Source: Desulfamplus sp. (GTDB lineage Bacteria; Desulfobacterota; Desulfobacteria; Desulfobacterales; Desulfobacteraceae). Taken from it: DNA of 64,000 bases. The stretch lies in contig JADGBO010000001.1 of assembly GCA_015231465.1 (NCBI GenBank), positions 1,552 through 65,551 on the forward strand, written 5' to 3'. Position 1 is the stretch's first letter. Each line of letters begins with the position of its first letter. Positions 1 through 64,000 of the stretch are shown piece by piece. The notes under the pieces are model-generated. The model worked only from the letters and a program-made list of their open reading frames with translations, was not told where the DNA came from and ran no database searches. The position numbers and the translations under genes were made by a program.

Positions 1-1368
1 CGGGTGATGAACGGTGCCCTTGATATCGAGACCCTCTCTGTGGATTGCATCGCCATCATGGTGACGAAACAGAGCGATCCGAGCGGTGATGTCACAAAAA
101 GGCTTGTGCCCGATGGGTTTCGATATCGTGGGGCGTTTCGTCTGCCGGAAGAGTTGAACTGGGGAGCCCAGGGACTCTCGTATTCTCCTGATGGAAACGG
201 CGGTGCCGGATCGCTCTTCGTCACCGGCCAACAGGCGCCCATAGATGCATCCGGTGCGGTGTGCTACGAAGAGAGCACCGGATGCCAGGTCCATTTTGCC
301 GAGATCGCCATCCCTACCCCCCAAAGCTCAACCGATTGGGAGTCGCTCCCTGCAGCGGAATTTCTACACCCCATGACCCCCTTCGACAACGGTCTGCTGC
401 ATCATCTGAGCTCATATTCCTTTGTCAGCGGGATCGCCTATGTGCCCAGGCAAGGTTCCCAGACCTCCGACAAAATCTATGCGTCATTGAATGCCTGGTA
501 TGCTGAAGGGGTTTTTGGAGAAAATACATTTCCCACCGTCTGGTTCAGTGAACTCGACGGCACCGATCCCAGGGGGCTTTTCCATGTCGGGAACGACATA
601 TCGCCCTACCATGGAAGAAAAATGGGGGACTACCTTTTTACTGTGCCCCAATGGTACGCGGATCAATACCTCGGCGGCAGGATTCTCGTCACCGGAAGAT
701 CAAGAGGAACACCGCTTGAAGGTGAGAATGGAAGTGTGGCTGGCGGCTCCCAGGGGCCGACGCTCTTTGCCTTTCATCCCTTTCAGACGGAGACTCCCCA
801 GGGGAATCTTGATGCCCTTCCCATGATCTACTATCGCTCCAAATATCCCGGATGTGCAGGGCCGGACATCGGTGTTGGCGGTGCCCCTGTGGATTGCGAT
901 TATCCAGGCTTTACCATGTGTGATGCCTGGACCGGGGCAAGCTTCGTCGAAAATGGTGAGAACAGTGCCATCCTGATCAGTGGGATAAAGGGAACAACGA
1001 ACTGCTACTATTGCGGAGACCCCATGGACGATTCAGAGTGTCACCAGGATCCTCTACCCGGTGAATGTGATCTTTTGTGCAATGAATCCAGGGGATACCA
1101 TTGCGGCCCCTATGAACGGCAGATCATTTTTTACGATCCCGATGCTGTGGGACAGGCGGCCCAAGGTCAAAGCGATCCTTGGCGTGTACTCCCCTATACC
1201 ACCTGGCGACCTCAAGAATTCTATCTTGGGGATGCTCAAGGGCACACCTGCGCCGATGTGGGGGGAATGGCTGCGGACAACACCGGTCGACGTCTCTTTG
1301 TTATCGAACGGGGATTTGGTGGTTTCCAAAACGAAAACGCGGCCGTGATCCATGTGTGGAAATATTGA
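1..1368 (+). CDS. Cys/Gly-rich hypothetical protein, probably exported; likely 5'-truncated by the window edge
   Basis: 454-aa ORF open from the window start; many paired Cys; visibly more GC/CpG-rich than the downstream genes; ends ~95 bp from the tRNA 3' end. Confidence 0.7.
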   Translation, partial: RVMNGALDIETLSVDCIAIMVTKQSDPSGDVTKRLVPDGFRYRGAFRLPEELNWGAQGLSYSPDGNGGAGSLFVTGQQAPIDASGAVCYEESTGCQVHFAEIAIPTPQSSTDWESLPAAEFLHPMTPFDNGLLHHLSSYSFVSGIAYVPRQGSQTSDKIYASLNAWYAEGVFGENTFPTVWFSELDGTDPRGLFHVGNDISPYHGRKMGDYLFTVPQWYADQYLGGRILVTGRSRGTPLEGENGSVAGGSQGPTLFAFHPFQTETPQGNLDALPMIYYRSKYPGCAGPDIGVGGAPVDCDYPGFTMCDAWTGASFVENGENSAILISGIKGTTNCYYCGDPMDDSECHQDPLPGECDLLCNESRGYHCGPYERQIIFYDPDAVGQAAQGQSDPWRVLPYTTWRPQEFYLGDAQGHTCADVGGMAADNTGRRLFVIERGFGGFQNENAAVIHVWKY

Positions 1369-1416
1369 CCTTTACCGTAAAAATACCCATAAATTTTTCA
1401 TGAATTGCACCTGAAC

Positions 1417-1452
1417 AAAAAAAGGGTTACAACCGCTTGGCTGTAACCCCTT
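1417..1452 (-). terminator. Intrinsic terminator downstream of tRNA-Lys
   Basis: Minus strand GGGTTACAG-CCAAGCGG-TTGTAACCC followed by T7. Confidence 0.8.
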
Positions 1453-1462
1453 GATTTTATTG

Positions 1463-1538
1463 TGGTGGGCCGTGAAGGGATCGAACCTTCGACCTACTGA
1501 TTAAGAGTCAGTTGCTCTACCAATTGAGCTAACGGCCC
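1463..1538 (-). tRNA. tRNA-Lys (anticodon CTT)
   Basis: Reverse complement GGGCCGTTAGCTCAATTGGTAGAGCAACTGACT-CTT-AATCAGTAGGTCGAAGGTTCGATCCCTTCACGGCCCACCA; 76-nt cloverleaf with encoded CCA. Confidence 0.97.
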
Positions 1539-1557
1539 CAACTCAAAAACAGTGATG

Positions 1558-1586
1558 AACCTAACAGCATTAAGACTCTCTGTCAA
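1558..1586 (-). promoter_or_regulatory. Sigma70-type promoter of tRNA-Lys
   Basis: TTGACA-17 nt-TAGGTT on the minus strand just upstream of the tRNA. Confidence 0.6.
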
Positions 1587-1914
1587 TTGTTTTTTTATGT
1601 TTTTATAAAGAAGTTTTCTTACACCACCGTTATCTTTCAATAATCCCAACCTGCGTGATTTTTCATGAAAAAAACTATTACAAGGGCAGTATCTCTCTTT
1701 AATGCAAATTAAGCTATTGACCTTAAACCTGGGGTTTGATAATTTTTACTGTTTAAAGTGAAGATGCTATTCTGTTTTCATGGCTTTTAATAATCCATTT
1801 TTATGCTATGCACTCAAAATCAACAAATGTCGTCTCTTCATCCTTAATCATAAAAAAAATAATGACAGCTGTGGCCTGACGGCTAAAACAAACAATCACA
1901 TATAAGGACAATAC

Positions 1915-3204
1915 ATGATGAACAATTCCAGATCACAAGAGTTTTTTACACAAGCTTCAAAGGTTATTCCGGGAGGAGTAAACTCTCCGGTAAGGGCATG
2001 TGGCTCGGTAGGGGGGCAGCCTGTTTTTATTGATAAGGCAGATGGAAGTATGATTTATGACGTGGATGGCAACAGCTATATTGACTATGTGGGCTCCTGG
2101 GGCCCCATGATTCTGGGGCATCGTCATCCAGAAGTGATAAAGGCCCTTGAATCTGTACTGCAATCAGGCACAAGTTTTGGTGCCCCCACAGCCCTTGAGA
2201 CTGAACTGGCGTGCCTTTTGATTGATATGGTGCCGTCGGTGGAGAAGGTGAGGATGGTCAACTCGGGAACTGAAGCCACCATGAGTGCCCTGCGTCTTGC
2301 CAGGGGATTTACCGGTCGGGATATCATAATTAAATTTGACGGCTGTTATCATGGTCATGCAGACACCCTTCTTGTGGCGGCTGGATCCGGCGTTGCAACA
2401 CTTGGAATCCCCGGAAGTCCTGGGGTGCCGGAATCTGTCATCAAAAATACCCTCTCCATTGATTATAACAATATTGATAGCTTTACTGAAGTGATGCACA
2501 AGATGGGTGACAAGGTGGCAGCGGTTATTGTGGAGCCCATTGCCGGTAATATGGGAATGGTAAAGCCCATTGCCGGTTTCCATGAAACCCTGCGGGAACT
2601 TGCCACAAAATATGGAGCATTGCTGATCTTTGATGAAGTGATGACTGGATTTCGGGTACACAGGGGATCGGCCCAGGGACTTCTGGGAATTGTGCCTGAT
2701 ATCTCCTGTTTTGGTAAAATCATTGGTGGAGGCCTGCCTGTTGGTGCCTATGGTGGAAGAAGGGATATCATGGATCACATTGCTCCTTTGGGTCCGGTTT
2801 ATCAGGCAGGAACCCTTTCCGGTAATCCCCTGGCAATGGCCGCGGGAATTGCTACACTGAAAGAGATTTCAAGGCCTGGATTTTATGAAGCCCTGGAGTT
2901 GGCAACCGAAAAACTGGTAAATGGACTTGGGGACGCAGCTTCTAATCTTAGAATTGAATTCTGTACCGGCCATGTGGGATCCATGGCAGGCTTTTTTTTC
3001 ACAGCCGGACCAGTTCACAGCTTTAGTGATGCCAAAAAGAGTGATTTAAAGCGTTTTGCATCATTTTACAAAGGAATGCTTGAGCGGGGTATTTACCTTG
3101 CACCATCACAGTTTGAAGCACTTTTTGTTTCTGCCGCACATACGGAAAAGCAGATTCAAAAAACCATTGATGCAGCAGCAGAGACCATGAAAGGGCTTGT
3201 CTGA
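1915..3204 (+). CDS. hemL: Glutamate-1-semialdehyde 2,1-aminomutase
   Basis: [53 protein letters not shown] motifs. Confidence 0.97.
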
Positions 3205-4685
3205 TGCCAGGGGAATCTTCTGAAAGCATCACAGCGTCTTCTGGAGCAGACTTGTTTAATCCGGCAGGGAACCATATTCCACCCAATGTTCGTAAAATCC
3301 ATCTGATTGCCGCATGCGGGACAGGAATGGGGGCACTGGCCTGCATGCTTGGTGAGATGGGCTTTCATGTGACAGGATCCGATCATAATGTATATCCACC
3401 CATGAGCCATTTTTTAATGGAAAAGGGAGTTACTCTTTTCGATGGATATCGTGCTGCAAATCTTGATAACTCCCCAGATCTGATAGTTATCGGTAATGCC
3501 GTATCCAGGGGCAACGTGGAAGCCGAAGAGGTTCTAAAGAGGGGTATGGCCTACTGCTCCATGCCCCAGGCACTGAACCATTTTGCGGGACATGGCAAAA
3601 AGAAGATCGTGGTCACAGGAACCCATGGAAAAACCACCACAGCCTCTCTAATTGCCCATATTCTTCATTTTGCAGGACTGGACCCCACATTCATGATCGG
3701 GGGCATCATAAAAGGATTCCAGAGTAATTATCGTATAGGAAAAGGTTCCTGGATTATCATTGAGGGGGATGAATATGATACAGCCTTTTTTGATAAGGGA
3801 CCCAAGTTCATGCACTACCCACCGGATGTGGCTGTGATCACTGGAGTGGAGTTTGACCATGCCGACATTTTCAGGGATCTGCCCCACATTAAAGACTTTT
3901 TTCGGAAATTTGTGAATAAGATTTCCCGGGAATCCCTTATTCTGGCATGTGCCCAGGGCAATACGCTGTCCGATATTTTACCGGCTGCAAAATGTCATAT
4001 AGAGTATTACGGCATTAATGAAGAGGAATACCCACTGGCTTGGTCTTTCAGTGGCCTTGCCCGTGAATCTGCAAAAACGAGATTTACCCTTATAAATCCT
4101 GCAAAGGAATCCTGCACAGTTAAAACATCCATGATGGGCAGTCACAATGCACTGAACACAATTGCAGCCTTTGGAGCGGCAAAACGGGCAGGGGTGGCTG
4201 ATGAGGTTATTCTTGATGCCCTGAATCATTTTAAGGGTATTAGAAGACGTCAGGAGATACGGGGCATCAAAAATGGCATTACAGTGATGGATGATTTTGC
4301 CCACCACCCCTCCGCAGTCAGGGAGACCATTGCAGCGGTCAAGCCCTTTTTTACCGGCGGCAGACTCATTGCCGTATTTGAACCGAGAACAAATTCAAGT
4401 ATGCGGGATATTTTTCAGGCTGACTATGCGGCTTCCTTTGATGATGCGGACATTGCCTGTGTTCGAGAGCCTTCCATGCTGGAAAAAATTCCAGAAAATG
4501 AACGACTTTCAACAAAACAGATGGTTATGGATATTGCTAAAAGGGGCGTTGATGCCTTCTATTTTGAAGATACCTGTCAAATAATTGATTTTATCGTCAA
4601 ATCAGCCCGTCCCCAGGATGTGGTGCTTATAATGTCCAATGGTGGTTTTGACAATATTCATGAGCAACTTCTGGAGCAGCTATAA
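3204..4685 (+). CDS. mpl: Murein peptide ligase (UDP-MurNAc:L-Ala-D-Glu-mDAP ligase)
   Basis: IHLIAACGTGMGALA, GSDHNVYPPMS, GTHGKTTT, EGDEYDTAFFDK, DDFAHHP, FEPRTNS. Confidence 0.93.
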   Translation: MPGESSESITASSGADLFNPAGNHIPPNVRKIHLIAACGTGMGALACMLGEMGFHVTGSDHNVYPPMSHFLMEKGVTLFDGYRAANLDNSPDLIVIGNAVSRGNVEAEEVLKRGMAYCSMPQALNHFAGHGKKKIVVTGTHGKTTTASLIAHILHFAGLDPTFMIGGIIKGFQSNYRIGKGSWIIIEGDEYDTAFFDKGPKFMHYPPDVAVITGVEFDHADIFRDLPHIKDFFRKFVNKISRESLILACAQGNTLSDILPAAKCHIEYYGINEEEYPLAWSFSGLARESAKTRFTLINPAKESCTVKTSMMGSHNALNTIAAFGAAKRAGVADEVILDALNHFKGIRRRQEIRGIKNGITVMDDFAHHPSAVRETIAAVKPFFTGGRLIAVFEPRTNSSMRDIFQADYAASFDDADIACVREPSMLEKIPENERLSTKQMVMDIAKRGVDAFYFEDTCQIIDFIVKSARPQDVVLIMSNGGFDNIHEQLLEQL

Positions 4686-4688
4686 TTT

Positions 4689-4859
4689 ATGAAAAGACAG
4701 GTGGTGTTGAGAATTCTGCTGATCGGCATGCTCCATTCATTTTTATATCTATGGTTTGTTCCATTCGTTGTGTTTCCCATGTTTGGCAGCCATGGTATTT
4801 TAACAACGGTGCTGATTGCACTTCTTGTGTCGGTGGCTCTGTTTTGCAGCATGTCATGA
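4689..4859 (+). CDS. Small two-helix membrane protein (56 aa, below the ORF-track cutoff)
   Basis: MKRQVVLRILLIGMLHSFLYLWFVPFVVFPMFGSHGILTTVLIALLVSVALFCSMS; ATG 3 nt after the mpl stop; two hydrophobic segments. Confidence 0.65.
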   Translation: MKRQVVLRILLIGMLHSFLYLWFVPFVVFPMFGSHGILTTVLIALLVSVALFCSMS

Positions 4860-4869
4860 AACGTAGAAA

Positions 4870-4928
4870 CAGACCACCCATGGAGTTGCATGGAGGCAGA
4901 CCACCCATGGAATTGCATGGAGGCAGAC
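4870..4928. repeat. 27-bp tandem duplication
   Basis: CAGACCACCCATGGA(G/A)TTGCATGGAGG twice, then CAGAC. Confidence 0.85.
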
Positions 4929-4981
4929 ATTCATGTGATTGCCTTTTTTTTCAAATATCTTTTTGGAGGATTCTTTAAGGA

Positions 4982-6713
<1,732 letters not shown>

Positions 6714-6759
6714 ACCTGGAACTTTTGAAATACGGGTTGTTGTGACGATTGGCCAACAG

Positions 6760-6873
6760 TAGTTGTATTTTGTAAAATTCATTTTTTTATACAATACTTA
6801 GTTGTGCGTCTGCGATTTTTTGCACATCAACACAACATATCGTGTTTTAATACGTAATTTGCCGAATGTTTGC
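6760..6873. mobile_element. MITE-like element, family E (left end degenerate)
   Basis: Shares ATACAAT..GTTGTG..CACATCAACACAACATATC..TTT(A/G)CCGAATGTTT(A/G)C with 19980..20091. Confidence 0.65.
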
Positions 6874-6919
6874 GATCAACATGACGATTTATATTTAAAA
6901 TTATGGAGCTGTTGTAAAA

Positions 6920-8101
6920 ATGACAATTGCAGCAAAAATTGAGCAGAGTATTGAAAAATCATCCTGGATCAGGAAAATGTTTGAGCAGGGAGCACGACTC
7001 AAGGCAGAGCATGGAGCCGATGCCGTATTTGACTTCAGCCTTGGCAATCCCAATCTTCCACCACCTGAATCTTTTCAAAAAGCACTTGAAACAGTTGCAG
7101 CACAAAAGGATAGCTTTGTACATGGATATATGCCCAATACCGGCTTCCCCTTTGTGCGGGAGGCCATTGCCGGAAGTATCAAAAAGCTGCATGATATAGA
7201 TGTAACTATGAATGACATCATTGTTACATGCGGTGCCGCCGGGGGGTTGAATGTAATTCTCAAATCCCTTCTCAATCCTGGAGAAGAGGTTCTTGTCCCC
7301 CGTCCATTTTTTGTGGAGTACACATTTTATGCAGAAAACCATGGTGGAATCCTTAAAACCGTGCAGACAAGGCAGGACTTTGACCTGGATTTAAATGCCA
7401 TGGAATCGGCCATTACACCTTCAACAAGGGTTGTCCTGATCAACTCCCCCAACAATCCCACCGGTCGGGTTTACTCTGCCCAAACCCTTGGGGCACTTGG
7501 TGATCTTCTGAAACGTAAAAGTGTCCAGTATGGTTCTGTCATATATCTTGTCTCGGACGAGCCCTATCGTAAGATCGTGTTCGATGGTGTGGAGGTTCCC
7601 TCTGTTTTTGAATTTTATAATGACACCATTGTAGTCACCTCCCACTCCAAGGATCTTTCCCTTCCTGGGGAGCGGATTGGATATATTGCCATCAATCCCA
7701 ATGCAAAATATCGTGACAAGCTGGGGCAGGCCATGGCCCTTGCCAACAGGATTCTGGGGTTTGTGAATGCACCCGCCCTCATGCAGCGTATTCTTCCCCT
7801 GATTCAAGGTGCCAGTGTTGAGGTGGCAGCTTATGAAAGAAAACGGGATCTTTTCTGTGAGGGCCTGGCAGCCGCCGGTTACAGTTTTACAAGGCCATCC
7901 GGAGCGTTTTATCTTTTTCCAAAATCCCCCATTGAAGATGATGTGGAGTTTGTCCATGCTCTTCAGGAGGAGCTGATTCTTGCTGTACCGGGAAGCGGTT
8001 TTGGCGGCCCAGGTTATTTCAGGCTTGCCTTTTGTGTGACTGATGAAACTATTTCCCTTGCCATACCTGGATTTCAAAGGGTCATTAAAAGGTTTTCTTG
8101 A
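6920..8101 (+). CDS. Class I/II PLP-dependent (aspartate-type) aminotransferase
   Basis: DFSLGNP, NSPNNPTG, SDEPY, SHSKDLSLPGERIGY. Confidence 0.93.
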   Translation: MTIAAKIEQSIEKSSWIRKMFEQGARLKAEHGADAVFDFSLGNPNLPPPESFQKALETVAAQKDSFVHGYMPNTGFPFVREAIAGSIKKLHDIDVTMNDIIVTCGAAGGLNVILKSLLNPGEEVLVPRPFFVEYTFYAENHGGILKTVQTRQDFDLDLNAMESAITPSTRVVLINSPNNPTGRVYSAQTLGALGDLLKRKSVQYGSVIYLVSDEPYRKIVFDGVEVPSVFEFYNDTIVVTSHSKDLSLPGERIGYIAINPNAKYRDKLGQAMALANRILGFVNAPALMQRILPLIQGASVEVAAYERKRDLFCEGLAAAGYSFTRPSGAFYLFPKSPIEDDVEFVHALQEELILAVPGSGFGGPGYFRLAFCVTDETISLAIPGFQRVIKRFS

Positions 8102-8142
8102 GTATCATTGAACTCCAAAAAAATAAAATCAGGAGAGAGTTA

Positions 8143-8493
8143 ATGCATGAAATGGGAATTGCCCAGCAGATGGTCAATATTGCCCTTGAATCCATACCCC
8201 GGGATATTGTCAATCCAAGAGTAGAAAATCTTAACCTGCGTATTGGAAAGCTGGCTGCTGTTGTGGAAGATAGTCTTAAATTCTGCTTTGAAATAATAAC
8301 AAAAGGCACCCCGCTGGATGGTGCCACCCTTTTAATTGAGTCGGTTCCTGTGAAGGTAAGGTGCAGGGCCTGCTTCCATGGGTGGGAGGTGGAAGGGCCG
8401 GTTTTTACATGCCCTGCATGTAAAGATGGTGCTGTGGATATACTATCGGGCAGGGAACTTGAGATCTCATCCATTGAACTTGCAGATGATTAG
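8143..8493 (+). CDS. hypA: Hydrogenase maturation nickel metallochaperone HypA
   Basis: MHEMGIA start after AGGAG; CRAC and CPAC; SGREL. Confidence 0.94.
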   Translation: MHEMGIAQQMVNIALESIPRDIVNPRVENLNLRIGKLAAVVEDSLKFCFEIITKGTPLDGATLLIESVPVKVRCRACFHGWEVEGPVFTCPACKDGAVDILSGRELEISSIELADD

Positions 8494-8523
8494 ATACGGA
8501 TTAATTAGGGAGCGCTCTAAAAA

Positions 8524-9180
8524 ATGGAAATAAATATTCAGAGAAAGGTTCTTGAAGCCAATGAGACACAAGCGGATAGAAATCGAAAATATTTCAGTGA
8601 AAGAAAGGTCTTTGTGCTGAACATGATGAGTTCACCCGGGTCCGGTAAAACTGAAACCCTGTCCATCACCATTAAAAGGCTTATGCCTCATATCAGGGTC
8701 GGCATCATTGTGGGTGATATCTGTACCCGTAACGATGCTGACCGGCTTGGTGCCACCGGTGCACCTGTGGTGCAGATAAACACAGATCAGTTTGGCGGAG
8801 ACTGCCATCTTGCCGCCCATCTCATTGACAGGGCCGCAAGGGAGATGGATCTGGACTCACTGGATCTTCTCATTGTTGAAAACATCGGCAACCTGGTCTG
8901 CCCTGCGGAATTTGATATTGGCGAAAATGCAAAAGCCGTGGTGCTCAGCGTTACCGAAGGCGAAGATAAACCCCTTAAATATCCACTGATGTTTCAGGTG
9001 GCAGACGTGGCCCTTCTCAATAAAATAGATCTTCTGCCATATCTGGATGTGGATCTGAATCTGGCTGTGGATAATATTCAGAAAGTGCATCCCAAGATTC
9101 CCGTATTTAAAATATCCGCCAAAACCCAGGAGGGTTTTGAAGGGTGGATTGGGTGGTTGAAAGGGTGTGTCAATGGTTAA
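8524..9180 (+). CDS. hypB: Hydrogenase nickel incorporation GTPase HypB
   Basis: MSSPGSGKT, CHL, ENIGNLVCPAEFDIGE, EGEDKPLKYP, NKIDL. Confidence 0.96.
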   Translation: MEINIQRKVLEANETQADRNRKYFSERKVFVLNMMSSPGSGKTETLSITIKRLMPHIRVGIIVGDICTRNDADRLGATGAPVVQINTDQFGGDCHLAAHLIDRAAREMDLDSLDLLIVENIGNLVCPAEFDIGENAKAVVLSVTEGEDKPLKYPLMFQVADVALLNKIDLLPYLDVDLNLAVDNIQKVHPKIPVFKISAKTQEGFEGWIGWLKGCVNG

Positions 9181-9205
9181 TCTTTAAATTGTTTTGGAGG
9201 GACAA

Positions 9206-10237
9206 ATGAAAAAATCGGCTTATGGAATAAAAAAAGCTGCCTTTTCAGGCTCCTGGTACCCTGATGATCCGGAAGAATGCACAAAGAGTATTGAGAAGTT
9301 TCTCCGGGAAGGTGACCGGAGAATAAAATCTTTGAATGGCCTCTTTTCAGGAGGGGTAGTTCCCCATGCGGGATGGTTTTTTTCAGGTTCCATTGCCTGT
9401 GGTGTCATTGCTTCCATAGCATCCTCTCCTTTTTTGAAAAGAGCTCCAATGCCACCTTTGAAAGAAGACCCAATGCCATCTTTGAAAGAAGACCCAATGG
9501 CATCTTTGAAAGCAGATCCAGTGCCACCTTTGAAAGCATGCCCAATGAGATCTTTTATGCCACACGGAGAAGAACCCTCTGCTGAAAAGGTTGATGCTGT
9601 GGTGATTTTTGGAATGCATATGCACCCCCACTCCCAGCCCTGCACCATGGTGAACGGATGCTGGGAAACGCCCCTGGGAAAAATCCCTGTCCATGGGGCA
9701 CTTGCAGGGGCCATTGCAAAACAGATGGAGATTCGCCAGGATTCACCCCTCACCTTTCCCGAGGAGAATACCATTGAACTCCAGTTACCCTTTATCAAGT
9801 ATTTTTTTCCGGATGCAGCCATTGTGCCGGTGGGAGTACCCCCTTCTAATGTGGCAGAATCAATGGGCCGGGGTGTGGTTTCGTGTGCTGATGAACTGGG
9901 AATCAATATTGTGGTTCTTGGGTCCACGGATATGACACATTATGGTGATAGCTTTGGATTCTCTCCCGCAGGTTCGGGTAATGACGCACTTAAGTGGGTA
10001 ACGGATCATAACGACAGGAAAGCCATCCAGGCAATGCTTGAAATGGATGCAGGGGCTATTGTTTCCCATGGGCTTACCAATAGAAGCCTGTGTTGTGCCG
10101 GAGCAGTTTCTGCTGCCGTATCGGCAGTTAAAAAAATGGGTGCAGTCAAGGGTGTCGAGTTTGACTACGCCATAAGCCATGACAAAAGTCCTGGAAAAAG
10201 TTTTGTGGGTTATTCCGGTATTCTTTTTGCTCACTGA
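9206..10237 (+). CDS. MEMO1-family (AmmeMemoRadiSam protein B) protein
   Basis: AFSGSWYP, PHAGWFFSG, WETPLG, ENTIELQLPF, STDMTHYG, VGYSG; has a 24-bp repeat insert. Confidence 0.88.
   Translation: MKKSAYGIKKAAFSGSWYPDDPEECTKSIEKFLREGDRRIKSLNGLFSGGVVPHAGWFFSGSIACGVIASIASSPFLKRAPMPPLKEDPMPSLKEDPMASLKADPVPPLKACPMRSFMPHGEEPSAEKVDAVVIFGMHMHPHSQPCTMVNGCWETPLGKIPVHGALAGAIAKQMEIRQDSPLTFPEENTIELQLPFIKYFFPDAAIVPVGVPPSNVAESMGRGVVSCADELGINIVVLGSTDMTHYGDSFGFSPAGSGNDALKWVTDHNDRKAIQAMLEMDAGAIVSHGLTNRSLCCAGAVSAAVSAVKKMGAVKGVEFDYAISHDKSPGKSFVGYSGILFAH
9446..9550 (+). repeat. In-frame 24-bp tandem repeat (PMxxLKxD, about 4 copies)
   Basis: CCAATGCCA(C/T)CTTTGAAAGAAGAC-like units. Confidence 0.9.
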
Positions 10238-10313
10238 AATTTAAGGCATATTTGGTGCGATCCCCTGAGGTTGACCTTGAAAAGGGAGATGCCAAAATAT
10301 TTTTTTAAAAATC

Positions 10314-10417
10314 GGCATCCTTCACGAGTACTTTACACTTTCTCAAGCCAAGCCCTTTTTTCAGGGACTTCACTCAAAAAAATTGTAAGCTACTTTTATG
10401 GGAATATGAAGGATGCC
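10314..10417. mobile_element. MITE-like element, family F (TIR GGCATCCTTCA)
   Basis: 11-bp terminal inverted repeat; homologous copies at 46956..47058 and, inverted, 56500..56665. Confidence 0.8.
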
Positions 10418-10434
10418 TAAAAATCTATGTTTTC

Positions 10435-11856
10435 TTAAAACCCACCATTTTCAATGTGGGCCATGGCAAGCCTTATCCTATCAACGGTTTTTTTCTGCCC
10501 AAGGGCCAGAATCATCTCAAAAATACCGGGACTGACAGTACCGCCGGTCAGTGCCACCCGAAGGGGTTGTGCAATTTTGCCAAATTTTAGTCCGGTCTCA
10601 TCCATAACTCTTTTCAGGGCATCTTCCAGACCCTTTTCTGTAAAGTTATCATCATCCAGTGCACCAATGCAGAGGGCTGAACGGTTTAGCATATCCAAAG
10701 CATCGGGTTTCAGGAATTTTTTTGCTGCAGCTTCATCCAGCTCAATGATCTCCCTGAAATAGAACATGGATGAATCTGCCATCTCCACCATGGTTTTGCT
10801 TCTCGACTGGAGAGTACCAATGGCCATCACCAAATCCTCTTTTGTCTGGGATGGATCAACAACAATACCTTTTTTTTCCAGGTGGTACAAAAGTGCGGGA
10901 GCCAGCTCCGAAGGAGCCTTGCTATGAATATGTCTGGCATTTAGGGCTGTCAATTTATCCATGTCGAACATGGAGGGTGAGCGACCGATGTGATCCAGTG
11001 AAAACTTCTGGATCAGCTCTTCACGGGTAAAAAATTCCTGATCCCCAAATGACCATCCCAGGCGTACAAGGTAGTTGAGCATGGCATCGGGCAGATAACC
11101 CATCTCCCTGTATTCGCTCACAGACATGGCTCCATGGCGCTTGCTGAGCCGTGCCTTGTCCGATCCGAGGACCATGGGCACATGGGCAAAAAGTGGCATG
11201 AAAGCACCAAGAGCCTTGTATATGAGCATCTGTTTGGGTGTGTTCACAAGGTGATCATCCCCCCTGATTACGGTATTTATCCCCATGGTTATGTCATCCA
11301 CCACCACGGCCAGGTTGTACATGGGGCTGCCATCGCTTCTCTGGATAATGAAATCATCCAGCTCGCTGTTGGGAAAGGCTGTGTTTCCCTTTACCACATC
11401 CTCAACCACCGTGCTTCCTGTTCTCGGTGATTTCAGGCGTACCACCGTGCCAGACTTACCCTCCTTTTGAAGTTCCCTGCATTTGCCGTTGTACATGGGT
11501 TTTTTTCCTGCCGCCTTTGCCTCCTCCCGCATGGCGTTCACATCTTCCTGTGAGCAATCACAATGATATGCGTTCCCTGATTCCACAAGTTTCCGGATAT
11601 ATTCTCTGTATATGTCATATCGCTGTGTCTGGAAAAAGGGGCCTTCATCCCAGTCAATACCCAGCCATTCAAGGGATTCAAAAATAGCATCCACGGACTC
11701 CCTGGTGGATCTTGCCTGGTCTGTATCTTCAATTCTCAATACAAACTTTCCCCCTGTTTTTCGAGCATAAAGCCAGTTGAATAGTGCGGTTCGTGCTCCA
11801 CCTATATGAAGATAGCCGGTGGGGCTGGGAGGAAATCTTGTAACAATAGTACTCAT
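10435..11856 (-). CDS. gltX: Glutamate--tRNA ligase
   Basis: RFPPSPTGYLHIGG, LRIEDTD, RGDDH, LSKRHG. Confidence 0.97.
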   Translation of the reverse strand: MSTIVTRFPPSPTGYLHIGGARTALFNWLYARKTGGKFVLRIEDTDQARSTRESVDAIFESLEWLGIDWDEGPFFQTQRYDIYREYIRKLVESGNAYHCDCSQEDVNAMREEAKAAGKKPMYNGKCRELQKEGKSGTVVRLKSPRTGSTVVEDVVKGNTAFPNSELDDFIIQRSDGSPMYNLAVVVDDITMGINTVIRGDDHLVNTPKQMLIYKALGAFMPLFAHVPMVLGSDKARLSKRHGAMSVSEYREMGYLPDAMLNYLVRLGWSFGDQEFFTREELIQKFSLDHIGRSPSMFDMDKLTALNARHIHSKAPSELAPALLYHLEKKGIVVDPSQTKEDLVMAIGTLQSRSKTMVEMADSSMFYFREIIELDEAAAKKFLKPDALDMLNRSALCIGALDDDNFTEKGLEDALKRVMDETGLKFGKIAQPLRVALTGGTVSPGIFEMILALGQKKTVDRIRLAMAHIENGGF

Positions 11857-11950
11857 GTGGTCTCCATCTGTTATAACGTTTAGATTATGGCGGTTAATGC
11901 AGTCATGTCTTATTTGGGACGGTTGGAAATAACTTGCCCATTCTTAATAT

Positions 11951-12862
11951 CTATTTTAGAAAATCCTTGTGTGTAAATACCGGATTTGGGTAGTCATAAA
12001 ATCCTGTGCCGGATTTAACACCCAGCTTTCCTCTATCCACATACTCCTTTAAAAAGGCGGCATTGGCGAGAGCCTGCCCGTCCTTTCTTTTTTGTGCCCA
12101 GAAGCTGGTGACTCTCCATACAGTATCCACACCTATGCTGTCAATCATTCCAAAGGGACCCAATTTGGTATGGAGCACTCCCATCCAGGATCGGTCAATA
12201 TCTTCAATGGAAGCAACCCTGTTGGTTGCCAGCCCCAGTGCGGCACCTATACAGGCCATGAGCATATTGTTGAATACGTAGCCATGGTTTTCCATTTTCA
12301 GTTCAATGGGTATCTGGCCAATTCGGATGGCAAATTCTTTTACCAGCTCAATGGTTTCAGGGCTTGTGCCTGGATGGGGCATAATGTCCACAATTCTGGT
12401 GATTGTAATGTCATGGAAATGGAAGGCACAGAACTTTTCCGGTCGCCCCACTGCATGGGCAAACATGGAAGGCACAAGTGTGGATGTGTTGGTTGTAAAA
12501 ATTGTATGTGGTTTGCACAGGGTATGAAATCCGGCAAAGACTCTGCCCTTCAGATCAGGATCTTCGGGTACAGATTCAATTATCATATCCGCATCACAGG
12601 CTGCTGTTTCAGGATTATCATCAAGGGAGATCAGGGCCATGGCAGTCTCTGTCTCTTCCCGTGTGAACTCACCGGATGCTGTAAGACGTTTAGAGATGGT
12701 TTTCATGCGCTCAAATCCCTTTTCAAGGATATCCATGGAGATGTCGTGCATGGTTACTTCATAACCATGCAGGGCGGAAATCAGGGCAGTCTGCTGTCCC
12801 ATGGTGCCTCCCCCCGCAATTAATATTTTTTTTATATCTTCTATTTTTAAATCAGGCTCCAT
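11951..12862 (-). CDS. 3-hydroxyacyl-CoA dehydrogenase
   Basis: GGGTMG Rossmann motif, ESVPE, TNTST, GKLGVKSGTGFYDY. Confidence 0.92.
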   Translation of the reverse strand: MEPDLKIEDIKKILIAGGGTMGQQTALISALHGYEVTMHDISMDILEKGFERMKTISKRLTASGEFTREETETAMALISLDDNPETAACDADMIIESVPEDPDLKGRVFAGFHTLCKPHTIFTTNTSTLVPSMFAHAVGRPEKFCAFHFHDITITRIVDIMPHPGTSPETIELVKEFAIRIGQIPIELKMENHGYVFNNMLMACIGAALGLATNRVASIEDIDRSWMGVLHTKLGPFGMIDSIGVDTVWRVTSFWAQKRKDGQALANAAFLKEYVDRGKLGVKSGTGFYDYPNPVFTHKDFLK

Positions 12863-12895
12863 TTTTTGCCCCTCTTGTCTTTAAATCTTTTTTTT

Positions 12896-13167
12896 ATAAG
12901 AAAGTCTACCTCACCCCCTGGCCCCCTCTCCATGACTGGAGAGGGGGGAATAGTGAGGACTTTCATGCTTCGCTGTGCCCGAAAGGGCATGGCCGTTTAT
13001 ATGAAAGTCCCCGCAGTTCAAGGGCTTTCATTCCTTCGATTGTGGCGTTACACCGCCATGGCCGTTATATAAAAATCTCCGCAGTTTCAGGACTTTCATT
13101 CCTTCGATTGTGGCGGTACACCGCCATGGCCGTTATATAAAAATCTCCGCAGTTTCAGGACTTTCAT
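12896..13167 (+). repeat. Head-to-tail array of about 3.5 family B units
   Basis: Unit AT(A/G)AAA(G/A)TC-[cargo]-G(A/G)CTTTCAT-(G/TC)CTTCG..TGTG-hairpin-CATGGCCGTT(T)ATA. Confidence 0.85.
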
Positions 13168-13170
13168 CTC

Positions 13171-14289
13171 TTATATTTCCATGAGCATCAATGCCCGTTT
13201 TTCAAGAATTTTAACAGCGTGGATCAGCATCCCGAAACGCTTGTCCCTTGTCAATCCCTGATGGAATCGCTTATAGATCTGCTGGGCAATGACTGCAAGG
13301 CGAAACAGGCCGAAACATTCATAAAAATCAAAGAATTGCATGCTTAGACCGCTCTTTTGACCATATGTTTTTATGATCTCCTCGCGTGTCATTGCACCAT
13401 CCATGTCAGTGGGCATTGTCCTCATCATCTGCCACTGGGGTGGATCGCTCTTTTCCACCCAGTAGGCCAGAGAACTTCCCAGATCCATTAAAGGGTCACC
13501 ACAGGTGGCCATCTCCCAGTCCAGAAGTCCCACGATCTCAACCGGATTGTCCGGATTCAGAACCATGTTGTCAAACTTGTAGTCATTGTGAATAAGGGTG
13601 GGATTTGGGGTATCCGGCTGCATCTTTTCCATGAGCCAGGCAATGACCGTTTCAAAGTCAGGTGCATCCTCTGTCTTGGCGTTGCGATATCTGTCTGTCC
13701 ACCCCTCCACCTGACGTCGGATGTAACCCTGGGGTCTTCCCATGAAATCGCATCCCCTGGAGATGATATCCGTCAAATCCACTCCATGGAGTTTCAGGTG
13801 CATATCAATCATATTATGGCAAAGCTGCCTTGCCTGATCCCTGGAAAATGAGATCCCCGGTGGTGGATCCCTGCGAAGGATAATTCCTGAAAGTTTCTCC
13901 ATTACATAAAAGGGAGCACCCAGTATGGAGGTATCTTCGGAGCAGGCAAGGGGTTTGGGACAGTATGGAAACTGGGGGTATATTAGACTCAGGATCCTGT
14001 ACTCCCTTATCATGTCATGGGCAGTCTTGATTTTTGCCCCCATGGGAGGCCGTCTCAATACCATCTCCCGATCTCCCATTTTCAGAAGATAGGTGAGATT
14101 GGAAAAGCCTCCAGGGTATTGCTCAACACTCAAAGCTCCCCGAACCCCTTTGACATGCTCCCTTAAAAAGGATTCAAGGGCATATGTATCCAGCTCCTCT
14201 CCAGCTCTTACATTTACTGTATTGTCATATGTGCCCGTTTCCTGGTGTGAACTCATGTTTATGTTTCCCTTGTTTTTGCTTGTGTGCAC
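13171..14289 (-). CDS. APH/phosphotransferase-family kinase (ACAD10/11 kinase domain, LvaA-like)
   Basis: GGFSNLTY, LRRPP, AHDMIREY, HNDYKFDN, LLDWEMATCGDPLMDLG; true start may be ATG 14256. Confidence 0.9.
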   Translation of the reverse strand: MHTSKNKGNINMSSHQETGTYDNTVNVRAGEELDTYALESFLREHVKGVRGALSVEQYPGGFSNLTYLLKMGDREMVLRRPPMGAKIKTAHDMIREYRILSLIYPQFPYCPKPLACSEDTSILGAPFYVMEKLSGIILRRDPPPGISFSRDQARQLCHNMIDMHLKLHGVDLTDIISRGCDFMGRPQGYIRRQVEGWTDRYRNAKTEDAPDFETVIAWLMEKMQPDTPNPTLIHNDYKFDNMVLNPDNPVEIVGLLDWEMATCGDPLMDLGSSLAYWVEKSDPPQWQMMRTMPTDMDGAMTREEIIKTYGQKSGLSMQFFDFYECFGLFRLAVIAQQIYKRFHQGLTRDKRFGMLIHAVKILEKRALMLMEI

Positions 14290-14321
14290 TTAAATCTTCC
14301 CAGAAAAAGTATAAACTACTT

Positions 14322-14426
14322 TTAGGAATGGATTTTTAATAATGTGCCCATTCCAGAATAGAGCGCCGTTTAACGGCGGTCTATGTGATTTTTAAAATGG
14401 GTAAGTTGTTTCGGAATCATTCCTTA
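14322..14426. mobile_element. MITE-like element, family A shell with an alternative hairpin cargo
   Basis: TAGGAATGGATTTTTAATAA..GCCCATT / ATGGGTAAGTT.TTTCGGAATCATTCCTTA; its end overlaps the TetR stop codon. Confidence 0.7.
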
Positions 14427-15140
14427 GAGTGATATGAAGGATATCGTAAAATCAATCAGATATTCTGTGTAGGTGTCCACTGTGATGCCACGTTTTTTGT
14501 ATTTCCAGCGTTTCAGATACCAATCCTGTTGCATGGCCTTAATAAGGGATGCTGTCATTACATGGTCCCGTTTGATAAAGATTCCCTCGGTTTCTCCGGC
14601 TTCAAGGATCTCCAGGAGCATATTTTCGGTATACTCTTCCATGGATAATACCGCTTCACGGCCTGTGGGAGTAAGATTTCTGGCTTCCATGAAGGTAAAG
14701 TAAAACCAGGGACGTGCAGACTCACTCAAGAACATGTGTGCCTTTATCAAGGTACGCAGTTGTTCCACTGGATTGGCCTGGGGATCATAAAATTGTCCAA
14801 ATATTTTACGAATCATGGAGTTGCCCTGTTTATGAATGATGGCCAGCAGCTCCTCCTTCCCTGAAAAATATCCGTACAGGGCCCCCAGACTCAATTTGGT
14901 GTGGCAGCTCAGATCCCTCATGGTCATGGCCTGGAAACCCTTTTCATAGGTTATTTCAAATACTGAATTGAATATTTTTTCAAAATTTTTAACTGCAGTT
15001 GCCTCTTTTTTGATCCTTATGGCATCCTGGTTTTCCAGATAGACATCCCGATAGAGGTTTTCCTCCCTGATTTCCAGAATATTTTTGAACTCTGCATAAT
15101 TCATTTTAGATAATGATTTCATTTGTGATAATGACTTCAT
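14424..15140 (-). CDS. TetR/AcrR family transcriptional regulator
   Basis: KGFQAMTMRDLS..LSLGALYGYFSGKEELL helix-turn-helix. Confidence 0.92.
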   Translation of the reverse strand: MKSLSQMKSLSKMNYAEFKNILEIREENLYRDVYLENQDAIRIKKEATAVKNFEKIFNSVFEITYEKGFQAMTMRDLSCHTKLSLGALYGYFSGKEELLAIIHKQGNSMIRKIFGQFYDPQANPVEQLRTLIKAHMFLSESARPWFYFTFMEARNLTPTGREAVLSMEEYTENMLLEILEAGETEGIFIKRDHVMTASLIKAMQQDWYLKRWKYKKRGITVDTYTEYLIDFTISFISL

Positions 15141-15233
15141 TTGTGATGAGTATTTCCGTGATGATGAGTGTTTCTGTTGTGATTAGAATTTCAATTTTAA
15201 TAAAGCTTTCAATTATGACAGGTATTCCATTTG

Positions 15234-15426
15234 CTCAATAGTCTTAAGTTCTCAAATTTACCACTATAGATTTCCAGATAAATAATTTGCAGAACCTTGG
15301 CTTGAAGGCCGCAAACAGGGGGCTTTGGTCGCCAATTTTGTTTTCTGGAATAGTATATATATTGTGGTCGTAACTTACTACAAATACTATCTGCTGTAGC
15401 AATTCAGAGAACTTATGACTGACGAG
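15234..15426. mobile_element. Family C element with a nested family D element (15265..15357)
   Basis: C ends CTC..AGTC.TAAGTTCTC / GAGAACTTATGACT..GAG; D ends TATAGATTTCCAGA / TCTGGAATAGTATA; this D copy matches 23328..23416. Confidence 0.8.
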
Positions 15427-15456
15427 CATTTGGATAAAGCTTTCAAATCTATGGTT

Positions 15457-16218
15457 TCAAACCTGTGTATCAGGAGTTGTCTTGCTCATGGCAAATGCCA
15501 TCATCATCTGATTTCTGTCCTCCAGATGAATTGCGGCTTCAAGGCCACCGGCATCAATATTGATATTTATGGCCTCTTTGGTCATCTTTATGCCGAGGGG
15601 GTTTTTTCCCAGCATCACATCTGCAAGCTCGGTGGCTGTTTCCATCATCTTTTCCTTCGGCATTAGACGGCTTGCAAATCCAAGTTTCATGGCCTCTTCA
15701 TCCTCCATCCAGTTGCCTGTGAGCAGAAATTCATTGGCCCTCCCCGACCCGATGAGTCTTGGCAGAAAATAACTGGATGCCATGTCAGCACCCCCAAGGC
15801 CGATGTTGATATATGCGGCTGAAAATTTTGCACCATGTGCGATAATGCGGATATCCGATGCCATGGCAAGGGAGAATCCAATCCCTGCAGCAGCTCCGTG
15901 AATGCAGCAGATGACTGGCTGGGGAATCCTTCGCAGTCCCAGCATTAGTCTGGACATCCTGGCCTGGGCATTGTAGGCATCCCCTGGGGCCATGCTGAAG
16001 ATCTCCGGACCAAAGGTCTGCATGTCCAGCCCCGCACAAAATCCCTTTGCCCTGCCTCCATCCAGGATGATTACACCTACGCTGTTGTCATGCATTCGCT
16101 CACTTATGAAGGTTTCAAACTCTTCAACCATTTTTTCATCAAACGCGTTGTACTTATCTGGTCTGTTCAAAGTGAGGTAACCGATTCTTCCGCTTTTTTT
16201 AAAAATAAGACTATCCAT
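15457..16218 (-). CDS. Enoyl-CoA hydratase/isomerase
   Basis: LTLNRPDKYNA, FCAGLD, PVICCIHGAAAGIG, ASDIR; AGGAGA RBS before ATG 16218. Confidence 0.92.
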   Translation of the reverse strand: MDSLIFKKSGRIGYLTLNRPDKYNAFDEKMVEEFETFISERMHDNSVGVIILDGGRAKGFCAGLDMQTFGPEIFSMAPGDAYNAQARMSRLMLGLRRIPQPVICCIHGAAAGIGFSLAMASDIRIIAHGAKFSAAYINIGLGGADMASSYFLPRLIGSGRANEFLLTGNWMEDEEAMKLGFASRLMPKEKMMETATELADVMLGKNPLGIKMTKEAININIDAGGLEAAIHLEDRNQMMMAFAMSKTTPDTQV

Positions 16219-16291
16219 TATTTCTCCTGATTCTATTCTCATGTTATGGATTTATGAGTCACAACAGAGGGGGCTATATTTTAACTGTAAC

Positions 16292-17491
16292 TTATTTGCC
16301 CTGATACTGTTTTAAAATCCGTTTGGCAAGCGCTGTTTTATGAACCTCATCTGCACCGTCATAAATGCGGGCTGCCCGTTCGTGGCTGTAAAAAAATGCA
16401 AGTATGGTATCGTCTGTCATGCCGAGTCCGCCATGTACCTGGAGGGCTCTATCCACAACCCTGTTCATGGTGTTGGCCACAACAAATTTTATTTTGGAGA
16501 TGGCATCCCTTGCCTTAGATGGGCCCACATTGTCGATCTGCCAGGCTGCATGGAGTGTCATTAGCCTTGCAGCTTCGATTTCAGCGGCGGATTCTGCAAC
16601 CCAGTTCTGGATGGTTTGACGTGTTGCAAGGGTTTTGCCGTCCGGTGAGATTACCCGTTGATTGGCCCGGCTGCACATGAGGTCAAAGGCCCTGGAGCAG
16701 ATGCCCAGCCATCTCATGCAGTGGTGAATACGTCCCGGACCCAGGCGATCCTGGGCCATGACAAATCCCTGTCCTTCCCGTCCCAGTAGATTGGTCAAGG
16801 GAACCCGGCAGGATTGATACATGATTTCGCCGTGGCTGAAGTAGTCATCACCTTGATGGCCCATTACAGGAATGTTTCTCACCAAGTTAAATCCAGGAGT
16901 ATCCGTGGGAACGATAATCATGCTTGCCTGGAGGTAGGTGGATGCCTGGGGATTGGTAACTGCCATGACAATTGCAAACTGGGAGCCGTGGGCAGCAGTG
17001 GTGTACCATTTATGGCCGTTTATAATATACCCATCTCCCTGTTTCACAGCAGTGGTTTCAAGCATTACAGGGTTGGAGCCCGGCATATCAACTTCAGTCA
17101 TGGAGAAGCAGCTTCGGATTTTTCCCTGTACCAGAGGTTTGAGATATATCTCCTTTTGCTCATCACTGCCATATTCGTGGAGTATCTCCACATTTCCGGA
17201 ATCTGGTGCCTGACACCAGAATACATAATGCCCAAGGGGAGATCTGCCCAAAGCTTCCGATACAAGACCATGCTCCACAAGACTTAACCCCATACCCCCG
17301 CACTCTACAGGAAAATTGGGAGCCCACAGCTCCATCTTTTTCACCATGGCCTGTTTTTCTTTTATCACCGGCAACAGATCACTGAATTTTTTTGTTAAAA
17401 ACTCAGGTTCCAGGGGGATAATCTCCCTGTCCATAAACTCGTTTATCATCTCCACGATTACACTTATTTTTTCAGATACCTGGAAATCCAT
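16292..17491 (-). CDS. Acyl-CoA dehydrogenase, ACAD10/11 (LvaC-like) subfamily
   Basis: CQAPDSGNVEILH, SCFSMTE, QDRLGPGRIHHCMR, RIYDGADEVH. Confidence 0.92.
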   Translation of the reverse strand: MDFQVSEKISVIVEMINEFMDREIIPLEPEFLTKKFSDLLPVIKEKQAMVKKMELWAPNFPVECGGMGLSLVEHGLVSEALGRSPLGHYVFWCQAPDSGNVEILHEYGSDEQKEIYLKPLVQGKIRSCFSMTEVDMPGSNPVMLETTAVKQGDGYIINGHKWYTTAAHGSQFAIVMAVTNPQASTYLQASMIIVPTDTPGFNLVRNIPVMGHQGDDYFSHGEIMYQSCRVPLTNLLGREGQGFVMAQDRLGPGRIHHCMRWLGICSRAFDLMCSRANQRVISPDGKTLATRQTIQNWVAESAAEIEAARLMTLHAAWQIDNVGPSKARDAISKIKFVVANTMNRVVDRALQVHGGLGMTDDTILAFFYSHERAARIYDGADEVHKTALAKRILKQYQGK

Positions 17492-17599
17492 ACTTTTTTA
17501 TTTACTCCTTATTTTAGGTTACCCATACGGCAAATGGAGTACTGTCATCTTTTAGTTGTGGCGGTGAAACGCCATGGCCGTTATACTAAACTATAATAA

Positions 17600-17655
17600 A
17601 GATTACAGACAAAAAATATGGGTGTCAATAAAATAAATGAACGTTCGTTCGTTTT
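17600..17655 (-). promoter_or_regulatory. Promoter and candidate TetR operator for the acyl-CoA cluster
   Basis: TTGACA-17-TAATCT on the minus strand (17600..17628); near-palindrome AAATGAACG-TT-CGTTCGTTT just upstream of the -35. Confidence 0.55.
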
Positions 17656-17679
17656 TTTGAGTGGTCTATAATATTTTTT

Positions 17680-17840
17680 TATAAAAAAGTCTACCTCACC
17701 CCCTGGCCCCCTCTCCATGACTGGAGAGGGGGAATAGTACCGACTTTCATGCTTCGTTGTGCCCGAAAGGGCATGGCCGTTATAAGAAAGTCTACCTCAC
17801 CCCCGACACCCTCTCCATGAGTGGAGGCCGGGGGTGGGGT
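17680..17840 (+). repeat. Family B unit with CCCCTCTCC..GGAGAGGGG cargo, plus a second partial unit
   Basis: Near-identical to 12896..13000. Confidence 0.88.
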
Positions 17841-17911
17841 TACATTTCTACCCGACAGTTTGAACTTGAAGAAGCACTATATTAAGGTGTCGACTTTGAG
17901 TTACTCTGGTT

Positions 17912-18484
17912 TCAACCATGATGTCTTTTTTCATATGCCTTTTCAAATGTACTTATGGATACCTCATATCCAAAACCCCTGTTTTTAAGGAAGTTCATCA
18001 CTTTTTTTTTGAATTTATCATCATCGCATGACTGCCATGTGCGAAGTTTGGATTCAACTCCATGCCATGCAGACCTGAACTCGTCAATGTCCACGAGACT
18101 CTCTTCAATGATGGTGCTGTCTATGCCCTTTTTTTTGAGTTCAAATTTCAGGGCAAATCTGGATTTTGGATTTAAGCGTTCCCTATGTTCCACAAACTGG
18201 GCTGCAAAGGCCCTGTCATCAAGTAGTTTTTCACGTATCAGTCTGTTTATGGTATCCACAAGGATATTCTCGTCAAACCCTTTTTTTACAAGATACTCCC
18301 TCATCTCATTGACACTCCTTGCCCTTGGGGCCAGAAATCCAATGGACAGATTGTAGGCATGGGCGGAATTTATTCCGGAATCCATTCCATGGGCAGTATT
18401 TCCGGTGAAACCATTTTTCTGATTTGAATCTCTCCCTTCTCTCACTGTTCTCCTCCGAATCAATGGCAGAGCTTGCTGTGACAT
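17912..18484 (-). CDS. recX: Regulatory protein RecX
   Basis: FLAPRARSVNEMREYL, LLDDRAFA, ELKKKGI, FLKNRGF. Confidence 0.88.
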   Translation of the reverse strand: MSQQALPLIRRRTVREGRDSNQKNGFTGNTAHGMDSGINSAHAYNLSIGFLAPRARSVNEMREYLVKKGFDENILVDTINRLIREKLLDDRAFAAQFVEHRERLNPKSRFALKFELKKKGIDSTIIEESLVDIDEFRSAWHGVESKLRTWQSCDDDKFKKKVMNFLKNRGFGYEVSISTFEKAYEKRHHG

Positions 18485-18485
18485 C

Positions 18486-19601
18486 CTATCCCTGGACTTG
18501 ATCTCTGCTCAATGTGGTGGTACGCCACTGTATATTGAGACAAGCCAGTTCCTCCTGCCCCCTATCCCTGATGATGACATGGCGTGTCAAAGGATGGGAG
18601 GAATCCGGCTGGAGCCAAAGCTCTGTTTTTGACACAATGGCATCACCATATAATGCCTCCTTTTGAAAAATCACATCAATGGTCATGGGAGAGTACTTGG
18701 AAAGAATATCTTCTGGAACGGTCTCCACTGCCCACTCCACAAAGATGGCATTATTAACATGACCGTTGAGATCCAGATCATGCATCCTCACATTAAAAGT
18801 TAACTGAAAATTGGTTTTCAATGGAGGCACAATGTCCGGAAAGTCATATTGGTAATCAATTGCATAGTCATTCCCATGGTTCTGTTCGATGACATGGTTC
18901 TGTTTGATGTCGTAGTTATCTTCAATGCAATGGCTTGAGCGTGCCATGAGATTAACTTTGTGACGGCAGGGATCATTATCCTGGGAATTGATACCATGGT
19001 TGTGCAGGCTCAGATCATACTTCCGGTGATGCGTGGGAGCAGGCTGGATAAACGCCGGAGTCTGGTCAGGGAATTGCTCATGCTCCAAAATGGGCAGATC
19101 AATGGGAAGGCAGCGGTCTCCGATACTCTGGCACAGGTCTTCAAAACGATTCTGGGAAAGGGGTGTGCACATATCCTCATCCATGAACCTGCTCAGTCTC
19201 ACTGGTTTGCCGGTATCCCTGTTTATCATTACCCAGCGAACTCTGGCCCTTATGGCCGGTGAATGGAGTGCATAGCCGCTGGTGCTGATGTTTTTCTGAA
19301 TGCAGATGGTAAGATTGCGCATCTCATATAATTTTTGGTGGGGATAACGGAAGGTTCTTATGGATATGGGCTGCTGCCAGAATGGATGGTGGTGGATATC
19401 AATGTGATATCTGTGGATAACCCAGGCAAGATTCTCCCTGGCCAGATCAATACCTGACACCCCAAGGAGGGATGCGTGTTCGGATGCTGTATCCTGAAGA
19501 AAATTCATGATACTCACAATTTTAAGATTTCCCCTGTAATCAATGGCTGAATAACCTATGGTCATTTTTTTTTTGTGGATAACACGGGTTGAAGATATCA
19601 T
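18486..19601 (-). CDS. Acyl-ACP thioesterase (double hot-dog) with a long internal insert
   Basis: MNFLQDTASEHA, AWVI, VRMHDLDLNGHVNNA. Confidence 0.85.
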   Translation of the reverse strand: MISSTRVIHKKKMTIGYSAIDYRGNLKIVSIMNFLQDTASEHASLLGVSGIDLARENLAWVIHRYHIDIHHHPFWQQPISIRTFRYPHQKLYEMRNLTICIQKNISTSGYALHSPAIRARVRWVMINRDTGKPVRLSRFMDEDMCTPLSQNRFEDLCQSIGDRCLPIDLPILEHEQFPDQTPAFIQPAPTHHRKYDLSLHNHGINSQDNDPCRHKVNLMARSSHCIEDNYDIKQNHVIEQNHGNDYAIDYQYDFPDIVPPLKTNFQLTFNVRMHDLDLNGHVNNAIFVEWAVETVPEDILSKYSPMTIDVIFQKEALYGDAIVSKTELWLQPDSSHPLTRHVIIRDRGQEELACLNIQWRTTTLSRDQVQG

Positions 19602-19948
19602 GATTTTAAATCCTTCAGTGTTACTACTTCAATGGCATGGTATGCAGGCTCTTCGTAGGGGTGGGAGCAAACAAGGGAATTGAGTACGGATTTCAAATTC
19701 TCTTTTTCACACACCATTTCAACTTTAAATTCTTCGACCTGTTCAATTTTGTCTTTGGTACCTGTGAATGGTGAGCTGCCCTTGAGGGGACGGAACTGTC
19801 CATGGCCCTGGGTCTGCCAGCAGCAGTTGTCATATTTTCCTATCTTACCTGCACCTGAGTTGAACATGGCTGTTTTCACTGAATCAAGGGCTGTTGCGGG
19901 CACGTAAAATGAGATCATATACACGATGTAATCCTTTGGGTGTTTCAT
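19598..19948 (-). CDS. Small NIF3/YqfO-like protein
   Basis: FYVP, GAGKIGKYDNC, GQFRPL, HPYEEPAY. Confidence 0.88.
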   Translation of the reverse strand: MKHPKDYIVYMISFYVPATALDSVKTAMFNSGAGKIGKYDNCCWQTQGHGQFRPLKGSSPFTGTKDKIEQVEEFKVEMVCEKENLKSVLNSLVCSHPYEEPAYHAIEVVTLKDLKS

Positions 19949-19979
19949 TTTATAATAGATGGCTGGTTGTTTGTAAATT

Positions 19980-20091
19980 GTAAGTATTCGGTAAAACCCG
20001 TTTTTCATACAATATATCGTTGTGTAACTTTGATTTTTAACACATCAACACAACATATCCTCTTCTAATACTTCGTTTACCGAATGTTTAC
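19980..20091. mobile_element. MITE-like element, family E
   Basis: TIR GTAAGTATTCGGTAAA / TTTACCGAATGTTTAC. Confidence 0.75.
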
Positions 20092-20486
20092 GGTAAATTT
20101 TAGATTCTCTTTTTTGAATCAATTGTTTGTACAGTTTTTAATAATGTTGAAAAAAGAATACACAAGATTTACTTCGAATTTTAAAAATGATATTTTAATC
20201 AAAAATTAATTTAAACTTAGGAGACCTTATTATAGTGCCATGAATGAAAAGACTATTTCAAGAAATTTCAGAAAGCCATTCGATTTTAATATTTTGAACG
20301 ATCTACTGATTTCTGAAACCATCCCTAAAACAAATAGAAAAATGGCAGCCATTTATACTCCGTATGTCCATAAAATTTAAAAATAGAGTTGCGACATTGA
20401 CAAGTTTTGAAGTGGAGTAGCAGACAGTTCTCAAATCGGAAGTCATCTATTACCAGAATGGAATAAATTTACAGGAATTTTTTAAC

Positions 20487-22916
20487 TTGCAAAATTTTTA
20501 TCATATCAAACGAGATAACAATCCATTGAGAGAAGAGGCATTCACCCTTTCATGCCTGGGGAAACTTTTTCCAGCATCATCCAGGGAGTTAATCAAATGC
20601 GGCAGATGGTTGTCGGAACTGCTTGATCAGATTAATTTTGATGCCCATGAGCAAGACAATAGTCACAAAGATGGCAATGCCTGGAAAGGGAGATCAAAAA
20701 CAGATTATCCATGTAAAATTTTGATTGTCGGCCTGACTGAATCGGGCATTATTCCTGCTTTTTTGATGTACAGGGAGGCAATTATAAGGAGCATGAAAGG
20801 AAAATCCCGCAGGCCACACCTTGTATATTCAACCCGCAGGTCAATTCCTGGAATCCCCTTCAATGAAATCCACTCCCATGGGCCAGACCACATTCTTCCC
20901 ATCAATGGGGGCGGATTTGATGAATTATGGATTGTGGAAGATGAGATAACCAGCGGAAACACAGTGATGAATCTCATGACTGAACTGCAAAACCATATGA
21001 AAATAAAACGAGTCAGGGTATTTGCATTTACAGATTTCAGGAATGATGTGCAAAAGGAAAGATTAATGGAAGTAACCGCTGAAAATGATATCCACTGCAG
21101 CGTCCATATTCCAGTGATCCCTTCCGAAATTTCAGGGTTATCTTTAAATACAAAAACCTTGTCTTCCCATGGAGAAGAACTCTCCCGCCTTCACAACTCC
21201 CCTGGATTATATTTTGGATGCAACCCTTCCAATCCCTTCAATTCCATGGAGTATCCGGGTCATATGCCTGACAACTGGTACCTGCAGCACAGACGACCTG
21301 CCCTTGGAGTGAAGAACGGCATTCTTTTTGATCCTGAATTCTGGCGGGTTTCCCATGAATTTTCAAAGGGATCACTTCTTGTTATTGGCGAATCCGTTGA
21401 TATGGCAGCTTCAATTGTGCTGGCAAATCCCGGAATCTCCTTCCAGCAGATCTCCCTAAGTCCATGGAAAGTTGATAACGAGAATATATTAAGCCGAATG
21501 GAGATTGGTGACAGATATTATCTTTATAACCATAAAAACCTAATGGAGCCTGTTTTTATTCTATATGATCCCGTTGATGCTGATATCGGAATGGATGTCG
21601 TGGAGAAAATGAAATCAAGGGGCATGGATGTCAAGCCCTTTTTACCTGCCATGGAGTTCTCTCCCATTGCCCTGCCGGAGAGAAACGGTGGCCGTTATTC
21701 TGTGGAGCAGCACTGTGGAAATAATTCTGTGCACTGTGGAAATAATTCTGTCGAGCTAAACTGTGGAGATCATTCTGTCAAACAAAACTATGGCGATAAT
21801 TTTGTCGAGATGAACTGTGAAGATGGTTCTGTTCAAGGAAACTTTGGAGATCTTCATATAAAAGCTGCCCTTGGGGATTTATCCCTGAAAGATTGGTGTG
21901 CAGATAAAAATTACGGTGTTCATCCTGTCAATGACCTGACATGGAATCAGATGTTTTACATCAACCTTGAAAAGGAGGTGGATCCCTTCAAGGATAGTCA
22001 TCTGTTCAGGCCCCTTGAAAGAGCCTACAACGGAGACAACACCTTCTGGTCAACCCCTTCGCCGGAGCCGGATCTGGATGATGAATTCTGGCGGGAGATT
22101 CAAATATCCCTGGAAAGAGATGATGCCGTCCAGATGGCAGCCCGTCGACTGGCAGGCGCCATTGCAGAGAGATATCCCGACCCGAAAAATATTGTATTTG
22201 TGTCCATATTGAGGGCCGGTGTTCCCGTAACGGACTGGCTGTGCAGGCTCCTTCCCGGATCCGTCGGTACAGCCATATCCCTGTTTGTGGGGCTTGGCAT
22301 TGACTTGGCTGCCCTTGAAAGGATCCGGCGTGATTTTCCCCATCGCTCCATTATCTTTGTTGATGGCTGGACCGGTCGGGGAGGGGTGGCAAGGGCCATT
22401 GCCCAGATTGGAGCAGGACCCCTTGCCGTACTCATGGATCCCTGGGGATGGGCAGATTTTTCTGGTGTCCAGTCAGATCTGTTCTGCCCTTCGGCCTGCT
22501 TCACAGGTGTAGCCACTCTTGGATTTTCCCGTACTTTTTTCGTTAATAACAAGGATTTTTTTTCCGCATACCGCTTCGCTCCCATGTATACAAAAAGAGA
22601 AGTTGTATGTAGCTGGCAGGGTGCCTGTCCCGAATCTCCCTCATCACCAATGGAACCTGCCGTGACAAAATTTCATGCGAACACTCCTTTAAGAATTCAC
22701 AGCAACGAGGTTTGCCGGGCATTGATAAATGCCGCACCGGAAGAACTTCTTTTTGCCTGTGACAGATCATCTGCCCGGGAGAGATTCAGTCTGCTTCTTG
22801 ACCTTGGTGAGAGGAGATCTGTTCCAGTACAGTTCAATGTGGATTTCCTGAATGAGCTGAAAACAGGTGCGGCATGTACACTTAAAAAAAACCCACCAAC
22901 TGACATAGATAATTGA
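20487..22916 (+). CDS. Fusion of a Ter-associated phosphoribosyltransferase (N) and a StiP-like domain (C)
   Basis: N part: KRDNN, LGK, VGLTESG, EIHSHG, IVEDEITSGNT. C part: VSILRAGVP, FVDGWTGRG, DLFCPSACF, GFSRT. TTG start. Confidence 0.7.
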   Translation: MQNFYHIKRDNNPLREEAFTLSCLGKLFPASSRELIKCGRWLSELLDQINFDAHEQDNSHKDGNAWKGRSKTDYPCKILIVGLTESGIIPAFLMYREAIIRSMKGKSRRPHLVYSTRRSIPGIPFNEIHSHGPDHILPINGGGFDELWIVEDEITSGNTVMNLMTELQNHMKIKRVRVFAFTDFRNDVQKERLMEVTAENDIHCSVHIPVIPSEISGLSLNTKTLSSHGEELSRLHNSPGLYFGCNPSNPFNSMEYPGHMPDNWYLQHRRPALGVKNGILFDPEFWRVSHEFSKGSLLVIGESVDMAASIVLANPGISFQQISLSPWKVDNENILSRMEIGDRYYLYNHKNLMEPVFILYDPVDADIGMDVVEKMKSRGMDVKPFLPAMEFSPIALPERNGGRYSVEQHCGNNSVHCGNNSVELNCGDHSVKQNYGDNFVEMNCEDGSVQGNFGDLHIKAALGDLSLKDWCADKNYGVHPVNDLTWNQMFYINLEKEVDPFKDSHLFRPLERAYNGDNTFWSTPSPEPDLDDEFWREIQISLERDDAVQMAARRLAGAIAERYPDPKNIVFVSILRAGVPVTDWLCRLLPGSVGTAISLFVGLGIDLAALERIRRDFPHRSIIFVDGWTGRGGVARAIAQIGAGPLAVLMDPWGWADFSGVQSDLFCPSACFTGVATLGFSRTFFVNNKDFFSAYRFAPMYTKREVVCSWQGACPESPSSPMEPAVTKFHANTPLRIHSNEVCRALINAAPEELLFACDRSSARERFSLLLDLGERRSVPVQFNVDFLNELKTGAACTLKKNPPTDIDN
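21695..21860 (+). repeat. In-frame ~30-bp degenerate repeats (SVExNCGD-like) in the linker
   Basis: ATTCTGT.GAG...AACTGTGGA(A/G)AT-like units. Confidence 0.8.
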
Positions 22917-22943
22917 TTTATTTTTTCATAGAGAGCACTTTGA

Positions 22944-23057
22944 GGGTCATAAATCATGATTGCATCACAATCACCTCATATGGGTCATAAATCATGATTG
23001 CATCACAATCACCTCATATGGGTCATAAATCATGATTGCATCACAATCACCTCATAT
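22944..23057. repeat. Perfect 3 x 38-bp tandem repeat
   Basis: GGGTCATAAATCATGATTGCATCACAATCACCTCATAT three times with no spacers; degenerate fourth copy at ~23191..23222. Confidence 0.95.
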
Positions 23058-23158
23058 AACGGCCATGCCCTTTCGGGCACATCGAAGCATGAAAGTTGTT
23101 ACTATTCCCCCTCTCCATTCATGGAGAGGGGGCCAGGGGGTGAGGTAGACTTTCATAT
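23055..23158 (-). mobile_element. Family B unit (inverted)
   Basis: Reverse complement of 17680..17783. Confidence 0.88.
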
Positions 23159-23327
23159 AAAAATGAAAAGGTGATACATTTGCAAGACAAACCATCATGA
23201 TTGCGTCACCATTAACCCATATAATGAAAATGTGATACATTTTCACGATAAAGTAAGGAGAGAAATGGGTAAGTTATTTCGGACTCTTTGCTGACTGAAC
23301 GTTTTAATGTGTCACATTCGATATTCA

Positions 23328-23638
23328 TATAGATTTCCAGATAAATAATTTGCAGAACCTCTGCTTCAAGGCCGCAAATATTGGGCTTGGGTCGCCAATA
23401 TAGTTTTCTGGAGTACTTACTTCCAGGGAAGTTTGGCTGCTGTCGAATTGAATATCAGAGGCTGGGCACTCATTCACAATTTCGCCCCGTGCAACCCTCA
23501 AACGGTAAAAACGCATGGCGGGTTGAAAAGCCAGACAGAATGGCTCAACAAAGCCTTTTATCATGAAAATTGGCTCCAAAATCTGTTTTCATCCTCGTCA
23601 ATGGCGGGGGATAGGAACCCGCCCCCTAATCCGTTATA
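23328..23638. mobile_element. Cluster: family D copy, AGGCT..AGCCT-ended segment, divergent family B unit
   Basis: 23328..23416 resembles 15265..15357; 23563..23638 is ATGAAAAT..TTTTCAT-CCTCG..hairpin..CGTTATA. Confidence 0.6.
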
Positions 23639-23652
23639 GCCAGGCATATTGC

Positions 23653-25506
23653 TTATCTTTTACATGCCCCACATTGACTGCAATTATCAAAAGGACAATC
23701 CGGAGAAATTATTTCATTTTGGGCCTGCTGGTACTCTCTGACGAGAAAACTTTTTTTGATGCCGGTATCTAATATATCCCAGGGCAGGGGAGAGTCTGGA
23801 GACATGGGGTGGTGTATGGTGGGCAGGATCTTGATGTGGTCAGGGTGTTTAAGGGCTTTGGACCATCCAATGTCAAGTGCGGTTTCCAGAACATGGGACA
23901 TGCGTCGATCTCCCATGGAGAGAAGGGCATTTATGTAAGCCGTTTTTGGAGATTCACTGTTCACGGCAATGTTACCTTCCCTTTTGAGTCCATCTCTGAT
24001 TTTTTTCACTTTTTTTTTGTAAATGGCAGGAATCTCCATGGCAGCCCACTGGAACGGGGTAGAAGGTTTGGGTATGAAGGGGTTGATGCTCAGTGTTATT
24101 GTGCCGATTTTCTTCTGTTTTCGACTCGCTTCAAGAAACACCTGTTTTATTTTAAGTGTCAGTTCCACTATTTCAGTGATGTCTCCATCTGTTTCAAAGG
24201 GAAGGCCGGTCATGAAATAGAGTTTTATGTTGTGAATACCGTGTTCCACAATGCGCTTGACCGCAGACAGAATCTGGGGTTCAGTAATTTTTTTGTTTAT
24301 GATACGCCTCATGCGCTCGGATCCGGCCTCCGGTGCAATGGTGGCGGTCTTTACTCCGGATTGTACAAGGGATAAAAGAGTCTCATCCGTTAGATTGTCC
24401 AATCTTAATGAACTGAATGATATCTTTTGGCCATTGGTAATACCTGCTGCGCATATTGTGTTGATCTTTGGATGGTCAGACACAGATGCCCCCACAAGAC
24501 CTATTTTGTCTGTCATGGCAAGGGCATGATCCATAGCTTTTATAATTATATGGTCAGGGTAGAATCGGGCAGGGCGATAGATGAATCCCGCACTGCAGAA
24601 TCGGCATCCATGGGGACAACCCCGGCCGGTTTCAATGAGAACTGTGTTTTTGAATGCAGTGTCGGGGGTGATAATTGTGGTAGCCGTGGTTGTATGGGAT
24701 AGATCCAGGGTGCGCTGGATCTCAGGCCTGGGAATGTCGTCATGGAGGTTCTCTGTTTTTAAAAGGAGCTCTCTGCCTTGTGCCATATGGTATACCGGTT
24801 GATATAAGGAAGGGACATAGGCCCCTTTTACGGTTTTGGCAATCTCCTTTAAAATTGCCTGTTTTGGAGATTCTTCACCATCTCCAGGGATTAATGCCGG
24901 GTGGATGTGAGCATGGTTTTGATCTATGTATCGGCAGGAAATTACGGCTATGAACCGGCTGATCATCTCCTCGGATTCACCGAGCAAAAAAAAGTCCATG
25001 AAGGGGGCCACAGGTTCTGGATTGAGAAAACAGGCCACCCCGCCCGCTATTATAAGTGGGCAGGAGGAGAGAGACTCGTCTCTATCTCTTGATCTCAGTG
25101 GAATATGGGCATCTTTCAGGATGGATATGAGATTTAGAAAATCATTCTCAAAAGAAACTGAAAAGGCAATAATATCGTAGTCGGAGAGGGAGATGCCGGA
25201 TTCAATGCTTTTAATGTCGGATTTGATGCTTTTAAAGCCGTATTTGATTCTTTTAATATCCGATTTAACAATATTTTCAAGTCTGGACTCAATGTTTTTA
25301 AGGGGGGGGGCAAGGAAGAAACGATGGCAGGCAACATGATCATGGGCATTAAAAAGAGAATAAACAGTCTGGAATCCCAGGTTTGACATTCCTGCTCCAT
25401 AGCTGTTGGGATAGACAAGAGCGATGTTTAACGCTCCCTTTTTTTTGGACGTCACATGCCCACGCTCCATGGGATGTCTGTCCATTGCCCATTGTCCATT
25501 ATCCAT
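23653..25506 (-). CDS. B12-binding-domain radical SAM protein
   Basis: YPNSYGAGMSNLG, ETGRGCPHGCRFC, APEAGSERMR, FIPKPSTPFQW, C-terminal CxxCGAC; start uncertain. Confidence 0.9.
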   Translation of the reverse strand: MDNGQWAMDRHPMERGHVTSKKKGALNIALVYPNSYGAGMSNLGFQTVYSLFNAHDHVACHRFFLAPPLKNIESRLENIVKSDIKRIKYGFKSIKSDIKSIESGISLSDYDIIAFSVSFENDFLNLISILKDAHIPLRSRDRDESLSSCPLIIAGGVACFLNPEPVAPFMDFFLLGESEEMISRFIAVISCRYIDQNHAHIHPALIPGDGEESPKQAILKEIAKTVKGAYVPSLYQPVYHMAQGRELLLKTENLHDDIPRPEIQRTLDLSHTTTATTIITPDTAFKNTVLIETGRGCPHGCRFCSAGFIYRPARFYPDHIIIKAMDHALAMTDKIGLVGASVSDHPKINTICAAGITNGQKISFSSLRLDNLTDETLLSLVQSGVKTATIAPEAGSERMRRIINKKITEPQILSAVKRIVEHGIHNIKLYFMTGLPFETDGDITEIVELTLKIKQVFLEASRKQKKIGTITLSINPFIPKPSTPFQWAAMEIPAIYKKKVKKIRDGLKREGNIAVNSESPKTAYINALLSMGDRRMSHVLETALDIGWSKALKHPDHIKILPTIHHPMSPDSPLPWDILDTGIKKSFLVREYQQAQNEIISPDCPFDNCSQCGACKR

Positions 25507-25545
25507 TACCTATTATCCATTGCCCATTACCTATTGTCCATTATC
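25481..25545. repeat. Heptamer tandem repeat, C(C/T)ATT(G/A)(T/C), about 9 copies
   Basis: tccattgcccattgtccattatccattacctattatccattgcccattacctattgtccattatc. Confidence 0.9.
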
Positions 25546-25621
25546 TCCCCCCCTACTTCTTGATTTTCAGGGGGGGGCTTTTTTTTATCACAGCTATTTT
25601 TCCCATTATTGCCCAGGTTTT

Positions 25622-26842
25622 TCAATCCGCCTTCCTGCGAAGAAATGTGGGGATCTCAAGATTTTCACTGTCCGCAAAATGACGGTTGATATTCCTTCCA
25701 TCTTCGTTGGCAACTCTCTTGACCACCTTGGTTGAGACAACAGGAACTTCTTCATCCCAGCTCTCCAACTCTTCCTGGGTGGGACTTCTAAGCTTTCCAT
25801 GTGTTTCCCGTTCCTGGATTTCCGTCCTAATGTTTTTTTTCTGACGGGGTTTATTTATTGGAAGCACATTGGGCGGTTTTATATCATCCTGTCCTATTCC
25901 GGTTGCAATGACCGTTATCCGCATTTCGTCTCCAAGGCTCTCATCAAATGTCTGGCCCCAGATGATCTCGGCATCGTCTCCGACCTCCTGATGGATGCGG
26001 TCAGAGGCTTCAGTCATCTCCTCCATTGTAATGTCTGTACTGCATGTTATGTTCATGAGAACCCCCCGTGCACCGGCAATGGAAATATCCTCAAGAAGGG
26101 GATGGGAGATGGCTTTTTCCGCAGCCTCAATTGCCCTGTTCTCTCCACTCGCAATACCTATTCCCATGAGGGCCATACCTGCTTTGGACATTGTGGTTTT
26201 GACATCAGCAAAGTCCAGGTTAACAAGACCGGTAAGCATGATAAGATCTGTGATGCCCTTGACTGAGTGATGGAGAATCTCATCGGCCTTGATGAACATG
26301 TCCACAAGGCGGGTACCCTGACCTGCAAGACCCCTGAGCCGGTCGTTGGGAATGGTTATGACGGTGTCGGTGATATCCTTGAGATTATTAATTCCTTCAT
26401 CGGCCTGCATGGCCCGTTTTTTACCTTCAAAGGAAAAGGGTTTGGATACCACGGCGACGGTGAGAATGCCCAGATCCTTACATATTTCCGCAATGACCGG
26501 AGCCGCTCCAGTACCTGTTCCTCCGCCAAAGCCGGCAGTTATGAATACCATGTGACTGTCTTTCAGCGCTTCCCTTATCTGATCTATATTTTCAAGTGCG
26601 GCATCTCTTCCTATGTTGGGATTGGCACCTGCTCCAAGACCCTGAGTCAGTTGTGCGCCGAGCTGTATTTTATGTTCCGCTTTTGAGATGTCAAGAGCCT
26701 GGGCATCTGTGTTGGCAACAATGAATTTGACACCATGGAGATTACAGTCAATCATGTTGTTAACTGCATTTCCACCGGCACCTCCCACACCAATGACCTT
26801 GATCTTGGTTGGAGTTTCATTTTCCATGTAAGAAAAATTCAT
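25622..26842 (-). CDS. ftsZ: Cell division protein FtsZ
   Basis: GVGGAGGNAVN, GGGTGTG, NLDFADV, C-terminal IPTFLRR. Confidence 0.98.
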   Translation of the reverse strand: MNFSYMENETPTKIKVIGVGGAGGNAVNNMIDCNLHGVKFIVANTDAQALDISKAEHKIQLGAQLTQGLGAGANPNIGRDAALENIDQIREALKDSHMVFITAGFGGGTGTGAAPVIAEICKDLGILTVAVVSKPFSFEGKKRAMQADEGINNLKDITDTVITIPNDRLRGLAGQGTRLVDMFIKADEILHHSVKGITDLIMLTGLVNLDFADVKTTMSKAGMALMGIGIASGENRAIEAAEKAISHPLLEDISIAGARGVLMNITCSTDITMEEMTEASDRIHQEVGDDAEIIWGQTFDESLGDEMRITVIATGIGQDDIKPPNVLPINKPRQKKNIRTEIQERETHGKLRSPTQEELESWDEEVPVVSTKVVKRVANEDGRNINRHFADSENLEIPTFLRRKAD

Positions 26843-27014
26843 AAATTTCCCCCTTTTTAATCGTTAATAAAAGTATTTTGATTTTTTATTGGAAAGTCTA
26901 TATAAGAATTTGTTTTTAAAAGACTTTCATGTATGGTTATGATCCGTCGGTCATCATGACGGTTTATTTAAAACCTGTAGTGGCGAATAATCATTCGCCA
27001 ATGCGTATTATTAT

Positions 27015-28241
27015 TTATAATATGTCCTTAAACCACTGTTTCATACGTTCCAGCAGATTTGAAAAACTTATACTGCTATCTTGTTTTATTGGCATTTTAG
27101 GAACGTTTTTACTGCCGTAGATGACAAGTCCCACACCGGTTGCAAATGCTGGATTTTTAACAACATCCTTAAGACCACCTATGTTTTCCGGCTGGCCTAT
27201 CCGGACCGGCACTTCAAATACGGACTCTACAATTTCTGCGATGCCGTCCAGCATGGCACTGCCTCCGGTGAGAACCAGCCCCGATGGAAATGAATTTTCA
27301 AGGCCGTTGCTGTAAATTTCGCTTTTCAGGATGGAGAACATCTCCTCCACACGAGGCTCCAGGATTTCAGCCATGACCGACCTTGAAACGGTTCTGAACT
27401 CCTTTGCCCCTACTGTTTTCACTTCAATGGTTTCTCCATTTTTTATGTTTTCCGCAAGGCAGGTTCCGTGCTCCAGCTTGATCTTTTCAGCTTCGGTAAG
27501 GGGAGTTCGCAGACCGATGGAGATATCGTTGGTCATATTATGGCCGCCCAGTGTCAGCTCAAAGGTGTGCTTGATGTGGTTTCCCTTGAACAATGCAAGA
27601 TCTGTTGTTCCTCCACCGATGTCAGCCAGTGCGCATCCCAGATCTTTCTCTTCACGGCTTAGTACAGCTTCGCCCGAAGCAAGTGACTCAAGGACAATGT
27701 CGCACACTTCAAGATTGGCCATGTTACAGCATTTGATTATATTTCTTGCAGAGGAGACGGCTCCAGTCACAATGTGTATTTTTGTTTCCAGACGAACCCC
27801 TGTCATTCCAAGTGGGTTCTGGATCGCCTCCTGATCATCCACAATGAACTCCTGGGGGATGATATGGATGGTCTCTCTGTCCATGGGAATTGCCACGGCA
27901 CTGGCCGCTTCAATTACCCTGTCCACATCCTGGCGGGTAATCTCCCTGCTTTTGATGGCAATGATACCGTGGCTGTTGAATCCCTTGATGTGGCCACCGG
28001 CAATCCCCACATATACCGATGATATCTCACACCCTGCCATGAATTCGGCTTCCTTTACCGCTTTTTTAATGGACTCCACTGTGGCATCAATGTTGACAAC
28101 TGCCCCTTTTCTCAACCCCACCGAAGGATGTGACCCCATGCCGATGATGTTTATTGAACCGTCAACCACTTCTCCCACAACAGCACATATTTTTGTTGTG
28201 CCTATGTCCAGGCCCACGATGATTCTCTCTTGTTCCTGCAA
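27015..28241 (-). CDS. ftsA: Cell division protein FtsA
   Basis: GLDIGTTKIC, DIGGGTTD, VLTGG; TTG start. Confidence 0.97.
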   Translation of the reverse strand: MQEQERIIVGLDIGTTKICAVVGEVVDGSINIIGMGSHPSVGLRKGAVVNIDATVESIKKAVKEAEFMAGCEISSVYVGIAGGHIKGFNSHGIIAIKSREITRQDVDRVIEAASAVAIPMDRETIHIIPQEFIVDDQEAIQNPLGMTGVRLETKIHIVTGAVSSARNIIKCCNMANLEVCDIVLESLASGEAVLSREEKDLGCALADIGGGTTDLALFKGNHIKHTFELTLGGHNMTNDISIGLRTPLTEAEKIKLEHGTCLAENIKNGETIEVKTVGAKEFRTVSRSVMAEILEPRVEEMFSILKSEIYSNGLENSFPSGLVLTGGSAMLDGIAEIVESVFEVPVRIGQPENIGGLKDVVKNPAFATGVGLVIYGSKNVPKMPIKQDSSISFSNLLERMKQWFKDIL

Positions 28242-28242
28242 A

Positions 28243-29259
28243 TCAGACTCCTCCCTGTAGGCTTCCCAGCAGCCGATCCCCTTTTATGATCTGAATGACA
28301 ATGTTTTCGGGGTTTATTAAATCAATTGAACATATCTGCTTATCAGGACTGTTTTCTTGCATATATTTAACTATATGTCTAATTTTTTTCAGCTTTTCCT
28401 TAAAATTATCAAAACCCAGGTTTATTGTAACCATTGGTTCATAAGGAATCTGTCCATTGTGAGGGAATGGCTCCTGGGGAATCTGCTGAATCGTACCTTT
28501 TATTTCCATACCGGTCTCGCTGTCCACGGATATGGTATTAATATCCATCTCTTCTTTGTCCATGTACAGAATTTCCATTACAGCCTTGTGAAGTCTGCCT
28601 GAAAAACTGTATTGACCATTTTCGTCAAGGTGGAGTTTCAACCCTTTTACAATGGGCAGCGGCCGGAGAGAATCAGGCGCATTGAATTTTTGCGTACTGG
28701 AGTATGGAGTGCTGGAGTATGGAGTTCTGGAGTCTTGGGAGCTGGAGATGTGCAATTGGGATAATATATGGTAAACATCACCGCCCATGCCGTCGTTTTC
28801 CGAAAAAGGCTCTCCTTTGACATTCATTATGATATCTGCGGTCTCTTCAATCCTAACCAGGGCAATGGCCTTCTGTTCCCTTACTGTGATGGCAATTTCC
28901 GATGGAAGCACCCTTTTTACCGCCGCATCTTCAATCCATGGGTGTGATATGAGTTTGAGCCTCACATGTTTCAGGTTCAGATCCAGGATATTGTCACCCG
29001 TGTGGATATCTGCCTGTTCAATTATTTCTTTTGACGGGATGAGGAGATTACCGGAAACAGAGACACTGGAGAGTGAAAAAGTACTGGATTGTGTTGCGGC
29101 ATTTTCCACAAAGATGAAAAACAGTGTGGTCACTGTCAGGAGAATTATCAAAAAAATCACCTTAAGCCCCACTTCAAGGGGGCCCATGAAATCAATTGAC
29201 GGAACAGATGAACCCCCTGTGGGCGGGCGATAGCGGTTCTCTTTTTTCTTTTTGTTCAT
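28243..29259 (-). CDS. ftsQ: Cell division protein FtsQ/DivIB
   Basis: One TM helix, POTRA-type region (VSGN..PWIEDAAVKRVLP), position in the dcw cluster. Confidence 0.85.
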   Translation of the reverse strand: MNKKKKENRYRPPTGGSSVPSIDFMGPLEVGLKVIFLIILLTVTTLFFIFVENAATQSSTFSLSSVSVSGNLLIPSKEIIEQADIHTGDNILDLNLKHVRLKLISHPWIEDAAVKRVLPSEIAITVREQKAIALVRIEETADIIMNVKGEPFSENDGMGGDVYHILSQLHISSSQDSRTPYSSTPYSSTQKFNAPDSLRPLPIVKGLKLHLDENGQYSFSGRLHKAVMEILYMDKEEMDINTISVDSETGMEIKGTIQQIPQEPFPHNGQIPYEPMVTINLGFDNFKEKLKKIRHIVKYMQENSPDKQICSIDLINPENIVIQIIKGDRLLGSLQGGV

Positions 29260-29262
29260 TGC

Positions 29263-30345
29263 CTATTCCCCTTTTATGGTAACTTCGGATGCCAGGATTA
29301 TGCCAAAGTCCTTTTCAACCCTTGCCGTTATGATATCCATGAGGGCCAGGATATCCCCTGCAGATGCATTGCCCAGATTAACAATGAAGTTGGCATGGAT
29401 ATCCGATACCATGGCATCTCCCACTCTTCTTTTTTTCAAACCGGCCATGTCAATAAGTTCCCCTGCTGGTTTTCCGCCGGCAGGATTTTTGAAAAAACAT
29501 CCGGCACATGGCAGACCATGGGGCTGGGAGAGCTTTCTTTTCTCCATGATGGCCTGCCAGGATTCCATGATTTTTTGTCTGTCAGTTTTTTGAAGCAGAA
29601 AAGAACCCTTAAGTATGATGGGGAGCTTAGCTGTGGATATCGCTTTTGCATTTTTTTCCTTTAAGACCCCATTTTTTTTTACACGGTCATTTTGCTGCAT
29701 CTCCCGACTCCCAAGGGATGAAGCAGAAAATTCGAGATGTCTGTGGGAAAAGTAGAGCTGATCCTTTGCCACTGTTTTGATTGTACCGTCCCCATCAAGT
29801 ACCTCTATGGACTGAAGGTGGCTGGATATGGTGCCGGTGCCTGTTCCTGCATTCATGGCAATGGCACCACCTACGGTACCGGGAATTCCTGCTGCAAAAC
29901 TCAGATCACCAAGGCCTTCAGACATTGTTTTTCTGCAAAGCCTCGCCAGTATTGTTCCGGCTGATGCAGTAACCATATATTGGCTGTTTTCATTGCCGTT
30001 ATTATTTTTATGATCGTTGCTTTGGAGTTGTATAGAGATCTCGTTTTTAAATCCAGCCAGGGAAATTACAACTCCCCTTATGCCCCTGTCCCGAACCAGA
30101 ATGTTGGTGCCGCCGCCCATTATGGTACAGGGGATTCCGTTGGATCGGGCGATTTCAACTACCTGCCCGAGTGCACGCATATCCCCGGGTTGTACAAAGT
30201 AATCCGCAGGTCCTCCCACTTTGAAAGATGTGTAGGGTTTCAGGGGCACATCCATGCGGACATTCAGTTTTGCTGGAAACGGGTTTTTATTGTGACATGA
30301 TTTCAATGAACTGTTCTCCCAGTGTATAGACATTTCCGGCACCAA
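29263..30345 (-). CDS. murB: UDP-N-acetylmuramate dehydrogenase (start uncertain)
   Basis: TSFKVGGPA, GGGTNILV, GIPGTVGGAIAMNAG, AGCFFKNP, HANFIVN. Confidence 0.94.
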   Translation of the reverse strand: MVPEMSIHWENSSLKSCHNKNPFPAKLNVRMDVPLKPYTSFKVGGPADYFVQPGDMRALGQVVEIARSNGIPCTIMGGGTNILVRDRGIRGVVISLAGFKNEISIQLQSNDHKNNNGNENSQYMVTASAGTILARLCRKTMSEGLGDLSFAAGIPGTVGGAIAMNAGTGTGTISSHLQSIEVLDGDGTIKTVAKDQLYFSHRHLEFSASSLGSREMQQNDRVKKNGVLKEKNAKAISTAKLPIILKGSFLLQKTDRQKIMESWQAIMEKRKLSQPHGLPCAGCFFKNPAGGKPAGELIDMAGLKKRRVGDAMVSDIHANFIVNLGNASAGDILALMDIITARVEKDFGIILASEVTIKGE

Positions 30346-31729
30346 GGGTGAGTATGAGATCTCCTGGCCTGACTCTTTTTTGAATCAATGAAAGGCAGGT
30401 TGGAAAATCAGCGGCAAATGTCACATCTTTATGGCCATGGGAGGTTATTGCACTGGAAAGTTCCTCCGAGCTGACCCCTTCAATGGGCTGTTCGCTTGCA
30501 GCGTATATGGGCAGAGTGATAAGCATGTCCGAATGGTAGAAGGCACGGGCAAAATCATCAAAAAGAGCCTTTGTCCTTGTATATCTGTGAGGTTGAAAAA
30601 TAACCACCATGCGTCGATCCGGTCTGCTCTCCCTTATGGCCTGGAGGGTTGTTCTGATCTCCGTGGGGTGGTGGCCATAATCATCCATTACAATGATTTC
30701 ATCTGCTCTTTTTTTATTTTCCCATGTTTCTATCTCAGGTTCTATTTCAGGTTTTGTTTCAATTTTCAAAGTCAGTCTCCCTTTTACCTCCATGCGTCTT
30801 TTGACTCCCTCTATCTTTTCCAGGGCGCATTTGATGGTCTCAAAGGGGATTTTCAGTTCCAGGGCAACGGCAATGGCTGCAAGGGCGTTGGATATATTGT
30901 GCCTGCCGGCCAGACTGAGCCTGACCCGTCCCAGTAACTCTCCATGGTGCACGACCTGGAACATGCCCTGATTATCCTTGAACGTAATTTCCCGTGCCTG
31001 GAGATCCGCCTGGGCAGCCATGCCAAAGGTGGTGTAGCGTACCTTGATTTCAGGCAGAATATCCTGGATGTTTTCATTGTCTATGCAAAGCACGGCAAGC
31101 CCGTAAAATGGAACAGAATTGATGAATCGAATGAAGGTGGCCTTTATATCCTCAATGTCTTTATAAAAATCAAGATGCTCCAGGTCTATGTTGGTTACCG
31201 CTGCAATGGCCGGAGTGTATTTCAAGAACGAGCCGTCACTTTCGTCCGCCTCGGCCACAATGTAGTCACCTTTGCCGTGGAGTGCGTTGGTGCCGAGGCT
31301 TTTCATCAGTCCTCCCACCACCACTGTGGGATCCAGACCTGCAATGTTGAGAATCTGGGCCACCATTGCTGTGGTGGAAGTTTTTCCATGGGCACCGGAT
31401 ATTGCAATGGCGTATTTGATGCGCATGAGTTCGGCCAGCATTTCAGCCCTTGGAATGACTGGAACCCCTTTTAGTCGGGCGGATGTCACCTCTGGATTGT
31501 CGGAAGATATTGCGGTTGATGTCACAATCACATCGGGAGCATCAATATTGGCACTGTCGTGGCCATGATGGACAATTGCTCCCAGGGATTTCAGGCGGTC
31601 CGTTATGGGGGATGCGTTGAGATCCGATCCTGACACCTTGTAGCCGAGGGTGAGCAGCAGTTCGGCAATGCCGCTCATGCCGATGCCTCCAATGCCTACA
31701 AAATGGATGTGGTAGTTTTTTTGATACAT
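30287..31729 (-). CDS. murC: UDP-N-acetylmuramate--L-alanine ligase
   Basis: HFVGIGGIGMSGIA, GAHGKTST, EADESDGSF, DDYGHHPTE, FQPHRYTRT. Confidence 0.96.
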   Translation of the reverse strand: MYQKNYHIHFVGIGGIGMSGIAELLLTLGYKVSGSDLNASPITDRLKSLGAIVHHGHDSANIDAPDVIVTSTAISSDNPEVTSARLKGVPVIPRAEMLAELMRIKYAIAISGAHGKTSTTAMVAQILNIAGLDPTVVVGGLMKSLGTNALHGKGDYIVAEADESDGSFLKYTPAIAAVTNIDLEHLDFYKDIEDIKATFIRFINSVPFYGLAVLCIDNENIQDILPEIKVRYTTFGMAAQADLQAREITFKDNQGMFQVVHHGELLGRVRLSLAGRHNISNALAAIAVALELKIPFETIKCALEKIEGVKRRMEVKGRLTLKIETKPEIEPEIETWENKKRADEIIVMDDYGHHPTEIRTTLQAIRESRPDRRMVVIFQPHRYTRTKALFDDFARAFYHSDMLITLPIYAASEQPIEGVSSEELSSAITSHGHKDVTFAADFPTCLSLIQKRVRPGDLILTLGAGNVYTLGEQFIEIMSQ

Positions 31730-31760
31730 GGTAAATTCCTGTTTTTGAAGAAGTGTAGTG

Positions 31761-31866
31761 TTAAGGAATCGGTTTTTAATAACTTGCCCATTTACCTCAC
31801 CCTCCAGCCCCCTATCCATGGCTGGAGAGGGGGAGAAAGGGAAAGTTATTTCGAACTTATTCCTAA
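31761..31866 (+). mobile_element. Family A element with CCCC..GGAGAGGGG cargo
   Basis: Ends TTAAGGAAT / ATTCCTAA; inverted near-copy at 40388..40492. Confidence 0.88.
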
Positions 31867-31953
31867 GGTGTCGTTATTGAGTTGTCAATCCTGGCCATCC
31901 TGATTCACGTATGCTTGAAAAAGCTGGCAATGTGTCTTTTTTGAGCATTGAAC

Positions 31954-33414
31954 TCAGTTTGCTTTCAGAGCCTGCCTGGCAGTATTGATGCAGCTATGGG
32001 CAATGGCTCTGTCTGCATGGGGAAGTCCCAGTTTCCCTGAATTCACAGCCATGTTTTTCATATAATCCGGATGGTTTGCGGCAAAGGATATCTTTTCCAC
32101 AACATACTCTCCTGTCAGTTCGCTGTCACAGACCATCCATGCAGCCCCCTTGTCTGCGAGAATCCTTGCGTTAAAGGTTTGATGGTCGTCTGCTGCATGG
32201 GGATATGGTACCAGCAGGGAGGGTTTTCCAAGAGCCGTTATTTCCGAAATGGTTCCGGCACCTGCCCTGCAGATAATTAGATCAGCCCTGGCCATTATTT
32301 GGGGCATTTCATGGAAAAATGCACTTGCCGTTACCTTGACGGGACATCCGGCATCATATCCATTGGTAAGACTTTTGGGATTTTTAAGTTCACTGTAGGC
32401 GTTGAGTACCCGATTTTCATCCAAGGCACCTGTCTGATGAATAATGTGGCAATGTATTTCGGGGTTATTCCTGTGTTCTCCATGGCCATAATGGTTTTTT
32501 CCCTGATCTTTTTTTTCACCCGTTTCTTCCCCGTGTTCTATTACCTTGTCAAGTATTTTACGGACAGCTTCAATAACAGCGGTGTTGATGCTTCTGGCCC
32601 CTTGACTTCCACCGGTTACCAGCACAGTCAAGGGAATGCTTTCCTGTCGAGATGCTATGATTCCGTCTTCGTCCAGTGCAGAAGGCTTATGGCCGGCCCT
32701 TTTCCGTGCCGATGTAGCAAACTCTGTTTGATTTTGGGCAGGTGTTGCTGACTCTGCTCCATTTTGGGCAGTTGCCGCTGACTCTGATACATTTTGGGCA
32801 GGTGCCGCTGATCCTGCTCCATTTCTCATTGGGTTGCCGGTGTGAATGATTTTTTTGCAGCCATCCATCACCCTTGCACCATCCAGTCCCCTGGTGGGGT
32901 CAAAGGATGTAAATATGGTATCCACAATGTAAGAGAGTGTTTTGTTGGTTATGCCGGCAATGCTGTTTTGTTCGTGGATGGCTGTGGGGATTCCCATCAT
33001 TTTTGCACATGCAAGCACCGGCCCGGATGCATATCCCCCCACACCAAGTACCATATCTGGCCTGTATTTTTTCATGATGGTCATTGCCTGGAGTATGGAA
33101 AGGGGAATGTGCAGCAGAGCCGCCAGTTTACGGGTTATGGATTTCCCTTTTATGGCCATGGATGTAATCGACTTGTGCTCGAATCCATAGCGTGCAACTG
33201 TCTGGATTTCAAAGGACTCACCTGTGCCCACAAAAAGGATATGACTGCTCGGTTCAATCCTTGAAATGGCCTGGGCAACTGCAATTCCAGGGAAAAGATG
33301 TCCCCCTGTCTTTCCCCCTGCAATGATGAATTTAAGATCTTTGTTCAATGGTTTTCCTTGTTTTTTTGTTTTGCCGCCATTGATCTGTTTTACAGGTGAT
33401 GTTCTATGGATCAT
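31954..33414 (-). CDS. murG: Lipid II GlcNAc transferase MurG, with inserts
   Basis: GGKTGGHLFPG, GGYASGP, HEQN, TGNP, GGSQGA, RAGAGT; 30-bp repeats at ~32712..32822. Confidence 0.95.
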   Translation of the reverse strand: MIHRTSPVKQINGGKTKKQGKPLNKDLKFIIAGGKTGGHLFPGIAVAQAISRIEPSSHILFVGTGESFEIQTVARYGFEHKSITSMAIKGKSITRKLAALLHIPLSILQAMTIMKKYRPDMVLGVGGYASGPVLACAKMMGIPTAIHEQNSIAGITNKTLSYIVDTIFTSFDPTRGLDGARVMDGCKKIIHTGNPMRNGAGSAAPAQNVSESAATAQNGAESATPAQNQTEFATSARKRAGHKPSALDEDGIIASRQESIPLTVLVTGGSQGARSINTAVIEAVRKILDKVIEHGEETGEKKDQGKNHYGHGEHRNNPEIHCHIIHQTGALDENRVLNAYSELKNPKSLTNGYDAGCPVKVTASAFFHEMPQIMARADLIICRAGAGTISEITALGKPSLLVPYPHAADDHQTFNARILADKGAAWMVCDSELTGEYVVEKISFAANHPDYMKNMAVNSGKLGLPHADRAIAHSCINTARQALKAN

Positions 33415-34532
33415 ATTTTTTTGTGTGATCCTATGTTCATCAATATCCCCATGCCTGCCATGCTTATGAGCAGAGAAGTGCCTCCATAGCTTAAAAATGG
33501 CAAGGTCAAGCCCTTTGTGGGCAGGAGTCCCATGGTTACACCGGTGTTTATTGCCACCTGAAGCCCAAGGGAGATGGTCAGGCCGGCTGCGGTCAATGTT
33601 CCGAACAGGGTGTCGGCACCCTTTGCAATCAAGGCTCCCCGCATCAAAATTGTTGTGTAAAGTCCAAGAATTATAAGCACTCCCACCAGCCCAAGCTCCT
33701 CTCCTATAATGGAAAAAATAAAGTCGGTATGTGGTTCGGGCAGATAGTGCAGTTTCTGCATACCAAGGCCGACGCCTTTTCCAAAAAAACCTCCCGAACC
33801 AAATGCCTTCAGGGAGTGTGTAATCTGGTAGCCGGTGTTAAGCGGGTCTTCCCAGGCGTTGAGGTAGGCAAACAGCCTGTCCATGCGATAGGGCACCTTA
33901 TATACATAAAAATAGATCAAGGGAATCAGAAGGGGTGCAGGGGTTATGAGTTGCCATATTTTTACCCCTGCAACAAACATCATCCCCCAGGTGATGGCTC
34001 CCAGTATGATCACGCTGCCAAGGTCGGGCTGATTTAAAATAAGCAGGGCAAAAACCCCGAATATGATTGCATGGGGAAAAAATCCCACAAAAAAACGGTT
34101 AATCTGTTCCTGTTTTTTGTTCAGGGAGTATGCCAGAAAAATTATGAAGGCCAGTTTGACAAACTCCGAGGGCTGAAAGGTTATGCCTCCCAGCTTGAGC
34201 CATCTGTATGCTCCGCCGGCCTTTACCCTGAGCTCTGGAATATTAATGGCAATTAGAAAAAAGAAGGCCAGTATCAAAATGATATAGGCCATGGGGTTCA
34301 GTATTCGGTAATGTATGGAAGATGCCGTAAACATTATCAAGAGCCCGAGTACACAGAAAACAGACTGTTTCTGAACATAATAAAACGGGGTGCCATGTTC
34401 GGAAAAGCTTATGGATGCACTTGCACTGTGAATCATTACCAGTCCCAGTCCAGCCAGAATGACAACCGGAAACAGAATGGCAACTTCATTCAAGAAAGGG
34501 TGCATCTCTCTTTTTGTATTCTTTTTTGTCAT
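33411..34532 (-). CDS. ftsW: Peptidoglycan polymerase FtsW
   Basis: FQPSEFVK, QPDLGS, YLPEPHTDFIF, PTKGLTLPFLSYGG. Confidence 0.96.
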   Translation of the reverse strand: MTKKNTKREMHPFLNEVAILFPVVILAGLGLVMIHSASASISFSEHGTPFYYVQKQSVFCVLGLLIMFTASSIHYRILNPMAYIILILAFFFLIAINIPELRVKAGGAYRWLKLGGITFQPSEFVKLAFIIFLAYSLNKKQEQINRFFVGFFPHAIIFGVFALLILNQPDLGSVIILGAITWGMMFVAGVKIWQLITPAPLLIPLIYFYVYKVPYRMDRLFAYLNAWEDPLNTGYQITHSLKAFGSGGFFGKGVGLGMQKLHYLPEPHTDFIFSIIGEELGLVGVLIILGLYTTILMRGALIAKGADTLFGTLTAAGLTISLGLQVAINTGVTMGLLPTKGLTLPFLSYGGTSLLISMAGMGILMNIGSHKKI

Positions 34533-34714
34533 GTTGTATTCTCAAAATCGACAACTTTAGGAATGAAGAAAGGAAAAGTTATTTCGGACTCATTCCTTAT
34601 TAACCGACAAGCAGCTCAGTGATCGTTATTTTTTGGTTCTTCCATGTTCAAAGGGGAAAAGGTCTTTTTCGCTCTCTGATGAGTTATTGCTGATAGCCTG
34701 ACAGAATTTTTTTG

Positions 34715-36331
34715 TTAATATTTTTTGACAGCATTGACATGGTGGATGAAATCATCACCCCTGTGGGCATAGCTTGTATACATGTCAAAGCTGGCACATG
34801 CCGGAGAGAGAAGAACTGTATCCCCCGGAAGTGCAAATCCACAGGCAGCCTTGACAGCCTGGGCCATATTATCCACAAGACACAACGGTGTTCCCGTAAC
34901 CTGCAGACTGTTTTTTATTTTTTCACGGGATGCTCCCATGGCCACAATCTGCTTGACCCTGGAGGGGGAGAACCCTTCCCTGGTGCTGTTTTGAAGCAGT
35001 GGTATTAAAATTGAAAAATCAGTGCACTTCTCCTCGCCTCCCATGATGAGGATGATGGGAGTGTCAAAGGCTTCAATGGCCCTTACCACGGCATCTGTGT
35101 TGGTGGCTTTGGAGTCGTTGTAAAAATCAACTCCATTAATGGTAGCAACATAACTGGTTCTGTGGGGAAGACCATGAAATTCTTGCAGTGCGGTTTCAAT
35201 GCCTCTAATTGTTGCACCGGCACAAAGGGCGGCAAGGGCAGCAGCTTCCATGTTCTCCCTGTTGTGTTTCCCTTTAAGATTGGACCCGGAAATATTGATG
35301 GAAAGGGTGCCTGATTCTTCAGTTTTGCCTGTTGTTTCAAGGTTGCCCACTCCCTGAAAATTGGCATTTTCCCCTTTTGGGAAGTCCGGTCGCTCAACTC
35401 CGTTGAAATTAAAATTCTCATGGTCTTGAAAGTTGATATGGATATTTTTCTGATCAGTCATGCTCCAAATGGATGCACGGACATTGTAATTTCTCCGGCA
35501 TTTGTTGAAAAGGCAGAGCCTTGGAGTCAGGCCTTCAAGAAATTTCTCTTGAAGATCCATTGCGCCATTGACAATTGCCCATCCCTCTTTTTCCTGATGG
35601 GCAAAAATACTCCACTTGGATGCTCCATATGCATTAAAATCGGGATATCTGTTGAGATGATCCTCGGTGATGTTGAGAAGCAGTGCCACATGGGGTTTGA
35701 AATTAATGGCTGTGTCCAGTTGAAAACTGCTCACCTCAATGACCACAACATCCGCCCTTTCATCCTGATCAAGGTAGCTGATCAGGGGAGTTCCTATATT
35801 GCCGCCGGTGAAGACTTTTTTCCCCGAAGCCTTGAGCATGTCGGAGATCATTGTTGTCACAGTGGTCTTGCCATTGGTACCTGTTATGGCAATAACGGGT
35901 TCTTTTATCAATTCACAGGCCAGGTCCAGTTCCCCCCGGATGGGAATACCCAATTCCATGGCCCTTTTAAAATGGTCACCTGTGATGGGGATGCCCGGGC
36001 TGACCACAATCAACCCTGCATTTTCAAAAGTTTCAATATTGTGAAAGCCTGTCTCTGTGTGGATACCAAAGGCTTCAAGTAACCTGGCTTCTTCTTGTTT
36101 TGCAGGATCAATGTCCGTTGCAGTCACTTCAAACCCCTGTTTTTTGAGATAAACGGCGGCAGCACGACCCGATCTGCCAAGGCCGGCCACCACAATGTTT
36201 TTATCCATGGGAAAAGGGAGAATGTTTTTATCCATGGGAAAAGGGAGAATGTTTTTGTCCATGGAAAAAGGGAGAATGTTTTTGTCCATGGAAAAAGGGA
36301 GAATGTTTTTGCCTGTCGAAGAAGTGAGCAT
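34715..36331 (-). CDS. murD: UDP-MurNAc-L-Ala--D-glutamate ligase
   Basis: GLGRSG, GTNGKTT, GGNIG, EVSSFQL, NDSKATN, SPACASFD; 27-bp repeats give alternative ATGs down to 36208. Confidence 0.95.
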   Translation of the reverse strand: MLTSSTGKNILPFSMDKNILPFSMDKNILPFPMDKNILPFPMDKNIVVAGLGRSGRAAAVYLKKQGFEVTATDIDPAKQEEARLLEAFGIHTETGFHNIETFENAGLIVVSPGIPITGDHFKRAMELGIPIRGELDLACELIKEPVIAITGTNGKTTVTTMISDMLKASGKKVFTGGNIGTPLISYLDQDERADVVVIEVSSFQLDTAINFKPHVALLLNITEDHLNRYPDFNAYGASKWSIFAHQEKEGWAIVNGAMDLQEKFLEGLTPRLCLFNKCRRNYNVRASIWSMTDQKNIHINFQDHENFNFNGVERPDFPKGENANFQGVGNLETTGKTEESGTLSINISGSNLKGKHNRENMEAAALAALCAGATIRGIETALQEFHGLPHRTSYVATINGVDFYNDSKATNTDAVVRAIEAFDTPIILIMGGEEKCTDFSILIPLLQNSTREGFSPSRVKQIVAMGASREKIKNSLQVTGTPLCLVDNMAQAVKAACGFALPGDTVLLSPACASFDMYTSYAHRGDDFIHHVNAVKKY

Positions 36332-36354
36332 TTTTTTGCCTGTCCATTGGGGTT

Positions 36355-36457
36355 CTCAAGAGTTGTAAGTTCTCACATTCACCACCATATATTGTCTTTT
36401 GATTGTTCAATTCAATTATATGTATAGTAAATATTCAGATAACCTATGACTGATGAG
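36355..36457. mobile_element. Family C element
   Basis: CTCAAGAGTTGTAAGTTCTCA identical to 55682; right end AACCTATGACTGATGAG. Confidence 0.8.
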
Positions 36458-36486
36458 TTGGGGTTTGAAACCCTGTTTTTGTTTCA

Positions 36487-37563
36487 TCATCTTATTTTGA
36501 GGCTGCTCAGGGAGATCAGGGCCAGGGTAATGGCAATTATCCAGAATCTAACAATAACCTTGCATTCAGGCCAGCCTTTGAGTTCAAAGTGGTGATGCAG
36601 GGGAGCCATTCTGAAAATCCTCTTGCCATGGCTTATCTTGAAATAGCCAACCTGGATAATCACTGACAGGGCCTCTATGACAAAGAGGCCTCCAACCACA
36701 ATGAGAATGATCTCCTGTTTTGTTATCACAGCAATGGTACCAAGGAGTGCCCCCAGGGGTATGGAGCCGGTATCTCCCATAAATACCTGGGCAGGATGGG
36801 CGTTGAACCATAGAAAACCCAGGCCTGCACCTGCCAGAATGCCGCATATGATGGTTATCTCTCCACAGGATGCTATATGTTGTACCTGTAAATATCCTGC
36901 AATATTGATATGACTTGCCACATAGGCAAACAGCATATATGTAACGGCCGCAATGATTATTGGCCCAATGGCCAGTCCATCCAGCCCATCGGTGAGATTT
37001 ACGGCATTGGATGTACCTACAATAATGAATGTTGCAAAGGGTATATACCATATACCAAGGTCGGGAGAAAGATTTTTCAGGAAAGGAATTGTTATTTCTG
37101 TGCTGAAATCAGGACATTGGTATATTAGCCAGCTTATACCGACACCCGCTATTATCTGCAAGATAAATTTACCCCTTGCGGTTAATCCCTTGTTTCTCTT
37201 TTTAATCAGCATGAGGTAGTCATCTATAAAGCCGATAAAACCAAAGGAGATGATGGATAAAAGAACAATAGTCACATAGTAGTTGTCAAGTTGTGCCCAC
37301 ATCAATATTGATGTTATCATTGCAAAAAGGATGAGAATTCCCCCCATGGTCGGGGTACCTTCCTTTTCCAGATGGCTTTGGGGACCGTCGTTCTGGATGA
37401 ACTGACCTATCTGCATACGGGATAGATATTTTATTACATATGGGCCCAGAATGAAGCAGATCAGGAATGCGGTGAGCCCTCCGTAGATGGTCCTGAAGGT
37501 TATGTAACGAAAGATATTTAAAAAAGATAATGTAGTATGTAAGTTATGAAGTTCGTAAAGCAT
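36487..37563 (-). CDS. mraY: Phospho-MurNAc-pentapeptide transferase
   Basis: GTPTMGG, NAVNLTDGLDGL, FMGDTGS, MAPLHHHFE. Confidence 0.97.
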   Translation of the reverse strand: MLYELHNLHTTLSFLNIFRYITFRTIYGGLTAFLICFILGPYVIKYLSRMQIGQFIQNDGPQSHLEKEGTPTMGGILILFAMITSILMWAQLDNYYVTIVLLSIISFGFIGFIDDYLMLIKKRNKGLTARGKFILQIIAGVGISWLIYQCPDFSTEITIPFLKNLSPDLGIWYIPFATFIIVGTSNAVNLTDGLDGLAIGPIIIAAVTYMLFAYVASHINIAGYLQVQHIASCGEITIICGILAGAGLGFLWFNAHPAQVFMGDTGSIPLGALLGTIAVITKQEIILIVVGGLFVIEALSVIIQVGYFKISHGKRIFRMAPLHHHFELKGWPECKVIVRFWIIAITLALISLSSLKIR

Positions 37564-37565
37564 GA

Positions 37566-39203
37566 TCAGTATTCCGTCAAATTCAGCAAAAAGTTCACTA
37601 TCTCCTCCATGGCCATTCCCCTGGAGCCTTTGACCAGTATATATATGCTGGTTTCAGATGTGTCTTGAGTTGCAATGTATTGCTTAAGGTGTCTGGAAAT
37701 TTCCTCCTTTTGGGCATGGACTGCTCTCTTGGGGGATAGCCCCCCTTCAACTGCTCCACGCATGACTTCTCTTCCCATATCACCAAAGATATAGAGACGG
37801 GATACCCCTGTCATGGCAGCTTCCAGTCCCACCTCTGCATGGAGTTCAGAGCTTTTCTCTCCCAGCTCCAGCATATCCCCCAGCACCGCAATGGTAACGT
37901 TTTTGTGGTTTGCGGCCATCTGTCCCAGGGTTTTGAGTGAGCCTTTCACAGAGGCAGGATTGGCGTTGTAGGTGTCATCAATGATATGGAGATTCCCTCT
38001 TGTTATGATGTTCATTCTTCCTGAAACCGGTTTGAACATGACAAGTCCCCGTTGAATTTTATCGGTTGTAATTCCGGCTGCAATGGCCGAAGCCGAAGCC
38101 GCAAGGGCATTATGGAGCATGAAGGGTGCAGGGGAGTTTATGGTTATGCGGGTTCCACCTTTTGATGAAGGATTGTTTTTTACCGTGAAAATACCCGTAT
38201 CATTTTCATGATCGGGGGGAGGCGGAGTCCGGCCAGGAATGTTTAATGTGGATGCGAGGGTGAAAGAGATGGCAGAGTCTTTGCGTTCCATGTTTTCAGC
38301 GGTAATTTCAGGGCACTTGTCCCCGTTTTTCCCTGTGCCGAAACAGATAATGTTTTTAATGTTTTTGTTCTCCCTGGCCATGCCGTAAATGATATCCATT
38401 CTCGGATCATTACAGTTGAGTATCAGGGTGCTGCCATGAGTCATGCCATGGGTAATTTCACCTTTGGCCCTTGCCACATTGTTTACGGTGGCCATGCCCT
38501 CAAGGTGTGCTTCGGCAGTATTTGTTACAACGGCAATGTCCGGCAGGGCAATGTTCGAGAGTCTGGATATCTCTCCGGGGTGATTCATGCCCATTTCCAC
38601 CACAGCCCACTGGTGAATGTATGAGAGCTTGAGCAGGGTCAGAGGAAGGCCGATTTCGTTATTTAAATTACCGGTTGTTGAGAGGGTGGCAGCGTGCTGT
38701 TCAAAGATTTTTGATATCATCTCCCTTGTTGTGGTCTTGCCATTGGAACCTGTAACCGCAACAACCCTGACTCCTGCCCTGAGACGTTGATATCTTGCAA
38801 GCATTCCCAGGGCATGGAGGGTATTTTTGACGGGAAAAAGGATCACCTGTCCACAGGATATCCTGTCTTTAATAAGGGCAGCCCGTTTGCGGCAAATTAT
38901 TTTTTCATCACTCTCTTCAACCGCTGCAAGAAACTCCTTTTCAACCACAAATCCCCGTATGCCTGCCTCAATCAGGTCTGGTATGAAGGTGTGGGCATCA
39001 AATTTATCTCCCTTAAGTGCCACAAAGAGCTGGTTTTTGTCAGTCTGCCTTGAATCCGTTGAAATTGATGAGAATGTGATTGCTTGATCATCTGCCATGG
39101 GAGTTGTGGATTGTGCCAGGGCCTTTGCCAAATCATGGATTGACCATGGTATGGACAGGGTTTTTGAATCAGAGGGGCTGGGGCTTTTTGTCTGGTTTAT
39201 CAT
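37566..39203 (-). CDS. murF: UDP-MurNAc-tripeptide--D-Ala-D-Ala ligase
   Basis: TGSNGKTTT, NNEIGLP, EMGMNHPGEI, DDTYNANP, GDMLELG, KGSRG. Confidence 0.96.
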   Translation of the reverse strand: MINQTKSPSPSDSKTLSIPWSIHDLAKALAQSTTPMADDQAITFSSISTDSRQTDKNQLFVALKGDKFDAHTFIPDLIEAGIRGFVVEKEFLAAVEESDEKIICRKRAALIKDRISCGQVILFPVKNTLHALGMLARYQRLRAGVRVVAVTGSNGKTTTREMISKIFEQHAATLSTTGNLNNEIGLPLTLLKLSYIHQWAVVEMGMNHPGEISRLSNIALPDIAVVTNTAEAHLEGMATVNNVARAKGEITHGMTHGSTLILNCNDPRMDIIYGMARENKNIKNIICFGTGKNGDKCPEITAENMERKDSAISFTLASTLNIPGRTPPPPDHENDTGIFTVKNNPSSKGGTRITINSPAPFMLHNALAASASAIAAGITTDKIQRGLVMFKPVSGRMNIITRGNLHIIDDTYNANPASVKGSLKTLGQMAANHKNVTIAVLGDMLELGEKSSELHAEVGLEAAMTGVSRLYIFGDMGREVMRGAVEGGLSPKRAVHAQKEEISRHLKQYIATQDTSETSIYILVKGSRGMAMEEIVNFLLNLTEY

Positions 39204-39212
39204 GGGATTCCT

Positions 39213-41279
39213 TCACACATGGTCTGTTAAAGCGTAAATTTTTTTTGCTGCATTTGCAAGAATCAGCCTGTCATCAAAGTCTATTTTACCGGTTTTGATA
39301 ACTTGATAGGTCTCATGGCCCTTTCCTGCAGCAACCACAATGTCCCCGATTTGTGATATTTCAACAGCCATCTCAAGGGCCTTTCTTCTGTCTGCTTCAA
39401 CAATAATACGTTCAAGGGGATTTTTTCTGTTCCCTTCGCAAATATTCCGTTCAAGGAAATTTCTTTTATCACCTTCAAGAATGCTCAGTTCAAGGGAATT
39501 TCTTTTATCACCTTCAAGAATACTCAGTTCAAGGGAATTTCTTTTGTGATCGTCATCTATAATTTGTTCTCCGGCTTTTTTTCTGTTCGTTTCACCCTGA
39601 TTTTTTTCAACAGACCCCTCTGCATCGGAGTGGATTTCTGGGGAGGAACCTGTTTTTAATCCCACCATGATATCCTCAATTATTTTATGAGGATCCTCGG
39701 ATCGTGGATTATCCGACGTGACAATGAGTATATTGCTGTATTTTGAGGCAATTTCACCCATGGGAGCACGTTTTGTTATGTCCCTGTCTCCGCCGCATCC
39801 AAAAATTGTTATCAGACGGGCAGGTGCACGCATACTGAGTGTTTTTAGAATGGATTCAAGGGCATCTGGAGTGTGGGCATAATCCACAAAAATGTGACGT
39901 CCACCTCTGTTCTCAACCCGTTCCAGCCTTCCTGGAACTTCCCGGCAAGCCTCAATGCCGTCAACAATTGCCTGGGGTTGTATGCCCAGACCATGGCCGG
40001 CACCTGCTGCGGAGAGGATGTTCTCCAGGTTGAACCCTCCTGTGAGGCGTGATTTTAAGGGAAGAGTGTTGTTGTTTATGTGGAGCATTCCACAGATACC
40101 GGTGATTGTATCCTCTATATGGGATGCGGATATGCGGCCGGCAGGGCATGGATTGTGGCTGCCGGTTACATTGCCGGGGGCATGGTCGGTTGTCCCGTTG
40201 CCCGATATATGAATATCTGTCCCATTACCAAGGACATGATTTTCGTTACCATTGGTATGGCTGTTTTTTGTGGTCTCCATGACGGTTTCGGGGGGAAGGG
40301 CCTGAGCCAGTTTTTTGCCATGGGGATCATCCACATTGATAACCGAAAATTTAGTATCACGCTTATTAAATTTAGTTCCAGATTGATTAAGGAATGAGTC
40401 CGAAATAACTTTCCCGTTCTCCCCCTCTCCAGCCATGGAGAGGGGGCTGGAGGGTGAGGTAAATGGGCAAGTTATTAAAAACCGATTTCTAAATTGGTTA
40501 TTGGATTCATTGAATTTAGTGTCAGGTTCATTGAAGTTGCTGTAATATCCATTGGATGAAGAGTGTCTGCCATTGAGAAGTCGCGTGAATAGTCTTTTTT
40601 TACAGGCAAAGTATGCACCCATGTTTTTATGGTGATCAAGGTGATCCCGGGTCAGGTTGGTAAAGACGGCAATGTTGAAATCACAATCCCTTACACGATG
40701 CAGGTCAATGGCATGGGATGACACCTCCATGATCACATGGGTTACACCGGCATCACTCATCTGTGCCAGTATTCTGTGGAGATCTATGGATTCCGGAGTT
40801 GTTACGGGATTTTCAAAGCTTTGATCCTGGTATCTGTAGTTGATGGTACCGATTACTCCCACGGTGTGACCGGCGGTACGTAAAATGCTCTCCAGAATCC
40901 AGGTTGTGGTGGTCTTGCCATTTGTGCCGGTTATTCCGGCAACTACCATTTTGCTTGAGGGACGGCCGTAAAAATTATGGGCAATTGAAGACATGGCTTT
41001 GCGGGTATCTTTTACTTCCACCATTACTGCATGAGGAATTAGTCTTTCCATTCTTTTTTCTGTGATGACTGCCACAGCTCCGTTGGCCACGGCCTGGTCA
41101 ATGTAGTCATGGCCATCTGACCGAAATCCCTTTATGGCTATGAAAAGACCACCAGGCTTAACATCCTGGGCAGATGAGTGGATTGATGTGATGACTGGAT
41201 CCGAGTGCGGGCTTGATTCAGGATCAATCATCCTTTGCCACAGTGGTGTGCATGCCTTTATCAGATAAGACAATTTCAA
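39213..41279 (-). CDS. murE: UDP-MurNAc-dipeptide--mDAP ligase with large inserts (688 aa)
   Basis: GTNGKTTT, MEVSSH, NLTRDHLD, DYAHTPD, GCGGDRD, DNPR, AGKGHE; TTG start. Confidence 0.95.
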   Translation of the reverse strand: MKLSYLIKACTPLWQRMIDPESSPHSDPVITSIHSSAQDVKPGGLFIAIKGFRSDGHDYIDQAVANGAVAVITEKRMERLIPHAVMVEVKDTRKAMSSIAHNFYGRPSSKMVVAGITGTNGKTTTTWILESILRTAGHTVGVIGTINYRYQDQSFENPVTTPESIDLHRILAQMSDAGVTHVIMEVSSHAIDLHRVRDCDFNIAVFTNLTRDHLDHHKNMGAYFACKKRLFTRLLNGRHSSSNGYYSNFNEPDTKFNESNNQFRNRFLITCPFTSPSSPLSMAGEGENGKVISDSFLNQSGTKFNKRDTKFSVINVDDPHGKKLAQALPPETVMETTKNSHTNGNENHVLGNGTDIHISGNGTTDHAPGNVTGSHNPCPAGRISASHIEDTITGICGMLHINNNTLPLKSRLTGGFNLENILSAAGAGHGLGIQPQAIVDGIEACREVPGRLERVENRGGRHIFVDYAHTPDALESILKTLSMRAPARLITIFGCGGDRDITKRAPMGEIASKYSNILIVTSDNPRSEDPHKIIEDIMVGLKTGSSPEIHSDAEGSVEKNQGETNRKKAGEQIIDDDHKRNSLELSILEGDKRNSLELSILEGDKRNFLERNICEGNRKNPLERIIVEADRRKALEMAVEISQIGDIVVAAGKGHETYQVIKTGKIDFDDRLILANAAKKIYALTDHV
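40388..40492 (-). mobile_element. Family A element inserted in frame in murE
   Basis: 105 bp, reverse complement of 31761..31866; reads as FRNRFLITCPFTSPSSPLSMAGEGENGKVISDSFL. Confidence 0.9.
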
Positions 41280-43009
41280 AGCGGGTATCCTCCATTGTCA
41301 GGGGGTATTTTTAAATAATGAAAGGTTTCACTGAGGATCTCCCTGACCGCTGGTGCCGCCACCACGCCACCATAATGAGACTTTTGGGGCTCATCCACCA
41401 CCACAAGGACGGATAGTTCAGGGGTTTTCATGGGGGCAAAGGCTGCAAAGAGGGCAGTGTATTTTGTTTTGGAATAGCCTCCATCCTTTGAAGCTTTCTG
41501 TGCAGTTCCTGTTTTGCCGCAAACCGAATAACCATTTATATCTGCCTGGGTTGCCGTGCCCCCTTCCTCAACCACGGAGCGCATCATGTCCCTTATCTGA
41601 AGGGCAGTCTTTCCAGAGACTGCCTGCCTGACACTCTCCGGCGTAAAACTCTGCCTGATCTCTCCACTGTTACTGATGATCTCCTTTACAATTTTCGGTC
41701 TCATCAGAATACCGTCGTTGGCAAGGGCACTGATGGCGGTGAGAAGCTGCACCGCTGAGACCGATATCCCCTGACCAAATGATATGGCTGCTGTATCAAT
41801 ATTTGCCCATTGGTCGTAATGGCTTAAAAGACCTGGAGAATCACCTGGACAATCTATATTTGTCATATCTCCAAAACCAAAGGATTTCATTGTATCATAA
41901 AGCATTTTTTTTCCCATGATTTCGGAAAGTTTAATTGCTCCTATGTTACTGGAGTATTTAATTATCTGTTTTAGTGTCAGCCAGTCATACTTATGGGTAT
42001 CCTTTACAGTGGATCTGCCCACACTATATTTTCCGTTTTCGCAGAAAAATATGGACTGAGGGGTTGCAATATTGAGCTCAAGTACAGCAGCCGCAACAAA
42101 TACCTTCATGGTTGATCCCGGTTCAAAGGGATCGGTAACACTCCTGTTTCTCCAGCTCTCCCGTTTGAACTGTGAGAACGAGTTGGGGTTGAACTCCGGA
42201 AAATGTGCAACGGCAAGTATCTCTCCTGTTGATGGTCTCATGACAATGGCCATTCCCGATTCGCCCCTGTTATCCATTACAGCCTTTTCAAGAGCCCTTT
42301 CCGCAATGAACTGAATGGTGGCATCAATTGTAAGCACAAGTGTGTCTCCCCTGAGACGGTCCTGGAGATTTTTATCTTCGGTATAATATCTTCCCACAGC
42401 ATCCTTTTCTATGCTGATCTGCTGACTTTTACCCTTGAGGATGTCGTTATATCCATATTCAATACCTTCAAGCCCGACTCCGTCGGATCCGGTTATACCC
42501 ACAACCTGTGCGGCAAGGGTCTTCTGGGGGTGGAATCGGATCACATCATTCTTAAAGAACAGTCCATCTATATCCAAAACCTTTATCTTTTCAATTTCAG
42601 GGGGTGAAATTTTGCGTTTGATCCACACAAAACCTCTATCACTCTCAAGCTGCTCCTGGAGTTTTTTTGTGTTTAGATTGAGAATCGGGGCGAGTTTCTT
42701 TGCTGTTTTGGGAGCATCCTTGATCTCCCTGGGGTTGGCTGCTATGGAGAAGGAATCTATGGTGGTGCTGAGCCTTTTCATGTTACGATCCACAATGTCT
42801 CCACGTTTGCCTTCCACGGTAATGGAGCGGATATATTCATTCCGGGCCCTTTGCGTGAGATCAGTGGACTTGAAAACCTGGATATCAACGGCTTTCATGG
42901 CAATCAGCAGCATTGCGGCAGCAAAACACCATTGAATAATGGTTATTCTCAGTGTGACGGCCGGGGAAGCTGTCTGGTTGATGACACTGTTTCTGGATTT
43001 AGTTGCCAT
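41276..43009 (-). CDS. ftsI: Division transpeptidase PBP3
   Basis: RGDIVDR, EPGSTMK (SxxK), SSN, GKTGTAQK. Confidence 0.95.
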   Translation of the reverse strand: MATKSRNSVINQTASPAVTLRITIIQWCFAAAMLLIAMKAVDIQVFKSTDLTQRARNEYIRSITVEGKRGDIVDRNMKRLSTTIDSFSIAANPREIKDAPKTAKKLAPILNLNTKKLQEQLESDRGFVWIKRKISPPEIEKIKVLDIDGLFFKNDVIRFHPQKTLAAQVVGITGSDGVGLEGIEYGYNDILKGKSQQISIEKDAVGRYYTEDKNLQDRLRGDTLVLTIDATIQFIAERALEKAVMDNRGESGMAIVMRPSTGEILAVAHFPEFNPNSFSQFKRESWRNRSVTDPFEPGSTMKVFVAAAVLELNIATPQSIFFCENGKYSVGRSTVKDTHKYDWLTLKQIIKYSSNIGAIKLSEIMGKKMLYDTMKSFGFGDMTNIDCPGDSPGLLSHYDQWANIDTAAISFGQGISVSAVQLLTAISALANDGILMRPKIVKEIISNSGEIRQSFTPESVRQAVSGKTALQIRDMMRSVVEEGGTATQADINGYSVCGKTGTAQKASKDGGYSKTKYTALFAAFAPMKTPELSVLVVVDEPQKSHYGGVVAAPAVREILSETFHYLKIPPDNGGYPL

Positions 43010-43021
43010 TGGCTTCTAACC

Positions 43022-43348
43022 TCACATATCCATATAGATGACCTGATCCGGCGTGGGAATTGTCAGATTAAGTCTTGTCCGTGCTATACCGGAAATTCTT
43101 TCGGGAGAAAGAAGTCGTTCATGTTCAATTATCAGGGAATCCTGATACTCCTTGAGGTTTTTTTGTGTCTTTTTTTCACGGGAGATTCTGAATCCTGTCT
43201 CTGTATAGTTTACCCTGCACAGTGTGTATAGAAACAGCTCTGCAAGGAAGATGGCTATAATTATCATCCATTTTCCCATAAGTTTTTTTTTAAGCCGGAT
43301 ATCTTCATCCCGCATTGTACTGTCTTTTCTTTCTGGTGCTTTAGTCAT
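43022..43348 (-). CDS. ftsL: Cell division protein FtsL
   Basis: Single TM helix plus coiled coil, SPERI..IAR..L; lies between rsmH and ftsI; start uncertain. Confidence 0.8.
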   Translation of the reverse strand: MTKAPERKDSTMRDEDIRLKKKLMGKWMIIIAIFLAELFLYTLCRVNYTETGFRISREKKTQKNLKEYQDSLIIEHERLLSPERISGIARTRLNLTIPTPDQVIYMDM

Positions 43349-44306
43349 GGTACCTGTCAAATGATATCTTTTCAGCAACCCTCAGCTTTGCACTTCGTGA
43401 GAGAGGATTTTTTCCAATTTCCTCGGCCGTGGGTGTTATGGGGCCTTTGGTTATTGATTTCAGGGATGGTGTGAATCCACATGTGCATTGGGGAAAATCC
43501 CTGGGGCATGTACACCCCTGGCCCTTTTCCCTGGATCGAATGGCTCTTTTCACAATCCTGTCCTCCAGTGAGTGAAAGGAGATTACACAAATGCGGCCAC
43601 CGATATTCAGGAGTTCCGGTGCATGATCCATAAACATCTCAAGCTTTTCCATTTCACGGTTCACCGCAATTCTGAGGGCCTGGAACACCCTTGTTGCGGG
43701 ATGGATTTTCTGGGTTCTCACCAGTCGGGCCGGCATTACCCCGCTTATGAGCTGGGCAAGTTCTCCTGTGGTTAAAAGGGGAGATTCCTGTCTCTTTTGT
43801 ACAATGGCTCCGGCAATTTTTCTGGAGAGTCTCTCCTCTCCGTACCTGAAAAAGATGTCAGCCAGTTTTTGTTCAGTAAAGGTGTTAAGCATTTCACCTG
43901 CGGTAACCTCAGTCCGTGGATCCATGCGCATATCAAGGAGTTCATTTTTTGTGAAGCTGAAACCCCTTTTGCTCTCCATGAGCTGGTGGAAGGAGAGTCC
44001 CAGATCCACAAAAACGGCATCAACTGCATTTATACCCATCTGCTTTAGAATTCTGGGCAGGTATGCAAAATTGTCATGTACCAGGGTTGTCCGGTTCGCA
44101 AAGGGTTGCAGTACCTCCCGTGCATGGGCAATGGCATCGGGATCCTGATCAATTCCTATAAGTTTCCCTTCAGGAGCAATGGCATCAAGGATGGCCCGTG
44201 CATGGCCGCACCCTCCCAGGGTTCCATCAACACATAAAGCACCAGGTTTCAGGTTCAGGTGAAGGCAGGCCTCCTGCTTCATGACTGTTTCATGGGTAAA
44301 TATCAT
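43341..44306 (-). CDS. rsmH: 16S rRNA m4C1402 methyltransferase
   Basis: DGTLGGCGH, DLGLS, LDMRMD, HPATRVFQALRIAVN, ISFHSLEDRIVK. Confidence 0.97.
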   Translation of the reverse strand: MIFTHETVMKQEACLHLNLKPGALCVDGTLGGCGHARAILDAIAPEGKLIGIDQDPDAIAHAREVLQPFANRTTLVHDNFAYLPRILKQMGINAVDAVFVDLGLSFHQLMESKRGFSFTKNELLDMRMDPRTEVTAGEMLNTFTEQKLADIFFRYGEERLSRKIAGAIVQKRQESPLLTTGELAQLISGVMPARLVRTQKIHPATRVFQALRIAVNREMEKLEMFMDHAPELLNIGGRICVISFHSLEDRIVKRAIRSREKGQGCTCPRDFPQCTCGFTPSLKSITKGPITPTAEEIGKNPLSRSAKLRVAEKISFDRYHD

Positions 44307-44333
44307 TGGTTTGTTGACATTATTGGTTTAAAG

Positions 44334-44774
44334 TTACAATCCAAGAGATGCAATCTCCTCCTTGACTTCCTGTTTGTCAAGTTCAATCTCTATTCTCCTG
44401 TTTTCCTCATCCCATCTGTCTCTGGACCATATTTCAAAATGATCAAGAATTCCCACAAGGACAATGTCCTTGTCCAGGGCAGCATACTCCCGCAGTGTGG
44501 GCGGGATCAGGATGCGATCCTGCTTGTCACACATGCACTCGCAGGCATTTCCAAGAAAAAATCGTTTAAAGTGACGCATGTGCATGTTTTTAGCTGAAAT
44601 AATTTTTTTCTCTATATCTTTCCAGTCATTAAATGTATATCCGTAAAGACAGCCATCCATGTTGGTGATCATCACCCCGTTGCCACCACCTGCCCTGATA
44701 TAATCCCTGAAGCGGGCAGGAACGATGAGACGTCCTTTGGGGTCAATGGTATGAAATGAACTTGATCTGAACAT
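44334..44774 (-). CDS. mraZ: Transcriptional regulator MraZ
   Basis: DPKGRLIVP..FR and DKQDRILIP..LR repeats, FEIW. Confidence 0.96.
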   Translation of the reverse strand: MFRSSSFHTIDPKGRLIVPARFRDYIRAGGGNGVMITNMDGCLYGYTFNDWKDIEKKIISAKNMHMRHFKRFFLGNACECMCDKQDRILIPPTLREYAALDKDIVLVGILDHFEIWSRDRWDEENRRIEIELDKQEVKEEIASLGL

Positions 44775-44862
44775 GGGTTACTAAGGACGCTTCCTTGTAT
44801 AGTTTTCCTCAAAGCCGGCATGATGTCGTTTTTTTTGTAAGGTGCAAACCTGAAATATTATT

Positions 44863-44887
44863 GACTCCTCCACAAAACTCCACTTTG
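44863..44887 (-). promoter_or_regulatory. MraZ-type GTGG direct repeats
   Basis: GTGGAG-TTTT-GTGGAG with a 10-nt period upstream of mraZ; second set GTGGAGAAAAGTGGAG on + at 45110..45125. Confidence 0.6.
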
Positions 44888-45383
44888 CTGAACAATCTTG
44901 CTGAAAAATCGTGTCATGTCAAGTAAAAATATTGTTAGTTTAACAATTTTGCCATTCCCATTTCCAACCCTGAGCAGTGGTGACAATCAGATTGGTAAAA
45001 AATATATTTTTAATAAAAAATACAATATATTATGGCCTTTTTTTCTGTTTTTATGAATATCCGTTCATTACTAATAAAAATCATTTTTAAGCCTTGGTAT
45101 TCAAGGCTCGTGGAGAAAAGTGGAGCGATATGGATGTGCAGGTTCAGGCATTATTGACTCACTGCCTTGTCTCTTGCTTTAATTTGGTCAGGAACATGGA
45201 ATCAGATAGTAATATAATCTTAAAATTAAAGATGTTATAAATGGTGGTGCAGAGTGGATCCATTTTTTTTTACTCTTCCATAACCATGTGAAGGCATAAT
45301 TTTTTAAGCCACATTTTTCTTGACAGATGATTGTGAACGTTGCAGGCTGTTTTTAACTACATTAACCTTTGATATGGTGAAAT

Positions 45384-46505
45384 ATGGATATTAAACAACC
45401 CTTTACTATTCTTGCTGTTGATGATCATCTTATGAATCTCAGGCTCATTGAAAAATCCCTTTCCAAGGAGGGTTACAGAGTGTTGTCAGCTTCCAGCGGT
45501 CCCCAGGGCAGAAAAATTGCCCTGGCACAAAAACCGGATCTGATTCTTCTTGATATTCAGATGCCTGAAGAAGATGGGTTTGCCGTGATCCGTTTTTTAA
45601 AGGACAATCCTTTGACTGCATCCATTCCAGTAATCTTCCTGACGGGAGTCAGTGAAGTCCACTCCAAGCTTAAGGGCTTTGATCTCGGTGCGGTGGACTA
45701 CATTACAAAACCCTTCCACAACCTTGAGGTCATTGCGAGGGTACGTCTTCACCTCAAGCTCTCCATTGCAACCAATTCACTCATTGCAGAGCAGGCCCAT
45801 AAACTAAGTCAGATTGCCGAAGCCCAGGAGTCCATGCTGCCCCTTCCCAACGAGTATCCAGATGCAAAGTTCGGGGTCTACTACCGGGCACTCCATGAAG
45901 CAGGTGGTGATTTTTATGATATTCTTGAAATCTCTGATTTGATTAAAGGTTATTTTGTGGCGGATTTTTCAGGTCATGATATAAAAACCAGCTACATGAC
46001 AGCTTCCGTCAAGGCACTTCTTGCACAGAACTGCAGCCCTGTCTATGCACCTGCCGAAAGCATGAAGATGATCAACGATGTCCTTGTGGAGATTCTGCCC
46101 GATGGAAAGTATCTTACAGCCGTTTATGCAAGATTGAACAGAGGTACATTGAAGCTGACTGTCATAAATGCAGGTCATCCACCTGTGGTGCATGTTCCCA
46201 TGAACGGTGAGCCCTCATTGTTGAGTTCCGATGGCGATGTGCTGGGTATGTTCAAGGATGCTCAATTTGGTATTACGAGGATAGATGTGGCACCCGGGGA
46301 TCGGATTTTCATGTACAGCGATGGTCTTGTGGAGTCTGCGGAAAACAAAATTACCTGGGTTACAGGGGCAGAGCGTTTTCTTTCTGATTTTACTGATGTC
46401 TTTACAATTCCTGTTGAGGACGCTCCTGCTGCACTGATTGAAAATCTATTCTCTTCGGGTAATTTTCCAGAAGATGATATTGTTTTATTATGCGTGGAGG
46501 TGTGA
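45384..46505 (+). CDS. Response regulator with PP2C/SpoIIE phosphatase output
   Basis: Receiver (VDD, LLDIQMP, KPF); GGDFYD, ADFSGH, NAGHPP, YSDGL, DDI. Confidence 0.92.
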   Translation: MDIKQPFTILAVDDHLMNLRLIEKSLSKEGYRVLSASSGPQGRKIALAQKPDLILLDIQMPEEDGFAVIRFLKDNPLTASIPVIFLTGVSEVHSKLKGFDLGAVDYITKPFHNLEVIARVRLHLKLSIATNSLIAEQAHKLSQIAEAQESMLPLPNEYPDAKFGVYYRALHEAGGDFYDILEISDLIKGYFVADFSGHDIKTSYMTASVKALLAQNCSPVYAPAESMKMINDVLVEILPDGKYLTAVYARLNRGTLKLTVINAGHPPVVHVPMNGEPSLLSSDGDVLGMFKDAQFGITRIDVAPGDRIFMYSDGLVESAENKITWVTGAERFLSDFTDVFTIPVEDAPAALIENLFSSGNFPEDDIVLLCVEV

Positions 46506-46948
46506 TGATGTCGAAAACTGACAGGGAGCTTTTTGATATCCATGAGAAAGATGACGGGCTCTCCATTATTTTTGCATCCACCATGGAAAATGTTGATCGT
46601 ACATGTTACGAGGCTGGTCGTTTTCTTAAAAGTGTCGTTGAAGGGATATCCGCCCACCTTTTTTCCATTCAGCTTGTCATGCGGGAAGGTCTTACCAATG
46701 CCGTTCGCCATGGCAATCGCATGGATGCAAAAAAACAGGTTATCTTTTCAATAAAGATAAAACAAGGGGAGTTCATAAGAATGGAGATTGAGGATCAGGG
46801 CCAGGGATTCAACTGGCAGATGGAGCAGCAAAGGGATCTGAATGACGACGATGATCACGGCAGGGGCCTTGTGATCATGAAGCAGTATTTTTCAAGTTAC
46901 GGCTATAATGAACGGGGAAACCTTCTTGTTCTTGAAAAAAGAATATAG
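46505..46948 (+). CDS. RsbW/SpoIIAB-type anti-sigma Ser kinase
   Basis: EGLTNAVRHGN, IEDQGQGF, GRGL, YNERGN. Confidence 0.9.
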   Translation: MMSKTDRELFDIHEKDDGLSIIFASTMENVDRTCYEAGRFLKSVVEGISAHLFSIQLVMREGLTNAVRHGNRMDAKKQVIFSIKIKQGEFIRMEIEDQGQGFNWQMEQQRDLNDDDDHGRGLVIMKQYFSSYGYNERGNLLVLEKRI

Positions 46949-46955
46949 ATTTTCA

Positions 46956-47058
46956 GACATCCTTCACGATTGCTTTACACTTTTGGAAGCCAAATCATGT
47001 TTTCAGAGAGTTGCTTCAAAAAAGTGAAAACTACTTTTTTGAGAATATGAAGGATGCC
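46956..47058. mobile_element. Family F element flanked by family D-like ends
   Basis: G(A)CATCCTTCAC..ATGAAGGATGCC; homologous to 10314..10417. Confidence 0.8.
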
Positions 47059-47110
47059 CCATTTCCAGATAAATAATGATGTGGGGTTATTGTGATTCAA
47101 TTGTGATGGT

Positions 47111-48043
47111 TTAACCGGTATTTTTGTCTGCTGTAAAAGGAACACCACGCCATGTTCTGTTTCTGAAATTAATCTCCGAAGCCTTTTCAAAACTGCTTAG
47201 AGTTCTTTCATCCCCCAGACCGTATTCATTAATTTGGGATAAAACTGTGCTGTCTGAAACCATCTCAAATCCCAAAAGATGACCAATGCGTTTCATGGAT
47301 TTTTGATTCAGCAGATGCCAGTCTTTCTGATCCTCCCAATGGCGGGGGCGGCCGGTTTTTCCATTGTAATTGTGGTAGGCAATGACCGCATTGGGGTTGT
47401 ATATGGTGTAGCCGTAGGTCCACAGACGCAGGGAAAAGGTGATCTCTTCTCCCATGAAATAGATAAATGGATCGTATGGAACTTCCTCAATAACCCCTCC
47501 ATGGGTGAAGAGCATGCCGGCACTGATCAAAAATGTCTGTTCCGGCTCCAAAAGAGTGTCGGGCATGGGCCTCAGGGCTGAATGCTGATGCAGTATTCCA
47601 TGGTCATCAAAATATCTCGGCATTATCTCCACCAGTGCATCCGAACTTAGATCATTGGAAGGGGTTAAAGGCAGGGGATATGTGGAGATTACGGGTTTGG
47701 GGGCATTGCACTTTTTGATAAGAGATATGAGTTTTTGATCCCAGTTATCTGCAAATCGCATGTGGCTGTCCACTTGAAAATAGTATGTCTCCCCCTGCCA
47801 CAAATGCTGGATAAGCCTTCTGGCCCAGCAGGGTCCCCGGCTCTCCCTGGCAGGTATGGAAATTTGCCGCAAATGTTCCTGCCATTGTGGCACATCAATT
47901 AGAGCCGGTTCTCTTCCGGGGATAAATTGACAGCAAATACCAACCCTTAATTGCTCAGGCTGTGCAGCGTTTTCAAAAAGGCTGTTTACAGTGTTGATAC
48001 AGTCATGGTCCCGATATGAAGGGATTGATATGAAGATAGTGAT
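47111..48043 (-). CDS. GT60/Gnt1-like (Skp1-type) GlcNAc transferase; apparent ATC start
   Basis: TIFISIPSYRD..C..T..LF..A..P..LRVGI, GPCWAR, QVDSHMRF..WD, VPYDP..GEE; AAGGAG 6 nt before ATC 48043. Confidence 0.8.
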   Translation of the reverse strand: MTIFISIPSYRDHDCINTVNSLFENAAQPEQLRVGICCQFIPGREPALIDVPQWQEHLRQISIPARESRGPCWARRLIQHLWQGETYYFQVDSHMRFADNWDQKLISLIKKCNAPKPVISTYPLPLTPSNDLSSDALVEIMPRYFDDHGILHQHSALRPMPDTLLEPEQTFLISAGMLFTHGGVIEEVPYDPFIYFMGEEITFSLRLWTYGYTIYNPNAVIAYHNYNGKTGRPRHWEDQKDWHLLNQKSMKRIGHLLGFEMVSDSTVLSQINEYGLGDERTLSSFEKASEINFRNRTWRGVPFTADKNTG

Positions 48044-48239
48044 GGTAAACTCCTTATATATTTTATAACAGCCATGGCGGCAAGAATATCTTTATTGGCC
48101 TTCAGGGAGAGCAATGTTTCCGATGCAGCATCCGGACCGTTGAAATAGAGGGGGGACTGGGGTGAGGTAAATGGGCAAGGTATTAAAAACCGATTCCTAA
48201 AGTGCGGCGAGACCGGTAGGGGCGAATGATTATCTGCAC

Positions 48240-48953
48240 CTACCGTACGAGGTGGCCGAAACGGGAATCAAGAGCCAATTTCACAAGTATGCCTTCTCTC
48301 AATTTTTTTTGCTTGACTATTCTTGCTATTCTGAGAAGGTGAGAACTTATTTTCAGCCCTGATCTCTTTTTTGCATCTAAATTTATCTCAAAACCAGTAC
48401 GATTATCCGGTTTTGGATAAAAATTTATCATCCCCCCTTTTTCTGCAAATCCTGGAAAATCTCCTATTGTTAAAACAGGGAGGTCCCTCACCATGAAAAA
48501 AAGTTTATCAAGCTTGTCTTTCCCCAACTCTCCCACAATGATAATCTGGATGTTCTCTCCGGCACAGGAAATTATATCTTCACAATAGAGAACCCTGAGT
48601 TTCCGTCCCTGAAACCTCCTTTGGGCAAATGCTTCAAAAAGATTTCCGTACCTGTTCCTGCCCGTAACTGCAATGGTAAAGCAGTCCGAACAGGGCAAAC
48701 CTTCTGAACAGGGCAAAACCTCTTGAATAAAGGCATCTTCAGGCCATTCCATGAAATCTGTAAATTTTATTACAAGGGCAGCCTGAATCTCCTCTCTTGA
48801 AGGCTCTCCGGAATGGAGAGAACAGGGAGATATAAAAACGAGATAGAGCAGCAAAGATGCGGCAGAGATCATCTTGAATAACACAGATTTTTCAGAGCAT
48901 TTATAGAGGCGGGCAGAAGATGCTATAACAGATGATCCCGGGCAGATAAACAT
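48240..48953 (-). CDS. YfiR/HmsC-family periplasmic protein
   Basis: IQAALVIKFTDFMEWP, LPVLTIGD..GFAEKGGMINF, FEINL..SGLKISSHLLRIA; start at 48953 or 48872. Confidence 0.85.
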   Translation of the reverse strand: MFICPGSSVIASSARLYKCSEKSVLFKMISAASLLLYLVFISPCSLHSGEPSREEIQAALVIKFTDFMEWPEDAFIQEVLPCSEGLPCSDCFTIAVTGRNRYGNLFEAFAQRRFQGRKLRVLYCEDIISCAGENIQIIIVGELGKDKLDKLFFMVRDLPVLTIGDFPGFAEKGGMINFYPKPDNRTGFEINLDAKKRSGLKISSHLLRIARIVKQKKLREGILVKLALDSRFGHLVR

Positions 48954-48954
48954 A

Positions 48955-49245
48955 TTAAAATTTCCAATGTATGCCGATTGTATAAAGCGGCTCCTCAAGG
49001 GAGACACCCAGTCGATTCAAAGATTGATAATAGTAGCCGGCGGCAGGAACGTCATTGTTGAAAATATTCTTTCCTTTAATTGTGATGCAGCAGTTTTCCG
49101 TCAAATGATATCTCAATGCCGCATTGAACACAAAACGATGACTGTCAAAAATATCCCTTTCTGCCCCAAGAGTTTTTATCCCCGGAGCAGTGTCATCAAT
49201 TTCAGAAGATACCGCAGCATTTTCAATACCGCCATGTGATTCTCG
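48955..49245 (-). pseudogene. C-terminal fragment of a TonB-dependent receptor
   Basis: FVFNAALRYHLTENCCITIKGKNIFN...YTIGIHWKF*; barrel-type terminal Phe; abuts the YfiR gene. Confidence 0.7.
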
Positions 49246-49959
49246 TCACAACTGAATTACCTTGTCTGCCAGTTGCATTGCCGTGACAATGTCCAGCATG
49301 TTTGTGGTTTCCCCTACTTTTTTGGCATCCATGAGATTAAAATGGGTGAGACAGGTTCCGCACACAAGAATTTTAAGGCCCTGAGCCTCATATTGAAGGA
49401 GATCTTCAAGTACAGGAGAACCCTGAATGGTGAGCTTCACACCATTGTTCACAAACACCAGGTGCCACAGCTCATCACCCATCTCGGCAATTGTCTTGAC
49501 GAAGCTGATCATGAGCTTTTTACCAAGATCGTCGTCTCCAAAGCCCATTCTGTCGGTTGCGGCAAGAACCATGATCTTTTTCGGCTCTGTCCCGTCCCTG
49601 CTAACTTCCCCTCTCCTCTCTCGATGGTCTTGCTCTCTCTCGGCTGATGACCATGACTCAGGGGCAGATCTTCCGGTTCCTTTATCCATATTTTGTTCTG
49701 TTTTTCCCCTGCCATGGGAGGTGGCTGTTGTTACAGGGGTGTCCATGGATGGCTTTGCAATGATCCTGAAATCTCCATCTTCTGTGACCACATCAACCCC
49801 AAAGGATCGGGATGCAAAGAAACGGGAGACATTTTCCATGGAAGCCTGGTTATCCACAACCATGGTGATGCTTTTTAAAGGAGCATCGTCCACAGCTTTT
49901 TTGGCCATTAAAACCGGTGCAGGGCAGGCCAGCCCACGGGCATCAATTGTTTTTGGCAT
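49246..49959 (-). CDS. yedF: Selenium metabolism protein YedF (TusA + DsrE domains)
   Basis: IDARGLACPAPV, MGFGDDDLG, NNGVKL, CGTCL, TNM; directly downstream of selD. Confidence 0.9.
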   Translation of the reverse strand: MPKTIDARGLACPAPVLMAKKAVDDAPLKSITMVVDNQASMENVSRFFASRSFGVDVVTEDGDFRIIAKPSMDTPVTTATSHGRGKTEQNMDKGTGRSAPESWSSAEREQDHRERRGEVSRDGTEPKKIMVLAATDRMGFGDDDLGKKLMISFVKTIAEMGDELWHLVFVNNGVKLTIQGSPVLEDLLQYEAQGLKILVCGTCLTHFNLMDAKKVGETTNMLDIVTAMQLADKVIQL

Positions 49960-49994
49960 ATATTTATTTTCCTTATATTTTTAACATTTTTTTT

Positions 49995-50168
49995 TATATG
50001 AAAGTCTACCTCACCCCCTGGCCCCCTCTCCATGACTGGATATGGAGAATAATGAGGACTTTCATGCTTCGTTGTACCCGAGAAGGCATGGAGGTTATAT
50101 GATAGTCCCCGCCATTGGGGGATTTTCATCTTTTCGATTGAGACGGTAATGCCGCCATGGCTGTTATA
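49995..50168 (+). repeat. Two tandem family B units
   Basis: Different cargos in the two units; the final GTTATA overlaps the selD stop codon. Confidence 0.85.
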
Positions 50169-51279
50169 TAACAATAATTTTACCATGATCATACCCATGA
50201 ACGATTCCAATAACCGACGCATGTTCCACACCCCAATCCTTTAATCTCTTCACCAAAGCTTCAACGTCTATTTCGGGGCACCCCATTAGCAGGCCACCGG
50301 AAGTCTGGGGATCAAACAGAATATCCCGCATCACCGGAGAAACCCCTTGACCCATTGTTACCATCCTTTTTCTGAACTCCCTATTGTTGTGGGCACCTGC
50401 CGGAACAAAACCCATGGAGGCAAACTCCACAGCCTCGGGTAGAATTGGAACCAGTGAAGAGTCCACAGTGACCCCGATACCGGTACCATGTACCATCTCG
50501 GCCAGATGGCCCAGAAGTCCAAATCCAGTGACATCCGTACAGGCAGAGATGGGAAAACCTGACATTACCAGGGCAGCATCCCTGTTAAGCATGGCCATAA
50601 GCTCCACAGCTCTTTTTATGGTATCGCAGGATGCCAGCCCCGCCTTTACAGCGGTGTTGACTATGCCTGTACCAAGGGGTTTGGTAAGTACCAGACAATC
50701 TCCGGGTTTCAGTCCCTGGTTTGCCACAATTTTCATGGGATGGACAAATCCCGTGACAGACAGGCCGTATTTGAACTCATCGTCCTCAATGCTGTGTCCT
50801 CCGAGAAGAACCGTACCGGATTCCTTTAATTTATCGATGCCACCGGCCAGCACAGCCCTGAGCACTTCCCCACCCAGCTTTTTGATGGGAAAGGCCACAA
50901 GGTTCATGGCTGTTTTGGGCACCCCTCCCATGGCATAGACATCGGAGAGGGCATTGGCAGCAGCTATCTGGCCAAAAGAGAAGGGATCATCCACAATGGG
51001 AGTAAAAAAATCCACTGTTTGAATCAGGGCAATGTCATCATTTACTTTATAGACACCTGCATCATCGGCTGTTCCAATACCTACCAGAACATTGTCATCA
51101 ACTGGAAAGGATAAACCGCAAAGAGCTTTCTCCAGATCCCCCGGAGATAATTTTGATGCTCACCCTGCTCCTTTGACTCCCTGGGTCAGTCCTGGAGCAG
51201 GGCTGTTTTCTTCTGCTATTTCAGATTTATTTTTTTCCGAGTTATGTTTTTCCATATGTTCTATTTTTTTATCAATCAT
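50164..51279 (-). CDS. selD: Selenide, water dikinase, selenocysteine-containing
   Basis: LTQGVKGAG-U-ASKLSP with in-frame TGA at 51160..51162; DDAGVY, TVDFFTP, SDVYAMGG, TDVTGFGLLGH, DPQTSGGLL. Confidence 0.95.
51129..51147 (-). promoter_or_regulatory. Bacterial SECIS hairpin of selD
   Basis: UCUCCGG-GGGAU-CUGGAGA starting 12 nt after the UGA; G-first loop. Confidence 0.75.
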
Positions 51280-51301
51280 ATTCTGTTCTTTTATCAGGAG
51301 G

Positions 51302-51511
51302 TTATATACTTGGCGTAAATGGACAGATCATCTCATCCGCTGCATATTCGTGAGTCTTTCCACACAAGGGGCAGGGGTTCTCAAGGATAATGGTGGCATT
51401 GAGTGATTTTCTGCCCTCTGCATCCGTAAACACCCTTTGACCATCCATAATGGAAAAGTCTTCCGTTGAAAAGGTTTTTCCCGTTTCAGGGCAGGAAAAA
51501 ATAAATTCCAT
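51302..51511 (-). CDS. Small Cys-rich (zinc-ribbon-like) protein
   Basis: CPETG..CPLCGKTH..CPF; co-oriented just upstream of selD. Confidence 0.7.
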   Translation of the reverse strand: MEFIFSCPETGKTFSTEDFSIMDGQRVFTDAEGRKSLNATIILENPCPLCGKTHEYAADEMICPFTPSI

Positions 51512-51726
51512 GCAATTTTTTAGTCACTCCACTGTTTGAAATTTACAATACAATCACATCACTCAAACACTGCCTGTTTCAAACCAGAATGTGTAAGATT
51601 ATTATGATTCTGCCAAGAGACTACTGCATTGTCAAAGCTAAAAATTAGGGTTCGGTTAATTGTAGAGACAAAGCATGCCTTGTCTCTGCGTTGCAGATAA
51701 CCCTAAAATTAAGTATTGACAGTGCA

Positions 51727-51801
51727 CTACTCTATCTCAACCACATAGGGCTCGGCATTGAGGATGAACTCGTCCCCTACCCCACTTCCCTTGGGCGCAC
51801 T
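51727..51801 (-). pseudogene. 3' tail of a paralog of the 52820..53100 gene
   Basis: SAPKGSGVGDEFILNAEPYVVEIE* versus SAPEGTGLGDEFILNAEPYVVEIE*. Confidence 0.75.
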
Positions 51802-51946
51802 TCATGGTTTATCCTTTGGTTACGGGTAACGTTGATGTACAGTCGTTCCCGATTATATAATATTTGCTCAATTGTCAACGGTATTTTTGTCTGAACCGTG
51901 ATTTCCATGATTTAAGGATTTACAGGATGGGTTCACAAAACCCCCC

Positions 51947-52669
51947 TCAGGCGGCCTCACGATGCTTCAGGGCATCCTCCAGTTCCCGGATCTCCTTTTG
52001 GATGGGTGCTGACATCTCCTTGTACTTTGCCCTGTCTATAGTGCCTGAAGCATAAAGGGAGTCGAGCATCTGGAGCTTTTCAAGTTTTCCTTCCAGCTTT
52101 CCTTCCAGCTTTCCTTCCAGCTTGCCTTCCAGCTTGCCTTCATTAATATAATGCTCAGATATGGTTGTTGCGACATAACTCATATTTTCCTCCTTTTTTA
52201 TCTGTTCCAGTCTCCCCCGGGGAATACCGCTGTAGGCATCGATCCACTGGGCAACCAGAAGTTTCCTGTCGTTATCCAGTTCTTCTTTCATATTGGCGAC
52301 ATCTCTGTATATTGCCTTAATAATCTCCTCCCTGTCCAGGCCCCTGTCATCTGCTTTAAGAGCGAGGAGTTTACAAAGCAATGAGTGCTTTTTCATCAAA
52401 TCGGAACTCTTCTCATTTTTCACCTTGATCACGTCAAAATGGCAGTGCTGCTTTCCCTTTCCTTCACTGAAAGCATACCAGAAACTGTCGGGTACCTTCT
52501 TTCTCCATACGGCATCATCCGTGTAGAAGGCAATGCTCCATACCGGTCTCTTTTTTAGAAGCCAGGCGTAACAAAAATATTCAAACAGACGCATGGAAAC
52601 ATCTTCCCTGTCGCTCTTATGCTCTATCTGAATGAAAACTTCGCATAAATCACCCTCTATCTCAACCTC
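51947..52669 (-). pseudogene. 5'-truncated Rpn/YhgA-like (PD-(D/E)xK) protein
   Basis: Frame is open upstream of ATG 52594 (EVEIEGDLCEVFIQIEHKS..MRLFEY) back to a TAA; C-terminal EGKL repeats. Confidence 0.65.
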
Positions 52670-52681
52670 TTAACAAAATAG

Positions 52682-52720
52682 ATCAGCCTCTCCCATAAAA
52701 TAATGGAAGAGGCTGATTTT
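52682..52720. terminator. Intrinsic terminator-like hairpin
   Basis: ATCAGCCTCTCCCAT..ATGGAAGAGGCTGAT with T-rich flanks on both strands. Confidence 0.7.
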
Positions 52721-52819
52721 ATCAAGGGGGTCAAAATTGCTGTTATACAATAATTGCAAACCACCCTTTTTATTTATGCTCCTGGAAAGCGGGCAAACTG
52801 TTGATTTTAAATTATATAC

Positions 52820-53100
52820 CTACTCTATCTCCACCACATAGGGCTCGGCATTGAGGATAAACTCATCCCCAAGCCCGGTGCCCTCGGGTGCGCTTGCCAC
52901 AAAGAACTGCAAGGTGCCCGGCAGGCACTGGAGCTTACCCCTGTAGAAATCCACCACAACGGTGCTGCCCGGCTCCGCCGTGGTGTAAACTGGAAAATCA
53001 CCTTCTGTGTAGGTCACAAAGGGGTTCATGAGATTAGATATCCTGAAAAGCAACAGCGGGAAACCGTTGGGATCGATGTAAACAAGGGCCCCTTGGGTGA
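52820..53100 (-). pseudogene. Gene fragment truncated at a family A element
   Basis: The predicted start MERGE derives from the repeat at 53101..53177. Confidence 0.6.
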
Positions 53101-53177
53101 TCTCCCCCCTCTCCATTCATGGAGAGGGGGTTGGGGGGGTGAGGTAAATGGGTAAGTTATCTAAGGTCGATTCCTTA
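53101..53177 (-). mobile_element. Partial family A element
   Basis: CCCCTCTCC..GGAGAGGGG..GTGAGGTAAATGGGTAAGTTAT..CGATTCCTTA. Confidence 0.8.
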
Positions 53178-53200
53178 GAGCCTGTTTAAAAATAAGGCTC

Positions 53201-54541
53201 TTAATTGTTTTCAAAATAGTTGTTGGTTTCAGCGACAATTACTTTGGTCAGAAGAAGCAGACCGATCAAGTTGGGTATGGCCATTAGGCCGTTGAAGGTA
53301 TCCGAGAGATTCCAGACAAGGTTGAGTTTGGCTATTGCACCAAGACCCACAAATATCACGAAAACAAGTCTGTATGGCAATACGGCCTTGCGTCCGAAAA
53401 GATATTCAATGGATTTCTCTCCATAGTAGCTCCACCCGAGGATTGTGGAATAGGCAAAGAGTATCAGCCCTATGGTTACAATATATGCACCTCCGGGCAG
53501 CCCCATATCAAATGCCGAGGTTGTAAGGGATGCACCGGTCTCTCCGCTGCTCCATGCACCTGTCATTATAAGGACCAGCCCGGTCATGGTACATACCACA
53601 ATTGTGTCGATAAAGGTCTGGGTCATGGAGACCAGTGCCTGGGTTACAGGATGTTTTGTCTGGGCTGCGGCCGCGGCAATGGGTGCACTTCCAAGACCTG
53701 ATTCATTGGAGAATACGCCTCTGGCAACACCCATACGGATACTGAGCATTATGGTGGAGCCCAGAAATCCACCGGTTGCGGCAGTGGGGGCAAAGGCCTG
53801 TTTGACGATAAGAGCAAGAGCTGCCGGCACCTCGGTGATGTTCATTATGATTATCACGAGGGCACCTGCAACGTAAAAGACAATCATTATGGGGACCAGA
53901 ACGCCGGTGACCTTGCCAATGCTTTTGATTCCGCCCAGTATAACAGCCGCTGTCATGGCCATAAGTACCAATCCCGTAACCCAGGCAGGGATGTTGAATG
54001 TTGACTGCACCGCATCCGCCACCGAGTTGGACTGCACCATATTGCCGATACCAAAAGCGGCTATGGAGGCAAACACGGCAAAGGCAACACCGAGCCATTT
54101 CCAGTTCTGGCCAAGTCCGTTGGTGATATAATACATGGGCCCGCCACTCATCTCTCCGGCTTCATCCTTTACCCTGTATTTTACAGCGAGAACCGCTTCG
54201 CCATATTTTGTGGCCATGCCCACAAGTCCCGTGATCCACATCCAGAACAGCGCACCAGGGCCGCCGATTGCTATGGCTGTTGCAACACCGGCAATATTAC
54301 CCGTTCCCACCGTTGCGGAAAGGGCGGTCATCAAAGCCTGGAAATGTGTAATGTCGCCTGGCTCATCTCCATCTTCTTTCCGCTTTATAAGAGCGAGATA
54401 GAGTGAGTGCCAAAGTTTCGTAAATTGCAGCCCCCGCAGTGAAATGGTTAGCCAGAAGCCTGTTCCGACCAACAAGATCAGCATGGGAGGCCCCCATGCA
54501 AAAGCACCGATTTGCGCAACAAGATCTTCAAACGCCTGCAT
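53201..54541 (-). CDS. Alanine/glycine:cation symporter (AGCS) family transporter
   Basis: [49 protein letters not shown]. Confidence 0.95.
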
Positions 54542-54568
54542 ACTTTTTCTCCTATGGTTAAATAAAGA

Positions 54569-54645
54569 TTAAAATTTGAACAATGAAGCCATGTTCATGT
54601 TCATAAATACCTCCTCAAGGAAGCCATGTTCATGCTCATGTTCAT
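54569..54645 (-). other. Two tandem uORFs, MNMSMNMASLRRYL and MNMNMASLFKF
   Basis: Each is preceded by GAGGAGGT-ATTT-ATG; linked by an ATGA overlap. Confidence 0.45.
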
Positions 54646-54663
54646 AAATACCTCCTCAAGGAA

Positions 54664-54693
54664 ACCCCTACGGTCACAAAGTGCCGTAGGGGT
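54664..54693. terminator. Strong hairpin (terminator or REP-like)
   Basis: ACCCCTACGG-TCACAAAGTG-CCGTAGGGGT. Confidence 0.65.
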
Positions 54694-54804
54694 AGTTGAC
54701 GCTCAATTGTCCACATACGCCATTCCAGAAGAGTATCGCCGCCAGGGAATCGGCGAAATCTATATGGAAGCGACGGGATTGCATAAGTTGGATCGATGAA
54801 ATCT

Positions 54805-55608
54805 CTATGGAATTTGTGGGATTTCATAAGTTGGAACGGTCACGTTCCATTTTTTATATATAGCTTCCATGGTTCCGTCCGCAAGAACCTCGTTGTATGT
54901 GTTTTGCCAGCGGTTGACTATATCATCGGAAGTATCTTTATTGAAGGCAATGAAGAGTCCCTTTTCCATAACTTTAAGTACCGGTTCGATCATGTCCATG
55001 GAAATGCCGAGGTTTTTTGCTATTTCAGGTGTCCGGTCAAGGGTGGATGCCCAGACCGAAATACGATCTGCCATGAGTTTTTTAAGGTTGAGGTAATCGA
55101 CCCTTGCACTTTCCACGTTGGTGAACCCCTGGTCCTTAAGAAAAATATCCCAGACATCATCTCTATATGTACCAATACTTTTCAGTGATCTGGCATCATC
55201 AAGGGTTTCCAGTTTGATACCGGATCCCGCCTTTGCATAAAATATCCATACAGAGGCAGATACAGGACCCACCCATTTGAAAAGGGGTCTGCGCTCTTCT
55301 GTAAAGGTGGTGGAAAAAATCGCTGTGTTGGGTTCGGTTATGGCAAAATGATACCCCCTTGCCCAGGGAGCCATGGTAATTGGTGTGGTATCTCCCATTC
55401 TTTTCTGCATTTCAAGAACAAGCTCATAAACATACCCTTTTAGTTTGCCGTCTTTATCAGTGTAGTGGGAGTTGGCAGACTCTTCCGTGTAAAGGGTGAG
55501 ACTTATGTTTGCCGAGCATATTCCGAACAGAGTAAAAAAAATTACAATACCCGTAAAAATAAAAATAATTGAAGCTGCTATTCTGTTCGGGTTACTAATG
55601 TGTCTCAT
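54805..55608 (-). CDS. Family 3 periplasmic substrate-binding protein
   Basis: N-terminal hydrophobic segment, YTEE, PWARG, TEERRPLFKWVGP, IAFNK, DGT...IYKKW. Confidence 0.9.
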   Translation of the reverse strand: MRHISNPNRIAASIIFIFTGIVIFFTLFGICSANISLTLYTEESANSHYTDKDGKLKGYVYELVLEMQKRMGDTTPITMAPWARGYHFAITEPNTAIFSTTFTEERRPLFKWVGPVSASVWIFYAKAGSGIKLETLDDARSLKSIGTYRDDVWDIFLKDQGFTNVESARVDYLNLKKLMADRISVWASTLDRTPEIAKNLGISMDMIEPVLKVMEKGLFIAFNKDTSDDIVNRWQNTYNEVLADGTMEAIYKKWNVTVPTYEIPQIP

Positions 55609-55681
55609 TGGACCCTCCTCAATTTTTTAAAGAATGGATTCCTGATAAAGTGAATTTGTTAAAGAATGGATTCCTGATAAA

Positions 55682-55784
55682 CTCAAGAGTTGTAAGTTCT
55701 CATATCCCACACCATATATTGTGGTGATATATTGCATTACAGTACTATCTGTAGTGGTCAGTGGGAGAACTTATCACTCGCGAG
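55682..55784. mobile_element. Family C element
   Basis: CTCAAGAGTTGTAAGTTCTC / GAGAACTTATCACTCGCGAG. Confidence 0.8.
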
Positions 55785-55817
55785 CTGATAAAGAACTGGA
55801 CATATATTTTTCAGGGT

Positions 55818-55918
55818 TATAGTTTTCCAGACAATGAAATTGGCAACCGTATTGTAGGGGCAGTCCCTTGTGGCTGCCCCTGGGAATGGATTCGCTGAAA
55901 TATTATTCTGGAAGTATA
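55818..55918 (+). mobile_element. Family D shell carrying a GTAG-type REP
   Basis: TATAGTTTTCCAGA..GTAGGGGCAG..CTGCCCCT..TCTGGAAGTATA; inverted copy at 56711..56801. Confidence 0.8.
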
Positions 55919-55963
55919 GATAATGGTGTATTAGGATATCAATTAAGTTTTTGTCAACCCAAA

Positions 55964-56479
55964 TTATCGTATTCCTGATTTAAAAAGGGATAAAATTTTC
56001 TCACATATCATTTCCGGTGTTTTTGATGTGGTATCTATTTGCATAAATTTTTCATAACCCTTTTTCCGGCTCCCAAGAAGCTCCCTGATGCGTCTTGGGG
56101 GATCAGCTACATCAAGGAGAGGACGTTTAATGGTTCTGTCCCTGGATATCCTTTCGATGATCTCCTCCGGAGATGCGGTTAGGCAAAAAATCCAACCGTT
56201 CCTGCCAAGTAAACGGACGTTTTCCGTATCCAGCATCATTTTGCCTCCGGTTGAAATCACAAGGGAAGAACGTTCCGAAAGCTCAACGGCAAGATCGTGT
56301 TCCATGGCTCGGAAAGCATCCTCTCCTTGTGATTCAAATATTTGGGCAACGGTTTGTCCTGCTTTTAACATTATGGCTTCATCCGTGTCCACAAAATCGT
56401 AATTCAATGCATCTGCCGTAAGTTTTCCCGCGGTACTTTTCCCGGTTCCCATGAAACCGGTTAATATTATGTTTTTCAT
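55964..56479 (-). CDS. aroK: Shikimate kinase
   Basis: GFMGTGKST, DTD, GEDAFR..E, STGG, RPLL. Confidence 0.95.
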   Translation of the reverse strand: MKNIILTGFMGTGKSTAGKLTADALNYDFVDTDEAIMLKAGQTVAQIFESQGEDAFRAMEHDLAVELSERSSLVISTGGKMMLDTENVRLLGRNGWIFCLTASPEEIIERISRDRTIKRPLLDVADPPRRIRELLGSRKKGYEKFMQIDTTSKTPEMICEKILSLFKSGIR

Positions 56480-56499
56480 GACTTTTGATATCTTTTATT

Positions 56500-56665
56500 G
56501 GCATCGTTCATATCATGCAGAAAGTAGTTTACACTTTTAGAAAAATTCTGAGCCATGATTAAAGGATTTAAGGATTTAAGGATTAACACCATTAAAAATC
56601 AAGGTAATCCCTTAATCATGAAAATCATGGTTCAAAAAAGTGTAAACCGACAAATTAAAGATGCC
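56500..56665 (-). mobile_element. Family F shell with an internal GATT(T)AAG repeat hairpin cargo
   Basis: Ends GGCATCGTTCATAT / AAGATGCC; cargo TGAGCCATGATT..AATCATGGTTCA, related to 51892..51935. Confidence 0.7.
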
Positions 56666-56710
56666 GACGATTTTATGTAATTATTTCTGGTCAGGTAATT
56701 ATGCTCCTAA

Positions 56711-56801
56711 TAGACTTCCAGAAAAATCTTTGATTCCCAAGGGCAGCCACAGGGGCTGCCCCTACAGTATGATTACCAATTTCATTATCTGGAAAACTAT
56801 A
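56711..56801 (-). mobile_element. Family D element (inverted)
   Basis: Reverse-complement similarity to 55818..55918; abuts the aroQ stop. Confidence 0.8.
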
Positions 56802-57251
56802 TTATGTTGGTTCATCAAGAACAAGGCTCCATGCAGCCCTTAAACCGAGCAGATAACTGTTCATGCCGAATCCTGTAATCTGACCCTTTGCAAGGGGGGC
56901 GACCAGCGATATATGGCGAAACGGTTCCCGGGCATGGACATGGGACATGTGAACCTCCACAATGGGGACAGTGAGTATGGCAAGGGCATCCATTACAGCA
57001 TAGCTGTAGTGGGTCCAGGCACCTGGGTTTATTACAACGGCATCAACCCGGGCTTCATGCAGGGCGTGGATTTTTTCCACCATCTCCCCTTCATGGTTTG
57101 TCTGCCAGCATTCAAGAACAATATTGAGTTCAGCGGCCAGTTCATGCAGCTTTCCGTTGATTTCACTTAAAGTTACACTGCCATACTGTGCAGGGTCACG
57201 TCTGCCGAACATATTGAGATTTACACCGTGGAGAACAACTATTTTTTTCAT
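56802..57251 (-). CDS. aroQ: Type II 3-dehydroquinate dehydratase
   Basis: HGVNLNMFGRRDP..YG, QTNHEG, NPGAWTHYS, EVHMS, REPFRH. Confidence 0.96.
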   Translation of the reverse strand: MKKIVVLHGVNLNMFGRRDPAQYGSVTLSEINGKLHELAAELNIVLECWQTNHEGEMVEKIHALHEARVDAVVINPGAWTHYSYAVMDALAILTVPIVEVHMSHVHAREPFRHISLVAPLAKGQITGFGMNSYLLGLRAAWSLVLDEPT

Positions 57252-57715
57252 AAAATCTGGTGCAGGAAGCCGCTATCCCTTCAGGGTAACGGAGGAATGC
57301 ACTCCTCCTCCTTCTTGTTTGTCGTACAATAATGGAAAGTGTAAGGTTGGGCAATCATTCCTTAATAAAACTTCATAACATTAAAAGTCAACCATATTTC
57401 ACTGAACTGTATCTGTTCTTGATTTTTATCTTGACACTCTCCGTGACTCTAATTAATATCGAACCTGTTTCCCTTCAATGAATGGTGTTTCTGCCCGAGA
57501 GTATCCATTCGTAAGAAACAAGTCCCATCCACCCAAATTGGCGAAAACAGTAACAGCATCTGCGGAAACTGTCCTGGATTTAGACAGTAAAAGCATCTGT
57601 GGAAATTGTCCTGGATTCACATGGGACTGTTTTATCGCTATATATACCTGCAAATTAAATCCGTAAAGGCTGCTTTAAAGGCAATGATTTAAGATGACCG
57701 AGGAGGCTTTGAAAA

Positions 57716-59971
57716 ATGAAGTTTTTTAAAAACCTGAAACTTGTAACAAAACTGGTTGGCGGATTCGGCATTGTTCTTTTTCTTTTTGTTTGTGTTATGA
57801 CCATATATCACAGGACTGTTAAATCCACTACGGACAACTTTCAGAACCTCATGAACATCAATGTCGCCATTGCAGGGGAAGCCTCCGAGATCAAAACCCT
57901 TATGAAGCAGTGCCGGATTGATGAGAAAAATTTTCTTGCAACCCTTGATACTAAATACCTGGGTGAAATTGAAAAAAATATAGAAGATCTAACCATGAAG
58001 TCCAGGGATATCGTCAAAAAAGCCCGGGAATCGGGTAATACAACAACAGCCTCCCAGGGGGAAAATATTGCCGGCAATATTGATGAGTACAAAAAGAGCT
58101 TCCAGGCTCTGAGTGCATCCTACCAAATAAGGGGGCTTGATGCAAATTCAGGTATAAGGGGAGAGTTTGCCCACGCAGCAGAGCGTCTTATTGAGGAGAT
58201 GTCCTATGTGGATGTCGAGGATATATATCTGCATATGCTTAAAATGGTGCAGGTGCAGGAGCGTTACTGGCTGGAAGATGATGAGGATGCCCTGGATCAG
58301 CTTGAATCTCTTATTGAGGAGTATCATGGAGTCATTGCCAGGTCTTCTGCCAACGAAATGATGATAAAGGACATGCTCAATGAAGTGCTGGAGACCTATT
58401 CGGAGTCCCTTGAAAGTCTTAAAAATGCCCAGACATATGAAGATGTCACAGATAGCTATTATGAAATGAAAGAGGCCCTTGGCGAAATGGATGTGCTTTT
58501 CAGTTTCACCTATCTTCCCAACGTAAAACCTCTTTTGCTGGAAATCCGGAGCCGGGAAAAGGATTATCTCCTTTATGGCGGGCAACATTATGCCGATCGT
58601 GTGCAAAATGGCATCTCCACTCTTTTGGGTACCATTGAAAAATCCAATGTCAATGAAGACTATAAGAAGAACTCGGAAAAATATCTTAATCTCTACCGGG
58701 AAGCCTTTGAATCTCTTGTGGCCCAGGATATAAACATTCTTGAACTTTATGAAAAGATGACCACAGCAGTAAATGACACGGAACCACTCACCGAGGAGCT
58801 TTACAATAACGCGACAGCCATAGCGGATCAGGGAACTGAAAAGGTTAACAGTGACGCGGAACTTCGCTCCAGGATAGCCCTTGCCATAGGTTCCGGAGCC
58901 ATTCTGCTGGGTTTTGCCCTCTCCTTTTTTATAACGAGGATGATAACCATTCCCATTATAAAGGCGGTGCGGTTTTCCAGGCGCATGTCCAAGGGGGATT
59001 TCACAGGCAGGTTAGAGATTGACCAGAAGGATGAAATAGGCATACTGGCATCTGCCATGAATGAGATTGTCAAAAATCTTGGTTCTCTTGTCAGGGACAT
59101 CACCGCCAATGTGGGCACCATATCCTGTTCATCCATGTCCCTGAAGGATATATCCCTTCACATGTCCAAAAGTGCCGATGATACTGCAACCAGGTTTAAC
59201 AGTGTTGCCGGTGCCACCGAGGAGATGAGTGCAAATCTCAATTCCATAACCGCGGCCATTGAGGAGACCGCCTCCAATCTTAACAACGTGGCCGCAGCCA
59301 CCGAGGAGAATACCGCGACAATAAACGAGATTGCCGCCAACTCGGATAACGCTAAGACCATCTCCAGTGAAGCGGTAAAACAGGCCGAAAGTACAGCGGT
59401 TGACATGAAGAGCCTTGAAAAGGCTGCCCATGATATAGGAAAAGTGACCGAGGCCATTGCCGAAATATCTGAACAGACCAATCTTCTTGCCCTGAATGCC
59501 ACCATTGAAGCTGCCAGGGCCGGGGAAGCAGGCAAGGGGTTTGCTGTTGTGGCCAACGAGATCAAGGAGCTTGCCAATCAGACGGCAAAAGCAACCAAGG
59601 CCATAAGTCTCCAGGTGGGCAGTGTCCAGGGAACCACGGCCAGCACCATAAAGGGGATTGAAAAAATCTCTGCTATCATTGTCAAGATAAATGATATAAT
59701 ATCCACCATAACCCGGACAATTGTGGATCAGTCCGCTGCCACCGAGGAGATCAGCATGAATGTGGCCCAGGGTTCAAGGGGCATGCAGGATGTAACTGAA
59801 AATGTCTCCCAATGCTCCCATGTGGCATCTGAAATATCCGGTGAGATCGCGGGCATCAATCAGGAGGCGGCAGAGATGTCCAACAACAGTTCGCGACTGA
59901 ACCAGAGTGCCGAAGAGTTGTCTCGACTGGCGGAAAAACTGAAAACAATGATGAATGAGTTCAAGGTGTAG
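57716..59971 (+). CDS. Methyl-accepting chemotaxis protein
   Basis: Two TM helices, HAMP (DEIGIL), [34 protein letters not shown]. Confidence 0.96.
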
Positions 59972-60077
59972 CCGTGGTCATTGAGTTCCCACCGCTGCCA
60001 TGAATGCCCCAACATAATCAAATTTACTTAAACCGCGGATAATCCGCATTAACCATAAACATAAAGAAGGAGATATC

Positions 60078-60650
60078 ATGCTTAAAAAAGTTTTTTTTGT
60101 CCTGTTTGCCGTCTTTTTTACTGTAACACCCCTTTATGCCGCTAAAATAGGCGGAGTTGAGGTGGCGGATACCATTACCCTTGAAGACGGAAAGGGAGAG
60201 CTTGTACTCAATGGTGCAGGCATTCGTTCAAAATTTGGGTTCAAGGTTTATGTGGGATCCCTTTATCTCAAGGCAAAGACCTCGGACTCCCAGCAGATAA
60301 TCAACTCTGATGAACCCATGGCAATAACCATGACATGGACAAGAACAGGCCCTCCCGATAAATTGGTCGATGTTTTTGCAGAAGGTTTCAAATACGCGGC
60401 AGGGGATAATTACGATGCCCAGAAGACCAACATTGATGCTTTCCTCGGTGCCATTGTCAAAGCATCAAAAACAGACATCTGGAGATACATATACATGCCC
60501 GGCCAGGGAACATCTATCTATTATAATGATGAGTTCAAATTAAACATTCCGGACCTTGATTTCAAGAAAGCCCTTTTTTCGGTATGGCTGCTTGAAACTG
60601 ATACCTTTACCGGCGACGAAAAACTCCGGGATGGAATGCTTGGCAAATAA
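60078..60650 (+). CDS. Exported chalcone-isomerase-like protein
   Basis: Signal peptide, LVLNGAGIRSK..KVYVGSLY, FKKALFSVWL, LRDGMLG. Confidence 0.88.
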   Translation: MLKKVFFVLFAVFFTVTPLYAAKIGGVEVADTITLEDGKGELVLNGAGIRSKFGFKVYVGSLYLKAKTSDSQQIINSDEPMAITMTWTRTGPPDKLVDVFAEGFKYAAGDNYDAQKTNIDAFLGAIVKASKTDIWRYIYMPGQGTSIYYNDEFKLNIPDLDFKKALFSVWLLETDTFTGDEKLRDGMLGK

Positions 60651-60688
60651 CGCCTATGCATGGCAAAACCAAGCATGAACTTAATTTT

Positions 60689-60868
60689 TATATGAAAGTC
60701 CCCATATTTTAAGGGGCGTATGCAATACTCCCCTACTTTCATGCTTCGATTGTGGCGGTAATGCCGTCATGGTGGTTATATGAAATTCCCCATATTTTAA
60801 GGGGCGTATGCAATACTCCCCTACTTTCATGCTTCGATTGTGGCGGTAGTGCCGCCATGGTGGTTATA
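60689..60868 (+). repeat. Two tandem family B units with AGGGG..CCCCTAC REP cargo
   Basis: ~90-bp near-perfect duplication with the same shell as the 12896 array. Confidence 0.88.
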
Positions 60869-60922
60869 GAGAAAAACATTATAAAAGGGCGGATCATGAT
60901 TCGCCCTTACAGCCAAAAAAAA

Positions 60923-63307
60923 ATGCCCAATCAGATAATTTTATCTTCGCAAATCTCCCTCTCCCCTGCCATCATTGTTTTCCTGGCTGCCCTCCTGTTA
61001 TGCTCCCTTGCCGCCCTGGTGATACTTCTCATCAGAAGTCTGGGCAAGGGGAGAAGAATCATGGAGCTTACGGCACAGAATGACTTGCAGTTCCGCAGCC
61101 TTTTCACCCATGCTCCCGGGGGCATGGCCATGGTATCTTACGATGGCTGGTATCTGAAAGCCAATCATTCATTCTGCAATATGCTCGGATACAGTGAAGA
61201 GGAGCTTCAGCAAATTAACTGGAAAGATATCACCCATCCCGATGATATTGCTGTTACGGAAAATCTGGTCAAAGGTTTACGCCTCTCCCCGGAAAACAAG
61301 GAAGATTATTGTTCACCGGACAGTGGGTGCGGCATCATGAAAAGCTCCCATGATCCTTTCAGCACCCAGGGCAGCACTTTCAGCAGCCATGGCAGGGAAA
61401 ACATCAGCGGCGATGATCACCAGGTCGTTGAAAAGAGATATATAAACCGGGAGGGAAGAGAGATAAGGGCCCTTGTAAGCATTGCGTATTTACCCTTCCG
61501 GCAAAGCGGACATCCCTGCTCTTACATTCTCCATGTACAAGATATTACCCACATACACAGGACCCAAAAACGGATGAGGGAGCGGGAAGAACGCTACCGT
61601 CAGTTGTTTGAGGCCGATATAAGCGGGTTTTATGTCGTTACCACCGGAGGCGATGTCCTCATGTGCAACCAGGTGTTCGCCTTGACCCTTGGATATGAAG
61701 GCAATGCCAGGGAACTTGATATAAACATAGAACGTCACTACAAGTATCCCTCATTGAGACATGCCCTGATAAGAGAACTTAAGGAGAAAAAAGCCCTCAA
61801 GCACATTGAGCTTGATTTCATAAAATGTGACGGTTCCCCAATTAACGTGCTTCTCAATGCCATCGGAAGATTCGACTCCTCCGGAGAGCTGATGGAAGTT
61901 CAGGGCTACATCATAGATATAACAGCCCGAAAAAATCTTGAAAAAAAGCTCTTCCATGCCCAGAAAATGGAGGCCATAGGCACCATGGCCGGCGGCATTG
62001 CCCATGATTTCAACAATCTTCTCATGGCTGTCATGGGTAATACATCCCTGCTCCTTTTAAACAGGGATATATCCCATCCGGACTATAAACATCTTATCAA
62101 TATCGACAGCTATGCCCGAAGCGGTTCTGAAATGATAAAACAGCTTCTCGGAGTTGCAAAGGGCGGAAAGTATGAAACCCGGCCCATTGACATAAACCAT
62201 CTGATAAAGAAAAACTGTGAAATGTTTTCAGCGACCCACGGCCATATTCATGTGGAGACCTTTTTATCATCGGACCTTTGGTATGTGGAGGGTGATGGGG
62301 TTCAGATGGAACAGGTACTCGGCAATCTCTTTCGCAATGCAGCCCAGGCCATGGATAACAGGGGATGCCTGACGGTTTCCAGCCGCAATGTCATGATGGA
62401 AAAGGAAGAGGATATACCCAATACGGACAATGTTCCGGCCTCATATGTTCTTATCACCGTCAAAGATACCGGTACAGGCATTGACGAAGAGATCATTGAG
62501 AGGATTTTTGATCCTTTTTTCAGCACAAAGGCCCAGGGTCATGGAACCGGCCTGGGCCTGGCTTCGGCCTATGGAATAGTAACCAATCACAGGGGCTTCA
62601 TTGACGTGAAAAGCAGTAAGGGCGAGGGAAGTGAATTCAGAATCTTTCTTCCGGCCTTGACTGAGCTTTCCTGGAAACCGGATGACGATGAATTTAAAAT
62701 TGACAGGGAGAGACTCCCTTCCGGTTTGGCATACGAATCCGGGGATTTGGGTTCACCGGATTTTAAATCTAAAGATTTAGATTCTCCGGATTTGGAATCC
62801 CGAAGTTTATCCATAGAACCCCCGCTGCAGGGGGAAAAGGGTTCATCTGAAGATTTAGATTCTCCGGATTTGGAATCCCGAAGTTTATCCATAGAACCCC
62901 CACTACAGGGGGAAAAGGGTTCCACCCGAAATCCCAGGGTGCTTCTTGTGGATGATGAAGATATGGTACTTGAGGCTGTATCCGCCATTTTAGACCACCT
63001 GGGATGTCATGTGGCCACGGCTGAAAGCGGCGGGGATGCCCTGGAAATTTACCGCCGGGATTATGCTTCCATTGATGTTGTCATCTTTGACATGATGATG
63101 CCGGATATGGGAGGAGACGAGCTTTTTGACGAAATGAAGAAGATCAATCCCCATTTGAAATCCATACTCGCGACAGGATACAGCCCCAACGAAAAGACCC
63201 ATGAGATATTGGGAAAGGGATGCAGCGGCTTCATAAGAAAGCCTTTTACCATTGAGCATTTGTCGGACAAACTCAATGAAGTCCTGGGGTTTGGCTTTAA
63301 TATCTAA
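60923..63307 (+). CDS. PAS-PAS hybrid histidine kinase with receiver domain
   Basis: [45 protein letters not shown]; start uncertain; 78-bp duplication at 62773..62922. Confidence 0.93.
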
Positions 63308-63331
63308 TGATGATTTTGGAAAAACAGACAG

Positions 63332-64000
63332 ATGAAATTCAGACCATGTATAGATATAAAAAACGGAAAGGTTGTCCAGATTGTCGGATCAACCCTCCGG
63401 GATGGCGAAAACGGTGATGCCATGACCTGTCAGGGCTGCAAAAAAGCCCATGGAGACAAGGATGAAACCGTCATAAACTTTGAGAGTGGGCAACCCTCTT
63501 CATTTTTTGCCGGGCTTTATAAAAAAGACGGCTTAACCGGCGGTCACGTCATCTCCCTGGGTCCTGGAAACCATGAATCCGTCATATCTGCCCTTAAAGC
63601 ATTTCCCGGGGGACTCCAGGCCGGCGGGGGCATCAATCCCGACAACGCGGGACTATATCTTGATGCCGGGGCCAGCCATGTGATTGTAACCTCCCATGTC
63701 TTTTCCCGGGGTCTCATTGATATGGACAGACTCCTTGCCCTGGTGCAAAAGGTTGGAAAAAATCGGCTTGTTCTGGATCTGAGCTGCCGCAGCCGGGACG
63801 GAAAATTCTGGATAGTCACGGATAGATGGCAGAAATTCACAGAAGTTGAGGTAACAGCCGCTGCCCTTGGGACGTACTCTCAATATTGTGATGAATTTCT
63901 TGTGCATGGGGTGGATGTGGAGGGGAAAATGGCCGGAGTGCAGTCCGATCTTGTGGCCCTGCTCGGAGAGAGCTGCCCCATACCCGTTACCTATGCCGGA
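63332..64000 (+). CDS. hisA: His6-type ProFAR isomerase (3'-truncated by the window edge)
   Basis: [66 protein letters not shown]. Confidence 0.9.

What the first reader, a model, noticed from the sequence alone, without database searches (positions are those of the whole stretch)
10314..60868. Combinatorial 'shell x cargo' system of miniature elements
Seen: at least six short terminal-repeat shells (A TAAGGAAT, B ATGAAAGTC..GACTTTCAT..GTTATA, C CTC..TAAGTTCTC, D TATAG.TTTCCAGA, E GTAA..ATTCGGTAAA, F GGCATCCTTCA). The same shell carries different hairpin cargos, and the same cargo rides in different shells. The CCTCACCC..CCCCTCTCC..GGAGAGGGG hairpin occurs in A (31761, 40388, 53101) and B (12896, 17680, 23055, 49995). 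GTAG-type REPs occur in B (60689), D (55818, 56711) and free (26978, 48216, 51662). A at 14322 and F at 56500 hold other cargos. Established: GTAG REPs are substrates of RAYT/TnpA(REP) enzymes, and MITEs are mobilised in trans by DDE transposases. Inference: MITE shells capture and swap REP hairpins, coupling two mobilisation routes. No transposase is encoded in this window.
Basis: partly seen in the sequence, partly recalled or inferred. Interest (0 to 1): 0.85.

Follow-up and report, generated by a model that had tools for sequence, protein, structure and literature searches.

The report
Mini-transposons of many families share hairpins
This bacterium's DNA between genes is packed with gene-less mini-transposons that keep the ends of at least six different full-length jumping genes (two of them of the RNA-guided IS110 type) and carry the same hairpins that elsewhere bracket small nuclease genes; the hairpins likely pass from one mini-transposon to another by rare recombination and then ride along as passengers.

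Summary
Eleven shell families (908 paired copies in the assembly) carry shared hairpin cores, and shell and core do not co-segregate. Shell and cargo land as one unit: family-specific target duplications flank them, and nested copies give filled/empty pairs. Six shells were traced to full-length parents: A ISAzo13, J IS630, I IS701-like, F an unnamed Mutator/ISL3-like element, and B and K two IS110-family elements. B, the commonest shell, is therefore not an inverted-repeat MITE. It keeps only the ends of an IS110 element whose right-end RNA guide matches the insertion site in 26 of 27 copies. Cargos match hairpins flanking RAYT-like, DUF559 and GxxExxY genes. Chimeras that join one shell's arm to another's through a shared hairpin exist and at least one kind has moved again, so swapping is likely nesting plus recombination. 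A second, cargo-only mobilisation route is not shown. The assembly mixes two related organisms; the window belongs to the minor one. This scan has reported similar nesting, and apparently this IS110 family, on other DNA.

The parts
10314..10417 (.). Shell F, plain interior, 8-bp target duplication
   Evidence: parent with the same ends in G264
12894..13177 (-). Head-to-tail array of B (mini-IS110): first unit carries the DUF559-type hairpin, following units a short loop; strand is that of the parent IS
14322..14426 (.). Shell A (ISAzo13 ends) with a small GC hairpin, 3-bp duplication, inserted in a decayed F arm
15234..15426 (.). Shell C with a D element nested inside it
15265..15357 (.). Shell D, non-GTAG interior, nested in C
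17676..17787 (-). B (mini-IS110) with DUF559-type hairpin
17788..17879 (.). B end joined to a DUF559-type hairpin and one arm of a further shell (M; intact copy at G000:C166:17931)
19980..20091 (.). Shell E, IS66-like by ends and 8-bp duplication (inferred; parent not found)
23052..23163 (+). B (mini-IS110) with DUF559-type hairpin, opposite orientation
23328..23417 (.). Shell D, non-GTAG interior, one end decayed
26978..27003 (+). Free GTAG-type hairpin, single copy in the assembly
31762..31866 (.). Shell A with DUF559-type hairpin, 3-bp duplication
36355..36457 (.). Shell C
40388..40492 (.). Shell A with DUF559-type hairpin, 105 bp, in frame inside murE; absent from the sister organism's murE
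46956..47058 (.). Shell F, plain interior
48147..48202 (.). Half A element with partial DUF559-type hairpin
48216..48245 (+). Free GTAG-type hairpin, single copy
49993..50167 (-). Two-unit B array: DUF559-type hairpin unit and short-loop unit
51625..51726 (.). Shell J (IS630 ends, same 4-bp flank as the parent) with GTAG hairpin at 51662-51689
53101..53177 (.). Half A element with DUF559-type hairpin
55682..55784 (.). Shell C
55818..55920 (.). Shell D with GTAG hairpin
56500..56665 (.). Shell F with an interior resembling the GxxExxY-flanking repeat (no exact target duplication)
56709..56801 (.). Shell D with GTAG hairpin
60688..60867 (-). Two-unit B array, each unit with a GTAG-type hairpin

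Best explanation
The shells are gene-less derivatives of insertion sequences of several unrelated families that have landed at new sites together with their hairpin cargo, likely moved by enzymes supplied in trans, and new shell-cargo pairs likely arise rarely when elements nest and then recombine or delete across a shared hairpin. Shown: shell ends equal those of full-length ISAzo13 (A), IS630 (J), IS701-like (I), an unnamed Mutator/ISL3-like element (F) and two IS110-family elements (B, K); target duplications or a fixed short core flank the composites; cargos match hairpins that bracket RAYT-like, DUF559 and GxxExxY genes; chimeric elements exist. Inferred: B is circularised and inserted by the IS110 recombinase with its right-end RNA, and forms arrays because its own right end resembles the target; cargo first entered a shell from such gene flanks or free copies; each new pair then amplified as a clone. 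The cargo is a passenger.
For: Target duplications against chance pairing: F 8 bp 23 of 39 (expected 0.0), H 8 bp 35 of 55 (0.0), C 7 bp 42 of 89 (0.1), G 9 bp 23 of 58 (0.0), E 8 bp 4 of 9 (0.0), I 6 bp 10 of 14 (0.4), A 3 bp 85 of 115 (43.8). Nested filled/empty pairs restore the host element. Parents: J; I; A; F; B; K. Guide versus left junction: at least 6 nt match in 26 of 27 IS110 copies, against 5 of 470 mismatched pairs. Right-end RNA: 10 of 19 consensus pairs show compensatory change in 10 sequences. Chimeras: F2 is an F arm, half a G element, the shared hairpin and an F right half; 4 copies, one with an exact 8-bp duplication and two near matches. G0 shares about 25 bp beyond the hairpin with F1. 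C222:51920 joins a B end to an A arm through the hairpin. Median nearest-neighbour identity is 0.94-1.0 in 17 of 18 subfamilies tested. None of 8 orthologous gaps holds the same scored shell as the window.
Against: The direction of each transfer is unknown, and chimeras could be products of two pre-existing pairs rather than the origin of one. Parents were not found for C, D, E, G, H. Many cores lie outside paired shells (B4 core 43 of 58; D core 107 of 251); by inspection many keep one arm or decayed shell flanks, but this was not counted strictly. The IS110 copy in this assembly has an internal deletion and a C element in its left end. Genome-wide counts mix two organisms. The 27 IS110 copies come from 15 genomes and only five guide types, so they are not independent.
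Confidence: 0.65

Rival explanations
1. The hairpins are mobile in their own right: RAYT, DUF559 and GxxExxY nucleases cut and reinsert them, and shells are favoured landing sites, so two routes are coupled.
For: The hairpins flank those genes (5 of 18 GxxExxY loci and 2 of 4 DUF559 loci carry the same type; 9 of 104 metagenome loci with J's core have a RAYT-like ORF). The same core is enclosed by other inverted repeats in 8 of 104 loci against 1 of 118 controls. The loop of B holds many different cargos across the order. Many cores lie outside paired shells.
Against: Cargo replaces the interior with no duplication. Shared tracts extend beyond the hairpin. The window's free hairpins are not amplified (1, 1 and 2 copies). 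No intact cognate gene found in the assembly (72% complete). B4's core was not enclosed and had no RAYT-like neighbour in any of 47 viral-collection loci.
Confidence: 0.15
2. Each pair was born at once: a full IS that had taken up a hairpin-gene-hairpin cassette lost its middle, or IS ends captured nearby DNA during gap repair or composite transposition, so shells never exchange cargo with each other.
For: I and F6 carry the complete inverted repeat that brackets GxxExxY genes. H carries paired GTAG hairpins. At L003 a Y1-transposase fragment between two hairpins lies inside an F-type element. Interiors of D, A and C subfamilies are unrelated beyond the arms. IS110 enzymes can use sites outside their ends (PMC12288879, passages).
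Against: No such cassette was seen in the non-coding ends of the parent elements that were read. The chimeras F2, G0, F8 and C222:51920 show exchange between shells.
Confidence: 0.15
3. The host selects the pairs as regulatory cassettes (terminators, RNA stabilisers, repressor sites).
For: GC-rich hairpins. Interiors of C and E recall repressor boxes (recalled resemblance, not tested against a control).
Against: Sites are not conserved between relatives. No strong preference for convergent gaps, and B lies sense in 48 and antisense in 72 of 120 co-directional gaps (crude gene calls).
Confidence: 0.05

Closest known systems
IS-derived bacterial MITEs (Correia/NEMIS, RUP, ERIC, Nezha, Chunjie; PMC3184786, PMC3733652, PMC11602168, passages read)
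   Same: Short non-coding elements with terminal inverted repeats, target duplications and a parent IS with the same ends (A, F, I, J shown; C, D, E, G, H by anatomy).
   Different: Nine such families coexist and share interior hairpins across unrelated transposase families; the passages read describe no shared cargo of this kind.
MITEPpu9 / ISPpu9 and IS1111-group elements with bridge or seekRNA (PMC12288879 abstract and passages; PMC11208160 and PMC11187229 passages)
   Same: B and K keep only the ends of an IS110-family element; short conserved core, no variable duplication; B's parent has sub-terminal inverted repeats and a long structured right end with a guide matching the target. Engineered mini-IS with cargo move in trans (PMC11187229).
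   Different: B has about 226 copies of 65-110 bp, carries no RNA gene, forms head-to-tail arrays and holds exchangeable hairpins. Its left sub-terminal repeat lies about 30 bp inside the end behind a hairpin, not 7 bp as in the IS1111 group.
GTAG REPs / REPINs with RAYT, REPtrons and TIRtrons (PMC3733652, passages)
   Same: GTAG-tagged hairpins; J's core lies beside RAYT-like genes in other organisms.
   Different: Here most intact copies of the main GTAG cores spread inside IS-derived shells, and two further cargo classes belong to DUF559 and GxxExxY genes, for which the paper searches listed no study of flanking hairpins.
IS elements that target REPs (IS1397, IS621; PMC3184786 passages)
   Same: IS and REP DNA become physically joined; an IS4-like element inside the DUF559-type hairpin was seen in G001.
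   Different: There the IS sits inside the REP; here the hairpin sits inside the IS ends.

Membership tests
IS-derived MITE | Terminal inverted repeats around a short non-coding interior | tested here: met
   A, C, D, E, F, G, H, I, J
IS-derived MITE | Family-specific target duplication | tested here: met
   D's 2-bp flank is invariant and cannot be told from the end itself; J 4 bp in 3 of 4
IS-derived MITE | Autonomous IS with the same ends | tested here: met
   A ISAzo13 (NF033519 481.6 bits, cut-off 200); J IS630 (133.3, cut-off 100); I IS701-like (best 91.1, under cut-off 170); F unnamed
IS-derived MITE | Autonomous IS with the same ends, shells C, D, E, G, H | tested here: inconclusive
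   not found in the loci scanned or in viral contigs for C and D
IS-derived MITE (shells B, K) | Terminal inverted repeats and variable target duplication | tested here: not met
   no variable duplication; ends are not inverted repeats; fixed short core only
IS110 family, non-autonomous derivative (B, K) | Parent encodes an IS110 DEDD recombinase and has the same ends | tested here: met
   NF033542 237.3 and 260.4 bits, cut-off 140; ends aligned
IS110 family, non-autonomous derivative (B) | Structured non-coding end with a guide matching the target | tested here: met
   not examined for K
IS110 family, non-autonomous derivative (B) | RNA is made; circular intermediate; movement in trans | not testable with these tools
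   no RNA holder listed
IS1111 group (B's parent) | Sub-terminal inverted repeats and long right end | tested here: met
   9-10 bp repeats, right end 329-472 bp where measured
IS1111 group (B's parent) | Terminal extensions of 7 bp left and 3 bp right (PMC11187229) | tested here: not met
   left extension about 30 bp with a hairpin, identical between copies of one element
GTAG REP / RAYT system | GTAG tag followed by a GC-rich hairpin | tested here: met
GTAG REP / RAYT system | Cognate RAYT gene flanked by the same REP | tested here: inconclusive
   none in this assembly (four fragments); RAYTs in the family have another REP type; L256 has J's core upstream but scores 60 bits under a cut-off of 80
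GTAG REP / RAYT system | REP or REPIN moves without flanking DNA | tested here: inconclusive
   no strain pair available; free singletons not amplified; many cores outside paired shells

The most novel reading that the evidence does not exclude
A genome-wide relay of selfish DNA: hairpins that are working substrates of three small nuclease families (RAYT, DUF559, GxxExxY) are nicked, handed into the ends of DDE and RNA-guided IS110 elements, and so switch carriers; B is a natural 65-110-bp bridge-recombinase donor with a free cargo slot that reads a site about 30 bp inside its left end and targets its own right end.
Probability: 0.15. Interest if true: 0.85.

Novelty: new variant of a known kind. 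Interest (0 to 1): 0.58.

Why it matters
It offers a route by which REP-like hairpins reach hundreds of copies without their own enzyme, which bears on the open question of how REPs spread. It names DUF559 and GxxExxY genes as holders of their own flanking hairpins. It supplies a natural minimal IS110 donor with hundreds of insertion sites and a guide that varies with its target, directly testable in a laboratory strain.

Tried and rejected
Strain-level empty sites: the one listed run holds 6% of the words and showed no clean skip of an element; no RNA holder listed. Rfam: only a tRNA in the window. B as an IS91 or IS200/IS605 derivative: no B or K end brackets any of 30 Y2 loci or the Y1 loci scanned; dropped once the IS110 parent appeared. 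F and H as IS1595: no match of their arms to the ends of 30 IS1595 loci; F later traced to another family. A as IS5/ISL2: not among DDE_Tnp_1 or DDE_Tnp_4 loci; it is ISAzo13. E as IS66: no match among 14 IS66 loci; stays an inference. G as IS256: family not found in 5 genomes. D parent: none of 16 single-arm loci held a transposase. The loose hairpin census had high control counts (176 for 529; 73 for 138) and was used only to find hybrids. A loose paired-box count for C and E interiors showed no spacing peak; the resemblance to NrdR boxes is recalled and remains untested. No relative of B's recombinase found in viral contigs.
Full report
Setting. The window is G000:C111:1552-65551 of a 3.63-Mb assembly in 402 contigs, 72% complete. 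It holds housekeeping genes, and no transposase family was found among the 50 ORFs scanned. The order is probably Desulfobacterales (inferred from gene content and from one named record that carries shell B). The assembly is mixed: most window genes have a second homologue at about 72-88% identity on other contigs, and a composition classifier puts about 330 kb, including the window, in a minor organism (cross-validation 0.80-0.91). Genome-wide counts below therefore mostly describe a sister organism.

Observation. Self-comparison gives 1665 segments with at least fivefold cover, 202 kb, coding paralogues included. Thirteen arm profiles gave 25-586 hits each against 0-6 in the reversed genome. 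Pairing arms gave 908 elements: B 226, D 193, A 115, K 101, C 89, H 59, G 58, F 40, I 14, E 9, J 4. Labelling subfamilies by their medoids: GTAG hairpins in D 174 of 193, H 58 of 59, G 56 of 58, B 65 of 226, F 13 of 40, J 4 of 4; the DUF559-type hairpin in A 53 of 115 (42 more look like a decayed form), B 3 by this pairing (9 of 204 by a separate pattern), F 1; the GxxExxY-type repeat in I 12 of 14 and F 3 of 40. In six contigs of the minor organism alone, B loops are 8 DUF559-type, 1 GTAG and 8 short, and A, D, F and I there also show the shared cargos. So shell and cargo do not co-segregate, even within one organism. The same shells occur in G001 and G012 with partly different interiors (200 kb read from each). 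A B motif occurs in 28 of 251 and an A arm in 25 of 401 genomes of the order, control 0.

The composites move as units. Exact duplications against chance pairing: F 8 bp 23 of 39, H 8 bp 35 of 55, C 7 bp 42 of 89, G 9 bp 23 of 58, E 8 bp 4 of 9, I 6 bp 10 of 14 (expected 0.0-0.4); A 3 bp 85 of 115 (expected 43.8); none variable for B, K or D. Joining flanks found a match elsewhere for 119 of 840 units; many B and K rows are only neighbours in arrays, but clean cases restore a host element with a 3-bp (A) or 8-bp (F, H, E) difference, and a fixed short core for K and B (output of 68 partly cut). In 12 orthologous gap comparisons the window had a scored shell in 8; none of the 8 orthologues held the same one (four sister-organism gaps held other shells). 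One nuance: the A at 14322 sits in a decayed F arm and the sister has an F there. The A at 40388 lies in frame in murE and is absent from the sister's gene. At this divergence these are coarse empty sites, not base-exact ones.

Parents of the shells. J: a 1221-bp IS630 element in G010 with the same arms and 4-bp flank. I: a 1359-bp element in G006 with an IS701-like transposase under the family cut-off. A: ISAzo13 elements of about 1.35-1.4 kb in G264, G144 and G208 and a 2.3-kb one in G212, with both arm types and matching 3-bp flanks in the G264 copies read. F: a 1923-bp element, four copies in G264, 8-bp duplication in the two read, 538-aa protein with only weak Mutator/ISL3 likeness. No parent was found for C, D, E, G or H; IS66 for E and IS630 for D are inferences from recalled family traits.

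Shell B is a miniature IS110. One end of B is the left end, and the other the tip of the right end, of an element encoding an IS110 recombinase. Close relatives occur in 21 of 121 genomes of the family, including a copy with an internal deletion in this assembly (C388), flanked on both sides by B units, and a fragment on C352, a contig of the minor organism. The parent has 9-10-bp sub-terminal inverted repeats and a right end of 329-472 bp where it could be measured. A conserved stretch of the right end folds with compensatory change at 10 of 19 pairs in 10 sequences. An 8-nt segment of it matches the left insertion junction over at least 6 nt in 26 of 27 copies, against 5 of 470 pairings with another guide; the copies come from 15 genomes and five guide types, and the G010 and G001 copies were left out. 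B's own array-terminal flanks follow the same rule loosely (84% and 89% at the two positions next to the core, n = 88; full four-letter match 25 of 80). The target resembles the element's right end, which would explain the arrays (30 of 193 B arrays called have two or three units). K matches both ends of a second IS110 element in G001. That the RNA is made and that B moves in trans are inferred from PMC11208160 and PMC11187229.

Where the cargos come from. The repeat in I and F6 matches the flanks of 5 of 18 GxxExxY genes examined (both sides in three), and the others have analogous repeats of other sequence. The hairpin in A and B matches the upstream flank of 2 of 4 DUF559 genes. J's GTAG core has a RAYT-like ORF nearby in 9 of 104 distinct metagenome loci and is enclosed by other inverted repeats in 8 (control 1 of 118); the scan covered 4 of 64 parts of the collection. 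B4's core showed neither in 47 viral-collection loci. Elsewhere in the order the B loop is empty or holds heptamer runs or other hairpins.

How swapping likely happens. With a large share of intergenic DNA already made of these elements, nesting is common and needs no targeting (examples). Chimeras show the next step. F2 (4 copies) is an F arm, the left half of a G element, the shared hairpin and the right half of F1; one copy has an exact 8-bp duplication and two nearly so, so it moved again as F. G0 and F1 share about 25 bp beyond the hairpin; F8 carries the A2 junction; C222:51920 joins a B end to an A arm through the hairpin. Median nearest-neighbour identity is 0.94-1.0 in 17 of 18 subfamilies, which fits rare creation and clonal spread. 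Against this reading: direction is unknown, and many cores lie outside paired shells (D 107 of 251, F1/G 49 of 117, B4 43 of 58), often beside one arm or decayed flanks (not counted strictly).

Literature. Passages read: PMC3733652, PMC3184786, PMC11208160, PMC11187229, PMC11602168, PMC12051234; abstract, outline and passages: PMC12288879. All others were seen as search listings only; no supplement was read, and supplements or ISfinder may hold these elements. Searches for REP cargo in MITEs, nested or chimeric MITE-REP elements, GxxExxY repeats, DUF559 palindromes and ISAzo13 MITEs listed no paper on this pattern; the library lacks most subscription papers. Miniature IS110 elements are known (MITEPpu9). 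This scan's earlier notes report similar nesting in eight other findings and apparently the same IS110 family with miniatures in another genome; I saw the latter after deriving the IS110 link.

Verdict. Real, mechanistically mixed, built from known kinds of element, with an unusual breadth: six traced parents in five families and three traced cargo classes. New variant of a known kind; interest 0.58.

Noticed in passing
G000 contigs C111, C222, C11, C33, C166, C352 against C110, C299, C63, C14 and others: The assembly holds two related organisms; the window belongs to the minor one, although the stated contamination is 3.7%.
   Followed up: partly
window 39213-41279, 34715-36331, 31954-33414, 9194-10237: Cell-wall and other core genes carry in-frame tandem repeats and inserts (39, 27, 30 and 24 bp units; a 105-bp A element in murE). 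murE runs on into murF in one open frame in the sister contig C299 and in G001.
   Followed up: partly
window 55682-55784, 19980-20091, 36355-36457: Interiors of shells C and E share an AT-rich box that recalls NrdR operators (recalled; not tested against a control).
   Followed up: partly
L580, L581 (G264:C1:1896944-1898866, 3740446-3742368): A 1923-bp IS with a 538-aa protein that no Pfam or NCBIfam family names; Atlas neighbours are unnamed clusters with a minority of Mutator/ISL3 hits.
   Followed up: partly
L108:4779-4965, L160, L098:18947: An IS4-like element and a miniature of it sit in the middle of the DUF559-type hairpin in G001 and G012.
   Followed up: no
window 54637-54705, 57243-57309: Hairpin ends of IS200/IS605 type directly upstream of genes; 64 copies in one cluster of the assembly.
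   Followed up: no
window 25479-25545; G000:C21:3151, C214:224: Runs of heptamer repeats; similar runs fill the B loop in other genomes.
   Followed up: no
L003:1280-1700 (G000:C155): A Y1-transposase fragment between two inverted hairpins lies inside an F-type element that also holds the GxxExxY-type repeat.
   Followed up: partly
L256:1032-1667, L270:847-1218: RAYT-like genes that carry copies of their own GTAG hairpin in frame inside the protein.
   Followed up: no
right-end RNA of the IS110 parent of B: Besides the target guide, the RNA has an invariant stretch equal to the right-end junction and a third equal to a site about 30 bp inside the left end.
   Followed up: partly
window 51944-52669: A stretch 94% identical to G000:C388, well above the 72-88% of neighbouring genes; possible recent transfer between the two organisms.
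   Followed up: no
G000:C325:752, 1329; C242:3342; C282:2707: attC-like repeats of an integron cassette array.
   Followed up: no
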